From the NCBI RefSeq assembly GCF_037042905.1, contig NC_087252.1, forward strand, positions 1,738,001 to 1,798,000: a DNA stretch of 60,000 bases, given 5' to 3'. The notes below the pieces were generated by a model that was not told the origin of the DNA, did no database searches, and saw nothing but the letters and a program-made list of their open reading frames with translations. The translations under genes were made by a program, and so were the position numbers. Below, one piece after another: positions 1 through 60,000 of this stretch. The stretch comes from Lytechinus pictus (lineage: Eukaryota). Numbering within the stretch: position 1 is the stretch's first letter; each line of letters starts with the position of its first letter.

Positions 1-790
<790 letters not shown>

Positions 791-849
791 TCTCCCTTTA
801 CCTTTTCCAGTTTTCCGATAGAATCCCCCTGCCCCTCGCGGATTACGAA

Positions 850-1440
850 ACTGCTATCATGGAATCGCCCAACTATTACCTTAAGTTAGGAGATCAAGCC
901 AATTAATCTTTCGCTCCCAATTCAGCTCAGATATATATAGTACACGCCATGCAATGTTGTACAGAGCATGTATATTTTCGAAGGGTAAATGTGAATATTT
1001 AGCATATTTGGTTTTTCGACAATCAATCCCGCGCCTTCATCCTACCATGGACCTACTAGCATAGGTCCATGATCCTACCAATCAATGCATTATATTATAA
1101 AAGCCTATAATGAACCACTCCAAGAACAAAATGATATGGTGGCAATAAAGTTGTTTAAAACGTTATATAATAATATAGAGAACGTGACACGGGCCGGTCT
1201 ACGTGACAAATGTTTGGTGGTTGGTAGTTATTTTTTATACAGTGATTACCTATCAATTCTTAAAATTTTTATAATGTGTACATTATTTGAATTGAAGTTG
1301 TACTTTGTAACTTTTTGAGCAGCCAGTGCATTATTATGAATCACATAATCATCAGTCTTATCTAGGGTTAGAGTGTATGTGTAGAGGGATGGTAATCTAC
1401 ACGATCTAACGACTTCGTCAAGTTTAATATTCTCGCACAA
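850..1440 (+). repeat. Copy 1 (3' part) of a triplicated ~2-kb segment
   Basis: Colinear with 10530-11430 plus 12040-12060, and with 13190-13394 plus 17460-17870 (e.g. tcgcXcccaattcagctca, aaagcctataXtgaXccact; the terminal taatattctcgc is shared with copy 2). Confidence 0.9.
1046..1071. mobile_element. 26-bp palindromic remnant with 7-bp TSD (putative P-superfamily excision footprint)
   Basis: ATCCTAC-[catggacctacta gca taggtccatg]-ATCCTAC; absent from paralogous copies at ~10681 and ~13376. Confidence 0.75.
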
Positions 1441-2656
1441 AACTTGATCAAGGAAAATACAATTCCACTATGGGTTTGGCGCTGGTATTAATTCATATAC
1501 TTTCATGTACATACCAGTCACTCCGCCGCGCGAGCTAATTCGCACGTATTTATTCAGCTCGTATTCATGACCGCTCGGTTCATGAATACGTAATGAGGAA
1601 CGCAAGGGTCTAGTTTCTCTGCGTTTTACCGGGTTAATTTTCTGTTTTAAACCATAAACATTATATCGATAGAAAGGGGAAGAATCAAGGATTCGATATA
1701 TACCATAATTATCGACATATTTCATTAACTTAGTAAGGTAAACTGCCCTAGAACTTTGCCCCCGGAAAGATTCAAATCATTCAGCTTTAACGACGTATAA
1801 TACCATTTCATGATTCTTGCGTCCTTCAAATTTAATAACAGTTGTAAAGCTGAATTATCACTCTTTAAAATGAGACATAATTCATGGTTTTTCATTAATG
1901 AGGAGAGTCAGGAACCAGGGAAACATACCGCCAAGTCATTATGAGGGCCTGTCCAAAACGAGCTTCAAACGAGTTACGTAAATAGAGCATTCTGATTGGT
2001 CAACGCATTCCATGGATTCAACGCGTGATCGCAGGTCATGACCTTTCTACACATCGACTTTCGAAGCGAAACCCCGAACAACGACGTCGTCTACTTTCAT
2101 AGAGTATTTGTTCTTTCATACAAAGTTTATAGACGTAAAATTGTTTTTGATAGATTTTTCAATATAGAAGACTGACAAGAATGCAAGAAATTTAATGGGA
2201 TATTTCCTTATATCTCTGCATTCATTATTATAGCCATTCTAAGTGAGTAGAGTCGTATTTGTGTTTTATCAATAAACTCAGTCCCATGTATGCAATTCTG
2301 CGTTTTCTGAATTATGTACTTAGTTAACTTATTGATGCTGCCCCCCCCCCCGGCCGGTTTTGTTGCCAAGATTTGTTGAAAAGAATTACATACATGCACA
2401 CATCCCGTTTTCAGAAACAAACAAGAATGGATAGAACAATTAATAAATGTCAACATGCTTGGAAGTTTAGAAAAGCATAAAAAATACAAATGCACTACTT
2501 GCAAACCTGATCTAACCCAAAGACACCCTCCATAATTCATGTGTTTTGTTTTACTGTTCTAAATCATTATCAATCCATTTTATCAATTTTCTTTCTCCCA
2601 TTAGTTGATTTTGTTTTATTCACTAGTATTTCTGTTTATTTATTTGGGGGTGTGAT

Positions 2657-2972
2657 CAGGGCCAGATCCAGGATTTTCCAAAAGGGGAGGGGGTAAATAT
2701 TTCGTAGGAAATATTGACAAGCAAAAGTTTTCCCTCCAAAAATGACTGACATTTTGCCACATTTGAAATTAACAACCCCCCCCCCCAAAAAAAAAGGGGG
2801 GCTCACTTGTAAAGGAACCACATAATCCCATTTAAAATATTTGCTGCCACTCTAAGGGGGGGGGACACTTGTGTATTTACGGTATGTTTACATTTAAAAA
2901 AAATAGACAAGTTGCTCTCAATACTCTCAAGGGGGGGGGGGCACGTGTCCCCCCCCCCTGGTTTCACACCTG
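2657..2972. mobile_element. hAT-like MITE nested in the Academ-like element
   Basis: CAGGG...CCTG termini with G/C-run subterminals; 8-bp TSD ggtgtgat/ggtgcgat. Confidence 0.65.
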
Positions 2973-4049
2973 GGTGCGATGTATATTTCTATTTATCACG
3001 ATTCATTCTCCACCCTTTTCTCTGAACAATTACATTCCATCGTGCAGTGGGATACTTGGATATCATTTGTTCAACAGATCTCGTCTTCCTCCTCAATTTT
3101 AAATTCCTCATATTCACAGATCTTGTCCCACTACTGTGTTTTTTATTCATTTTCAAACACCTTTCTCTGTGGGAAACACCCATCTCTCTCCCTCTCTATT
3201 AGTGTTGCTCTGTCTGTCTCTCTCTCTCTTGATATTACATGTAATATTTTCCTCACACATCCAGCCGACTTTCTAATCGAACACATCTTTTTTTTTGGTC
3301 ATGCACAGAAACGTGTTTAAACAGTTGTGTAACTGTAACTTAAGTTCATACACATATTCTCTTCTTTTTCTTTATATCTTGATTTTTTTCTATTTCTTTC
3401 TTCATTTATTCTTCTATATTCTCATATTCAGATCTCCAGTGCAATACAATGCATGAATTCAAAATCTAGCTCATAGTAAATGGATATTCCTAAAGAAAAA
3501 AAATAGAAAGCATGTTCAATATCAGATCAATTTTAACAAGAAAAAAGAGTTTATTTCCAACATCAAACTCTTGAAACTCATGTTTACAAAACATATAAAT
3601 ACAAGCAAAAAACTTTGGCACCTAATATCATTCAAGGCAAGTACATGAAGAGAGTATAAGTGAATACTGTTTTTGTTTTACAATCAAACATGTTAATAAA
3701 GATAAAGGCAGTTTTACATATAATGCTCCCTGAATGTCTTTGGCAAGCAGACAGTAGTTGAGGTAAATATGAGTTAAAACAATTTTATATACAAGGAATG
3801 TATTGTTTAGGAAAGCCCGTCATCAGTGAAATAACTTTGGTAGTCATGACAGGAAACAAGTGAAATAATATTTGTATACAGAAGTCAGTGCCATCAAAAC
3901 TGCCTCATAAAAGAAATAATTCAGCCATACGTTTACATACATGTATATCTAGGTAATACATATTACAATATATGGAATTACTGGGGTCAATATACGTATC
4001 ACCAACTGTAATAATGTCCCCATTGTTAACATGTGTATGAGATGTTAAA

Positions 4050-5020
4050 CTGCCACTATGCACTCTCTAAATGGCAAGGAAAAAACAATTTATAAAAAGG
4101 TGATCATGAAAATATACATAATGTACATGTAAAAGTAGGAACAAGGGTAGTTCAATGCTCACCATCATGACAACTTGTACAAGTGCTTCAACATATGAAC
4201 AAAAAATTTACACATTTACATAAACAAAAAATTTACACATTTACATAATCATAAGTAGCAACAGCAACAGCAGTGTAAAATAATATACACAACTGTTTTA
4301 TAGGATATTGTAAATCACACACATATTGAAAAAGCTGCGTCAAAGTTCAAGAGGAAATACATGAACTGCACCTCTATATATTGCTAATGAAATAATTAGC
4401 CAATCTAACAAAATACATGTAACCATCATGTATTCTGCTTAAGCCTCACAATTGCTGTAAGAAACTTATCATTTGTTTCATATACATGTAACTACAAAAA
4501 CTATTATCTGAGTTGCCAAAATGATTGACCTGCAAGAAACTGCCACAATGCACTATCTAAATGGCAAGGAAAAACAATTTATAAAGAGGTGATCATGAAA
4601 ATATACATAATGTACATGTAAAAGTAGGAACAAGGGTAGTAATGCTCACCATCATGACAACTTGTACAAAAGGTTCAATACATGTACTGTATGTAAGCAA
4701 AAAAAGTTACACATTTACATAATCATAATCATAAGTAGCAAAAGCAACAACAGGGCAAAATAATAATAATAATATACACAACTGTTTTATAGGATATTGT
4801 AAATCACACACATATTGAAAAAAGCTGCGTCAAAGTTCAAGAGGAAATACATGTACTGCACCTCTATATATTGCTAATGAAATAATTAGCCAATCTAACA
4901 AAATACATGTAACCATCATGTATTCTGCTTAAGCCTCACAATTGTCGTAAGAAACTTCACATTTGTTTCATACAACTACGACAACTATTATTTCAGCTAC
5001 CAAAATGATTGACCTGCAAG
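4050..5020. repeat. Tandem duplication of a ~490-bp unit
   Basis: tgccactatgcactctctaaatggcaagg at 4051 recurs at 4541 and stays colinear to ~5020. Confidence 0.9.
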
Positions 5021-5491
5021 ACCTCAATGGAACTGGCAAGAAACGTATACATACACTGACTCATATGTATTGCAGTAAAAAGCAAGAATAAACATAACAT
5101 GGCAAGGTACGTGAAATATATGAAAAATGTGCATACTTGTGAAAAAAAAAATAGTTCAACTTCTTCTGTTATGCATAATGTGGAAATAGTGTAATGTTGC
5201 AGACACTTAATGATATACAAATAAAAAGGTATCACATGCATAAAAAACATGTGTAAATGCTCACCAACATTTCCACATTGCCTGTCATGCCTTCTTATAA
5301 ATGTTCTTTAAACAAAAATTATAACCATTAAAAAAAACATGTACATAATATAAAAGTAATAGCTATCATGAATTGATTCAATGTAACAAACTTCACCCTC
5401 ACAGCAGCCAATGAATACTGGCATATAATAGACTGATTAAATGACTGATGAATGATTTTAAAGGGCTACAAGAACATGACACAGAGAATGC

Positions 5492-5960
5492 CTACTCATA
5501 ATCTGAACAGTCTTCCTGCAAATCTTCAAACAGAGATAAATCACCATCAATGTCGATTTCAATGGTACCTTCGATATTTGTTTTATCACAAGGAACTTCA
5601 TCAAAATCAAAATCATAATCAAAATGATCAATATCAGAATCTTCTTCACTGGAGTCGCTATCACTTGCCAGTTTCTCTACAGCAGTAAGATTTTGGCACT
5701 GTCTACATCGGCAACCTGGCCCACAAAATCTACCCTCTTTTCTACATTTACATAAACGGTTTTGACATTTGCTCTTGGCACAAGAACAACCCCTTGTGAG
5801 ATATAAAACATTTGATTTAATCTTTTCAATACTTTCATCTGTGTCCCACTGGCATGCTACATGTACTTCCCCATCATCCCTGGATACAACAAAGCCGTAT
5901 AATTCAATGTCTGGATAATAGTATATGGGAATCTGTACTTTATCCCAAACAGTTAATAAT
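5492..5960 (-). pseudogene. 3' fragment of Academ-type transposase (W..P..YGF..WD plus CXC cysteine cluster and acidic tail)
   Basis: ORF 5492..6034: TVWDKVQIPIYYYPDIELYGF...QWD...GCSCAKSKCQNRLCKCRKEGRFCGPGCRCRQCQN then a D/E-rich tail; resembles tesmin/TSO1-like CXC C-termini of Academ proteins (recognition, not a database hit). Confidence 0.65.
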
Positions 5961-6251
5961 CTTTGCACACCGAAATCGCTCTCTAACACTAATATACAAA
6001 TTATGAAATGCTTTAAAATCCTTTTCCCAAACACTATGTTCTAAATTGTTTGTTCCTACATGGATGAAAACAGCCTTTGTAGAAAAGTCGAAGTAATTCT
6101 GAAAGATTTGACGAATGATGATCTTAACGATGTAACATTAGCCCCTGGAAAGCACAAAGTTTCAGAAGAAAAGGGTCCATTAAAAACAGCGTGTCGCACA
6201 ATTGAGTCTCCTATCAAAAGAACTTGGCATCCAGTCAGATGTGAAGGTGAT
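5960..6251 (-). pseudogene. Exon 2 of SGNH/GDSL-hydrolase-like cargo gene (frameshifted, 3'-truncated)
   Basis: Polypyrimidine+CAG acceptor before 6251; VLLIGDSIVRH (block I), CFPGA (block II), then in a shifted frame KAVFIHVGTNNL (block III). Confidence 0.75.
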
Positions 6252-7461
6252 CTGTAAAGGAAAAAAAAGAAAAGATTGCTTTTACAACAAAATAAATTCC
6301 AAACTAGGAAAGCAATAAAACAAAAGGACAGAGAGTTAAATGTTATTACAAAGAAAATAATTGCAATATGTAATAACATAACATTTAACTTCCTATCATA
6401 TATTTACTCAGAGCAAAATTACAATGTTCACATATAAAAATTTGTCAGCACTTAATGAAGAAGGACACGGTGGAAAAAATAGCAAACAAATCTATTGAAA
6501 TAGCAATAGAAGCGCCCATCCAAGTAATATTTTTGCCCAAAGCAAAAAGAATTTGCAGGCTCAGTAATTTACAATAAATAAAATGCATAGATTCATATTT
6601 TAGTTTATCAAAATATTGCTCATATTTCCTAACTATATTAAAAACAAATACATGTACATGTATGTTTCCCTCTTGAACTCCCATTTCAGGGTTTGAGGGA
6701 CACATCTCCATCAAAAAATAATGTTGCTGCTCCCCCAGAAAATAAACTCAGCAGTGTGACAATTCAATTATCAAAGCGTTGCTGTATCAGTATGGCACTT
6801 CTTAAAAATATCTGTACAATGACATTGTCTGTGTGGATACCCAAAGGCCGCAGAATGTTTCTTCTTTTTTTTTGGAGTGGGAAGGGGGAGGACTGAGCAG
6901 AACATAGCCTGGGATCATGCAAAAAATCATAATCGGATGGTAAGTTTTAGCTGTTTGTAATAAAATTTATAGCAAAAAGTGCAGTTATGATAATGAAAGC
7001 CCCCCCCCCCCCACCATATCAGGGCCCCTCAGGCCTCACCCATCTGCACAATTAATCATGTAATGACACATGTTTTTAAAAATGCAATAAAATTCAAATC
7101 TGAGTCTATGTCAGATTGTCACCTGAAAAATGCAAACTTTCTTGAATAAATCTTGGGCTAAAATGTCTTTTTGTCTCATCACAAAATATGAGTAAATGAA
7201 TGAGTTCCCATGGACGTTAACTTCTTGATTAGTATATTGCCTGAGTCTTGAATTTAAATTTTCAAAGAAAGTAGATCAAGCTTAGATCTAACATTAGATT
7301 CTACGATTAAATTGAATTCTAAAAAAAATCTATAATGACACCTTTGTTTACCAAGGTTTATTATTGAGGTTTCCATAATTCATTTTCAATTTACTTAATA
7401 ACTTTAATTCAATAATCAATTACAATAGATATCTATTAGTACTGACAACTAGAGAGAATAC

Positions 7462-7637
7462 CTGTAGCCAGGAGGCTCCTGACCCAGAGAGTAAAATGCA
7501 TACTCTCCCCTAGACCAAAAGCTTCGGTCTCTGTTATGTTGGTTGTTCAGCTGAACTCCGTTGGCTTCACTCACCAAACATGCCAAATACAGAGACCGAA
7601 GTTCTAGCGCGATCTGTACAGGGGACTCAATGGCCAT
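7462..7637 (-). pseudogene. Probable exon 1 of the SGNH-like cargo gene
   Basis: ATG at 7637, 58 codons + AG then GTATTC donor; the phase-2 join to exon 2 gives in-frame ...PPGY-R-SPSHLTGCQVLLIGDS. Confidence 0.55.
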
Positions 7638-7881
7638 ATGTTTATGTACTTAAGATCGGATAAAACGGGGAAGTGAATTTGCGCGACAGCCGAGGTTAGT
7701 CACTGTTTTTGTTCCTTTTAACTTAATTTTTCTCCGTTTTTGGGCAATTAATGCCAAGAGGGAATATTAATTTGCATTTTGGTCGCGTTAATTTTCAAAA
7801 TTTTTATTCATTAAAGACAAAAATTGAAGAGCCCCGACGGGGGGATTTCGCATTGCAAGTCCCCTAATGGTGGCTGCACGC

Positions 7882-7957
7882 TAGCGAGCCGTCTGTGTAC
7901 GAGGAGAATAAAAAAATTAAAAAATGTTAAAAAACTCCTCGAAACAGACGGCTGCTA
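7882..7957. mobile_element. ~76-bp TAG...CTA hairpin mini-element
   Basis: tagcgagccgtctgtgtacgaggag ... ctcctcgaaacagacggctgcta inverted arms; TSD unclear. Confidence 0.5.
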
Positions 7958-10812
7958 GCTGTCTAACTCTCCCCAAGATTTCTACTTTCCTTCTAAAAGA
8001 TCTATACCTAAATCATGTAAATGGGATACAACTTCATTTCCTCAATATGGGTTTTGTAGCCTTGGCAAAAAAAAAAAAAAACATGATGGTGACATGAACA
8101 TCGTTGAAAGTTTTCTGTCTTTTTAATGAATTCTTGTTTAAATATGAAGTCAATATTATAAAAATGTCAGAGATGAAGTTGTATATCCCATTCACATGAT
8201 TCAAGACTAGATCTACCTCTCTTATATGGAAAGTAGAAATCTCGAGAGCGTAAAATTTCTGGGTTTTTTTTCGCGGTACACGCAAATGTATGGGATGCAA
8301 TCCCTGGCTCCAAGGAGGGTAAGCACACGTTAATGAATGATATTTACTCTCTAGGAGCCTCATGGCTAGTCAAGAAGTCAGTCAATCTCAATCTGTCAAT
8401 TCCCTTTTTTTTTAGACAACTGTTGACAGTGTCATGTCACTAGTGTCACAGCTCTTGAGCTCTATCTCATTCTCAGTCTCACTCTCATTAATAGTCTGAT
8501 TTGGATGAAATGCATCAGAATATAAAGCACAAAATTAGATTGCAACCTCATGGAATAATTACAAAATAATTTCAAACTAGATATAATCTTTATTTCAAGT
8601 TCGCATGGCAATGATTTGGCCCGCACAATCAATGTGAGAGAATTGGTCACCAATCTTTTTAAACAAGACACAAAAATACACTAATGGGACTGACCCACCA
8701 GTTGGTTACTCCGCGCGAGACCATGGCTGACGTCATCACTCAATAAAATAAACAAGTACAAAAGAAGAATCAGCGTCAGTGCAGTTGACAAAATAGAAAA
8801 TTTGAGGTAGTTTCATCGTAAAATACGAGTACGAAGGAGATTTTGCGTCCCAGAGATATTTACACATGTTCATCACTAAAATATATTCTACAACATCGGA
8901 GGCTTCACGAAAGCCAAAAATTCTGAGGAGGGTCAGGACGTAAAAAACAACATTCTAATGAAAAATTCGATCTCCGATCCGGCTAAAATATTGCCTAGAT
9001 CTAAAGCATTATTTCAGGTTCAATTTTTTTCTGGATTACCACATATTTCATATCAAAATAAAGCTAAAGATTTCAAGATTTACTTACGGTTGCATTCTTC
9101 CATCTTGGCTTTTCCAGTGAAGAGTATGACGTCATTAGGACGAGACCTGCATGACTCTCGTGATATCTCGCGATCTACGAGAGTCCCGCTCGATGATTTT
9201 CGGGCGGATGGGATTCTGAATAAATTTCAGCGATCGTGCTCATTAGCATACGCGTGGCGCTCTGACTGATACTGTAAGTATTAGAACAACTTATTCTGTA
9301 ATTAATGAATCAGTTTTTACTTATATTCTGTGTTTTTCGTTCATATTTAATTCACCCGGTATTGATCCTTGCACTGTCATAGAGTAAATGGGACCGATCA
9401 TTAAAGTTGTTTTGTTGTGTTGGCGATATATATATATATAATGAGATGGGGCGAGGCCAACTCAACAGATGACGCAGGACACCATTATTTATATATATAT
9501 ATAAATTTTAACTATTATTATTATTAGCAAATGGTGGGAAAATTAGTTTAAAGTCGCTAGCGAGCGAAGCGAGCTAGAAAAAAAAATCGCCTTTTGAAAT
9601 TAAATACTTGTTATAAAGATTTTCTATATTAAGCATATAACATATGGTATTTTATTGTTTTTCCATTCAATTCATTTCGTTGGCTTCTTCATTTTCTTTT
9701 ATTTCCCCTCGGCTGTGGAACCAAACCCTTCCCGCACTGTACGCCAGTGCTTCAACTTAAAGCTTAATGCAGAAAGGGTCCATATAGGGGGGGGGGGCAT
9801 TATAGAGTCCTGTGATGATTAAAGACGAAAAGCCGCAACTGCCTGGAGTCTTGGGCAGCTGAGAGTCCCCCGTAGCTTTGGAGATTTAGCAAAAGTAAAG
9901 ATTAAAAGGCTTTTTACGGTAACTCTTGCCAGCTAGCGTAAAACCTATAGGTAGGGACATAATATTACGTATATAAGGGGATGATATGTCTAGCCCTAAT
10001 TCGCTAAGGACTTGTTTTAAAACCTGATTATAACAGTTAATTAATTGGAAGCTTACACTGTTATGATCGACTTCATGCACGATGTTACATGCCATCCATC
10101 TTTCGTCCCGTTCATTATTTGTTTCCCCTATTTTCTATTTTTCGATCTTGCTTTTGGCTCATCCATTCTACCTTCATTTCCGCTTTTATTTGCCCCTTCT
10201 CTTTCCCCGTCCCACAATCATAATGATTTATTTCCCTTTCTTACTAATCACACAATATTTCCTTTTTCACATGCTTTTCTTTTCTTGCTTTTCCCGCTGT
10301 TCTTCTATTTTCCCTTTTACGTTTTTTTCTTTTCACTTTTTCCCATTTCCCTTCCCTTTTCCCTTTTCTTATTTTTCTTCCTTTCTCTTTCTTTCTTTCT
10401 TTCTTCAATTTTTTTTTATTTTCTTTTTTTCTCTCTTCTTTTTTTCGTTTTTTTTCCTGTATTTTTCCCGTGAAATCCGCCAGGTGGGGGCGGGGCATTC
10501 TGTCTCCAGCCCAAACCCCGCCTGTTGCGCCACTGCAGATGCAGACCAATCTTTCGCGCCCAATTCAGCTCATATATTTAACATTATACACGCCATGCAA
10601 TGTATAGAGCATGTATTTTCGAAGGGTAAATACGAATATTGCAAGACCTTTTTGGTTTTTCGACAATCGATCCCGACTTCATCCTGCCAATCGATGCATT
10701 ATATTATAAAAAAATAAAAGCCTATAGTGATCCACTTCAAGAACATTATGGTGGTAATTGTTTAAAACTTTACGTAATAATATCGACATATAAAACAAAC
10801 GTGTCACGGGTC

Positions 10813-10991
10813 TAGTCTGCAGGCACAGACCCTGATTCAAACTTTGATCAACAAGTGTGCCTCTATGCAAAGACTATCACATTTCAAACTTGCTGTTTCA
10901 ATTCCTGAGCAAGAGGGCCTCCAGTACACAAGGCATGAGTAGGTTGCAATTAAGACCCTTTACTCGAGTGCAGGGTTTGCACAGCAGACTA
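10813..10991. mobile_element. 179-bp TAGTCTGC...GCAGACTA MITE (AcademH-like), second copy at 17559-17737
   Basis: Short TIRs, flanking (n)CACGGGTC direct repeat; empty site in copy 1 at ~1188. Confidence 0.7.
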
Positions 10992-11436
10992 GCACGGGTC
11001 GGCTTACGTGACGACATATGGCTTACAAAATGTTCGGTGGTTGGTAGTTATTTCATACAGTGATTACCTATTAATTTTTATAATGTGTACACTGTGTGAA
11101 GTGAAAATGTACTTTGTAACTTTTCGGGCAGCCAGTGCATGATTATGAATAACATAATCATCAGTCTTATCTAAGGTTGGAGTGCAGAAGGTAAAACAAT
11201 AAAAACATAATGACTACAAATAGTATGTCTTTAGGTGTAATTCTAACAAAATCAGCATGCGCTTGGCACTCGCATTAGATGACTATGGTGAGATATGTGT
11301 AATCTTAATGGATTCTTTTAAAAAATAGTCCTTAAAATATCCATGATTGGGGTCAATATACAGTATATATAAATTTCAGCTCGCGCTTTGCAGAGGGGTA
11401 GTAATCTACATGATCTAACAACTTCGTCAAGTTTAA

Positions 11437-12039
11437 AGGACAAGTCCACCCCAACAAAAACTTGATTTGAATAAAAAGAGAAAAATTCAACAAGCATAAC
11501 ACTGAAAATTTCATCAAAATCGGATGTAAAATAAGAAAGTTATGGCATTTTAAATTTTCGCTTCATTTCACAAAACAGTTATATGCACATCTCGGTCAGT
11601 ATGCAAATGAGGATACTGATGACATCACTCACTCACTATTTCTTTTGTATTTCATTATATGAAATATGAAATATTTTTATTTTCTCGTCATTGTCATGTG
11701 AAATGAAGTTTCATTCCTCCCTGAACACGTGGAATTCCATTATTTTAACATTTTGTGTTTCAGGCAAGGAGGTCCTAATCGTCAAATCCGTAAAAATTGA
11801 AATATTGCATAATTCAAACAATAAAAAACAAAAGAAATAGTGAGTGAGTGACATAATCGACTCTCTCATTTGGATGTAACTGGCTCGTTCATATAACTAT
11901 TTTGTTAAAAATAAGCAAAACTTTGAAATGTCATAACTTTCCTATTTTACATCCGATTTTGATGAAATTTTCAGCATTGTGCATGTCTGATTTTTCTCTA
12001 TTGATTCAAATCAACATTTTTCTGAGGTGGACTTGACCT
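11437..12039. mobile_element. Kolobok-like MITE, TTAA TSD
   Basis: TTAA-aggacaagtccacc...ggtggacttgacct-TTAA, long TIRs; empty site aagtTTAAtattctc at ~1421. Confidence 0.88.
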
Positions 12040-13051
12040 TTAATATTCTCGCAACTTTGCAACTTATATATATATATATATATATACTTGGAAGACAGAA
12101 ATAACGACGAGTGAGACGTAGCTCTCAGGTTTCCTTTTTTATTGCTGAGGGCCCACTTACATATATATTTTAAATATTAACTTTTATCATTATTAGCAAA
12201 AGGCGGGAAAATTGGTTAAAAGTCACTAGCGAGAGAAGCGAGCCAGAATAAAAAATCGCCTTTTGAAATTATTATTTGTTATATAGATTTTCTATAGTAA
12301 GCATATGATATATCGTATTTCAATGTTTTTTTCCATTCATTTCATTTCGTTGCCTTCTTAATTTTCTTATATTTTCCCTCGGCTGTGGAACCAAACCCTT
12401 CCCGCACTGTACACCAGTGCTTAATTCAACTTAAAGCTTAGTGCAGGAAGGGTATATATATAGGGGGGGGGGGCATTATAGAGTCCTATGATGATTAAAG
12501 ACGAAAAGCCCCAACCGCCTGGAGTCTTGGGCAGCTGAGAGTCCCCGGTAGCTTTGGAGATTTAGCAAAAGATTTAAAAGGCTTTTCACGGTAACTCTTG
12601 CCAGCTAGCGTAAAACTTATAGGTAGGGATATAATATTGCGTATACAAGAGGATAATATGTCTAGCCCTAATTTGCTAAGGACTTGTTTTAAAACCTGAT
12701 TGCAACCGTTAATTAATTGAAAGCTTACACTGTTATGAAAGACTTCATGCACGATGTTACATGCCATCCATCTTTCGTCCCGTTCATTATTTGTTTTCCC
12801 TATTTTCTATTTTTCGATCTTGCTTTTGGCTCATCCATTCTACCTTCATTTCCCGCTTTTTTTTGCCCCTTCTCTTTCCCCGTCCCACAATCATATAATT
12901 TATTTCCCTTTCTTACTAATCAAACAATTTGTTCCTTTTCACATGCCTTTCTTTTCTTGCTTTTCCCGCTGTTCTTCTATTTTCCCTTTATCTTTTTTTC
13001 TTTTCACTTTTTTTCCATTTCCCTTCCCTTTCCCCCTTTCTTTCTTCCTTC

Positions 13052-13102
<51 letters not shown>

Positions 13103-13394
13103 TCGGTACTTTTTTTTCTTGTATTTTTCCCGTGAAATCTGGCAGGTGGGGGCGCAGTCTGCCCCCTGCCCAACCCCCGCCTGTTGCGCCATTGCTAGCA
13201 TGGAATCGCCCAACTATTACTTTAAGTTAGGAGATGCAGACCAATCTTTTGCGCCCAATTCAGCTCAGATATTTAACATTATACTTGCCATGCAATGTAT
13301 AGAGCATGTATGTTCGAAGGGTAAATACGAATATTGCAAGGCCTATTTGGTTTTTCGACAATCGATCCCGACTTCATCCTGCCAATCGATGCAT

Positions 13395-15257
13395 AGGAAG
13401 CAATATGTCTTTTTAAACGGGTGCAATTCTCAAATGAAAAAAAATAATTGTGGAGTTCCCCAGGGTAGTATCTTAGGCCCGATTTTGTTTATAGTTTATA
13501 TTAATGATTTTTGTAGATCATCAGACGTTCTTTCTTTCATTCTCTTTGCGGACGACTCTAACTTATTTTTTTCACATAAAAATCCTCTTCACCTTGCTAA
13601 TATAATCAACTCTGAACTAGAAAATGTTACCGAATGGATAAGAGCAAATAAATTGTCACTAAATCTTCAAAAAACAAAATACATGTTGTTTAGCAACTCC
13701 ATAAATACACTTCCTGTTGATGTTATTTTGGATGGAACTCCCTTGGAAAATGTATCCCATATTAAGTTTCTTGGAATAACAGTCGATAATAAGCTCTCAT
13801 GGAAATTTCACATAGATAACATATGTAAAACTATTTCACGCAACATTGGTATAATTAACAAGCTTAAATTTTGTTTACCATTATCGTCCCTGCTTACATT
13901 ATATTCATCCCTTATATTGCCTTATTTAAATTATGGAATTTTAGCGTGGGGTAACACACAACAAACACTCTTAGACAAATTACTCCTATTACAAAAGAAG
14001 TCTCTACGTATTATATGTCACACGGCATATTTGTCTCATACTGACCCATTATTTTTTTAACATAGAATATTGAAAATTAAGGACTTATATTTGTTTAATC
14101 TCGGTCAATTTATGTATAACTATAACAACAACAACCTCCCAAATGTATTCAATTCAATGTTTCCAAAAAATCAATCCATTCACAACTATCCAACAAGGCG
14201 ATTGGGTGAATTTCATTTACCACTTTTAAGAACTTTGCGGGCTCAGAACACATTTATATACGATGGACCGAAGTTATGGAACTCACTTCATAATGATATA
14301 ACAAATGCAAAATCTTTGAACTCTTTTAAGACTAAATTCAAATTATCTCTATTAAAACCTTATAATATACTCCCAAATTAATTTTAATTCATCATTTCTG
14401 TCAAGTCATCATCATTATTATGTCAAGTCATCATCATTATTAATTTAAACTAAAATTAAAACATAAAATTATTATCCTTTTTTTATTAAAAAAATCTGAC
14501 ACAAGTCCTTCTCAGATGTGCTCATTATTGTGTCTATCCTCTCCTCTATTTTCTCCTCTCCAGTCCGCTTATCCGCCTTTCTGCCGGTTATTTGTTTAAC
14601 GGCATCAATCACATTTTTCGTGCATTATATTCTTTCCAGGTTATTTTATATATTTTTTCTCCTCTTATACACATCATTGAATCCAGTTTGCTTGAGTCCA
14701 CGACGGCATGTGTTCTATCTACGTACAGCAGCACCCATCCATCTTCTCAGGGCATTCTCCCCCTTTTTCCCTTTTTTTTTTTTTTCTTCTTCTCAAGTTT
14801 TTCTGGGGGGGGGGGGGTGGGAAGGGTAGATATTTTTAGGACGGGTTGTTTTGTCCTTCACCAAACTGTATATTTTTTATTACTTTGTATTTATTTTGTG
14901 AGTATTTCCCTCTCATTTATTCATTCTTTTCTCATTTGATTATCTGTATTTATACTTTGTCATTTTGTTATTTGTTGTGTTATCTATTTCTTGAGGGGCC
15001 CACATTGTACAAGCATTGCTTTTTAGTGGGTCCCTCCATTTCCATCTTAATTTAATTTATATTGAAAAATAGTATATATATTTAAAACCTACAATGTGTT
15101 GCCCAAATCGTCTAAGTGTTTTTTTTTTTTCACTACATATGTATAATTAATTTTGTTTGCAACGGATACAAATATTTATGTTTTATATATGGTATACAAT
15201 TTGTTTTTGTTTGATGGAAGTGAAATAAATGAATTTGAATTTGAATTTGAATTTGAA
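13395..15257 (+). mobile_element. 5'-truncated CR1/L2-group LINE (RT C-terminal half, 3' UTR, (ATTTGA)n tail)
   Basis: GVPQGSILGPILFIVYIND, FADD, KFLGITVDNKLSW; in-frame stop at 14058-14060 then ORF 14070..14381; tandem hexamer tail. Confidence 0.93.
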
Positions 15258-15268
15258 TTATATTATAA

Positions 15269-17460
15269 TGCAGGGAGATCCTCTTTCACCATATCTTTTC
15301 ATTTTATGCATAGAAGTATTAGCGCATAATATAAGATATAATAATGATGTTAAAGGAATTTCCTTTGGAAAGGAAGAAGTAAAACAGGTTTTGTATGCAG
15401 ATGATATGTCTATTTTTGTCCGAGATCTAGATTCAGTCAAAAAAGTAATAGAAATTTTAGAAAAATTCAGAAAAGTATCAGGACTTAGAGTTAATAGCGA
15501 TAAGACGAAGGTTTTATTACTAGGTTCCTCTCAAGGAAAATCATATGATTTATCTTTTGGCCAAAAGGTGGATTTTATAAAGATTATCGGTGTATTTTTT
15601 TCTTTAGATGTAGAAGTAAAAGAAAGATTGAATTATAAAGAAATATTAAGTAAAATAAAGAAGTTGTTAAACTGGTGGAAGCAAAGAGATTTAACTTTGA
15701 TGGGCAAAATACAATTATTAAAGCAATTTATCTTTTCAAAATTCATATATGTGGCATCTCTCACACCAATCCCAGGATGGGTTTATGTTGAACTTGATCA
15801 GTTAGCTTTTACTTTTTTGTGGGTTGGCAGAAATAAGATCAACAAAAGAACGATGTATTTAGATTACCATCAAGGCGGCTTGAAAATGATGAATTTTCAA
15901 TGGTTAATAAAGGCACAGAGAGTTATGTGGATTAAACGACTAAAAGAAAATAATGCAATGAAATGGAAACAATATTTCAATTATGCCACAAAACATCTAG
16001 GAGGAAATTTTATATTTTCATGCGATTATTTGCTTGGAGTGTTGGAGATAGCATTGCCGCAATTTTATATAGATTTGCTAGAAGTATGGATAGAGACGAA
16101 GGATTTTCGATTAAAATCTGAAACATATAAAGGAAATGAGATATTTTTTAACAATAAATTTGTACGAATTGAAGGGAAATGCATATTTAACCAAAAATTA
16201 TATGAAAAAAATATTTACAGACTGAAACATATTATGGATTGTGATGGAAACTTAAGGTCATTTTCGTACTTCCAAAGACAGGGTTTAAACATAAATGATT
16301 TTCATTTGATAGAGTCAATTTATAAAACTTTTCCAGTCAGCTGGAAACAAAATATGAAAATAGATAGCAAAGAGGCTTCTCTTAGGGAAGAAATATCATT
16401 TATATCTGGAAAAAGAATTTTGTCAATAGAGGAGTTAGTATCTAAAAACGTTTATGCAAATTTTATGAAATGTAACTTCACAATACCTGATGTTTTCGAA
16501 AGGTTAAAAAACAAATATAGTTTTTCTTATGAAAAGATTGAACACATTTTTATGAGACCAAGACAATGTACTCTGAACAGTAGATTAAGAGAGTTTCAGT
16601 TTAAAATGTTACACGGCATTGCTTATACAAATCATCACTTGTTCCGTTTTAAAATCTCACAGAATAATCTTTGTTGTTATTGTAAAAAAGAGGAAGAAAC
16701 ATATCGCCATCTATTTTTGGAATGTGAATATGCTTGTCTGGTTTGGGATAATTGTAAGAAGATGTTTGGTTTATTTCGACGGGCAATTTAAGCTGGGAGG
16801 AAATTCTTGTAGGTGTAGAATTAAAGGACGAAGGAAAGGAACGTTTAGTCAATCATTTTCTAATCTTTGTTAAATTTTTAATCTTTAAGGGAGGGAAAAG
16901 GGTGCACTTATAACCATGGATGAAATTAAAAGGAAATTTAAAGAAGAAGAATGGGAAGAAAGAAGGCTGGCGCTAGGTAGAGGTAAGATGTCTCTACATG
17001 TAAGGAAATGGGAAAATCTGAATTAAAAGAATATATAGGGAGAGTGAGGCAAAGGTATATATATACAACGAGAGACAAAACCACACAAAAAATACAAAAA
17101 TAAATAAATACGGAGAATTGTAGTCCCTTCCATGTAGAGTATAGGCATAAAAAGGGGAGGGTGCTCCTAACCTAGGGACGGGGGGGGGGGGGGGTGGGAG
17201 GTAGAACAACACTTTTTATCTTTTTTTTTCTCTCTTATCATTCATACATCTTGTTAATATTTCATTTTGTAATTGCTGAAACGCATTAGTATTAATTTCT
17301 AGTATCTTTGAAGTTTGATGTATAGTTTGTATAATTATATTTGTTATGGATTTATTGTATAATTTATAATCATGTTTCAAATAGTTTGTACAACTTGCTT
17401 ATGGAATGTGAATGTTTATTTTGATTAGAGAGAATACAATAAAACATCCTTAAAAAAAAA
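15269..17460 (+). mobile_element. 5'-truncated Tx1/L1-clade LINE ORF2 with poly(A) end
   Basis: QGDPLSPYLF, YADD, GGLKM, C-terminal CCHC knuckle CCYCKKEEETYRHLFLEC; AATAAA and A-run near 17437-17460. Confidence 0.92.
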
Positions 17461-17877
17461 TAAAAGCCTATAGTGATCCACTTCAAGAACATTATGGTGG
17501 TAATTGTTTAAAACTTTACGCAATAATATAGACATATAAAACAAACGTGACACGGGTCTAGTCTGCAGGCACAGACCCTGATTCAAACTTTGATCAACAA
17601 GTGTGTCTCTATGCAAAGACTAGCACATTCCAAACTTGCTGTTTCAATTCCTGAGCGAATGGGCCTTCAGTACACAAGGCATGAGTAGGCTGCAATTCAG
17701 ACCCCTTACTCGAGTGAAGGGTTTGCACAGCAGACTAGCACGGGTCGGCTTACGTGACATGGTTTACAAATTGTTCAGTGGTTGGTAGTTATTTCATACA
17801 GTGATTACGTATTAGTTTTTATAAAGTGTACACTCTGTGAAGTGAAAATGTATTTTGTAACTTTTTGGGCAGCTAAT

Positions 17878-17883
17878 GATAAT

Positions 17884-17948
<65 letters not shown>

Positions 17949-17998
17949 TAATGTGAATGATAGTAATAATAGTAATAATAATAATAATAAAAATAATG

Positions 17999-18031
<33 letters not shown>

Positions 18032-18240
18032 TAGGATTTGTATAGCGCACGTATCCACCTTGCTAGGTGCTCATGGCGCTCCTATATTACCACGGCTAAG
18101 CTAGTCTACCGATTCTGGTGCGCATAGCTTTTTCTGGAATTACTTGCTGCTGGTACCAATTTTACCTCACCTGGGTCGAGTGCAGCACAGTGTGGATAAA
18201 TTTCTTGCTGAAGGAAAATACGCTAAGGCTAGGATTCGAT
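17878..18240 (-). mobile_element. tRNA-derived SINE (5'-truncated) with expanded (AAT)n tail
   Basis: Reverse complement of the SINE core at 57440-57520; L2-like tail gcgccatgagcacc...gcgctatacaaat then (ATT)n. Confidence 0.8.
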
Positions 18241-19473
18241 TTAATATCCGTTCGAGCCTGATCGAAAGGGGGCATGGTAAGGACTTTTTGCAGCTACTTA
18301 TGAAGACGATACATATTCCAACAATCAAATAATGCGAGCGCGAAGTGCGAGTTGAAAATTTTTGACACCCCGACCTAAAAGCTGGACATGTATGTATATT
18401 CGAAGCACCTTTTGTAACCAAGAACAGGATAGGTATATAACTATACAATTTGTTCGAGCGTTAAGCGCGAGCGGAAACAAAATTAAAGGTTTACATCTAT
18501 AAACGGGACACTCTATTCATGTTCTGTAAATCAGGAAAAGGATGGGAAATTTAGTATATATCTTCCCACAATAATAATGTGAGCGCGATCTGCGAGCAGA
18601 ATTTTTTTGATATTCTTATCTGAAACTGGATCATTTAAGTACATTATTTTTATAAAAAAATCAATAATGCGAGCGCGAAGCGCGAGCTGAAAATATTTGA
18701 TATTACGATTTGAAAGGGATGAATTTATGCACTATTTCAAGTACTGTGTGGGAAAATTCTGAATTGATCATAGATCGCACTTAATAAATGACGCGAACAC
18801 AAAGTGCGAGCTGATAATTTTGACCTAGGACCGGGACATACTAAGGATATTTTGTCATCATGTATGAGAAATGTTTTGTATAATCATATACTTACAAACT
18901 TGATATTTTAAGCTCCATATCAGCCTAGTGAGTAAGACAAGTATAGAACAGACAATGCGAGCACGAAGCGTGAGCGAAAATTTTGTATAGTGACATGAAA
19001 AAATGTTTTCCCCTCACCTTATTTTATTCAATCGTCTTCCTCCTCTTATTTTTCCTTTCTTTTTCTTTTTCTTTCTTTCTTTCTTTCTTTCTTTCCTTTT
19101 TTTCTTTTCTTTGCCCCTTCTACAAGAAGTGGGGGGGGGGGGGGGGAGGGACATCTGATATTGTGCCCCCTTTCAAAAAAGTGTGTGTGGGGTGGGGGAC
19201 GCGTCCCTCTGCATGGTGCTGATGTCAATTTAACAAGCAAAAGAAGAAAAAAAGTTTCATTCCAAAATAAAGGTCATTTTCGTCCCAAGAAATTTGACAA
19301 AATACGTAAGAGTTTAAGAAAAAATGTAGGCAATTTTGGTTACATTTTCCATTTTGTCACACCGTCCAGAATTCCAGGGAGTGTTGCCTATGGAAAATAA
19401 TACACGCAGCACCCCCAAGGAAAATATTTGGGGTGCTTCAGCACCCCCAGCACCCCCGCTTCCCAGGTCCATG
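18240..19473. mobile_element. Degenerate hAT-like non-autonomous element with dispersed GCGAGCGCGAAGCGCGAGC motifs
   Basis: Motif repeated about 7 times; G/C-rich terminus cagcacccccgcttcccaggtccatg. Confidence 0.55.
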
Positions 19474-19559
19474 GTCCATCGATGTTCGAACAGTTGCATT
19501 ACCCAATACTGCTGGTAGCGTGAAGAAACTCTTAACTTGTAAGGAAGATATAAACAAGC

Positions 19560-22500
19560 TCTGATCACATGTATTGATCTGCCATGTATACTTCTGGTTG
19601 ACTCTTACCATTTATCCTCCTCACTGTGAAACTGGACTCTTATCTCGAACTTTTTGAACTTTGCTACTTTTCTTCCCACTTTGGTGAGACCAATGTTATT
19701 CATAATACTGTATAGAATGTTTTCATATTTTGCGCGTTTCTTGTTTCTCTTTCCTATTTATTATTCTCGATTACTCTGTTTTGTCTCAACTGTTCCTCCT
19801 GTATCCTTTTCCTGTTATTTCTATTACTTTATTCTATTGCTTACACAACTTGATGTCAGGTGATGATTTCTACTGTTGTAATACCAATGCACCTTTGCAA
19901 TGTTTTTATATGTACGATTCTGTATTCCCTTTTCAGGGTATAGACAACGATGAATTCAGTGCAATATTTCAAGATACAGTGACATGACTGTACAGATTTT
20001 GGTAGACATATGTTTAATAAACTCTCACAAAATAACGATGAATCCATTTTAGCAGGTTTCTTAACTGTAAATATTTTGGGGATGATTCTTACCTCTCAGT
20101 TCAACGATGTTAATAAAAATTTTAGTATTCTTCATTTCAATTCCCGCAGTCTAAACAAAAGCTTCAATGCTATCTCTACTTTCATATCCACTTTGGGTAT
20201 CAATTTCTCAATATACGTTTTTTTTTGTGAAACATGGATCTGTAATAATACTCCAGGTTATTCTTTTGTCCACTCTACCTTTTGGCAAAGGTAGCGTGTT
20301 GCTTTATTAGTTCCTGATACTTATAATTTTAATGTCCATAATGGTCTTTTGCAACCTTCAAATAATTATGAATCACTTTTTATTCAAATTGACATGTTTA
20401 GAGAAAAGAACATTATAATAGGTGTAATATACGGGAAATCTCAATCAAATATAAATGAATTTTCAACTATCTTTAAAAATTGTTTCAACAAGCTTGATTC
20501 TGAATACAAACAGGTTTATTTAATGAGTGACTTTAACATAGACATTTTGAAATATACTAATGCCACTATAAAATGTGTAAGTAATTTCCTCAGTATAATA
20601 CATTCTCATGTTCTTATTCCTTTCCTGAGCTTAGTCTACGTCTTATCAATGATGATACTATAAATGCCTTTAAACATGAGCTCTTAGATCATAACTGGAC
20701 TAAATTATTTGATATTACTGATACAACACTTGCTTTCGACAAATTTCCTGATACGATTACTTTTTTATTCAATGAAGTTTTTGTAACAAAATCATATAAA
20801 TCTATTCGTAAAAAAATAAAGAAATAAGCATAGAATATAAAAATCATATACATGTATATTAAACCCTTGTGAAAGCAACAGGGAAAATATGTTAAAGCAA
20901 GAAACTATATAAATAGGTTATTAAGGTTTGCTCGTAAAGACCAAACCATTTTCTTTGCAATGAAGGGAAACAAACTTGGCAGCTCATCAATGATATATTA
21001 CATAAAAAAAAAAAATTATCAAATTATATCAATGTAGATGAGAAGTGAATCACAGATTTTAAAGAGATTTTTAATAATATTTTTTCAACATTAGTTTGTC
21101 TTCAAATAACAAGTGCACCCCAACAAAAAGTTGATTTGAATAAAAAGAGAAAAATCCAACAAGCAAAACACCGAAAACTTCATCAAAATCGGATGTAAAA
21201 TAAGAAAGTTGTGACATTTTAAAGTTTTGCTCAATTTCACAAAACAGTTATACGCACATCCTGGTCGGTATGCAAATGAGGAGACTGACGTCATCCACTC
21301 ACTATTTCTTTTGTATTCTATTACATGAAATATGAAATATTCTAATTTTCTCCTCATTGTCAAGTGAAACAACGCTTGATTCCTCCATGTACATGTGGAA
21401 CAAACATTGCTTAAAACAATGTGATTCAGTCAAGTTGGTCCCTATTATCAAATCTGTAAAACATGAAATATTGTATGATTCAAACAATAAAAAAAAAAAA
21501 GAAATAGTGAGTGACGGACATCATTTACCGTCTCATTTGCATGTCACTGAGTTGTGCATATCACTGTTCTGTGAAAAATAAGTGAACTTTAAAATGTCAT
21601 AACTTTCTTATTTTACATCCGAATTCGATGAAATTTTCAGCGTTATGCTAGTTTGATTTTTCTCTATTTATTCAAATCAACATTTTTCTGGGGTGGACTT
21701 GACCTTTAAACAATTCCTCGAACAGCTCTGATAATTTAACCAAATTCTTGTCAATGCAAAATTCAAATTCTCTTTATTTCAAACCTATTTCTGAGAACGA
21801 TATCACTGATGTTGTTAAAAAGCTAAACTGTACAAATAGTTGTGGCATTGATAATTTTAATCCTCGAATTATAAATGTGATATATTGTATAGTCAAACCA
21901 TTATGTTTTATCTTTAATTTGTCTATCGTGACTGGTATTGTACCTTTCAAATTGAATATTGCAAAAGTTATACCTGTTCATAAGAAGAGTGATGTTCATG
22001 ATGTTTTTAATTATCGACCAATTTCCATACTTCCTTATTTTTCAAAATTTTTGGAAAGACTTATTTATAATCGACTTTATGATTTTTTATGTACGAATTC
22101 AATTTTAAATGAATGTCAATATGGTTTCCTAAAGAATGTTTCAACCGAAATGGCTGTAATTGATTTACACGATTATTTAATTAATGTTTTCAATAAAAAA
22201 CTTTATTCGATTGGTGTATTCTTAGACTTAAGCAAAGCTTTTGACACCATTGAATTTTCAGTACTTTTATCAAAACTTTATTCTTATGGAATAAGAGGAT
22301 TACCTCTTCAGTGGTTTCAAAGTTATTTGTACAATAGAATTCAATATGTTTCTTTTAACAATATTTTGTCCAACCCATCAGTAGAGCTTTCATGCGGCGT
22401 GCCCCAGGGGTCAATCCTCGGGCCCCTCCTTTTTGTGATCAATGACCTGCCATTTTGTTCTGATAATTTGAAATTCATTTTATTTGCTGATGACACCAAT

Positions 22501-23640
22501 ATTTTATTTACTTCAAATAACATTGCTTCTCTATATGACATATTAAACATTGAATTATTAAAAGTTTCGAACTGGTTTAAATGTAATAAATTGGTAATTA
22601 ATGCTGATAATTAGTCTTACTTCATATACTTTTGTTTCCAATACCGACGTTTATCAGCTGATATCCTCGATTCATTTAAATTGGAAATGTCAGGAAACTT
22701 AATCAAACGTGTTACCTCAACCAAATTCCTAGGCATCACTATTGACGAAAATTTATCTTGGAAAGCTAAAATTAACAGAACAATATCTAGAAATGTTGGT
22801 GTCATCAGCAAACTTCGCCATGTCTTGCCTCAATCCGGTTGGCTAATGTTGTATAATACTCTTATTTTACCGTATCTCAGTTACTGTACTGCCTGGGCAA
22901 ATACTCATCCAACCAAACTTAAATGTTTATACCTCCTGCAAAAGAGGGTTGTCATAATAATTTCAATTTCTCATTATCAAGCTCATTCTAGACCATCACT
23001 ATGTAAGCAATTCAATATATTATATGTCTACCAGTTAAATTACTATATGTGTGCAATTCTAAACATTTAAACGCTGAACTTTACTAAATACATATCGGAT
23101 ATGTTTGTGAAGAACAGTTCAATTCATACTTATAATACTAGAAACAGGAATCAATACCACGGATGGAATGTGATTACAGAAGTTGATTTTTATTCATGTA
23201 GGCATCATGCTCCTACAATCTGAACAGATTTAAGCACAATCTAAAGCTATATTTGATCAAACGTGACTCTCGTTGTATTGTAAATGATTTTTGTCTTCTT
23301 TCTACTCTCAGCCTCCCCCCTCTGTTTTTCATTCTCTCCTACCCTTTACATGTATGTTTATTCTGGGTTTGTCTTGGTGCAAGACGCAATTCATTTTTAA
23401 TTACTGAATATTCACTGAATTTGATCTCCACTTTTATTAATTGATCAAATATTATGTTATTAAGGGAGCTGTCTTGACAAGACCTTTATGTTTTTTTTTT
23501 ACAACTGTACCTAATTTCAATACTCTATCTATACAAGTATGATTTGAAGTGCTTTATTTCATCTTGAATTGCATGTTTTTATCCATTTATAATTTCACAT
23601 ATTTGTATACTTTCTCCCACTCACGTGTACTGTATTAAAG
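19560..23640 (+). mobile_element. Old, near-full ORF2 CR1/L2-group LINE (APE endonuclease + RT), many disablements, split by a MITE
   Basis: ILHFNSRSLNK, ETW, DFNIDIL (APE); NYRPISIL, FLDLSKAFDT, GVPQGSILGP, FADD (RT) across ORFs 20010-23070. Confidence 0.9.
21105..21705. mobile_element. Kolobok-like MITE (same family as 11437-12039) inserted in the LINE
   Basis: Homologous TIRs; right end ggtggacttgacct-TTAA. Confidence 0.85.
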
Positions 23641-23790
23641 CAATAGCTTTGATCCAGCTGAGGAATGGCGGCTTGTCATTGTTCAAAACTCATCTACACC
23701 CGACAAAGGAAATTATAATTGATATAGTGTCGAAAATCTGTCTATCTGACGGTCAATCGGATTGGGGTCGCGCCCTATAGCCACTAACCC

Positions 23791-23868
23791 GTCTCTGTGG
23801 TGTAGTGGTTAACTTAAGGCACCGGTGTTCAAAGCTGGGGGCCCTTGGTTCGATTCCCGGCAGAGACA
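23791..23868 (+). tRNA. tRNA-like sequence (pseudogene or SINE head), apparent TCA anticodon
   Basis: Perfect acceptor stem GTCTCTG/CAGAGAC, A box TGGTGTAGTGG, B box GGTTCGATTCC, followed by T6; D arm enlarged and T stem mismatched. Confidence 0.5.
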
Positions 23869-24030
23869 TTTTTTAGGCATCACCAATTTTTCCAAAGGGC
23901 AGATAGCTCTGGGGAACTTCGGTTTAAGCTACGCCTACCATTGTTCTCTTCATTCATTTCTTTCACAATATATTATATATATAACAAAACAATGCTGAAG
24001 ATAATGCTTTGATTGCCAATAATTTTTTTA

Positions 24031-24080
24031 TTGTTTACTCGAATTTTCGACGGTCCTCCGTCTTCTTCAGGAGTTTACAA
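24031..24080 (-). ncRNA. Minimal hammerhead-ribozyme-like motif (Penelope type)
   Basis: Reverse complement actc-CTGAAGA-a-gacgg(agga)ccgtc-GAAA-attc-gagt. Confidence 0.55.
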
Positions 24081-24091
24081 TGTGTGGTATC

Positions 24092-24330
24092 AGGGGAGCG
24101 TTTCATGAAACGACTTGTCGGACGTTTTATCCGACAAGTACTGTTTTATCCGACAGCTACTATGGTAACATTGACTCTCAGCCAATCATTATCAAGGAAA
24201 GTTGTCAGATCTGACATCTTTCTCTGATGTTGATTGGCTGACAGGTACTGTTACTATGGTAACTGTCGGATAAAATGGGACCTGTCGGATAAAACATCCG
24301 ACAAGTCCTTTCATGAAACGCCCCCCCCCC
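24092..24330. mobile_element. Palindromic Harbinger-like MITE; relatives at 35108-35267 and 42280-42440
   Basis: ggggagcgtttcatgaaa...tttcatgaaacgcccccc TIRs with internal gtcggataaaa repeats. Confidence 0.75.
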
Positions 24331-24426
24331 GATCAATCAGAGAGCGCATCCTCAGACAGATGTTGCTATGATGAATGGCTGAGGATGCACGCCCTTCACA
24401 GAAACAAATATAGTCCATGACGTCAT

Positions 24427-25317
24427 ATACCGTGTTTACACTTAATCGGCATTTGAATCGGCTCGCGGTTCTGAACCGCGAGCCGATGCAGCATCGGCTT
24501 TTTCATAGCGTGTAAACGCGAGTAACTTGCATCGGCTCGCGGTTCAGAACCGGCAATTTGCACAACACAAAGTAGTAGGTTCTGAACCGCGAGCCGATGC
24601 AGAATCGGCTTTTTTACTACGTGTAAACAGAAAGCCGATTCTGCATCGGCAATTTGTGTGCATTTCATTTACTTTACCATTGTGACGTAATTGTAAGCGC
24701 ACTGATCCAGCGTTGTCTTTATTATGACGTATATTGTTGGTGTGCGTTTCATTTCAGGGTTTTTGCATCGGCTCGCGGTTCTGAACCGCGAGCTGTAACA
24801 ACGTGTAAACGCAAACCAAAAGCCGATTCTGCATCGGCTTTTGGTTCTGAACCCAAAGCCGATTAATACCGTGTTTACATTTGATCGGCTTTTGGTTCGG
24901 AACCAAAAGCCGATACAGAATCGGCTTTTGGTTTGCGTTTACACGTTGTACAGCTCGCGGTTCAGAACCGCGAGCCGATGCAAAAACCTGAAATGATACG
25001 CACACCAACACTATACGTCATAATAAAGACAACGCTAGATCAGTGCGCTTACAATTACGTCACAATGGTAAAGTAAATGAAATGCGCCCAAATTGCCGAT
25101 GCAGAATCGGCTTTCTGTTTACACGTAGTAAAAAAGCCGATTCTGCATCGGCTCGCGGTTCTGAACCTACTACTTTGGTGGTGCAAATTGCCGGTTCTGA
25201 ACCGCGAGCCGATGCAAGTTACTCGCGTTTACACGCTATGAAAAAGCCGATGCTGCATCGGCTCGCGGTTCAGAACCGCGAGCCGATTCAAAAGCCGATT
25301 AAGTGTAAACACGGTAT
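24427..25317. mobile_element. ~890-bp palindrome: head-to-head inverted dimer of a ~450-bp Harbinger-like MITE
   Basis: ataccgtgtttacac... at 24427 and ...gtgtaaacacggtat at 25317; terminus repeated at ~24866; arms mirror each other. Confidence 0.8.
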
Positions 25318-25727
25318 AAGTGTAAACACGGTAATAGTAACGCTTGTTTTTGATGATCAAATTGTTACGTAACAGTAAAGAAAATATTGCGCAATAACAT
25401 TACTCGTAACGTAACAATAGTGAAATTAAGCGTTGAGATGATAGAACGAAGATCAAATTGGTTCAGAGAAAATGATTCTCCCCCGAAAAGTACGAATAGG
25501 TGTTTTTGAGCAATAAGAGAAATTCCTGTGTGATACGATACTAAACATCGTGGAACTTGTCAAAACTAACGAAAGAATGAATATCCGCTTAGGAATCCCA
25601 GATCTCTGTTCATATACCATCACCCTCAAAACTCCTACATTTAACAATTACTCGTAGTCCCGCTCGTAGTTCCGTGGTTCTTCTCTCGTCCGCTGATTTG
25701 TATCCTCCCCCAAATATGCACACTTTC

Positions 25728-26690
25728 CAGGGGCGGATCCAGCTTTCGCCAATGGGGGGGCCGAAAAATATTTTCATCAACATTTTTCTCGATTGGTCGC
25801 TATAATCTGATTTTTTTTTTTTTTTTTTTGGGGGGGGGGGGGGTTCAGGGGGTAGTCCTAACTAGAGACTGAAGTTTTAAGTATGTTAGTTTTTATTGTT
25901 ATAAACAAGATAAGGTATCTCATGTGGTCTTAATATATAATGCGAGCGCGAAGCGCTAGCTCAAATTCTTTGATATTTTATGTCCTTAGACCTGAAGATT
26001 CTGAGGAGATTTTGTAATCATGAAAAAGATAAGTATCCAACTAAACAATGCGAGCGCGAAGCGCGAGCCGAAATTTTATCATAGTAACGTGAAAAGGGAC
26101 TCAATTAGGACTGTTTTTAGTGATTAATGAAGAGGATACAAGTATCACCAATTAAATAATGAGAGTGCGAAGCGCGAGCTCAAAATTTTTGATATTCCGA
26201 CCTGAAAACTGGACAGTCTAAGCGCGTTTTTATTTAAATACAGAAAAAGCTGTGTGTCTCAAACAATTAAATGCGAGCGCGCACCGCGAGCTGAAAATTT
26301 TTATATAAGCAATTTGTGTAAAACAAACAAAACAATTAAAGCTTGATGTGCGAGCTAAAATATTGTGTGCAAATTGATTTCAGATCTGGATATATAAGTG
26401 TCATTTAATCCTCTTGAATGGGATTCATTGGCACAGGCAATGCGAGCGCGAAGCGCGAGCGAAATTTTTTATATAAAGTTCTTTTTCCAATTCTTCCCCT
26501 CACCCTTTTCTTGTTTCCTTTCGGGGTCGGGCCGGCCGTTACGAGATTGTAAATTACACATCCTGGGTATGATACCTATTTCCTACTTTTCTTTAGTGTT
26601 TTTCCTATAGTACACTTTTTCTGCAGGTTGTCAAAAAATAGGGGGGGGGGCCGGGGCCGGCTCGGCCCCCTCCTGGATCCGCGGCGCCTG
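25728..26690. mobile_element. hAT-like non-autonomous element with GCGAGCGCGAAGCGCGAGC motifs
   Basis: caggggcggatcc ... ggatccgcggcgcctg termini; no clean TSD; abuts and truncates the Penelope ORF. Confidence 0.7.
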
Positions 26691-27540
26691 CTTTCACATC
26701 CGCTAACGAATGTCCAGGGAGGCAGAAATGTCTGGCAACAGGAAGGTCGGTACGTTTCTTCTGAATAGATGATTTGTGGTCATTGAAGCGCATTCGGAAT
26801 TTCGTGCTGGTTTCACCAATATAGATTGCATGGGGGCAGCGTGCGCAGAACAAACAGTAAAGCATGTTACTGGCATCGCAGTCATGTCTCTGCGGGTGCA
26901 GAGTAACATTATTTGCAATTTTAATTGTGGTGTCAGTAATGTGTTTACAGATTTGACATCTGGGTTTGTCACAAGGTATGTTACCTCTTGGATGTTCAGG
27001 TGTCGGGAGTCTAGTGATCACAAGCAATTTCCTCAGATTGGGAGGCTGACGCTGAGCATGAAGAGGGTTTTCTCCGACTATTTTCCCTAGCTTGGGATCT
27101 AGAGCCAATGTTGACCATGCCCGCCTTACCTGTTCTACGAATTTCTTGGTATCGGGATGGAAAGTGGTCACTAGAGGGAGTCGTTTTTTCTCATTGACCA
27201 AACGGTCCTTACTAAGTAGATCTTTACGAGATTTCCTCTTTACTCTCCGAATGGTCTCTGAAATCAATTTGGGAGAATACCCTCTCCTTATGAATTGTCT
27301 CCCTAGTATAAGGGCTTCCCTGTCAAATTCATCCTCTTTAGATATGATACGGCGAAAGCGTAGCATCTGACTATAGACAATGGATTGCTTTATGTGTTTT
27401 GGATGGAAAGAATCAAATCTCAAATTATGAGGAGGAATCAGTTGGCTTACGGTATATACACAGATGTATTCAAAGTGTTCATTTCTTGGTCGATAGAAAC
27501 GGATACATCAAGAAAATTGATTTCCTTCTTTATATATCTA
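26691..27540 (-). mobile_element. Penelope-like retroelement ORF fragment (RT thumb + GIY-YIG endonuclease)
   Basis: ORF 26605..27423: SFHPKHIKQSIVYSQMLR, RGY, PCDKPRCQIC, LYCLFCARCPHAIYIGET...RFNDH...PVARHF. Confidence 0.92.
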
Positions 27541-27640
27541 TATATAGGCGTGAAATAATCGAGGCATTGACACTAGACGTAGCTTTCAAGGTATCTCATT
27601 TAATGCTAGCTTTCGGCCAGTAGGGCCTTCATCAGGCCTA
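27541..27640 (-). ncRNA. Penelope pLTR end with minimal hammerhead ribozyme
   Basis: Reverse complement ggc-CTGATGA-aggcc(ctact)ggcc-GAAA-gcta-gc; inverted copy of this pLTR tail at 33173-33245. Confidence 0.75.
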
Positions 27641-29059
27641 TAATGTATTAGTCCAGTCAATATAGGGTTTGACCCACCACTAATTGCAACACAAGATATT
27701 CCACTGCAATGCTTTCAAGGAAGGTTCCCTAAACAACATACTAAAAGTCCCAAGAAATCCAAGCAGTGGAAATTTATGAAATTTGCATATTATGCAAATT
27801 AGCCATAAAAAGTTAGAAAAATTAGGAAAATAGCTCAAAGATTACAAATTGAGTGTCCAAAACAATTCAATTCGAGCGAAAATTCATGATAACTGTATTC
27901 AATGTTTTTTGTCAAAAGTGCAAAAAATCTACCTCATTTGCATGATATGCAAATAAGCATCCTTATATGGAAAAATGTCAAGGTATTGTGATTTTTCTCT
28001 CATTAACTGCTTGAAAATGTCATTAATGCAGACATTTACATGCTGCTATCACTAAGGACGTTGAATACAGTACGACAATACGCCAGACGTTGGCCTGTAC
28101 TTATAGAGAAGAAGAAGAAGAAGAATACATTTGTATTCAGCTCAGTGTCTGTAGTGTAATTTGCATATTATGCAAATAAAAGTATCTAACATGTTATAAA
28201 TATTCAAGAAAACACACTGGTGATACATCCCTCAAAAATTGCAAGTAGATTATCTATTGAAATTGGAATATGGCAATACCTTACAGGAAGGTTTCCTACA
28301 CACCATATCAAAAGTCCTTAAATATTCAAGCATATAGGGAAAAAAAAAATTGCATTTTATGCAAATTAGCCATAATAAATTACAAATATGGAAAATAATC
28401 CAAATATTGGTATTCAAGTGCAGAAAACAATACGAATTGAACTGAAGCCCATGATAAGTTTTACAAATTTATTTATTTTTTTCATTAAAAAATCGTAAAT
28501 AGATCTATCTCTTTTGCATATATATGAGCATCTTTATATGGAAAAAAATCCAGAAATTTTGATTTTTCTCACAAAAACAGTTATGAAAACTTTCAGTCTA
28601 GATCAATATGATGTGATCACTAAGAATGGCAAATACATTAATAATCAGCTTAATATCTGAAGTGTAATTTACATATTATGCAAATAAGCATCCGACATGT
28701 TATAAATATTCAAGGAAACACATACGTGGTACTGTCCTCTAAAATTCCATTTAGATTATGTGTATTAACCATAATTATGACCTTCCCTACACTTCTTGCT
28801 TGGTTGATATTGACTTTTGTCACGAGCAGTTACCCCATTCATATTGTACAATGATGAGTCCATTCTACATGGATCCCACTGCTTGAATGCTTCATTATTT
28901 CCATCCAATTCTTGCTCTCTTCTTGACTTTGTAGAGATTTTGCGTTTCTTGCAAGTATAGTCCACGCTAGCAAGCTCCTTGATTGCCAAGTGATCAGCAC
29001 TAGATGTCACACCCGTACTAATAAAAGCCCATTAGCTTCGAATATTTGGTCCATGTAGC

Positions 29060-29531
29060 ACACCACTTAGCTTATAAACTTGGGGTACCTGTATATAAAG
29101 CGCTTAACGATAAATCTCCATCCTACATATCAGAGCTCTTATCTCAACATAGACCAACACGCAGTCTCAGATCAGCAGATCAAGCATTGCTGAGGAAATC
29201 TCTCAGCCACACAACCTGGAGTGACAGAGTTTTCTACATCTCTGTCTGGACCAAAGCTGTTGAGTAGCCTTCCCCAATTTATCAGGAGAGCAGAAACCCA
29301 ATCAACTTTCGAGTCTTACCTGAAGACCTTTCTGTTCCCCACTCCAACATTATCCCAATAATAACTCAATTGTAGCATTACTAGGACAGTACTTGAACTG
29401 AATGATGATCCTAAGCACTGTTTGAAGACATTGAAATTTGTGAGATATTTCCTATTTTGGAGCAAGCGCCATGAACGCCCAGCTGAGGCGGATACCGGCG
29501 CTTTACAAGAACCCATCATCATCATCATCAC
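29060..29531 (+). mobile_element. L2 LINE 3' fragment
   Basis: YKALNDKSPSYISELLSQHRPTRSLRS; tail aagcgccatgaacgcc...gcgctttacaag(ATC)n. Confidence 0.8.
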
Positions 29532-29689
29532 TTGTCTTGGTGGTGAATATGAGTACTTGCTTGGATCACAAGATCTCTGGGCATGCTTAAGAAGAGTAAC
29601 AATGGGCATTTGCCTATATACGAGCGACATGAAAGCCATTCATAAATTCATGATGAAGGCTTAAAGTGCATTATAGGCATCTTTCTCAG

Positions 29690-30960
29690 ATACAGGAATC
29701 GTGATTAGAAGTTCTTGCTGAATCCATGCAGTTGCTGCTTCAAAAGCATCCATTTTCTGTTCTTTCCTATTTGATAAATCTCCTATGGCAACCATCTCCA
29801 AATATTAAAGCTATAGTTTCTAAGTAAGTCGTATGCAAATAATAATATTAATTTCCTGATATTTATGGTAAACAGAAATTCCTCAGTGAGACAATGAATT
29901 AACCAGATGGAGGACTAAGCCAGATTATTGCCTTTCCAACAAGAGGATACAACATAATGGAACACCCTTAACATCACCATCAAATACCATCCAACATTGA
30001 TTAGACAGTGTGTACCACTTCCAGGATTAATTTGCAACAATTTGTTACTCATGGGTATATTGTGAGGTTATCCAGAGGAGTAAACCTTTTAGTAATTATG
30101 GTACGACTAAGGATGTTCTTCTGGAGGAATGCTGACTTTAATAGTGTCATGCAGATGTACTTTGGACAATCATACAACTCTCTGTACTGAATTCCGACAA
30201 GTCGAGCGTAGGAGACTGAATGCCAATCAAGAGGACTTTAACAAGAACACACCGTTAACCATGTCTTCTTCCGACACAAGTTGCCTCAACGAGACAATGG
30301 ACATAAGTTGTGTCGGAAGATGTCAAGAGTTTTAGAGAAAGGCTAGGAAGGCTTGCACATTTTAGAGCTCCAAAAGCATCAATAAGGTAAAGCTCAGAAT
30401 TGCTACAATGCATTAAAGAGGACCGTATAAGAGGGTATGTAGACAAGCCTATAATACATCATTTGTTGACCGGATTGACAATGATCCAGGCTGTAACAAT
30501 TAGCATGTTGGACGCCCTTAATGTCAATAGCTATGACTACATTGGAATAGCATTATTAAAGGAAGGCAAAGATTTTTAGTCTTAGTATTCACCACTGATC
30601 ATGATGATGATGACGCTGATCTACAAGTCCTGGGACCCAGTCCTGACCCAGATATGGCCAGATAACACATTTTTTAGTCAAGCAGGTGTAGCCAGACTAC
30701 TGAAGAAATTGTTAAAGAAAACAACCTGCATGAAGCTACTAGGCCAGACGGAATCTCTGCTACACTTCTTAATGAGACTACTCATCAGATCTTACCTGCC
30801 ATAATTTTGCTTTTCCTGGCCTCCCTTTATCATGTTTATACGGTGAAATTTCAAGAAAGTCTTATTTTTAAGTCGTTCCCATTCATATAAGAAAGGGTTG
30901 TCAACTCTAACAAACTACACACCAATTCAAATACTGTGCTTTGTTCTTGCCAATCCCATC
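29690..30960 (+). mobile_element. Highly degenerate LINE ORF2 fragment
   Basis: Remnant of the K(A)xGPDGI pre-RT motif at ~30733 (aagctactaggccagacggaatc); no intact ORF. Confidence 0.4.
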
Positions 30961-31297
30961 ATCTTGTCAGACTAACAACGCGGCTTAGGAAGCGAAGAAC
31001 ATATTTCCAGTATTTTTCCTTGAATATAAATCATAATTATTAGGATAGATTTGAATGCGTAGTGATAGCAGCATATTAATTTGAAAAACTGAAATTTTTC
31101 ACTGCAGTCAATGTGATAAAAATAAAAATTTCTTGACATTTTCCTTATAAGGATACTTATTTGCATAATATGCTAATGAGGCAGATTTGCTAGCTTTTCT
31201 TAAATAAAGACATTTAACTTATTTATTCATCATGAACTTTTGTTCAAAATTACTTGCTGTGGATATTTAGTTTGTAATCTTTGGATTAATTTCCTCA

Positions 31298-32495
31298 TTT
31301 TTGTCTCGCCCTGCATAGCAGAGCGAGACTATAGGCGCCGCTTTTCCGACGGCGACGGCGGCGGCGGCGGCGTCAACATCAAATCTTAACCTAAGATTAA
31401 GTTTTTGAAATGACATCATAACTTAGAAAGTATATGGACCTAGTTCATGAAACTTGGACATAAGGTTAATCAAGTATTACTGAACATCATGCCTGAGTTT
31501 CAGGTCACATGACCAAGGTCAAAGGTCATTTAGGGTCAATGAACTTTGACCATGTTGGGAGAATTATTTTCAAAATCTTAACCGAAGGTTAAGTTTTTGA
31601 AATGACATCATAACTTAGAAAGTATATGGACCTAGTTCATGTAACTTGGGCATAAGGTTAATCAAGTATTAGTGAACATCCTGCTCGAGTTTCAGGTCAC
31701 GTGACCAAGGTCAAAGGTCATTTAGGGTCAATGAACTTTGGTCAAGTTGGGGGTATTTGTTGAATTACTATCATAACTTTGAAAATTTATGGATCTAGTT
31801 CATGAAACTTGGACATAAGGTTAATCAAGTATAAGCGAACATCATGTGCGAGTTTCAGGTCACATGACCATGGTCAATGGTCATTTAAGGTCAATGAACT
31901 TTGGCCGTGTTGGGGGTATTTGTTAAATTACCATCCTAACTCTGAAAGTTTACGGATTTAGTTCTTAAAACTTGGACATAAGAGTAATCAAGTATCACTG
32001 AACATCCTGTACGAGTTTCAGGTCACATGACCATGGTCAAAGGTCATTAAAGGTCAATGAACTTTGGCCGTGTTGGGGGTATTTGTTAAATTACCATCCT
32101 AACTCTGAAAGTTTATGGATCTAGTTCATAAAACTTGGGATATAAGAGTAATCAAGTATCACTGAACATCCCCTGTGAGTTTCAGGTCACAAAACCAAGG
32201 TCAAAGGTCAGTTAAGGTCAATAAACTTAGGCCATGTTTGGGTAATTGTTGAATTGCCATCATAACTTTTTAAATAAAGTTTATAGATAGAGTGAATGAA
32301 ATGTGGACATGGATGTAGTTGACAAGTCTTAAGTCACCGTTCAAATGTAATTTATGGTCAATGAACGTGGTATTATGTCATTATATGAATGGTGTTTTTG
32401 TGAATGATTATTTTATAGTAGTTTTCAAAGTTAGCACTGCTGCTATATTAAATCGCGTAATGCAGGCGAGACTGCCAGAGGCGTTCCACTTGTTT
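31298..32495 (+). mobile_element. Helentron-associated (HINE/Tsp-like) element with ~5.5 internal 162-192 bp tandem repeats
   Basis: tttttgtctcgcc...gcgagac subterminal IR, (GGC)n microsatellite, tandem units with AGGTCAAAGGTCA, 3' ggcgagac plus hairpin ending in T run. Confidence 0.78.
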
Positions 32496-33285
32496 ACTTT
32501 TTAAATGGCTAATTTGCATAATATGCAAATTAATTTTCAGGCATTGGGATGAATTATCATGCTTGGTGATATAGTAGCATATTAATACCAACATTAATGA
32601 AATGTTTTCAAACAGTCTATATGGGAAAAATCACAATATCTTGACATTTTTTCCATATAAGGATGCTTATTTGCATAATATGCAAATGAGGTAGAAATTT
32701 TTGCACTTTTCATGAAAAACATTGAATTCAGTTATTTATCATGAATTTCCATTCAAATTAAATTGTTTGGATATTTAATTTGTAATCTTTTGATTATTTC
32801 CCTTCTTTTTCTAATTTTTCATGGCTAATTTGCATAATATGCAAATTTCATAAATTTCCACTGCTTGGATTTCTTGGGACTTTTAGTATGTTGTTAAGGG
32901 GACCTTCCTGGAAAGCATTTCAGTGGAATATCTCGTGTTGCTATTAGTGGTGGGTTACCCCGCTATTCTGGCTAGATTGACTAAACAAACAAAATAGAAC
33001 AAAACCATACAAATAAAATCGTAATAACAACAAAGTAAATAAAGGGTAACAAAGGGTACAGAACAGAAGGAGTACAGTAAGATACTAAAAAAATAACAAA
33101 AGAGGGGGTCATGACTTAAACGAGATGGTTGAGTACAATAGAAACGATTTGGTAACTTAAGTTGTGTAGAAAGAAAGCGAGCATTATATGAGATACCTTG
33201 AAAGCTACGTCTAGCGTCAATGCCTGGATTATTTTACACCTATACATGACGCGCTGCAACACACGTTGTGCAAAGGGCTATCTTC

Positions 33286-33323
<38 letters not shown>

Positions 33324-33549
33324 TAATAGAAATAGTAATATAAATAGTCTGCTTCGGCATATGGAAAATAATCACAAATGGTTCAGTAAATGCCGTAGAA
33401 ATAGAATCGTAGAGCATAGCTCTCAAAAATGAAGTAACACTCTTCGTCAGTGCCCATTATGTGACAAAAAAAAAGGAAATTCAAAATCCGTTCCTGAAAC
33501 AGTCGTAAAAACACGTTTGTTCATGGGCCTACGGATTGAGAAACTCACC

Positions 33550-33590
33550 TTTCAAAGATGCGGTGAAGATGGCGGAAGTGCACTGTAATA
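33550..33590 (-). promoter_or_regulatory. Probable TSS and non-coding first exon of a divergent minus-strand gene
   Basis: Reverse complement cagtgcacttCCGCCATCTTcaccgcatctttgaaag|GTGAGT: ETS/YY1-like initiator motif plus consensus donor. Confidence 0.5.
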
Positions 33591-33701
33591 ATAGAGAGAG
33601 AGATAAGAGAGAGAAAGTGAGCTTCATATTTACATGATTCAAAGATTAGGGGATGAGATTAAGGGAACATTGGCTTAAAATGTTTCCAAATATTATCGCT
33701 A

Positions 33702-33873
33702 ATGTCCTTTTCGAAATGTTTGTTAGCTCTACTTCCAGTCAGTGCCAGTCCACTCTCCGTCTCTGATGGCGCAGTATGGACATCACCTTCTGAAACGTTC
33801 TTGGTTGGGCAGAGTGATGCATCGTTAAAGTGCTCGTTTCAAGGGAATCCCATTGCTGTTTACTGGTCAAAAG
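33702..33873 (+). CDS. Exon 1: signal peptide and N-half of IgV domain
   Basis: MSFSKCLLALLPVSA-SP...DASLKCSFQGNPIAVYWSK G|gtaaat; an alternative acceptor at 33726 would allow an upstream first exon. Confidence 0.75.
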
Positions 33874-36800
33874 GTAAATGATTTTTCATATTCTTAGATT
33901 TTATCCGATAATAATCAACATAAGACTATGCACACACAACCTCCTACTCGAAAAAAGAAAGAAAATGGAATACACTATTGTCCTCACAAGCTGATATCCG
34001 GTTATAGGCGCCATTGAGCGTCAAAATCTCTCTTACACAGCGTAAACTTTGAATATTTGACGTTCCATACGCACTTCATGAAAAGTTGACGCTCCAGAGT
34101 CGAATATGTTTAAATTTATAATCATACTAAAAATAGTTGTCAATCATGAAACACATTTGTATAATCATGATAATAATCTAAGTCATCAAAATAAAAGAAT
34201 CCTATTGTCATGATAGTGCATATTTTAGAGAGATTCAAATAATATCTGCCCTACTGAAACTGAAACATATTCAGGCCTATATAGCTTCAACAGGTACAAC
34301 GACTATATATGAACTCCATGGCAGACAATGATGTTTCAACAGTAGCTTTATTTTTCTCTTCCTGTGATTTTTTTTTCAAAAATCTTTAACTTAAATTATT
34401 TCTGCATAATGCTAAAAATGAACCCTAGGGGTCATAGCAGCACCCCAAGGGTGCTAACCTTCACGGTGGAGTGTGTTCCTTTCGGATCTTTGAAATATTT
34501 CCAAAGAATGGAAATTAGAGAAGTAAAATATAATAATGAAAAATAAATATTGTATAAAATGTAATTTCTTGAAGGTGAGTCGCTACAGACTGCAATGACG
34601 ATTATCACGTGGTACAGAGGGGAGATAGCAACCCAGAATGAAGGATTTGAGTTTGGTCCAGATTTCTCGCTGTTATTTGAGCATCCTGGGATATCAGATA
34701 CCGGGAGATACTACTGCAGGGTGTCTAATCATCAAGGGGTCCTCAGCTCAAACCATGTCGATCTTACAGTGTTAGGTGAGGTACACTGTTAAAACTGTGG
34801 TGTTAAAACTGACACCAGTTTGGTGTTAATAGAGGACCACACCCCGAGGTGTTTAAATTACACCCAAGATATTGAACATAACACCAAAGAGTGTAAATGT
34901 AACAACCAAAGGTGCTGTAATAACACCTATAGGTGTTAAACTAACACTGTCAATTTAACAGCGGTGTAAAATAACTGGTGTGGTCCTCTATGTACACCGA
35001 TTAACACCACATGCAGTTTTTGCTGTGTACATGAACCATGTTTATCTAGAATAAATTAATGGTGCAGTTTCGATAAAAGTGGACTTTTGTTTAACCAAAT
35101 TCCTTTCTGGGGGGTGTTTCATGAAAGGACTTGTCGGACGTTTTATCCGACAAGTCCCATTTTATCCGACAGTTACCATAGTAACAGTACCTCTCTGCCA
35201 ATCAACATCAGATAAAGATGTCAGATCTGACAACTTGTCGGATGAAAATGTTGATGAAACACTCCCCAGATGCCGCCATCCGTTAAAGTCTCACGATGGT
35301 GGATCTCCTGCCTTCCAGACTGCAAATTATTTTCAACAAAAATTATGACTCATTGTAGGTCTGCATTTCATTTCAGATTTATTTCAGAAACATTAAAGTG
35401 TTGTAAAGTTATTATTTTATCAGCGTTTTATACAATTATGTTAAATGCCATGTTTGATCATCTCGTTAAGGGGGGGGGGGGCTATACATAGTTTAGTGGG
35501 ACGCAGGTAAAAACGAAATCAATCAAACAAACTAACTAGCTCGTATATGGAATAATAATAATTGTTACGGAATGACTTGCACTTATCCAATACTGTTACC
35601 TTTGTTGCTTCTTAAGTTCAAGAATTTGATGAGGTTCAAGTGACCCAGTGTGAAGGAGATCCGTTTGATCAGGATTCACCATGTATCGTCAAAGTCCACC
35701 CAGACCAGGACATCCTGGAACTTGATTGCATCGTAGAGGGCGCCCGCCAACCTGTTCTTCTCACCTGGCATAATGCGGGTGCACTACACATTCCACTGAA
35801 CACCACATCTTCCAGCGAGAAAATACTGGAAGATGGAACATATCTAAAGAAGATATCTTTGAGACTGCACACCGAAGAGATGGGATCGGAGCGAAAACAG
35901 TTGATCTGCTTGGCTCAAGGTCCCAACGCTACTGAAACCGTAAACGTCACTATTCAATTTGAACCAGAAATATCCGAAGAAGGTATGTTAAAAAGATTCA
36001 TGATGATTTTTCTCTACTGTCTGAAAAAGCAAAATGATGAAATACTTGCAGATTCGAAATTAGTTAGAAGATCATTGTCTTATATCCATGCTCATTTCAT
36101 CTGGGCCATAACCAAAGTTTTGTCCCAGGGACACCGTAAAATTTTCTCCCCGTGTAAATCAGTTCAGTCAACTCCGTTTCTCATATTTATTACTTATTGT
36201 TAATTGATAATAACGAAATAATAAAAAGCAAAACAAAACATGGATACTTTCTCTGTTGATGGGCCAGACAAAATAGATATTGGTTGAATTATTGGAATTA
36301 GATAAAGTACATGTATACGGCAACGTAAATTTGATGGAATAAAGTATACTTTTAGTTAAAAACCCTTTTAAACACAGGGTGATTTCAACTGTTTACTTTT
36401 CGTTAAATATAAGCTCCTTTTATAATCTACGATATCATTTCTACGGCACTTATTTAACCATTTATGATTATTTTATTCCATATGCCGAAGCAGACTATTT
36501 CTATTATATATGTATATATATATATATATATATATACATATATAATATCTGATGCATATTTTTGTTCTTGTTTTGCCCCACTCATCCTCATTGCCCAGGG
36601 GCGTATCTGATCCATGCTCCGGATGGGGGCGGGGTGGCAAAGTGAAGAAAATATAAAAAATCACCCCACCCCCATCTAGAGCATCAATTACGCCCATGGG
36701 CAATGAGGATGAGTGGGGACAAAAAAAAAATGTATTACGATTTATTATGAAATCAGAATGAAATTACAAACGTTGCATGAACTATATATATATACATGTA

Positions 36801-39800
36801 GATCCATCATCAATACAAATTTTGAGGATTTTTTCTCGATAATTTGTTTTTATTAATGAAACTTTGTTTGTTTTGTATCGTGTGTATGTCAGATCCTTCA
36901 ACAGTGGGGATCGTCCTCGGTGTAATTTTTATTCTGGTGGTCATTTCTGCACTTGTTGCTTTTATCGTCTGGAAAAGGTTTATCAGGGGATCGAGAGAAA
37001 ATAAAGGTAAAATCATATTTTTAGTATAGTCTAATAATGTCGTTTCAAAATCCTTTATTAACATTGTCATGACAAAGAAAATGTTTATTCATGAAATTCA
37101 TAGAAATTGCGCAATACAATTATTATTATTATCTGTAATTAATTAGCATCATTTTATTGTAGGCCTACAAAGTTATAGATTCAATAACATACACAAACAT
37201 TTCAGAAACAAACAAACACTCATGTTTACAAAATTAACGTTAGGATATTATGTTTTGGACTGTTTATCTTTCCCTTTCTTTGTTCATCTTAAGCAATAAA
37301 TCATTAATTTCGTGTGTTATTATTTTGCTTTCTATGCAACTCAAAATCATGAAGGAGAGGAAAGTCAAGAAAAACTGCTTGGTATGTATCCCAGATTCGA
37401 GAAGTATATGAACCAAACTATCTGAACAATATTGGGATCTTTTTCTTGTACTCGAGTAACATTAAGAGAGAGAGAGAAAGAGAGAGGGAGAGATAGAGTG
37501 AGGGGGTGAGAAAGAGGGAGGGGGGGGGGTGGGAGTGAGGGGAACGGAGAGAGAAGTGAGTGTGTGTTGGGGGTTCATCATCTGTAACATAATTGAGCAT
37601 TCAAATTAGACGCAGTGCATGCATTAAGTTAAAGAGCGTCTATTCAATGTAAATAGGCCTATTAAAATATAATACGGTCATAATCTTATAATAGATTGTT
37701 AAAAATTCCAAAACAGAAATGTTGTTTGAAATTAGGAATCAGAAACCTAACTAAAACAAATGGACAATATACAAATAGCGAATAGGCATGAGTGCGATGG
37801 TGCGAGATTTCGCATGAGGTGAAAGAAAGATGCTCTATTCAACGAGGCGTTAGCCGAGTTGAATAGAGTGTTTCTTTCTTTCACCAAATGCGAAATCTTG
37901 CACCATTGCACGAATAAGAATATTCGCTATTTGTGTTGTACAACGCCTCGGAGTTTAGCGAAAATATGAAAAAAAGGAAGAGTTTTTCCCTGCAGTAATC
38001 TATGAATAGGGAGCAAAAATATTGAAAGCAAAATCCCACAAGCGCACATGATCTTGGGCAGCAATGGGCATTTTGCCAGCAGGCTAGGCTTATACGCGCA
38101 TTGCACCTTCATTTTTACTGAGCGCAATGAATTAAGGACGTTCCACAGTTAAAGTGAAATCCATGTCATTTTCACCCAACTTTGCACATAGATACTTTAG
38201 AACCTTAATATTCGAAATATGCAAAAATTAACATAGGTCCATGTGCTTGATTTTTTGCTATAGAACTTCAAAGTTCACCCAAATTGATGTTTTTAAGAAT
38301 TGCGCATTCAAAAGAATTTGGCATTTTTAGACCGCCCAAGATTACTACAATGAGTTTAAACCTGTATTACTCAATCAAAATACATGAAAAAGTCATCATA
38401 TTTCGCAAGAGAGTTAATAATTGTATCGTTAGAATGGAGAATATATTTATAGTGCTATTTGTTTGCAATCTAAGTTTAACAGCACTGTCAGTTCTTAAAA
38501 ATGGCGTAAAGATAACAAAATCCCAATCTAAAAAATGTGAAATTTCAGTAACAAACTACAAAAGTACAATAAATGCTGCACTTTATTTAAAATCCATGTC
38601 ATTTTCACCAAAGTTTGTAGAGTTGTAGAGGAAGGTATACCTAAGAGGAACAAACATTAAAAAATAGGGGTTCATGTGCTTGTTTTTAAACTATCAGTAT
38701 TTTTATAGAGCAAATGTGCTTTTTAAAACACCAAAAATGCGCCGAATGCTTTGTATCTATGTGAAGAAAAAAATCAAAACCACTCTACCATTTATTCAAA
38801 CTCGGGGTAATATTCGTGATTCTTGGCAGCACTGCAGAGTAAAGTATTTTGAAATTGTAGAGAATCTTTTTTTTTTTAATGGTCCATTGAATAATTCAAT
38901 TTTTTAGCTTCATGAAATAACGCATCGGATCTGCAATTAAAGTGCAGAAGATGAGAAAAATCAGCACATACCCGCAGCTAATTAATCACCTGTTCATCCA
39001 TTGTGACGTCAGCGCGCAGAGTGTAAACTATGCGCAGATCATAATGCGCACAAACATTACTGTGGAACGTCCTTAAATCGTATTGTACAACGCCTACTTA
39101 GCTTGTTGTACGCGAGCAAATGGGAGGCTGAATGTCAAACATTCGTACCGTTGCACAGAAGACGTACCATCCAAAATGTACCGTCCAAAATGTACCGTTG
39201 CACGGCTTTAGGAGGTGACGTCACAATACGATTTAATTCAATGCGCTCGGTAAAAATGAACAATACGCGTATAAGCCAGCTGGCTAAATGCGCAAGGCTG
39301 CCCAAGGTCATGTGCGCTTGTGGGATTTTGCTTTCTGCTTTTGGTATTTTTGCTCCCTTTTCATAGATTACTATAGGGATAAACTCTTTGTTTTTTCATA
39401 TTTTCGCTAAATTCCGAGGCGTTGTACAACACAAATAGCGAATATTCTTATTCGTGCAATGGTGCGAGATTTTGCATTCGGTGAAAGAAAGAAACGCTCT
39501 ATTCAACTCGGCTACCGCCTCGTTGAATAGAGCGTCTTTCTTTCACCTCATGCGAAATCTTGCACCATCGCACTCATGCCTATTCGCTATTGGGAGGCTG
39601 AATGTCAAACATTCGTACCAACGAACGTAGAGGGCAGCAACACACGGCAGTCAGAGTTATGACGGCAGTGTTGCTTTTAGCATGGACCTACTACTCAGAG
39701 TAGTAGGTCCATGCTTTTAGGAAGGTCCACTTCGCTCAGATTTTGTGACCATTTTATCCCAGAGCACTTTTTTGGAAGATTGTAGAGTTGATTTTTTTTC

Positions 39801-42800
39801 GTTTGTTCAATTTTACTATTTTTTATTGACAATAAAACCTCCAAGAAAATTTGTTAAATAATATTATTTTAACATATTTGTATTTTTAAAAATTTGTAAG
39901 ACAAAATGTAATCATGATTCTTGTAGTTTACATAGCAATAAAAATACATAGACTGATGACATTTGTGTTACCGTTCTTCTGCTTAATTTCGCTGCCCCTA
40001 CCAAATCTACACAAGCTAACGCCAGAGCCAAGACCATGATGTTCTGGTCTGGCCGCGCCGAAACTTCCCCGGTCACCTGTACCTATGCCTGTACCTCGGT
40101 GCGCGTACTGCGCTGCGTGAATGATAATGCTGACTGCACTGCACTGGCAGGATAATCTCGACGCGACTCGACTTAGCTAGATATGCACTTAATAATAATA
40201 ATAATGGTGGCTACTTATATAGCGCACAGGTCCACCTTTCGGTGCTCATGGCGCTTCAAGGAAAATAAACACAAAACACAACAATAGAAAACAAAAAAGA
40301 ATAGAATTTGAATTCTCCTGAATAAACACAATATTAAACTGCTAATGGGAGATTAAATAGGTTTTCAATCGGGACTTGAATGCTTCTGTTGATGAAATTT
40401 GGCGTAATTGGATAGGCAGTTGATTCCATAGCTTTGGTCCTATAACAGAGAATGCATGGTCCCCCCATTTGTGTTTTGTTCTGGGTGTCTGGAGCAATAG
40501 AGAATCAGATGATGAGCGAAGACTCCGTGAAGGCTGATATTTTGAGATAGAGCTGTTGAGATATGTGGGGAAGAGAGAATAAATTGAATGATGTATTAGT
40601 AAAAGAATTTTGAAGGTGATTCTTTTACCAACAGGCAGCCAATGTAAGGACTGGAGGATTGGCGAGATGGAGTCATACTTTTTAGTGTAGGTTAGGAGAC
40701 GGGCAGCAGAGTTTTGTAGACGTTGAAGTTTTGTCAAATCTTTTTGTGGGAGGTTACAGAACAATGAGTTTGAAAAATCTAAACGGGAGGAAATTAAAGC
40801 ATGGATAAGTATCTCGGCTGCAGGTTTAGACAGTGACTTTCTGATGACTTTCTGTTGAAAGATATAGACTTGGTCTGTCATTAATGTGGCACTATGGCGG
40901 ATGAGCAACGATAAATATTCAAGGTTAGAATTTTAATTTTAACTTACAGTGTAGATTGTAGTCTGAAAATCTAAAATAATTATGTTATATCCACAAATCC
41001 AACCCACATTTTGCAATCCATCAGGCAGGATCGAATACGACCACTAAACAGCAAAGCCAAGTCCCAGTCTAACGTTAGACATAATATTAGACAGAAATTA
41101 TCTGGTTCAGTATCGAGCTACGTATATTCCGACGGGTCTTGACTTGAGACGAACTATCAAGGGGCGAAGGTCTATGTCACATTTACTATTTTCATTCCAT
41201 AATTTTACAAAAATTTGTGTTAGCATATGCAAGCAGCCCACCGTACCTTACCTCAGCACCGACCGGCCCGGGTCGCCGGCGCGGTCATGCCAGCCATGGC
41301 GCTTGTATACTCAAGAGGCGGTGCTGGATTGTGTAGGCGCATTATGGTGCCGGTGCAGCGAAATTTAGATGAAGACGTATCAACCTCACGTATAATTGTT
41401 ATCATATTGATATGCAAAGTCATAAAACTGTTGTCACCACCATGTAATATTTTATGAAAATACAGGAACAAGTATTTCATATTTTTAAGCATGATATTTG
41501 ATGTAAAAACATTTCAAGCAAAAATAATGATAAAGAGGAAATGAAAATAAATCAACTCTACAATCTACTAAAAAAGTGCTCTGAGAGGTTTTCGGTGGTC
41601 ACAAAATGACTTGGCTAAATCTGGGTGAAATTAGCAGACTGGTTTATTTATGACAGAATTTAATCCTGTTTTACTGAAGATGTACAAAAAAATTGTGACA
41701 ATAATTGAGTGATATATTATTTTAAGAATGTGGTACATCATTATTCAATTTTATATATATTTTTTGTTTTCATTGTTTTAATCTACTATTGTCATAATCT
41801 ATTAGTTTACATCTATTTTGCTGTCACTCCGTGAGTGTATTGAATCGGATCATGGTTTCGTTGGCATGAGTGCGATGGTGCGAGATTTCGCATGAGGTGA
41901 AAGAAAGATGCTCTATTCAACGAGGCGTTAGCCGAGTTGAATAGAGCGTTTCTTTCTTTCACCGAATGCGAAATCTCGCACCATTGCACGAATAAGAATA
42001 TTCGCTATTTGTGTTGTACAACGCCTCGGAATTTACCGAAAATGTGAAAAAACAAAGAGTTTATCCCTATAGTAATCTATGAAAAGGGAGCAGAAATACC
42101 GAAAGCAGAAAGCAAAATCCCACAAGCGCACATGACCTTGGGCAGCCTTGCGCATTTAGCCAGCTGGCTTATACGCGTATTGTTCATTTGGGGACATCCC
42201 GATAGACCGCGGGTCCGATAGTCCGCGGGTCCGATAGACCGCGGGTCCGATAGTCCGCAGTGTGTGTGAAATTATGATCAGGGGAGCGTTTCATCAACAT
42301 TTTCGTCCGACAAGTTGTCAGATCTGACAACTTTCCTTGATAATGATTGGCTGAGAGTCACCGTTACCATAGTAGCTGTCGGATAAAACAGTACTTGTCG
42401 GATAAAACGTCCGACAAGTCCTTTCATGAAACGCTCCCCCGATATATCAAATGTCATCGAGAGGTCCAAAGGTCAAATGATACGAGACCATGGGGTTTTA
42501 TCAAGGGCGGATCCATGGGGGGGGGGGGCGAGGGGGAACTGCCTCACCCCCCCCCCCAGCTCAAAAAAAAAGGGGGAAGAGGGGAAAAGGGAGAGAATAA
42601 AAACAGAAAGAGGAAGATAGGAAAATAAGATAATAGAAAAGAGAGTTAAAAAGAGAAGAAAAAGGGGAAAGGAAAGACAAAGAAAAAAGGGAGAAGAAAA
42701 GGGGAAAGAAGAGGAAAAAAGAGGAGGTAAAAGGGCGAGAAGAAAAGAAAGGAGAAAGGAAAAGGAGGAAAAAAGAAGAAAAAAAAGAGGAAGGAAGAGA

Positions 42801-45800
42801 ATAATATTTAAATAGAGAGGAAGATGGGAAGAAAGATAAGAAAAAAGAGAGAGAGAGGAAGAGGGGAAAAGAAGAGAAGAAAGAGAGAGAGGGAGGAAGG
42901 GGAGGGGGAGAAGGAAAAAAAAGATTAAAAGAGAAAAAAGGGGGAAAGGAAAGAAATAGAAAAAGGGAAAAGTAAAGGGGGAAAGAGAAAAAAGTCGAAG
43001 AGGGAAATGAAAGAAAAGAAGAGAACGGAGTAAGGAAAAGGGGAAGAAAAGGAGGAAAAGAAGAAGAAAAAAGAGGAAGGAAGAGAATAATATTTAAAGA
43101 GAGAGGAAGATGGGAAGAAAGATAAGAAAAGAGAGAGAGAGACGAAGAGAGGAAAATAGAAAAAAGAGAGAGTAAGGGGGAAGAGAGGAAAAACGAGAAA
43201 AGAGAGAGGAAAAGATGGAAAGAAAAGACAGGAAAAAAAAAAAGAAAAGGGGGAAAGAAAAGATGGGGGAAAAGAGAAGAAAAGGGGGAAAAGAAGAGGG
43301 GGAAAGAAAGAGAGAAAGAAAGAGAAAGGAAGGAAGGGGAATGAGGATAAGAGAAAGAAAAAAGACAGAAAAGGAGACGGGAAATGGAAAAGGGAGATGT
43401 TGACCTGGACGTCGATTTGATGGCGCCAAAATGACGTTCGAACTATGGGGCGCCGAATTGATGTTCGAACTAGGGGAGCGCTAATTTGAATTTTGACCAT
43501 ATTGCGACAAATACATGTTTCAGAGAGGGGGAGGGGGGGGGGGGGCAAAGTTATATTTCACATGGGGGCGCCAAGTTTATGTTCAACCGAGGGTGCCAAA
43601 TTGACCTTGAACTTAGAGTGCTTCATGCAAATTCATTTTCGACCGGGGGCGCAACATTGCTCGTATTGCCTGTTTATAGTGAAATATATGTCCTGCCCAA
43701 AAAACTTAAATTAATGCGGCTGAATTAAAATATCCAGTTTTTACGATAACAGAAAAAACAACGTTTTCGAGTTTTAAGTCTGTTTAGCGAGATAGATACC
43801 ATGTTCAGGGTCACAAAAAAGGTTATTATCAAATTCAGCTCGCGCTACGCGCTCGCAATATTTGATTAATGAGGTATGCATCCTCTGCTTCAATCCCACA
43901 TGTAAGTGTTAGTGTTTTTCAAGTCAACATACATAGGCCGATCCAGGGGGCAAAGATTTTGCCCGCCCCCCATGGTGGCGCAAAAAGGGGTAAGAAACAG
44001 AAAAAAGGAAGAGAAAAAGGACAAGCAATTAGAATAGGAATTATACCTTAGTCCTTCTTAAGTCAGTATATAAAAAAATTGAGCTCGCGCTCTGCGCTGG
44101 CATCAATAAATTATTTAGTTATATACGCATCCCGACCTTACAGTTTTTTATGCGAACGAGAAGCACAAGCTGAAAATATTTGATATTCTAACCTGACAAC
44201 TGAAAATGTATTTTTCATTTCAACATTATAAAAGTTTTCAGCTAGCGCTTCGCGGTCGCATTCATTTCTTAATAGGTATGCATCGTGTTCATCATAACAA
44301 CTACTAACATAGGCGGATCGAGGCGGCCCGAGGGCAACCACCCCCCCCCCCTATTGACAGAGCAAATAAATTGTGAAAAACGGGGAAAGAAAAAAAAGAG
44401 GGAAAGAAAAAAAAGAGGGAAAGAAAGGAGAAAAAAAGAAGACGAAACATAAAAGGAGGAAGACGGGTGAATAAAATAAGGTCAGGAGAAGACTTGGAAA
44501 ACAATTTTTAAAAATATTTAATGTCACTATAAAGTTTCGCTCGCGCATCGCGCTCGCATTGCCTGTTCGATGAGATACATATCTTGCTCAATAGGCTGAT
44601 ATGTAGTTTAAAATATCAAGTTTTGATATCAATGTACAAAACATAATTCAGCTCGGACATCGATCTTTCATTATTTGTTTTATTTACCAATTTATGTTTT
44701 TAAGTGCACTGGAAAATGTCCGTTTTATGGTTTGAATCAACATTTGCAACATTTTGTGCGCTCGCACTATTTGCCAAGTAGGCCTACCTATTGTCTTTTT
44801 ATATTTCATATAAGATTCTCTAAATATACATTTTTCAGGTGTCTCGAATGTAAAAAAAATAATAAAGGCCTATGAGCTAGCGCTGTGCGCTCGCATTTTG
44901 ATTGGTGAGTTATGTATACCTACAGTGGCGTACCATGGGTCACGGCATTGGGGGGGGGGGGGGCACACCAGAAAAAATCTTAATCACTGAAGTTGCCAGG
45001 TATACTGACCTAATACAGACATTTAAAGGACAGTGCCATTAAACGGATATGTCTCTCACTGGTCAAATAATGCAAGCGCGAAGCGTGAGTTTAAGATTTT
45101 TGATATTCAGACCTAAAAAGGGACATTATAAATCTTTTGTAACCATGAAACGTACCTGTCTCGCTAAATAATGCGAGCGCGAAGCGCGAGCTGAAATTTT
45201 TGTAAATATTGACCCCCAAACAAGAAGATTTTAATTCATTAAGAGTATACACATCTCACCATGGACCCCTCAGAAGAACAGCCTGTGGCTGAAGAGGGTC
45301 ATCCAGCCCACGAGTGGAAAATAAATAAATAAATAAATAAATAAACAAATAAATAAATAAACCATAGTCATCCAATGCGAGTGCGAATAAGCGCTTGCTG
45401 ATTTTGTTAGAATTACATCTAAACATGCACATAAAGCACTTGTAATCATGATTAATATATCAATCTCACTAATCAAATCTTGCGAGAGCGAAGCGCGAGC
45501 TGAAAATTTTGGAAATTCAGACCTGAAGAGGGGCATTTAAAGGCTTGTTTGTAGGAATTCACGAAGACTATACGTAGTCCACTAACCGAATGATGCGAGC
45601 GCGAAGCGCGAGCTGAATTTTTTTGATATTCAGATTAGAAAAAGGGACATTTTAAGGACTGATTCTCGGAATTCATGGAGAGCAAACATATTTCACCAAT
45701 CCACTATACTGCGAACGTAAGCACGGACAGGAAATGTTTATTTTAAGACCTTGAATGGGGCAATCACTTTAAGTAGTCATGAAAAAGAAGCATACTATTG

Positions 45801-48800
45801 TACATAAAACAATAATAACTCGACGTGCGATGAAATATATTTGGCAGTTTGGTGTATATTGACTTGAAAACGGGAGGTTTTAGTATAACAGGATCATATA
45901 TCTCGTTAAACAGACAATGCGAGCACCAGGAACAATGAAGAAATAGGTCCTGAGCAAATTATGTTTCATGAAGTTATGAAAAAAAATGTTTCTTATGTAA
46001 TATAACATAACATAATTATGATATAATATAACATTATAATGAACAATAATGTTTTTTTCCAACTACGTTTCTCAGCCGGTAGGGGGGGGGGGGGGGGGCA
46101 CGTGCTCCCCATGCCCCCCGTAGTTACGCCACTGTATACCTATATATTAATTCTATAACAAACTACTTAAATCCCCCCATTAAAAAATTCCGGATCGCAA
46201 TTTGCGCTCGCATTATTTGCAAAAAATATATCAACCAATGAATCCTATTCATGATTACAAAAATACTTAAAATATCCAGTTTTCAGGCCTCATGCACTGT
46301 CAACAAATTTCACACACTCATTAGGCTTAACAGATTAATAAATATGAAATAAAATTTGTATGAATTCATAATAACTAAATTGTCCCTTTTTCATAAATAA
46401 ATATCAACAAGTTTTAGGAAAAGAAATAGAAGATAGTCATCATTCTTATATGATGACAAAATGTCCTTAGGCCTAAAATGTCTCGATCCTAGGTCAAATA
46501 AATAATAAAATATCAGCTCGCGCTTCGCGCTCGCATTATTTATATAGTGCTATCAAAATTCCCTATATACACATTGCTGTAAACAGTGCTTAAATTGACC
46601 CTTTTTATATCGGAATTTCAAATATTATTTTCAACTCGGGCTCTGCGCTTGCATTATTGATTTTATGATGAAAAATGAAATGTATTCAGATTGCCAGGAT
46701 TCTGTCTAACTCTAAAACACGCGCACGCATGTTTTTGAGATACAAAGCTTGATCTTATTCAAAACGTGCTAAAATTATCCAGTTTCGAATCAGAATATAA
46801 AAAAAAATTTGCTCGCGCTTTGCGCTCGCATTATTATTGTAGGAAGATACCAAAAATTACCCATCCTTTTTCATGATTGACAAACATGAATCGAATGTCC
46901 CATTGGGGGATTTGAAATCTCATCTTTTTAGGTTGGAATATCAAAAATTTTCAGCTCACGCTTCGCGCTCGCATTATTTAATCGTTGAAATATGTATCGT
47001 CTTAATGGCAAACTGCAAAACATCCTTAACAGGTCCCTTTTCGACCAGGCCAGAACGAATATTTAACATTTCTGCTCGCGCTTCGCGCTCGTGGTAATTA
47101 TATAGTTACATACGCGTCCTGTTCAGGTTCACAAACATTGCCCAAAATGTTCAATTTTCAGGACAAAATACATGAAATTTCATTTCTAGATTACATAGGG
47201 CTTAAGAGATTATTACACATTTATGCTGCTTATAAAGTAAAGCTAGGAAATGACTGTTAGGACATGGGCGTTTTGCCCCCCCCCCAAAAAAAAAAAGAGA
47301 GAATCAAGACAAAGAAAAAATAGAAAGAAAAGGGAAGGGATTAGGATGAAATATAATATTATTTTCCAAATATTATGTCAAAATCTATCACAACCTTGTA
47401 TTTTTGTAATAAAAATGTCAGCATAGTTGCTTGCTCGCTTCGCTCACTGGCAACTTCTTATTAATTTTATGCGATACACCATATCGAGCCCCCTCGAAAT
47501 TGTTGGCTCATTACGGCACTGGGACAACCCCTTCAAAGAAACAACAACAAAAAAAATCAACTTTGAGCGGCCGATCGGGGAAAATATGGGTGAACAAATT
47601 GCCCCTCACCCTATTGGCGGAAGCTGGGTCCGCCCCTGACTTAGGCTTTCAGGATATAATACATGAAAAATCTATCCAAAAAAAAAATCAGATCGCGCTT
47701 CGCGTTCTCATTATTTATTTAGGCCTTGTGATATACCTTAATTTGTTTTTAAGAAAGAAATCTCAGATTTTCTTTGATGTCTACCCCCCCCCCATTTCAT
47801 TTATTTATTTTTTACTTGGTGCCCTCGCCACCCCCCCCCCCCCGTGCACCCATGCTGAATAAATACACCACTGATGAGGAGAATTAGTCGATTGCTTCGA
47901 GATTGCATTATTCCCAAGAGGTTATCATTAATATTATTGAAGGGTATTCTAACACAACAGTACAGAAACTACAGCTCCCGTTCACACAATATTCTAGTAG
48001 GGCCTACTCTGGTTAGAAGTTAAACCAAATTGAACCCCCCCCCAAAAAAAAAAAAAAAAAAAAATTGATATTACATTATATATTCATGTTTTTTTTTTTT
48101 CAAGAACACATGAAATAGTGGTCTTTGTTTTTTTTTAATGTGATCATGTTAGCCTGGCCGGGAGGGGGTGGGCGCCATTTTTCGAAAAGTACACATATGG
48201 GCGCCAAAAATCAGGTCAAATTTGCCCCCCCCCCTCCCTCCCCACGAAATCCTGGATCCGCGCCTGGGTTCTATAACAATAACCCAATTAGGGTAATCAC
48301 CCCCTGACAACTACTTCAAGGAAAATATTATCCCCATATTTTTACTGCCGGGGACTGATACCCCCCCCCATCGGAAATTTACCCTCCAGACAATTACCCC
48401 GGATAATTACCCCTAGTACGGAGCCTTGAAAATGCCATCAACGTGACGACATGGCGTGGTACTTTATCTTGCCATGTCTTAATTGATCATTGGCGGCGGA
48501 AGGCAAAACAAATTTAAAGGGGTCCACCTGAAATTTTGGGATGGACACAGGTAAAAAATTTGACAGGAAAATCAACCAAAATTTATAGAAAGGACCACCA
48601 ACATTTTTTGACAAGAAAAAAAAGGTTATCAACCACAATTAGGGGGGGAGGGACAAACATATTTTAAGGGGGGTCCACCTCAATTTAGGGGGGGCGTAGA
48701 AAACAAATTGACAAGCAAAAAAAAAAAGGTTCTCAACTAAAAATCTAGGGGGGACCGTCCCCAAACCTCAAATTTAGGGGGAAAGGTCCCCGGCCCCCCC

Positions 48801-51800
48801 CCCGCTTCCGCCGCCTAAGTAATTAATACGCTTATTATTTCGACATAGCGATATATTCTATCTTGTCAAGTCGATATGTCCACATGGCGAGATATGAAGT
48901 GTACAAGTCCCGGCGAGAATCCCGATATATCGCTATGTTGACATGTAAGTCGACTTGGCAAGATTATCTCGCCATGTTGACATATAACTTTTTATAAGTG
49001 GACTGACTTGGCAGGATAACGTATCGCGCCATGCGGACATAATAAGCTTATTTATATAGTCGACATGGCAAGATAAAGTATCTCGCCATGTCGTCAAGTC
49101 GATGGCATTTTAGAGGCTCCGTATGGCGTCTAGAGGGTAAATTTCCGGGGGGGGGGGTAACAGTCCCTGACGATAAAAATATGGGGAAAATATTTTCCTT
49201 GAAGTAGATGTCAGGGGGAGATTGTCCTTTGGGTCATCGTTATAGAACCCCATGGACTCGTATCATTGGCCTTTTGACCTCTTGATGGCATTGGATCTCA
49301 CTATATCCTGATCATAATTTTACACACACCGCGGAATATCGGACCCGCGGTCTATCAGACCCGCGGACTATCGGACCCGCGGTCTATCGGACCCGCGGAC
49401 TATCGGACCCGCTGTCTATCGGACCCGCGGTCTATCGGGCTGTAACCGTTCATTTTTACCGAGCGCAATGAATTAAATCGTATCGTGACGTCACCTCCTA
49501 AAGCCGTGCAACGGTACATTTTGGACGGTACATTTTGGATGGTACGTCTTTTGTGCAACGGTACGAATGTTTGACAATCAGCCTCCCATTCGCTCGCGTA
49601 CAACAAGCTAAGTAGGCGTTGTACAATACATTTTGGATGGTACGTCTTTTGTGCAACGGTACGAATGTTTGACATTCAGCCTCCTATTTGCTCGCGTACA
49701 ACAAGCTAAGTAGGCGTTGTACAATATAGGAATAAACCCTTTGTTTTTTCACATTTTCGCTAAATTCCGAGGCGTTGTACAACACAAATAGCGAATATTC
49801 TTATTCGTGCAATGGTGCGAAATTTCGCATTCGGTGAAAGAAAGAAACGCTCTATTCAACTCGGCTAACGCCTCGTTGAATAGAGCATCTTTCTTTCACC
49901 TCATGCGAAATCTCGCACCATCGCACTCATGCCTATTCGCTATTTGCATATTGTGGGATTTTGCTTTTTGCTTTCCATATTTTTGCTCCCTTTTCATAGA
50001 TTACTGCAGGAAAAACTTTTTGTTTTTTCATAAATTCGCTAAACTCCGAGGCGTTGTACAACACAAATAGCGAATATTCTTATTCGTGCAATGGTGCGAG
50101 ATTTCGCATTCGGTGAAAGAAAGAAACACTATATTCAACTCGGCTAACGCCTCGTTGAATAGAGCATCTTTCTTTCACCTCATGCGAAATCTCGCACCAT
50201 CGCACTCATGCCTATTCGCTATTTGTATATTGTGACGTCACCTCCTAAAGCCGTGCAACCATGCGTGCAACGGTACATTTTGGATGGTACGTCTTTTGTG
50301 CAACGGTACGAATGTTTAACATTGATTCAGCCTCCCATTTGCTCACGTACAACAAGCTAAGTAGGCGTTGTACAATACAAAATAAAACTGATGGTTGATT
50401 TTGATTTTGACGACTTTTGTCCAGTCCGACACAAGTCACCCGCCTTTGCCCCCCATGTTCTTTTGCTCCCTAGTTTAAAAGGCCTGATGTCGCCACTGCC
50501 GCTGGGTTTTTTTTATCACAATTCCTTTAAAGAATGTATCGCCGTTTAATTTAATTTCCGATGATCATGAATGTGTTATATATTCTTATGATTTTGTTCG
50601 TGTTCTTCTGTATTCACTTAGAACAAAACACTATACAAATGAACATGATGAAAGAAAAGCGAGAAAGGGTTTTGGCCTACAAACCCCAGAGCAAGACCAC
50701 GCCTACTTCAGGTGAAATTGAGGAACCTCCGCCCATACACCTGGCTTTATTCGGCCTACAACTAGCTGGAAAGTCTGCCTTCATTAATTCTTTGTACTTT
50801 GCTGTGAAAGGTAGGCCTATGACAGGTTTGGAAAAAAAATGTGGATATAGGCCTGTCAAACAAATCTGTTTTATGGTTGTAACTTTCCCCCATATCCACT
50901 GTTTGCCAAATAATAACAACTTTTGTCAAGTGAAAATTATCATTTTGTAAAAATGTTTTAGATCAAAGTTTCACCTACATTTCAAGCTACATTTCAAGCA
51001 CATGCCCTGAAGAATGATTCTTCTCCTTTACGATGATACAATAATCATGAAATTTGATGTATATTTAGAGCAGCAATGACAGAATTGAATAAGGTGTTTA
51101 GTTACGCATCAAGCTCATCAAATATGCAAAACCTCTTTAGTCATAAATATCCGGGGGGCCGCGGGGGGGGGGGGGGGGGGATGGCAGTCAAACGTATTTA
51201 TATTCAAATTCCCTCCATTTGTGCAAAGAAAATTAATTGCTTTTCCTTTATAGAATCGATGTTAGTCCATCGTTAGACTGATGAATCGTACATGCATGCA
51301 TGATATTTTTTGTCAATCAGCTTTATCAATTTGAAATAAAAAATCTCCGGAATGGGTCGAATGTTTACTTTCTTGTTGAGTTTATAGGCAAGCGAGATAA
51401 TGAACTGAAAAATATCTCTGCTCTCTTTATTCACATATGAAAGCTATAATGTCTTTTTTTATCAAACAGGCGAATATTTGCATATCGCCGACGAATCAAA
51501 CGAAGAAAAACAGAGGACAGAGTGGAGAGAAGCTAAAACCCTGACTCCCTATATAAAAATATTGGATAATAAAGGTCTAGAGAATTACAACAATCACGTC
51601 ATTCCCGAACTCATGGAGGAGATCAGTAAGTCATCGTTGTTTTTTAAATTTTCTTTCAGGGGGGGGGGGGTGGCCTGTGGTGACAGTCGCCCCCAACACA
51701 AATCCAGACAGAACAAAGAAGAGGAGGGGGGGGGGTAACAGTGAGATAAGATGAGGGAAGAAACGTATTTTTGTGGGTTTTTCTTCATCTTTTTTCTCGA

Positions 51801-54800
51801 AAGAAAAAACAAGAGGAAGAAACAGAAAGAAAGAATTAAAGAAAGAAAGAAAAAAAAAGAACGAAAGAGTATACAAAACGAGATAACTGCGAAGGCGAGA
51901 CTTAGGGATCCAAATGTCGTCCGTCCGTCGTCTGTCTGTAATGACACAACTCCACAACCGTAAGTCGCTTTTCAACCAAACGTGGATGGTAGATGGACTT
52001 GGGGGACCAGCATGTTATGCTGCAGTCGGAGGTCACATGGTCAGTTCAAAGGTCATTTTCAGGTCAACGTTAAAGTTTACATGCAAGACTCTCTTATGAC
52101 ACCTAACTCTGCAACCGTATGTCACTTTTCAACCAAACTTGGATGGTAGATGGACTTAGGGGACCTGTATGTTAAGCTGCAGTCGGAGGTCACATGGTAA
52201 GGTCAAAGGTCATTTTAAGGTCAACGTTAAAGTTTGCATGCAAGACTCTCTCATGACACCTAACTCCGCAACGTACCGTTAGTCACTTTTCAACCAAAAT
52301 TGGATGGTAGATGGACTTGGTGGACCAGCATGTTATGCTGCAGTCGGAGGTCACATGGTAAGGTCAAAGGTCATTTTAGGTCAACGTTAAAGTTTACATG
52401 CAAGACTCTATTATGACACCTAACACTGCAACTGTAAGTCGCTTTTCAACCAAACTTGGATGGTGGATTGACTTGGGGGACCTGCATGTTAGGCTGCAAT
52501 CGGAGGTCACGTGGTAAGGTCAAAGGCCATTTTCATGTCAATGTTAAAGTTTACATGCAAGACTCCCTTATGACACCTAACTCCGCAACCGTTAGTCACT
52601 TTTCAACCAAACTTGGATGGTAGATGGACTTGGGGGACCTGCCTGTTATGCTGCAGTCGGAGGTCACATGGTAAGGTCAAAGGTCATTTTCAGGTCAACG
52701 TTAAAGTTTACATGGAAGACTCTGTTATGACACCTAACTCTGCAACCGTAAGTCGCTTTTCAACCAAACTTGGATGGTAGATGGACTTGGGGGACCTGCA
52801 TGTTATGCTGCAGTCGGAGGTCACATGGTAAGGTCAAAGGTCATTTTCATGTCAACGTTAAAGTTTACATGCAAGACTCTATTATGACACCTAACTCTGC
52901 AACCGTAAGTCGCTTTTCAACCAAACTTGGATGGTGGATGGACTTGGGGGACCTGTATCTTATGCTGCAGTCGGAGGTCACATGATAACGTCAAAGGTCA
53001 TTTTAGGTCAACGTTAAAGTTTACATGGAAGACTCTCTTATGACACCTAACTCCGCAACCGTTAGTCACTTTTCAACCAAACTTGGATGCTAGATGGACT
53101 TTGGGGACCTGCATGTTATGCTGCAGTCGGAGGTCACATGGTAAGGTCAAAGGTCATTTTCAGATCAACATTAAAGTTTACATGCAAGACTCACTTATGA
53201 CACCTAACTCCGCAACCGTTAGTCACTTTTCAACCAAACTTGGATGCTAGATGGACTTTGGGGACCTGCATGTTATGCTGCAGTCGGAGGTCACATGGTA
53301 AGGTCAAAGGTCATTTTCAGATCAACATTAAAGTTTACGTGCAAGGCTCTTATGACAAGTGTTTATCATCCCAGTCATTTCACAATGAAGTTTTGATACA
53401 ATTCTGTTCGTGCCCTCGCAAATCACGATATTTCTGGTTATTTTCATAAGTGGGCGAGACACAAAATCGCTTTTGCCTTGTCTTTGGTAAAATGGGCACT
53501 GATTTGAGAAAGCCCACTACATGTATAAAAAGGCAAGGGGCACTTTCTCACACGTAAAACGTGTCCTTCTCAGGTTTAAGGGGCACAGTACACGTTCGTA
53601 AGTGGGGATTTGGGGTAAAATAGGCACTCATATGAGAAATGGCACTTGCTAACACAAAAAATGGGTCATAATCAGGTCTAAGGGGCACAAAACGTGTGAA
53701 CTCGAGAGGGGGCATTTTTTGTAAAAATTGGTACTTATGCGAAAAGGGTAACACCTAAACGAGTCGTCCTCAGGTGAAAGGGGCACAGTACACGTTTGTG
53801 TGGGGGCACTTTTCTTGCATAAAAATGGCACTTTTCTTGCGTAAAAAGAGCACCTTTTCACTGCTTCAAAAAGAGTGGGGGGGGGGGGGGGTGCACTGTG
53901 CCCCCGGCCCATAGGATCGTCGCCCCAGGAAATCTGATTTTTTTTTTTTAAATGGTCACCCCCCACATTCAAACCGTCACATTATCAGTCCGAACATTTC
54001 GCACGATGTTTTGGAATTTAACGGACATGACCGAATATTGATGTTTTCTTTATTTTACTTATTTATCTATTCATTTATTTATTGTTATTTTGTAAAATAT
54101 TCATTCATTCGTACATCCATCCATTAATTAATTAATTAGTTAATAATTAATTAATTCATTAATTTCTTCCTTCTTTCCTTCCTTCCTTCCTTCCTCCCTT
54201 CCTCCCTCCATTCATTCATTCATTCATTCATCCACCCATCATCTATTCCTTCCTTCCTTCCCTCCATCCTTCGTCCCTTCGTCCCTTCGTTCATTCATTC
54301 ATTCATTCATTCATTCATTCATTCATTCATCCACCCATCATCTATTCCTTCCTTCCTTCCTTCGTTCCTTCCATCCTTCGTCCCTTCATTCATTCATCCA
54401 CCCATCATCTATTCCTTCCTTCCTTCCTCCCTCCCTCCCTCCATTCATTCATTAATTCATTCATTCATCCACCCATAACCTATTCCTTCCTTCCTTCCAT
54501 CCTTCGTCCCTTCATTCATTCATTCATTCATCCACCCATCATCTATTCCTTCCTTTCTTCCTTCCTTCCTTCCTTTCTTCCTTCCTCCCTTCCTTCCTTC
54601 CCTTCCTTCCTTCCATTCATTCATTCATTCAATTATAAGTTTTAAAATGTTTAATGCATCCTGGCAATAATAACGCAATGCTTTCGTTTTAATTGCTTTT
54701 GGAAATTTCTATTTCTGAATTTGGTTTCCTATTATAGTATAACAAATCTCTCTTGCTCTCTCCTTACAATATTTGTATTCGTATTTTATAGGAGGAAGGA

Positions 54801-56038
54801 GAGGACAAGTCCCACAAATAGTGGTACAAAACGGCAAAATCGTTGATTGTCCAATTCTGATCTGTAATTTCAGGTAAATATATTTTTATAGCGATTATTT
54901 TGATGATCATTATATTTTTATAGCGATTATTTTGATGATCATTATATTTTTGATGATTATTTACTGTAGCAAATTTTCCATATTCCATTATTTTCATTTT
55001 ATTACCAATCGGACTATTTTCCAAGGATATAAAGTTTGGTAGCAACTTGAGAAAAATCACTTGCTCTATATATCTCACATAATATAAATTGTTTTGTGTT
55101 AGTTATTGACGGCATTGAATCATATTTATACCGTAGTAAAAAGAATAATACAAAATTAACACAAACCGAATTCTTTCTAATCTTATAGTGGAGAGAGTCG
55201 TGGTGATAAAGCTGCCGCGAATTTTATTTCGGAGTTTTCAAAGGAAGTTCATAAACTACTTGGTGAGTATAGTAACACCAGCGTATCTGATAATTAATAA
55301 CGATGCTGCAGGCCGAATTAACTCAAACTTGATTATTTTATCATAAAGTCAAAACAAATGTTTTTTCCCTCAACAATAAAAATATGACCTATATCTGGCG
55401 TTCCATCACCTCTACTGTGTATTTTTCGCGAATAAAAAAATAAAATCAGTAAACAGGTAAAAAGGGTCCAGAACTAGATCGATCACTGGCGTCCCAAAAT
55501 TGATTTCAATGAAGTTAACATTGTTTTGAGACCAAATTATGAGGCACCTTAATTTTTTTTATCGGAATAGTAACTAACAAATATTGTACCTAAAATTATA
55601 AAAAAAGATACATATCATCATTTTTTTTTTAATTCGAACACGATCGAACAGTAAAACGTGCAGAGCAAATTAAATGCGTTTAATAAATTTCGTTTATCTT
55701 TAGGTCGACGTTTGGTCGTTGTTTTGACACACAAGGATGAATTGGCTACGGAGGATGATGGAATAGATATGAGAAACTGGCTTGTCAAAGAGTGTGAAAT
55801 ACCAGCTCGTCATGTGTGGATCTTTGAAAACTACACTCAAGAAAACCACGAGGAGAACGTCATAAAGACTAATGAACTTCTAGACTTTCTATTGAGATGT
55901 GTTGAGCTGGCGGAACTAAACATCATCTTCAGACACACGAACGAAACCCAAACGCTCCCCAAACGCGCCAGTGGAAATGTGTTATTTCCTAAGCGTTTCC
56001 CCCTTGTAAATGAACTTTATGAATATTTTGCATTATGA
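33702..56038 (+). CDS. Type I membrane protein: signal peptide, 2 Ig-like domains, TM, cytoplasmic IFI44-like P-loop GTPase (~571 aa, 10 exons)
   Basis: Join 33702-33873, 34575-34775, 35617-35982, 36893-37006, 37355-37381, 50622-50810, 51470-51625, 54792-54873, 55189-55262, 55704-56038 = 1716 nt, all GT-AG and phase-consistent, no internal stop. Confidence 0.72.
34575..34775 (+). CDS. Exon 2: C-half of IgV domain
   Basis: aag|GESLQ...FSLLFEHPGISDTGRYYCRVSN...DLTVL G|gtgagg; DxGxYxC motif. Confidence 0.9.
34784..35027. mobile_element. CACTG-ended (CMC/EnSpm-like) MITE, TA TSD
   Basis: ta-cactgttaaaa...tttttgctgtg-ta with repeated aacacc motifs. Confidence 0.7.
35617..35982 (+). CDS. Exon 3: second Ig-like (C2/CD80-type) domain
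   Basis: LDCIVEGARQPVLLTW...DGTY...LICLAQG; ttaag acceptor, g|gtatgt donor. Confidence 0.88.
36568..36726. mobile_element. Small intronic inverted-repeat element
   Basis: ccccactcatcctcattgccca ... tgggcaatgaggatgagtgggg arms. Confidence 0.6.
36893..37006 (+). CDS. Exon 4: transmembrane helix plus basic stop-transfer
   Basis: DPSTVGIVLGVIFILVVISALVAFIVWKRFIRGSRENK; cag acceptor, g|gtaaaa donor. Confidence 0.9.
37355..37381 (+). CDS. Putative micro-exon 5 (GEESQEKLL)
   Basis: Good g|gtatgt donor, phase 1-1; acceptor uncertain (aag at 37354, or a mutated caa at 37339). Confidence 0.5.
38136..39072. mobile_element. TTAA-targeted (Kolobok-like) non-autonomous element
   Basis: TTAA-ggacgttccacagt...actgtggaacgtcc-TTAA; empty site gaaTTAAatcg at ~49471. 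Confidence 0.85.
39681..39713. mobile_element. 33-bp perfect palindrome with 7-bp TSD (putative P-superfamily excision footprint)
   Basis: CTTTTAG-[catggacctactactc a gagtagtaggtccatg]-CTTTTAG. Confidence 0.8.
40190..40850 (-). mobile_element. L2 LINE 3' fragment with intact tail
   Basis: ORF 40342..40908 HALISSRLDFSNSL...LQRLQNSAARLL...LHWLPV...FKSRLKTYL; tail aagcgccatgagcacc...gcgctatataag(ATT)n. Confidence 0.9.
44923..46134. mobile_element. hAT-like MITE, perfect 8-bp TSD
   Basis: TATACCTA-cagtggcgta...ttacgccactg-TATACCTA. Confidence 0.85.
45263..45360 (+). mobile_element. 98-bp retroposon 3' tail insertion
   Basis: ACCAT-[ggacccctcagaagaacagcctgtggctg...(AAAT)n]-ACCAT. Confidence 0.7.
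48417..49123. mobile_element. TIR MITE (tacggagcc...ggctccgta) with a nested G-rich element at ~48490-48817
   Basis: ~40-bp inverted ends; internal gacatggcgaga repeats. Confidence 0.7.
50622..50810 (+). CDS. Exon 6: GTPase G1/P-loop
   Basis: IHLALFGLQLAGKSAFINS; ttag acceptor, g|gtaggc donor. Confidence 0.88.
51470..51625 (+). CDS. Exon 7: G2 (RT) and G3 (DNKG)
   Basis: QRTEW...IKILDNKGL; cag acceptor, a|gtaagt donor. Confidence 0.87.
51878..53485 (+). mobile_element. Helentron-associated (HINE/Tsp-like) element with 9 tandem ~157-bp repeats in intron 7
   Basis: ggcgagac subterminal motif, (GTCC/GTCT)n, unit starts at ~51941, 52096, 52253, 52413, 52570, 52727, 52884, 53040, 53197; 3' gggcgagac...gccttgtcttt. 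Confidence 0.82.
54100..54630. repeat. Compound (TTCC)n/(TTCA)n microsatellite with higher-order repeats
   Basis: Visible; recurring atccacccatcatctattcc spacer. Confidence 0.9.
54792..54873 (+). CDS. Exon 8 of GTPase domain
   Basis: RGRRGQ...IVDCPILICNF; tag acceptor, ag|gtaaat donor; phase 1-2. Confidence 0.8.
55189..55262 (+). CDS. Exon 9 of GTPase domain
   Basis: SGESRGDKAAANFISEFSKEVHKLL; g|gtgagt donor; phase 2-1. Confidence 0.8.
55704..56038 (+). CDS. Terminal exon 10: G4 (THKD) and IFENYT motif
   Basis: GRRLVVVLTHKDEL...VWIFENYTQE...LLDFL...TGA; AATAAA at ~56087. Confidence 0.87.
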
Positions 56039-56670
56039 CATCAATATTTTCGATGATTGTTGAATAATGTACATAGGACTATACCCAATAAAAAAATGGG
56101 GAGGATATATAGAATGATATTGTTTTCCACCGTTTTTTATAAACACTGTCACTATTACTTTTTCAAGGGGTTTCTTCCAATCTTTTCGTTTTTAGAGTGG
56201 ATTTTTTTCCTTCATTTTTTGGTTTGTGTTATAACCATGAAATTTGCAGACGTTTTGAGCCCTGGACGGATCGATGGTTTAATAAATTATGCTGTATAAT
56301 TTGTTCTATTATTACCTGGATGTAATTTAAAAATTTGAACAAAATCTTAAAATGGTAAAAAGTCCCTTTTTTTCTTTTACGATGGTATCTACATGTAGTA
56401 TTCATTTTTAACTGTAAATCTGAAAAAAAAAGAGAATCGAGGGATTTTCAACCTTCTGATGGCAGTTATCTTTTGGTAATATTAACAGAGACTAGGTTGA
56501 CGAGTGTTGCTGGAGTGGGAAGGTCATGTTGACTTGGTTCAGTTCAACATAAAAATAAACAAATAACGACAAAAGAAAGACACATTTGACCTTTCATGAA
56601 AATTTATAAAAGAATAAGTCTTGACCTATTAAAATTCTCAATTTTGTGATAAGGCGCTAGATGTTATTAA

Positions 56671-57252
56671 AGGACAAGTCCACCCCTGATAAAAGTTGAT
56701 TTGAATAAAAGGAGAAAATCCAATAAGCATAACACTGAAAATTTCATCAAAATCAGATGTAAAAGTTATGGTATTTAAAAGTTTCGCTTACTTTCAAAAT
56801 ACAGTCAATATGTACATCCTTGTCGGTATGCAAATGAGGGAACTGATGACGTCATCCACTCACTATTTCTTTTGTATTTTGTTATATGAAATATTCTAAT
56901 TTTCCCCTCATTGTTCTGTGAAACAAAGTTTTATTCATCCCTGAACATGTTGAATTACCATTATTTTATGGTTCAGTCAAGTCGGTCATTATTGTAAAAT
57001 CTGTAAAATTGGAAATATTGTATAATTCAAACAATAAAAAACACAAAAGAAATTGTGAGTGATGGACATCGACCTTCTCATTTGCATGTCACTGAGTTGT
57101 GCATATAACTGTTTTGTAAAAAATAAGCGAAACTTTAAAATGTCATAACTTTATTTTATATCCGATTTTGATGAAATATTCAGTGTTATGCTTGAATGTT
57201 TGATTTATCTCTATTTATTCAAATCAACAGTTTTCTGGGCTGGACTTGACCT
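56671..57252. mobile_element. Kolobok-like MITE (third copy), TTAA TSD
   Basis: TTAA-aggacaagtccacc...tggacttgacct-TTAA. Confidence 0.88.
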
Positions 57253-57378
57253 TTAAGTAACTCCTTTATAATTATATACTAGTAATGTAAAATCCACAAA
57301 TTGTTTCTTGTGGTGTGTAAGTTGAGGGGGAAGTTCATCCTGTTGTACATGCTTTTTAACAGAAAGCCCAAGAATTAA

Positions 57379-57665
57379 GTGGAGCGTTGTGGCCCAGTGG
57401 ATTAGTCTTCTGACTTTGAAACAGAGGGTCGTGGGTTCGAATCCCAGCCATGGCGTAATTTCCTTCAGCAAGAAATTTATCCACATTGTGCTGCACTCAA
57501 TCCAGGTGAGGTGAATGGGTACCCGGCAGGATTAATTTCTTGAATGCATGAGCGCTGAAAGGCAGCTCAAGCTAAAGCCGGGGTATTAATAATAATGATA
57601 ACATCGCGCCTCGGAATATATTTCTAGATAGATGGCGCTATATAAATGCCTATTATTATTATTAA
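57379..57665 (+). mobile_element. Full-length tRNA-derived SINE with conserved central core and L2-like tail
   Basis: A box TGGCCCAGTGG, B box GGTTCGAATCC, core ccaggtg..aatgggtac, tail gcgctatataaatgcc(TAT)n. Confidence 0.88.
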
Positions 57666-58239
57666 TATATTAGTGACGAAAGTCCATCAACGAATACCAT
57701 CTCATGCGAGAAACTGTCCCATAATACCCACTTTATACAAATCCCATCAAATGTCATTTTCTCAGAAAATAAAAAATGTTTTAACTTGTGTATTCAATGT
57801 ATCCCATGAAACATCATTTCCTAGCTGAAAGAGAAATATTGTCAGTCATCATGAACCATTGAACCACTCTTGAATGTACTGCACAAGTAAATGAGGGTGT
57901 GCGTATGTGGGGGGGGGGGGTGTACACCATTGTGTTTCATTGTTAATTATGGAAAGCAAATTTCCATTTTTATTACATTGTATTGTTCAATCTTTTTATG
58001 TGCACGTACATGTATAGTTGTAAATGTAATGTATTCGTTTGTAAGGGGATAACCCAGATAAGTAGGCCTACTTTTACTTTTGTTATCCACCACTGTAAAT
58101 ATACATATAGGCCTACATACTGGTTTTGTACTCATTTTAATTAAAATGACTGTTGAATTCAATAATCAAAATCAAAATAATTTACATAAAATGGTATATG
58201 ACTATTCGCCAAGTGCTTGCTCATGCATGACACCACATG

Positions 58240-58683
58240 CAGTTGTGCTAATAAGTTAGTGAACCCCACCATAAAATACACTCTTTCATGCTAAGTGTTG
58301 AATGTAAACAACTCTACACTGCAAAAACACCGGTGTTGATTTAACACCAGCTCGGAATCTGTATATGTCCACACCAGAAAAGTGTTAAACACCAGTTTCG
58401 TTTTGGTCTAACACCAGGAAGGTGTTTATACAACACCAATTAGTATTTGTTTCCAAACTGGTGTTGTTTCAATACTTCTCTGGTGTGGACATATATAGAT
58501 TCTGGGCTGGTGTTAAATCAACACCGGAGTTTTTGCAATGTACAATGTCCAGTGATTCCAGAGAAACAAACTTTATTGAATTTTATCACCAGACTTCACT
58601 ATTAAGTATTTAAAACGTGGCAGAATTTGAGCACCTGAATTCTGCTATTTTTGGTGGGGTTCACTAACTTTTGAGCACAACTG
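58240..58683. mobile_element. Tc1/mariner-like MITE with nested CACTG-ended MITE (58317-58540)
   Basis: cagttgtgct...agttagtgaacccc / ggggttcactaac...agcacaactg-ta; inner ta-cactgcaaaaac...gtttttgcaatg-ta. Confidence 0.75.
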
Positions 58684-59009
58684 TATTAATATTTGAGGTA
58701 CATGTATGATCAAATTATCTGAATCTATACCCTCCTCTATCCCTCTCATCATGATTTTGGAAGCTTCCTATTAGCCTCCTCAAAAGTAAATAAATAAATA
58801 AATAGCCATAAGTAATGCATATTAATGTTTTTCAACTTATGGATGATTAATAAATAAAACAACATGCATAAACAAATGAGTACAGTTTCATTCTTTCATA
58901 TTGTCTGTTTATTGATATAATATATTTCAAAGATTTTGTCAACATGATCAGGATTTATTGGATTATCAATACAGGGTTTCACAAGAAAGATGCAAACAAA
59001 TCAACAAAT

Positions 59010-59245
59010 ATAATAATAACGATAATATGTCCATTTATATAGCGCAGTTACTATGTGCATATACTCAACTGCGCTTTGATACTTGGTATCATATTATTAC
59101 CCCAGCTGTAGCTGAGCCGCCATATTAATAGGCGCTAAAGCATTCAAGGAATAAATCCTACCAGGTACCCATTCACCTCACCTGGGTGGAGTGCAGCACA
59201 ATGTGGATAAATTTCTTGCCAAAGGAAATTACGCCATGGCTGGGA
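59010..59245 (-). mobile_element. 5'-truncated copy of the same SINE family
   Basis: Reverse complement of the core at 57444-57520; different L2-type tail. Confidence 0.82.
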
Positions 59246-60000
59246 TATCCATGGGACCGACATTTTTCCAACTCCTATTAACGACAAACATAGTTGAAGT
59301 CATAGAAGAATTCTTTCATGGATATTTTGTCACAATCAACACCCCAAATGTCATCATCATTTCAGTTTTTTTTCAAATTAACACGTACTATAAGTTTGTT
59401 TTCACTAACCACAATGCACTGGGGTACATACTAGGGCACACATGGATTTACAATCAGGTACATGTATGTATTTGATTGTATTCTTTTGTGAAAATGGGTC
59501 TCATTGTTTCTACAGGGTGATAATTATGAATGACACTTTCATTTCAATCAATCAGACACATGTATTTGATTGCATTCTTTTGTGAAAACTGGTCTCGTTA
59601 TACGATCTATGTATCTACAGGTTTCACGATAGTTATAACTTTGATTTCAATCTTTTGTGAAAACGGGTCTCATTGTTTTTACACACATGTATTTGATTGC
59701 CTTTCTTGGTGCAAACAGGTCTAAGTGTGTAATAAACATAGTTTTTAATCAGTTCCATGACTTATATTCTAGTTGCCACTTTATTCTGAACCAGAAAAAA
59801 AAAATACTAACCTTAAGAAAGTGGCAAATGGAGTGATTGTCCTGGAGGACATTGCCCTGTTTCATTGACCTTACATACATGTATTATAAAACATTTCAAT
59901 ACATAGAGTATATATTTACTCTCACAACATAATAAAAATGTTAAGTATTCATCATCAAAACAGTTAACACAACACTACATTTTGAGTTAAGCAGTCTACA

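Follow-up and report, generated by a model that had tools for sequence, protein, structure and literature searches.

The window analysed here (60,000 nucleotides of Lytechinus pictus DNA, contig NC_087252.1) contains a 7754-bp element at 1515-9268, flanked on both sides by a 4-bp ATAC target-site duplication (1511-1514 and 9269-9272). Both element ends open with CAGTCA and carry imperfect terminal inverted repeats, at 1515-1557 (3' end) and 9216-9268 (5' end), with 43 of 53 nucleotides aligned between them. With the comparison anchored at the element ends, a score this high was reached by 3 of 5000 random 60-mers from the window; the top score in this null set was 108, which points to a near-self match. 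A local, unanchored test was weaker, at about 1.2% of 1969 random pairs. An empty site is given by one contig of the DNA run X9 (organism B), in which 1510 is followed directly by 9269, the two sides sharing 4 letters; its depth is 59.8 and its short side 38 letters long. In X1, a contig whose match begins exactly at 1515 carries 3380 letters of a different flank. The duplication, the CAGTCA ends and the empty site all support the boundaries proposed in the initial annotation.

On the minus strand, 5492-5954 encodes the C-terminal remnant of a transposase ORF, comprising the end of an XPG/FEN1-like nuclease region, a TCR/CXC cysteine cluster (PF03638, E 3.3e-7, above cut-off), an acidic tail and the stop codon. 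The remnant matches residues 1619-1709 of P0001 at 66% identity, and identity to the C-termini of proteins of 1730-1770 residues was 54-66%. Adjoining it, 5955-6251 (minus strand) is a truncated exon 2 of an SGNH esterase gene with blocks I-III, and its reading from 6251 to 5955 matches residues 1-102 of P0009 at 89-98% identity, which bears out the SGNH blocks first noticed on this strand. As also described then, the SGNH sequence is cut after ...RCAKII and followed by the CXC transposase tail; the junction, placed earlier near 5960, is at 5955/5954 (tblastn edges 5955 and 5953), where SGNH codon 102 runs out of frame into the transposase tail. Blocks I and II are in frame -3 and block III in frame -2, rather than in the single frame assumed before, and a frameshift lies near 6101-6104. 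An in-frame SGNH-transposase fusion in this copy was considered and rejected because of the frameshift and the out-of-frame junction. The frameshift kills this copy, which is also without the esterase D/H catalytic block. In X9, contig matches break at this point, ending at 5954 or beginning at 5955. Since X1 and X5 contigs cross the junction without gaps and share both it and the frameshift, the internal deletion is probably not private to the window copy: the middle was lost by deletion, as had been proposed, but the loss is probably not confined to this copy.

The rest of the element downstream (1558-5491, minus strand) is a non-coding 3' region with a tandem duplication of about 490 bp (4047-4537 and 4537-5021, 86% identity). 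A contig from X5, tentatively taken to be an RNA run, stops at 3721, where depth drops from 93.7 in one bin to 0 in the one after, and the element transcript likely ends near this position. An ORF at 8880-9269 on the plus strand had no Pfam match, and an Rfam search of 1000-12000 returned 0 matches.

Intact relatives of the esterase start with MQP|SPSHL or MQS|SPSHL. We placed the first coding exon segment at 9088-9095 (minus strand; start codon 9095-9093, M-Q-P), because ATG-CAA-CC followed by a phase-2 GTAAGT donor fits the MQP|SPSHL start, and this exon yields the N-terminus of P0009. Intron 1 (GT...AG) then covers 6252-9087 on the minus strand, with a phase-2 acceptor at 6252/6251. One X1 contig begins at 9088 and one ends exactly at 6251, X1 and X5 contigs stop at 9117 (9088 + 29), and X5 depth is about 5-28 in the intron versus about 108 on the exon. 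The 9088/6251 joint was absent among the 15 of 50 joints listed, and the raw RNA run X21, of which about 6% was read, gave zero depth over 3940-6879. The first exon modelled originally, 7637-7462, did not survive: 127 of its 176 nucleotides, including the false start codon, fall in a nested repeat at 7511-7965, its peptide has no match among the relatives, and contigs of X1 and X5 continue through 7462 without a break. Removal of the repeat from that exon leaves no ATG and an in-frame stop 56 nucleotides upstream of the donor.

The nested repeat is a 455-bp high-copy MITE (TAGAC...GTCTA) flanked by the 9-bp duplication ACTCTCCCC at 7502-7510 and 7966-7974, and X1 and X5 contigs skip it with a joint from 7501 to 7966 and 9 shared letters. 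Its bin reached 8586 in X1 and 493448 in X9, figures that are read depth and not copy number. It is probably a non-autonomous AcademH-type element; AcademH duplications are 9-10 bp (PMC10045372), a size that the 9-bp duplication matches and that, at 9 bp, occurs in other superfamilies too. An older fold-back repeat with raised depth follows in the intron at 7976-8242 (arms 7976-8040 and 8170-8242, 77% identity).

An intact layout was found in L001, a distant relative, in which an SGNH exon, whose phase-2 acceptor is at 491/492, lies upstream of a 2050-residue ORF (2904-9056, same strand) with DUF6589 and TCR domains; the phase-2 acceptors of L001 and the window occupy nearly the same position of the SGNH gene. 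The L001 ORF is 40-42% identical to P0001, P0003, P0005, P0006 and P0007 over about 1100-1200 residues and contains an additional inserted segment of about 250 residues, for which an OTU-like identity reached a Pfam E of only 0.14 and no PDB match. L001 was the sole confirmed locus of the scan (1 of 1), its termini were absent from the 11029 of 16195 nucleotides examined, and among intact relatives it alone gave the linkage directly in DNA. A gene prediction, P0071, combines in one protein an SGNH domain (1-204, 31% identity to P0010) and a transposase C-terminus (212-409, E 9.5e-74), while both of two transposases on long ENA contigs pair with a family esterase on contigs of identical size (20595 for P0001/P0014 and 24657 for P0006/P0016), a pairing made on size equality alone. 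Together these point to SGNH-transposase linkage in three further lineages, and the linkage recurs across lineages only 29-52% identical. Pairwise identities of esterases and transposase tails co-vary over 5 elements (10 pairs, not independent). Transposase scans of viral, metagenome and genome contigs gave no match, and esterase scans of viral and genome contigs gave none either; all these negatives carry little weight, since one of the transposase scans missed L001.

The layout of L001 upholds the parent envisaged at the outset, a multi-gene element of Academ type in which an SGNH gene with an intron precedes the transposase. Such a parent would run from the 5' terminus through a spliced esterase gene, encoding the esterase and then a conserved Pro/Arg/Lys-rich tail, to a large ORF with a Cys-rich N-terminus, DUF6589/DDE transposase, XPG-like nuclease and CXC cluster, and on to the 3' terminus. 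A single deletion of 6 kb or more, out of a parent of about 14-15 kb, would have taken SGNH codons 103-529 together with some 1600 codons of the transposase; the derivative would then have been mobilised in trans, leaving the 4-bp duplication, and the MITE would have inserted into this copy later. In structure and ancestry, the window element is very probably an internally deleted, non-autonomous derivative of an AcademX-type cut-and-paste transposon with an SGNH gene.

The esterases linked to this transposon belong to a distinct family, 51 of 127 SGNH domains forming one side of a 97/90 branch, in a group that was chosen from a quick tree before the branch was tested. The catalytic S, G, N and H are present in 45 of 45 family proteins and D in 43 of 45, and the family esterases are, as judged by these residues, catalytically intact. 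Equivalents of H191 (40 of 45) and S228 (39 of 45), mapped through an alignment with 4C1B, are transposon-specific residues defined in PMC3905857 and typical of retrotransposon ORF1 esterases. The best solved relative was 4C1B itself, the ZfL2-1 ORF1p esterase (E 1e-25, next 1.9e-8), the next sequence matches beyond the family were fish ORF1-like proteins, and Atlas gave SGNH clusters at 0.91-0.92, as leads only. In the core family the esterase domain starts close to the N-terminus, at most about 10-70 residues in, and the tail is rich in Lys/Arg (13-14 of 20 residues). The esterase was probably drawn from the pool of retrotransposon ORF1-type esterases, then gained introns and has probably descended together with the transposase since. 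We tentatively propose that an old AcademX lineage took a LINE-type ORF1 esterase and added introns and a basic tail, and that dozens of divergent families, perhaps also outside echinoderms, have retained it as a permanent, catalytically intact accessory gene.

The esterase cannot serve reverse transcription, since this element has no RNA step. A possible reading, put forward with reserve, is that of an active accessory deacylase which the basic tail holds on nucleic acid or in the nucleus and which, by deacylating a host protein or lipid, would favour expression or movement of the element in the germ line. On the same structure, the enzyme could act on membranes or lipids, aim the element RNA or transpososome at membranes and favour spread between cells or by horizontal transfer, a role that has been proposed for LINE esterases. 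The family does retain H191 and S228, and the ZfL2-1 esterase is active and binds liposomes, although no target of it is known (PMC3905857). However, a Pfam search of P0009 and P0010 found no transmembrane or membrane-related family, the Lys/Arg-rich tail resembles a nuclear or nucleic-acid-binding segment, and a cut-and-paste element needs no cytoplasmic particle, and we regard a membrane role as somewhat less likely.

Less plausible again is that the esterases belong to a family of host genes, either texim-like or domesticated, captured time after time by Academ elements as neutral cargo while selection acted for the host. In each of the two Lytechinus species NCBI annotates spliced, multi-isoform esterase genes, and pairs taken across the species are about 90% identical; Helitron-free texim SGNH genes are reported in sea urchins (PMC4021074), and the genomic neighbourhood was seen for a minority of the 51 family members only. 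Yet L001 and the window agree in position, orientation and intron phase, transposase-linked members lie on both sides of the deepest split of the esterase family with identities that track the transposase, and each Lytechinus species has at least three divergent paralogues, as expected for transposable element families. Several sea-urchin SGNH genes annotated as 'uncharacterized' are, these data suggest, transposon cargo.

The Academ assignment, made from domain layout, fold and duplication length, is qualified in that AcademX is known here by description. AcademX inverted repeats begin with a pyrimidine and a purine, as CAGTCA does at both ends of the element, and AcademX carries a cysteine-rich zinc-binding cluster (Cys8); PF03638 TCR was above cut-off in the window and P0001-P0005, and in L001 below cut-off for the full ORF and above it for a sub-range. 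The nuclease fold was assessed on L001, as the window retains only the end of this region: the model (pLDDT 56) matched XRN2/Rat1/XRN1 at E of about 1e-4, then EXO1 and FEN1, and the Atlas leads were Pox_G5 and XPG at 0.79-0.83 only. DUF6589 was above cut-off in the transposase relatives and L001, and SIDN, GD, GDWH and DExHE motifs were invariant in 6 of 6 transposases. The transposase profile found only the lin-54 CXC among PDB sequences (E 0.031). For the helicase gene, an AcademH trait, no long unexplained ORF was seen in the 11029 nucleotides of L001; the window copy is deleted. That the element belongs to some other DDE superfamily with 4-bp duplications is very improbable. The DDE-region model is poor (pLDDT 43), and its first rank among 48161, a P-element transposase (Z 5.8, rmsd 5.9, 228 aligned), is within noise, which together with the comparison by description leaves that reading some room; against it, we know of no other superfamily with a DDE-nuclease fusion, and a DDE-like region, a FEN1/XPG-like nuclease and a 4-bp duplication fit AcademX, for which PMC10045372 gives 3-4-bp duplications and an encoded nuclease. 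The ATAC on both flanks and the 4 letters shared at the empty site agree with this size.

Least tenable is a chance insertion of a LINE (CR1/L2/RTEX) ORF1 fragment into an Academ copy, which the initial annotation had itself raised. In its favour, the nearest solved structure is that of an ORF1p esterase from a LINE, the two transposon-type residues are conserved and fish ORF1-like proteins come next. A LINE, however, has an intronless ORF and a reverse-transcriptase ORF2, whereas the gene is interrupted by introns in the window and L001, the phase-2 acceptors lying at almost identical positions, and a DUF6589/TCR transposase lies downstream in L001. In the core family the esterase occupies the N-terminus, followed by a basic tail and preceded by no coiled coil, whereas ORF1p esterases follow a coiled coil (PMC3905857). 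The linkage also recurs in lineages of only 29-52% identity, and L001 already largely refutes this reading.

The window's own copy is dead and of interest only for what it points to. Transposon SGNH esterases have so far been placed, in the literature covered, in retroelements and fish Helitrons; that literature, with Repbase, Kojima 2020 and supplements outside its coverage, held no paper linking Academ to esterases. An intact, conserved esterase in a DDE cut-and-paste element separates the enzyme from reverse transcription, and if our proposal is true, the target of transposon esterases lies in the host (in silencing, in access to the germ line or in passage between cells) and not in retrotransposon particles. 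Lytechinus is a genus in use as a laboratory model, and a two-gene element would make a clean assay, with excision measurable with and without the esterase.

AcademX shares with the parent the 4-bp target duplication, a nuclease fused to the transposase, the cysteine cluster and pyrimidine-purine first bases, and differs in that here a separate, spliced and, by its residues, catalytically intact SGNH esterase gene lies upstream of the transposase. The LINE ORF1p esterases (CR1/L2/RTEX; ZfL2-1, 4C1B) have the same catalytic S/G/N/D/H and H191/S228, and likewise an arginine-rich stretch and a location upstream of the mobility gene, whereas here the basic stretch comes after an N-terminal esterase, the gene has introns, a DDE transposase takes the place of the reverse transcriptase as partner, and the family has a branch to itself. 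The Texim SGNH genes of fish Helitrons (PMC4021074) are the same kind of intron-containing SGNH gene beside a DNA-transposon mobility gene; compared by description, Helitrons are rolling-circle elements, while terminal inverted repeats, a 4-bp duplication and a DDE/XPG protein are found here. The GDSL ORF3 of bdelloid LTR retrotransposons and Terminons is likewise an accessory esterase with intact catalytic residues, common to unrelated elements; these are retroelements (PMC5408684, PMC6431247), and their esterases are reported to group apart from those of LINEs, while the Academ-linked family keeps the LINE-type residues.

The element spans 7754 bp (window 1515–9268), with ATAC at both flanks and CAGTCA at the start of both termini. 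The termini gave an imperfect inverted alignment over 43 and 53 nt, a score equalled by 3 of 5000 random 60-mers in an end-anchored test and by about 1.2% of 1969 random pairs in an unanchored one. When four public sequencing runs were placed on window 1000–9800, a contig of X9 (DNA, organism B) linked 1510 to 9269 with 4 shared letters, and this empty site is the decisive evidence that secures the boundaries. In X1 (organism A), 3380 other letters of a 4223-nt contig precede a match that begins exactly at 1515, which we read as a second insertion site. The element is mobile as a unit, and the transposon proposed in the initial annotation has stronger support than was available to it. The element's 3' region holds a ~490-bp tandem duplication (4047–5021, 86%), and local duplications adjoin the element (9489–10699/12157–13394, 87%; 10704–11161/17450–17901, 92%).

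The initial annotation had also placed a first SGNH exon at 7637–7462. However, 127 of its 176 nt fall inside a nested 455-bp MITE (7511–7965), and X1 and X5 contigs skip this MITE, ruling the segment out as a coding exon. The first coding segment is instead ATG-CAA-CC followed by a GTAAGT donor, at 9095–9088, some 170 bp in from the 5' terminus. When spliced to the 6251 acceptor, it gives the type of N-terminus found in the esterases of L. pictus (P0009, XP_054761708, 529 aa; MQP-SPSHL) and L. variegatus (P0010; MQS-SPSHL). The block III piece of the window matches these at 98% and 92%, respectively, which makes Lytechinus the probable source of the window. X1 contigs break off exactly at 6251 and at 9088, as expected of a spliced branch; the 9088/6251 joint is absent among the 15 joints listed of 50 in the contigs of the public runs. 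SGNH blocks I–II and block III lie in different frames, and because of a one-base shift near 6101–6104 the window copy could yield only a 67-aa peptide. In this corrected gene model, the SGNH piece meets the transposase tail at a deletion junction (5955/5954). X1 and X5 contigs span frameshift and junction with 0 gaps and 8–9 other letters, and both lesions are therefore shared by another copy or allele; we infer that these contigs belong to one copy. The window copy has lost its function. Depth in X5, RNA by guess, was about 108 over the SGNH exon versus about 5–28 over the intron; raw RNA of X21, with about 6% of the run sampled, had zero depth over 3940–6879, so expression of the element is at most sample-dependent.

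The transposase tail (5954–5492, minus strand) carries PF03638 TCR, and a search of longer proteins returned 5 matches among 331 candidates. Three of these, from Strongylocentrotus, Diadema and an ENA contig, are 1730–1770 aa long with DUF6589 and TCR, and only their last part, from residue ~1570–1620, aligned with the window (54–66% identity). DUF6589 is presumably a mark of Academ transposases; Academ elements have a Cys8 finger and pyrimidine–purine termini. A tail contig of X9 matches 5783–5954 and continues with 393 other letters, which would fit organism B having an undeleted parent.

In the parent layout, the esterase gene lies upstream of the transposase ORF. A metagenome scan based on the esterase alignment yielded 12 pattern matches and a single confirmed locus, L001, whose SGNH exon, 31% identical to P0009, follows a phase-2 acceptor placed almost as in the window. 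Downstream on the same strand is an unbroken 2050-aa ORF with DUF6589 and TCR, 40–42% identical to five full-length transposase proteins. The termini of L001 were not found within the 11029 nt examined of 16195, and transposase-based scans returned no loci, missing even L001. Both ENA transposases come from contigs exactly equal in size to those of family esterases (20595 and 24657 nt); for a third esterase (16855-nt contig), no transposase of an equal-sized contig was among the matches. Across five elements, esterase identity (29–52%) varies with tail identity (49–67%) in non-independent pairs. A transposase profile run over 171 esterase-search proteins gave one strong match, the predicted protein P0071, in which an SGNH domain is fused to a transposase C-terminus; this looks like an independent deletion similar in kind to the window's. 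A single deletion of at least 6 kb would have taken out the middle of the parent, the deleted derivative would then have moved in trans, and the MITE would have inserted afterwards. L001 also has a ~250-aa insertion within the transposase core (~4860–5560; Pfam Peptidase_C65 at E 0.14 only), whose motifs GDGRCF...GHFDL we take to resemble an OTU protease, a perfect inverted repeat of 49 bp close to where the open transposase frame begins (3048–3096/3425–3473) and a second, imperfect one (9156–9409).

The esterase profile search gave 43 clusters at E ≤ 1e-30, with the best 150 of 8176 matches listed. In a midpoint-rooted tree of the 127 of 171 proteins covering the SGNH domain, 51 domains, a group picked beforehand from a quick tree, fall on one side of a 97/90 branch, separate from ORF1-like proteins whose esterase is C-terminal, and are taken as the family. 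Its deepest split parts the L001 protein from the window's relatives; P0071, too short for the tree, has its best match (P0058) within it. All 45 members compared of the 51 (six near-duplicates removed) have S, G, N and H, and 43 keep D, indicating a conserved active site. The H191 and S228 positions, termed transposon-specific in PMC3905857, are kept in 40 and 39 of the 45. The best solved-structure relative is 4C1B, the ZfL2-1 ORF1p esterase, and we infer a LINE origin, the direction of transfer not being readable from the tree. In two longer predicted proteins, P0137 and P0083, the family esterase is accompanied by Schlafen AlbA_2 (E 3.8e-11) or by a segment weakly matching SAM_PNT; these proteins may be gene-model fusions or domestications.

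Lys or Arg occupies 13–14 of 20 residues of the esterase tail. We tentatively favour, short of an even chance, the intact enzyme being a putative accessory deacylase that this tail would tether and that would ease germ-line expression or transposition. Membrane targeting is a somewhat less probable putative role, and a host-serving or neutral cargo is improbable. Other putative roles, such as RNA binding, also rank below an accessory deacylase.

Elsewhere in the window, a 300-aa frame (26605–27507, minus strand) that matches GIY-YIG weakly, at a below-cut-off E of 0.003, is probably a Penelope-like remnant, and frames at 13300–14060, 15229–16791, 21703–23070 and 40342–40932 resemble, by eye only, LINE reverse-transcriptase fragments. 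Three plus-strand segments (35616–36203, 50555–50950, 55655–56038) are likely host exons, with a C2-set Ig-like domain at E 0.0027 and a pair of P-loop GTPase-like pieces (AIG1 E 0.13) that are presumably IFI44-like.

The literature searched placed no esterase in Academ; one may already be recorded in sources outside that search (Kojima 2020, a review, Repbase or supplements). The literature consulted included PMC10045372, PMC10799480, PMC5751038, PMC3905857, PMC6431247, PMC9587614, PMC5408684, PMC10294476 and PMC4021074. Fold comparison of the DDE core gave no class, and in the L001 ORF the nuclease region has a predicted fold like XRN/EXO1/FEN1. According to PMC10045372, AcademX elements have 3–4-bp duplications and a nuclease, and AcademH elements 9–10-bp duplications and a helicase. 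The MITE, with TAGAC termini, a 9-bp duplication and very high depth and copy number, is probably of AcademH type and non-autonomous, inserted within an AcademX element.

Follow-up and report, generated by a model that had tools for sequence, protein, structure and literature searches.

A sea urchin gene family predicted to join immunoglobulin domains, a membrane span and a TRAFAC GTPase in one chain

Gene structure

Do the immunoglobulin (Ig) and transmembrane exons in a 60,000-nt stretch of the Lytechinus pictus genome (NC_087252.1, nt 1,738,001 – 1,798,000; hereafter the window) belong to the same gene as the GTPase exons that lie some 13 kb downstream of them? The original prediction answered that they do, and took the product for a cell-surface receptor fused to an IFI44-like GTPase. 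The relevant features, in window coordinates, are:

1470–1514 (+): duplicate signal-peptide exon, cut by a transposon one base before its splice donor
1515–9268 (strand not assigned): young DNA-transposon-like insertion with inverted ends CAGTCA...TGACTG and a 4-bp target duplication
33702–33873 (+): exon 1 as first proposed, with an ATG at 33702 opening the joined 571-aa frame
33727–33873 (+): exon 2, end of the signal peptide and first half of IgV; phase-1 acceptor at 33727; 94% identical to the paralog exon
34575–34775 (+): exon 3, second half of IgV; Pfam V-set, E 5e-5
35617–35982 (+): exon 4, C2-type Ig domain; Pfam C2-set_2, E 9e-4; 91% protein identity to the paralog
36893–37006 (+): exon 5, the one transmembrane helix and, after it, basic residues, predicted from hydropathy and the AlphaFold2 model of the paralog
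37355–37381 (+): juxtamembrane micro-exon, 27 nt, phase 1-1, in frame via a downstream AG
37382–50621 (+): intron of 13,240 bp, alignable at either end with the 647-bp intron of the paralog and made up of repeats in between
50622–50810 (+): GTPase exon 1, N-terminal helix and G1/P-loop (50753–50776)
51470–51625 (+): GTPase exon 2, G2 Thr (51517–51519) and G3 DNKG (51565–51576)
54792–54873 (+): GTPase exon 3, ending in phase 2
55189–55262 (+): GTPase exon 4, matched by tblastn in a paralog
55704–56038 (+): last coding exon, G4 THKD (55727–55738), family motif ENYT (55826–55837), C-terminal helix and stop

The ten exons join, as had been proposed, into one open frame of 571 aa with no internal stop; all nine introns between them are GT-AG, eight in phase 1 and one in phase 2, and skipping the micro-exon keeps the frame (563 aa). 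Since the same exons and phases are found again in a tandem paralog and, by tblastn, in a paralog of only 25–50% identity, the set is more than a chance assembly. The five GTPase exons of the window gene are also those of RefSeq XP_063959412.1, and the RefSeq model of the window locus is a 272-aa GTPase only, starting at an internal Met (50639).

The beginning of the gene was probably misplaced when the signal-peptide start was assigned to the exon at 33702. The RefSeq model of the paralog (P0058) begins in a separate 46-nt signal-peptide exon that is spliced to an acceptor equivalent to nt 33727, so that the ATG at 33702, 25 nt upstream of this acceptor, most likely lies within intron 1 and is disfavoured as a start codon. 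An intact signal-peptide exon with a donor is located about 1.6 kb before the window (G000:C8:1736356–1736401; locus L044, 6856–6901), and its addition gives a product of 578 aa. The transposon in the duplicate exon carries a CXC-domain ORF (5492–6040, minus strand; Pfam TCR, E 3e-7), and of 15 genome matches to its left end, 14 extend over nearly the full length with 98–100% identity. A knock-out of the gene by this insertion was considered and rejected because of the intact exon just upstream of the window.

The long intron

Introns 1 and 6 measure 35 kb and 13 kb in the window gene, against 0.65 kb each in the paralog. The ends of intron 6 align with the short paralog intron (170/210 and 140/172 identities), and the repeats in it include inverted 270-bp copies (37764–38033 and 49966–50233) and a LINE fragment (40342–40932). 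The micro-exon acceptor of the paralog reads AA instead of AG in the window copy (near nt 37339). None of the 11 sequencing runs listed is recorded as RNA. In four runs, analysed over nt 33550–51700, the joint between the transmembrane and G1 exons was absent among the best 15 of 357 joints, the output being swamped by repeats and poly-G artefacts, and raw-read depth on the exon bins was below 0.4. Two contigs from run X5 are confined to exon 34575–34775, the pattern expected of spliced RNA, and a contig with no differences lies on this exon alone. The L. variegatus model P0005, the most similar to the window G1 exon (81%), has its IgC2 exon running into the same G1-exon start; it skips the transmembrane exon and stops after G1, and is thus an imperfect model. 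Judging from the preserved exons and intron ends, the window copy is very probably still spliced across the expanded intron.

Ectodomain and membrane span

The two Ig domains and the membrane span were also correctly called. While the single-exon Pfam matches (see list) fall just below the curated cut-offs, the full-length paralog passes those of V-set and Ig_3. The only strong hydrophobic segment of the 571-aa product is encoded by exon 36893–37006 (Kyte-Doolittle peak 3.3 over 19 aa), where the AlphaFold2 model of the paralog shows a helix (residues 269–325). An extracellular Ig portion with a membrane span, as in the sea cucumber receptor AjNLRC4 (see below), is therefore predicted. In a Foldseek search, nectin-3 D1D2 came first for the paralog modelled at full length (E 4e-14); numerous T-cell receptor chains score almost as well, so the match indicates no more than a V-C tandem of Ig domains. 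In 13 stretches downstream of similar Ig exons, roughly scanned by ORF length and P-loop, no NACHT-like long ORF was found, and one of the 13 held another GTPase G1 exon; the scan gave no support for an ectodomain shared with NLRs in this genome.

The GTPase domain

The proposed motifs GLQLAGKS (G1), T (G2), DNKG (G3), THKD (G4) and ENYT are all present. Together with the fold they indicate a TRAFAC P-loop GTPase, with THKD rather than NKxD at G4. Most relatives read DNRG at G3, where the window copy has K for R, this Arg being kept in 88 of 89 other sequences and in 12 of 18 receptor sequences; the window copy also lacks the Gly before G2. Among the 18 receptor sequences, the Lys and Ser of G1 are invariant, and the G2 Thr and the G3 Asp are each kept in 15. 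Across the family, a pair of arginines close to the active site is conserved. In the alignment, G3 is followed by a hydrophobic residue in place of a catalytic Gln, and several receptor members have degenerate G3/G4 motifs.

The G domain is modelled by AlphaFold2 at a pLDDT of 86 and adopts a G-domain fold, as do all 50 VIA matches and all Foldseek matches listed. Among the best VIA matches is Toc33 (Z 13.8, rmsd 3.8, 203 residues aligned), near-tied with mitofusin (13.3), EngB (13.2) and EF-Tu (13.1), while the top Foldseek matches are GIMAP7/2 (E 4e-7 to 1e-6). Because of the near-ties with generic GTPases, the structural models suggest only a modest affinity to Toc33/34, GIMAPs and septins, within a TRAFAC family that would be distantly related to IFI44. 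Searched by sequence, the PDB yielded nothing beyond weak matches to septin, YsxC and IRG proteins (best E 2e-6). Pfam AIG1 was absent among 25 of the 27 families matched by 33 sequences at E 0.01, and for P0001 even at E 10. No NACHT match was found in the sequences scanned.

The label IFI44-like holds only loosely. IFI44 clusters of the ESM Atlas are indeed structural neighbours, with TM-scores by row of 0.52–0.55 (0.51–0.55 when the chordate clusters with an Ig domain are counted in), below unnamed chordate (0.74–0.76) and mollusc clusters (0.60–0.63). The name IFI44 is absent among the best 120 of 305 HMM matches, and no TLD domain was detected in the window exons or in 36 phmmer relatives scanned, the seven TLD matches in the L. 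pictus genome all lying on other contigs. IFI44 itself is described as having a putative TLDc domain (PMC5614904). The solubility of IFI44 is likewise not shared by the receptor family, for which a signal peptide and membrane span are predicted. By sequence and model, the closest relatives appear to be an unnamed frog and urchin GTPase family, with IFI44 a more distant structural neighbour.

Paralogs and evolution

The tandem paralog (L005) has the same ten exons and phases in an open frame within 7.3 kb, with 647 bp of intron at the transmembrane–GTPase junction, and the public RefSeq model XP_063959092.1 joins its Ig-transmembrane and GTPase exons and adds the signal exon. At least seven loci in the L. 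pictus genome show Ig, transmembrane and G1–G4 GTPase exons in order, full-length database models are present in four named sea urchin species, and 10 of the 36 phmmer matches scanned combine Pfam Ig, a membrane span and the same GTPase. A word-based homolog search with the full-length alignment as query was dominated by Ig words (4 matches among 7999 scored). The exon comparisons thus give good support to the proposal that the two parts form one gene, joined at phase-1 introns, throughout the family.

In a 48-sequence GTPase tree, which contains no IFI44 sequence, 15 receptor-type sequences lie together with P0006 on the same side of a branch (support 95/99), and the sea urchin receptor genes look like the products of a single old fusion. 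Nine P0006-type GTPase genes on the same contig (C8) sit inside the receptor clade. In four of these nine, no Ig exon was found by HMM in the 30–40 kb upstream, so that loss of the ectodomain does occur, and scanning within about 9 kb of four copies gave no transmembrane exon; P0019, of the same type, has an N-terminal hydrophobic segment. The GTPase family shows lineage-specific tandem expansion in both urchins and frogs. The window gene is under purifying selection (dN/dS against the paralog 0.30 for the ectodomain and 0.34 for the GTPase, a comparison that cannot separate the two lineages), and the ectodomain is conserved between the two paralogs (dN 0.05).

Comparison with known systems

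As had been anticipated, no description of an Ig-transmembrane-GTPase architecture was found in the open-access literature. Partial precedents, which the original prediction had missed, exist in sea cucumber, oyster and chordates. AjNLRC4 of Apostichopus japonicus (Ig-TM-NACHT) is another echinoderm protein that unites an extracellular Ig domain and a membrane span with a P-loop NTPase in the cytoplasm; its Ig domain binds microbes, it dimerises on infection, and its NACHT tail binds beta-actin, leading to phagocytosis (PMC8699970). It differs in its NACHT ATPase tail and two reported membrane spans (PMC8699970), compared with a TRAFAC GTPase and one helix in the urchin protein. An echinoderm V-set plus NACHT cluster of the ESM Atlas is a weak structural neighbour of low TM-score. 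Membrane proteins of the oyster Crassostrea virginica are reported to combine DED-TRADD-N with variable C-terminal domains, including AIG-GTPases; like the urchin proteins they are predicted single-pass immune receptors that may carry a cytoplasmic septin-like GTPase, but they have a cysteine-rich ectodomain, adaptor domains between membrane span and GTPase, and a different GTPase family, all computationally described (PMC8195603). The source data of that study could list further architectures.

Closest outside the urchins, by sequence and structure, is an anuran GTPase family (Xenopus LOC121398201, LOC108704219). Its single-domain members match at HMM E-values down to 1e-62, with a profile that includes some frog sequences, and its Atlas clusters (281 and 317 aa) reach TM-scores of 0.74–0.76. 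These GTPases share GxxxxGKS, T..R, DNRG, TH and ENYT with the urchin family, are about 270–350 aa long, sometimes tandem or fused to GBP (P0044), and are themselves uncharacterised; no membrane span or Ig domain was seen in the frog-type sequences among 57 phmmer matches. The best solved folds, Toc33/Toc34 and the septin-like GIMAP/AIG1 proteins, are membrane-associated and 15–18% identical to the urchin G domain. They are tail-anchored and are not known to have an extracellular ligand-binding domain, a chordate V-set plus AIG1 Atlas cluster (480 aa, score 0.82) being an exception among AIG1 proteins. Chordate 'IFI44-like' plus Ig I-set clusters (411 and 365 aa) rank first among feature matches to the full-length paralog, at a score of 0.89 that amounts to no more than a lead, and such Ig-plus-GTPase designs may have arisen independently in chordates.

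Possible function and alternatives

The exon anatomy, its recurrence in paralogs and species, the fold and the purifying selection are documented above. As an overall explanation we lean towards a gene of 11 exons and about 55 kb whose 578-aa product would be a type I membrane protein that acts by clustering. Its signal peptide and the IgV and IgC2 domains would be followed by a single transmembrane helix, a short linker, also helical, and the TRAFAC GTPase on the cytoplasmic side. The Ig domains would bind a surface ligand, such as a microbial glycan or another cell; ligand-bound receptors would cluster, and their tethered G domains could then form the head-to-head, GTP-dependent dimer typical of the class, building a scaffold or signal at the membrane that leads to uptake, remodelling of the membrane or cell death until GTP hydrolysis turns it off. 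Parallel dimers that depend on GTP are described for dynamin, septin, Toc and GIMAP GTPases alike (PMC4774019), and by this analogy the mechanism is plausible, at somewhat less than even confidence. The conserved, non-diversifying ectodomains of the paralogs count against a role as pathogen receptor, pathogen receptors often being diversifying.

That the window copy is decaying or split, its products being chiefly a soluble GTPase that starts at Met 50639 and/or a shortened Ig-transmembrane protein, with the compact paralog left as the receptor, seems improbable. It would agree with the GTPase-only RefSeq model, the repeat-stretched introns, the transposon in one copy of exon 1, the lost micro-exon acceptor, DNKG in place of DNRG, the joint missing from the best 15 of 357 and the P0006-type genes with no upstream Ig exon (four of nine checked). 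However, an intact exon 1 with donor lies upstream, all exons are open, the intron ends and the phase-1 acceptor of the G1 exon are conserved, the dN/dS values are low (albeit for two inseparable lineages), and one contig matches exon 34575–34775 alone without differences. A little less improbable, yet still unlikely, is a receptor whose G domain is a nucleotide-bound scaffold with little or no hydrolysis, recruiting cytoskeletal or trafficking partners. The beta-actin binding of AjNLRC4 (PMC8699970), the description of GIMAP/AIG1 GTPases as membrane scaffolds (PMC3417536), the lack of a catalytic Gln after G3 and the degenerate G3/G4 of several receptor members point this way, but the G1, G2 and G3 residues and the two arginines are kept beyond what is usual in a dead enzyme.

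The Ig domains might instead serve cell-cell adhesion or self/non-self recognition in a nectin-like V-C2 arrangement, or face the lumen of an internal compartment, with the GTPase acting in contact signalling or membrane tethering and not in microbe detection. The nectin-3 match, the low copy number, the conserved ectodomains (dN 0.05, dN/dS 0.30) and the presence of mitofusin among the top fold matches would fit; against this, the nectin match is near-tied with T-cell receptor chains, an echinoderm V-set plus NACHT cluster is a (weak) neighbour, immunity GTPases are the solved G domains that Foldseek ranks nearest, and the family has expanded in tandem in urchins and frogs. We give this reading little credence.

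A kinase, phosphatase or cyclase built into the chain is a textbook feature of single-pass receptors; a built-in GTPase is not known to be one. A 'receptor GTPase' class, in which ligand on the Ig domains would switch on an intrinsic, dimerisation-activated immune GTPase much as in receptor kinases, is proposed tentatively. Sea urchins rely on expanded innate receptors, and a single protein that spans the membrane could pass a contact at the cell surface straight to an enzyme of a type frequently employed in immunity. The analysis brings to light a small, unstudied sea urchin family, publicly annotated as 'uncharacterized' and sometimes split in two, as well as a large GTPase family, so far without a name, that has expanded in frogs. 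Should clustering activate the G domain, GTPases of this class could be turned on for study simply by cross-linking with antibodies; and if the 'receptor GTPase' reading is true, a member that is membrane-tethered and triggerable would offer an experimental way into the biochemistry of the IFI44-related and frog GTPase families.

Gene model of the window copy

The window corresponds to C8:1738001–1798000. The ten phase-consistent exons of the original prediction could be joined into an open frame of 571 aa, with all introns GT-AG (eight of phase 1 and one of phase 2) and a single TM segment prominent by hydropathy in the product. Taken singly, the Ig exons give Pfam matches to V-set and C2-set, both sub-threshold; the full-length product of the tandem paralog, L005, passes the V-set and Ig_3 cut-offs. 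RefSeq XP_063959412.1 (L. pictus, 272 aa, 'uncharacterized') is identical to the GTPase half, begins at an internal Met and covers that half alone; therefore, the fusion is absent from public annotation at this locus.

The ATG at 33702, originally predicted as the start, is probably not the start codon. The paralog model starts with its own 46-nt signal-peptide exon, spliced to an acceptor equivalent to window nt 33727. A 7.75-kb insertion, bounded by inverted ends and accompanied by 4 bp of duplicated target, interrupts the window copy of this exon (nt 1470–1514) just before the donor; 14 of 15 genome matches to the left end of the insertion are near full length, at 98–100% identity. An intact duplicate of the exon, donor included, lies just upstream of the window (C8:1736356–1736401) and gives an 11-exon, 578-aa open model. 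ATG 33702 is thus probably located in an intron. The interrupting sequence (nt 1515–9268) resembles a young DNA transposon, carries a CXC-domain ORF and entered the exon a single base short of the splice donor. The promoter/exon-1 region has been duplicated in tandem several times and broken by repeats (nt 625–1514, 9489–11433, 12157–13394, 17450–17901 and loci L044/L045), and only one of the copies found retains an intact exon 1. Introns within the window carry the following repeats.

Repeats in introns of the window
12717–14381, + strand, retroelement fragment (RVT_1 match)
15229–16791, + strand, retroelement fragment (RVT_1 match)
21703–23070, + strand, retroelement fragment (RVT_1 match)
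26605–27507, - strand, retroelement fragment, Penelope-type by eye, no Pfam match
40342–40932, - strand, retroelement fragment, LINE-type by eye, no Pfam match
31381–32310, tandem array, unit about 163 bp
51941–53357, tandem array, 157-bp unit, 9 copies, 91%

The Ig-TM-GTPase fusion

The paralog, 70–90 kb upstream, has the identical ten-exon layout and phases within 7.3 kb, and is represented in RefSeq as one 565-aa protein (XP_063959092.1, P0058). Its intron between the juxtamembrane micro-exon and the G1 exon is 647 bp vs 13,240 bp in the window, and can be aligned to both ends of the latter, the interior of which consists of repeats. With the GTPase half as query, phmmer gave 57 matches among 1.84 billion representatives. 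Thirty-six of these were scanned with Pfam, and an Ig match, a TM segment and a GTPase of this kind occurred together in ten (P0002, P0003, P0008, P0009, P0010, P0012, P0022, P0033, P0037 and P0041; Pfam plus TM scan). Full-length forms come from the named species L. pictus, L. variegatus, Diadema antillarum and D. setosum; the locus series of P0033 is presumably that of Strongylocentrotus purpuratus. Strongylocentrotus model P0007 has a TM plus GTPase, and L. variegatus model P0005 joins an IgC2 exon to a G1-exon start resembling that of the window, lacks a TM exon and ends prematurely. In the L. pictus genome the exon order Ig, TM, G1, G4 was found at seven loci.

Loci with the order Ig, TM, G1, G4
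Contig C8: 1.70, 1.77 (window), 4.24 and 14.97 Mb
Contig C1: 24.24, 24.30 and 28.90 Mb

One Ig match and one G1 match at 4.28 Mb of C8 indicate a likely eighth Ig-GTPase locus. That the Ig-TM and GTPase exons form one gene, as originally proposed, is virtually certain for the family, given the paralog, its RefSeq protein and the seven loci. In the window copy itself the fusion, by a putative splice over the 13.2-kb intron (nt 37382–50621), is very probable. Four sequencing runs were aligned to nt 33550–51700, and the 15 of 357 joints listed did not include one from TM to G1. Raw-read depth in exon bins was <0.4 in runs X9 and X11. Two X5 contigs (422 and 452 nt; run kind not on record) match only nt 34572–34773/5 (record positions 85–286/8), a match confined to exon 34575–34775, as spliced RNA would give. 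On this exon one contig has 0 and the other 18 differences from the window, and 14 sites differ between window and paralog.

Nature of the GTPase domain

The G domain is confidently predicted by AlphaFold2 (pLDDT 86, pTM 0.84). Its top Foldseek matches are GIMAP7 and GIMAP2 (E 4e-7 to 1e-6), and VIA-align puts Toc33 at the top (Z 13.8, rmsd 3.8, 203 aligned); mitofusin-2, EngB and others follow within 1 Z. No Pfam family covers it, the best being MMR_HSR1 (E 0.16). A search with a profile that included some frog sequences gave 305 matches, of which the best 120, a few of them unnamed, come from sea urchins and from a large family of frog proteins annotated 'uncharacterized'; frog members are also reached by phmmer with the window protein alone (P0013, E 1.5e-12). 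The nearest structure neighbours in the ESM Atlas are unnamed chordate clusters (TM 0.74–0.76), followed by mollusc (0.60–0.63) and IFI44 clusters (0.51–0.55). The IFI44-like assignment thus stands in so far as IFI44 is among the structure neighbours, and falls short in that TLDc is missing and the name IFI44 is absent from the 120 of 305 profile matches listed; 'IFI44-related' is a fair label. A feature search of the Atlas with the full-length paralog gave at the top, as leads all below 0.9, chordate Ig + IFI44-like clusters (0.89) and a V-set + AIG1 cluster (0.82).

The frog family (P0013, P0027, P0044, P0054, P0066–P0182) is large and uncharacterised, and has many paralogs per species; among its members are proteins with tandem domains and one, in Bombina, fused to GBP. 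It is possibly an unrecognised amphibian immune family.

Evolution of the family

In a midpoint-drawn ML tree of 48 rows (no outgroup, no IFI44, no test for a single clade, tandem-domain proteins and fragments excluded), a branch with support 95/99 sets apart P0006 and 15 rows labelled receptor-type, three of them (P0001, P0004, P0016) by inference as their database models have no TM. A single fusion that preceded the Diadema/Lytechinus divergence, with the P0006 type later losing its ectodomain, would fit this arrangement. Nine P0006-type G1 exons occur on C8, and no Ig exon was found upstream of the four copies checked. The G1 exon begins at a phase-1 acceptor in the window, in both paralogs read and in the P0006-type copies read, which fits the phase-1 exon shuffling originally suggested.

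At least nine P0006-type genes, apparently without Ig exons and nested in the receptor clade, lie in two opposite-strand clusters (C8 31.05–31.43 and 35.7–36.07 Mb; L008–L013, L018, L019). Several C8 loci occur as mirrored pairs, 27.98/38.79 Mb also, which suggests a large inverted duplication or one introduced by the assembly. Related V-set exons occur by the dozen in clusters at C8 2.0–2.2, 13.7–14.0, 18.9 and 23–26 Mb, C9 1.33–1.53 Mb, C10 21.4 Mb and C11 19.8 Mb.

Proposed mechanism and relation to known systems

The architecture, fold and conservation of the receptor GTPase are established, and an immune role is somewhat favoured. AjNLRC4, a sea cucumber Ig-TM-NACHT receptor, is described as binding microbes, dimerising on infection and mediating actin-dependent uptake (PMC8699970), and dynamin, septin, Toc and GIMAP GTPases as using a GTP-dependent parallel G-domain dimer (PMC4774019). 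The G domains sit 35–105 residues from the membrane, and in the paralog model the helix is continuous from the TM (pLDDT 75, pTM 0.46). Ligand would cluster receptors, raising the local concentration of tethered G domains, and clustering would favour their dimerisation; such a dimer switch is put forward tentatively.

Other readings are that the window gene is a decaying copy, that the G domain is a non-hydrolysing scaffold, or that the receptor serves adhesion or tethering. A simple counting method on two sequences, window and paralog, gives dN/dS values of 0.30 for the ectodomain, 0.34 for the GTPase and 0.98 for the TM plus linker. The lower dS of the ectodomain (0.17 vs 0.38) may reflect gene conversion. 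Across 107 aligned rows K45 of G1 is invariant, and conservation reaches 90% or more at T74, R77, D90, N91, R92, G93, T170, N204 and T206; position 92 is K in the window copy.

In layout the receptor GTPase is similar to AjNLRC4, without being an NLR. Its fold recalls that of Toc34/GIMAP, but the AIG1 signature is missing; to IFI44 it is related, but it has no TLDc. ESM Atlas chordate clusters combine Ig I-set with IFI44-like domains (75 and 72 members) and V-set with AIG1 (63 members), possibly as independent Ig-GTPase fusions. Because these clusters exist, as do oyster TM proteins with AIG-GTPase tails, noted computationally (PMC8195603), the receptor-plus-GTPase idea has partial precedent. 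No description of this family was found in searches of an open-access literature library, in keeping with the original view that the architecture is uncharacterised, and RefSeq carries its proteins as uncharacterised. The receptor GTPases are a real, conserved and unstudied family, a variant on the modular receptor-plus-NTPase theme.
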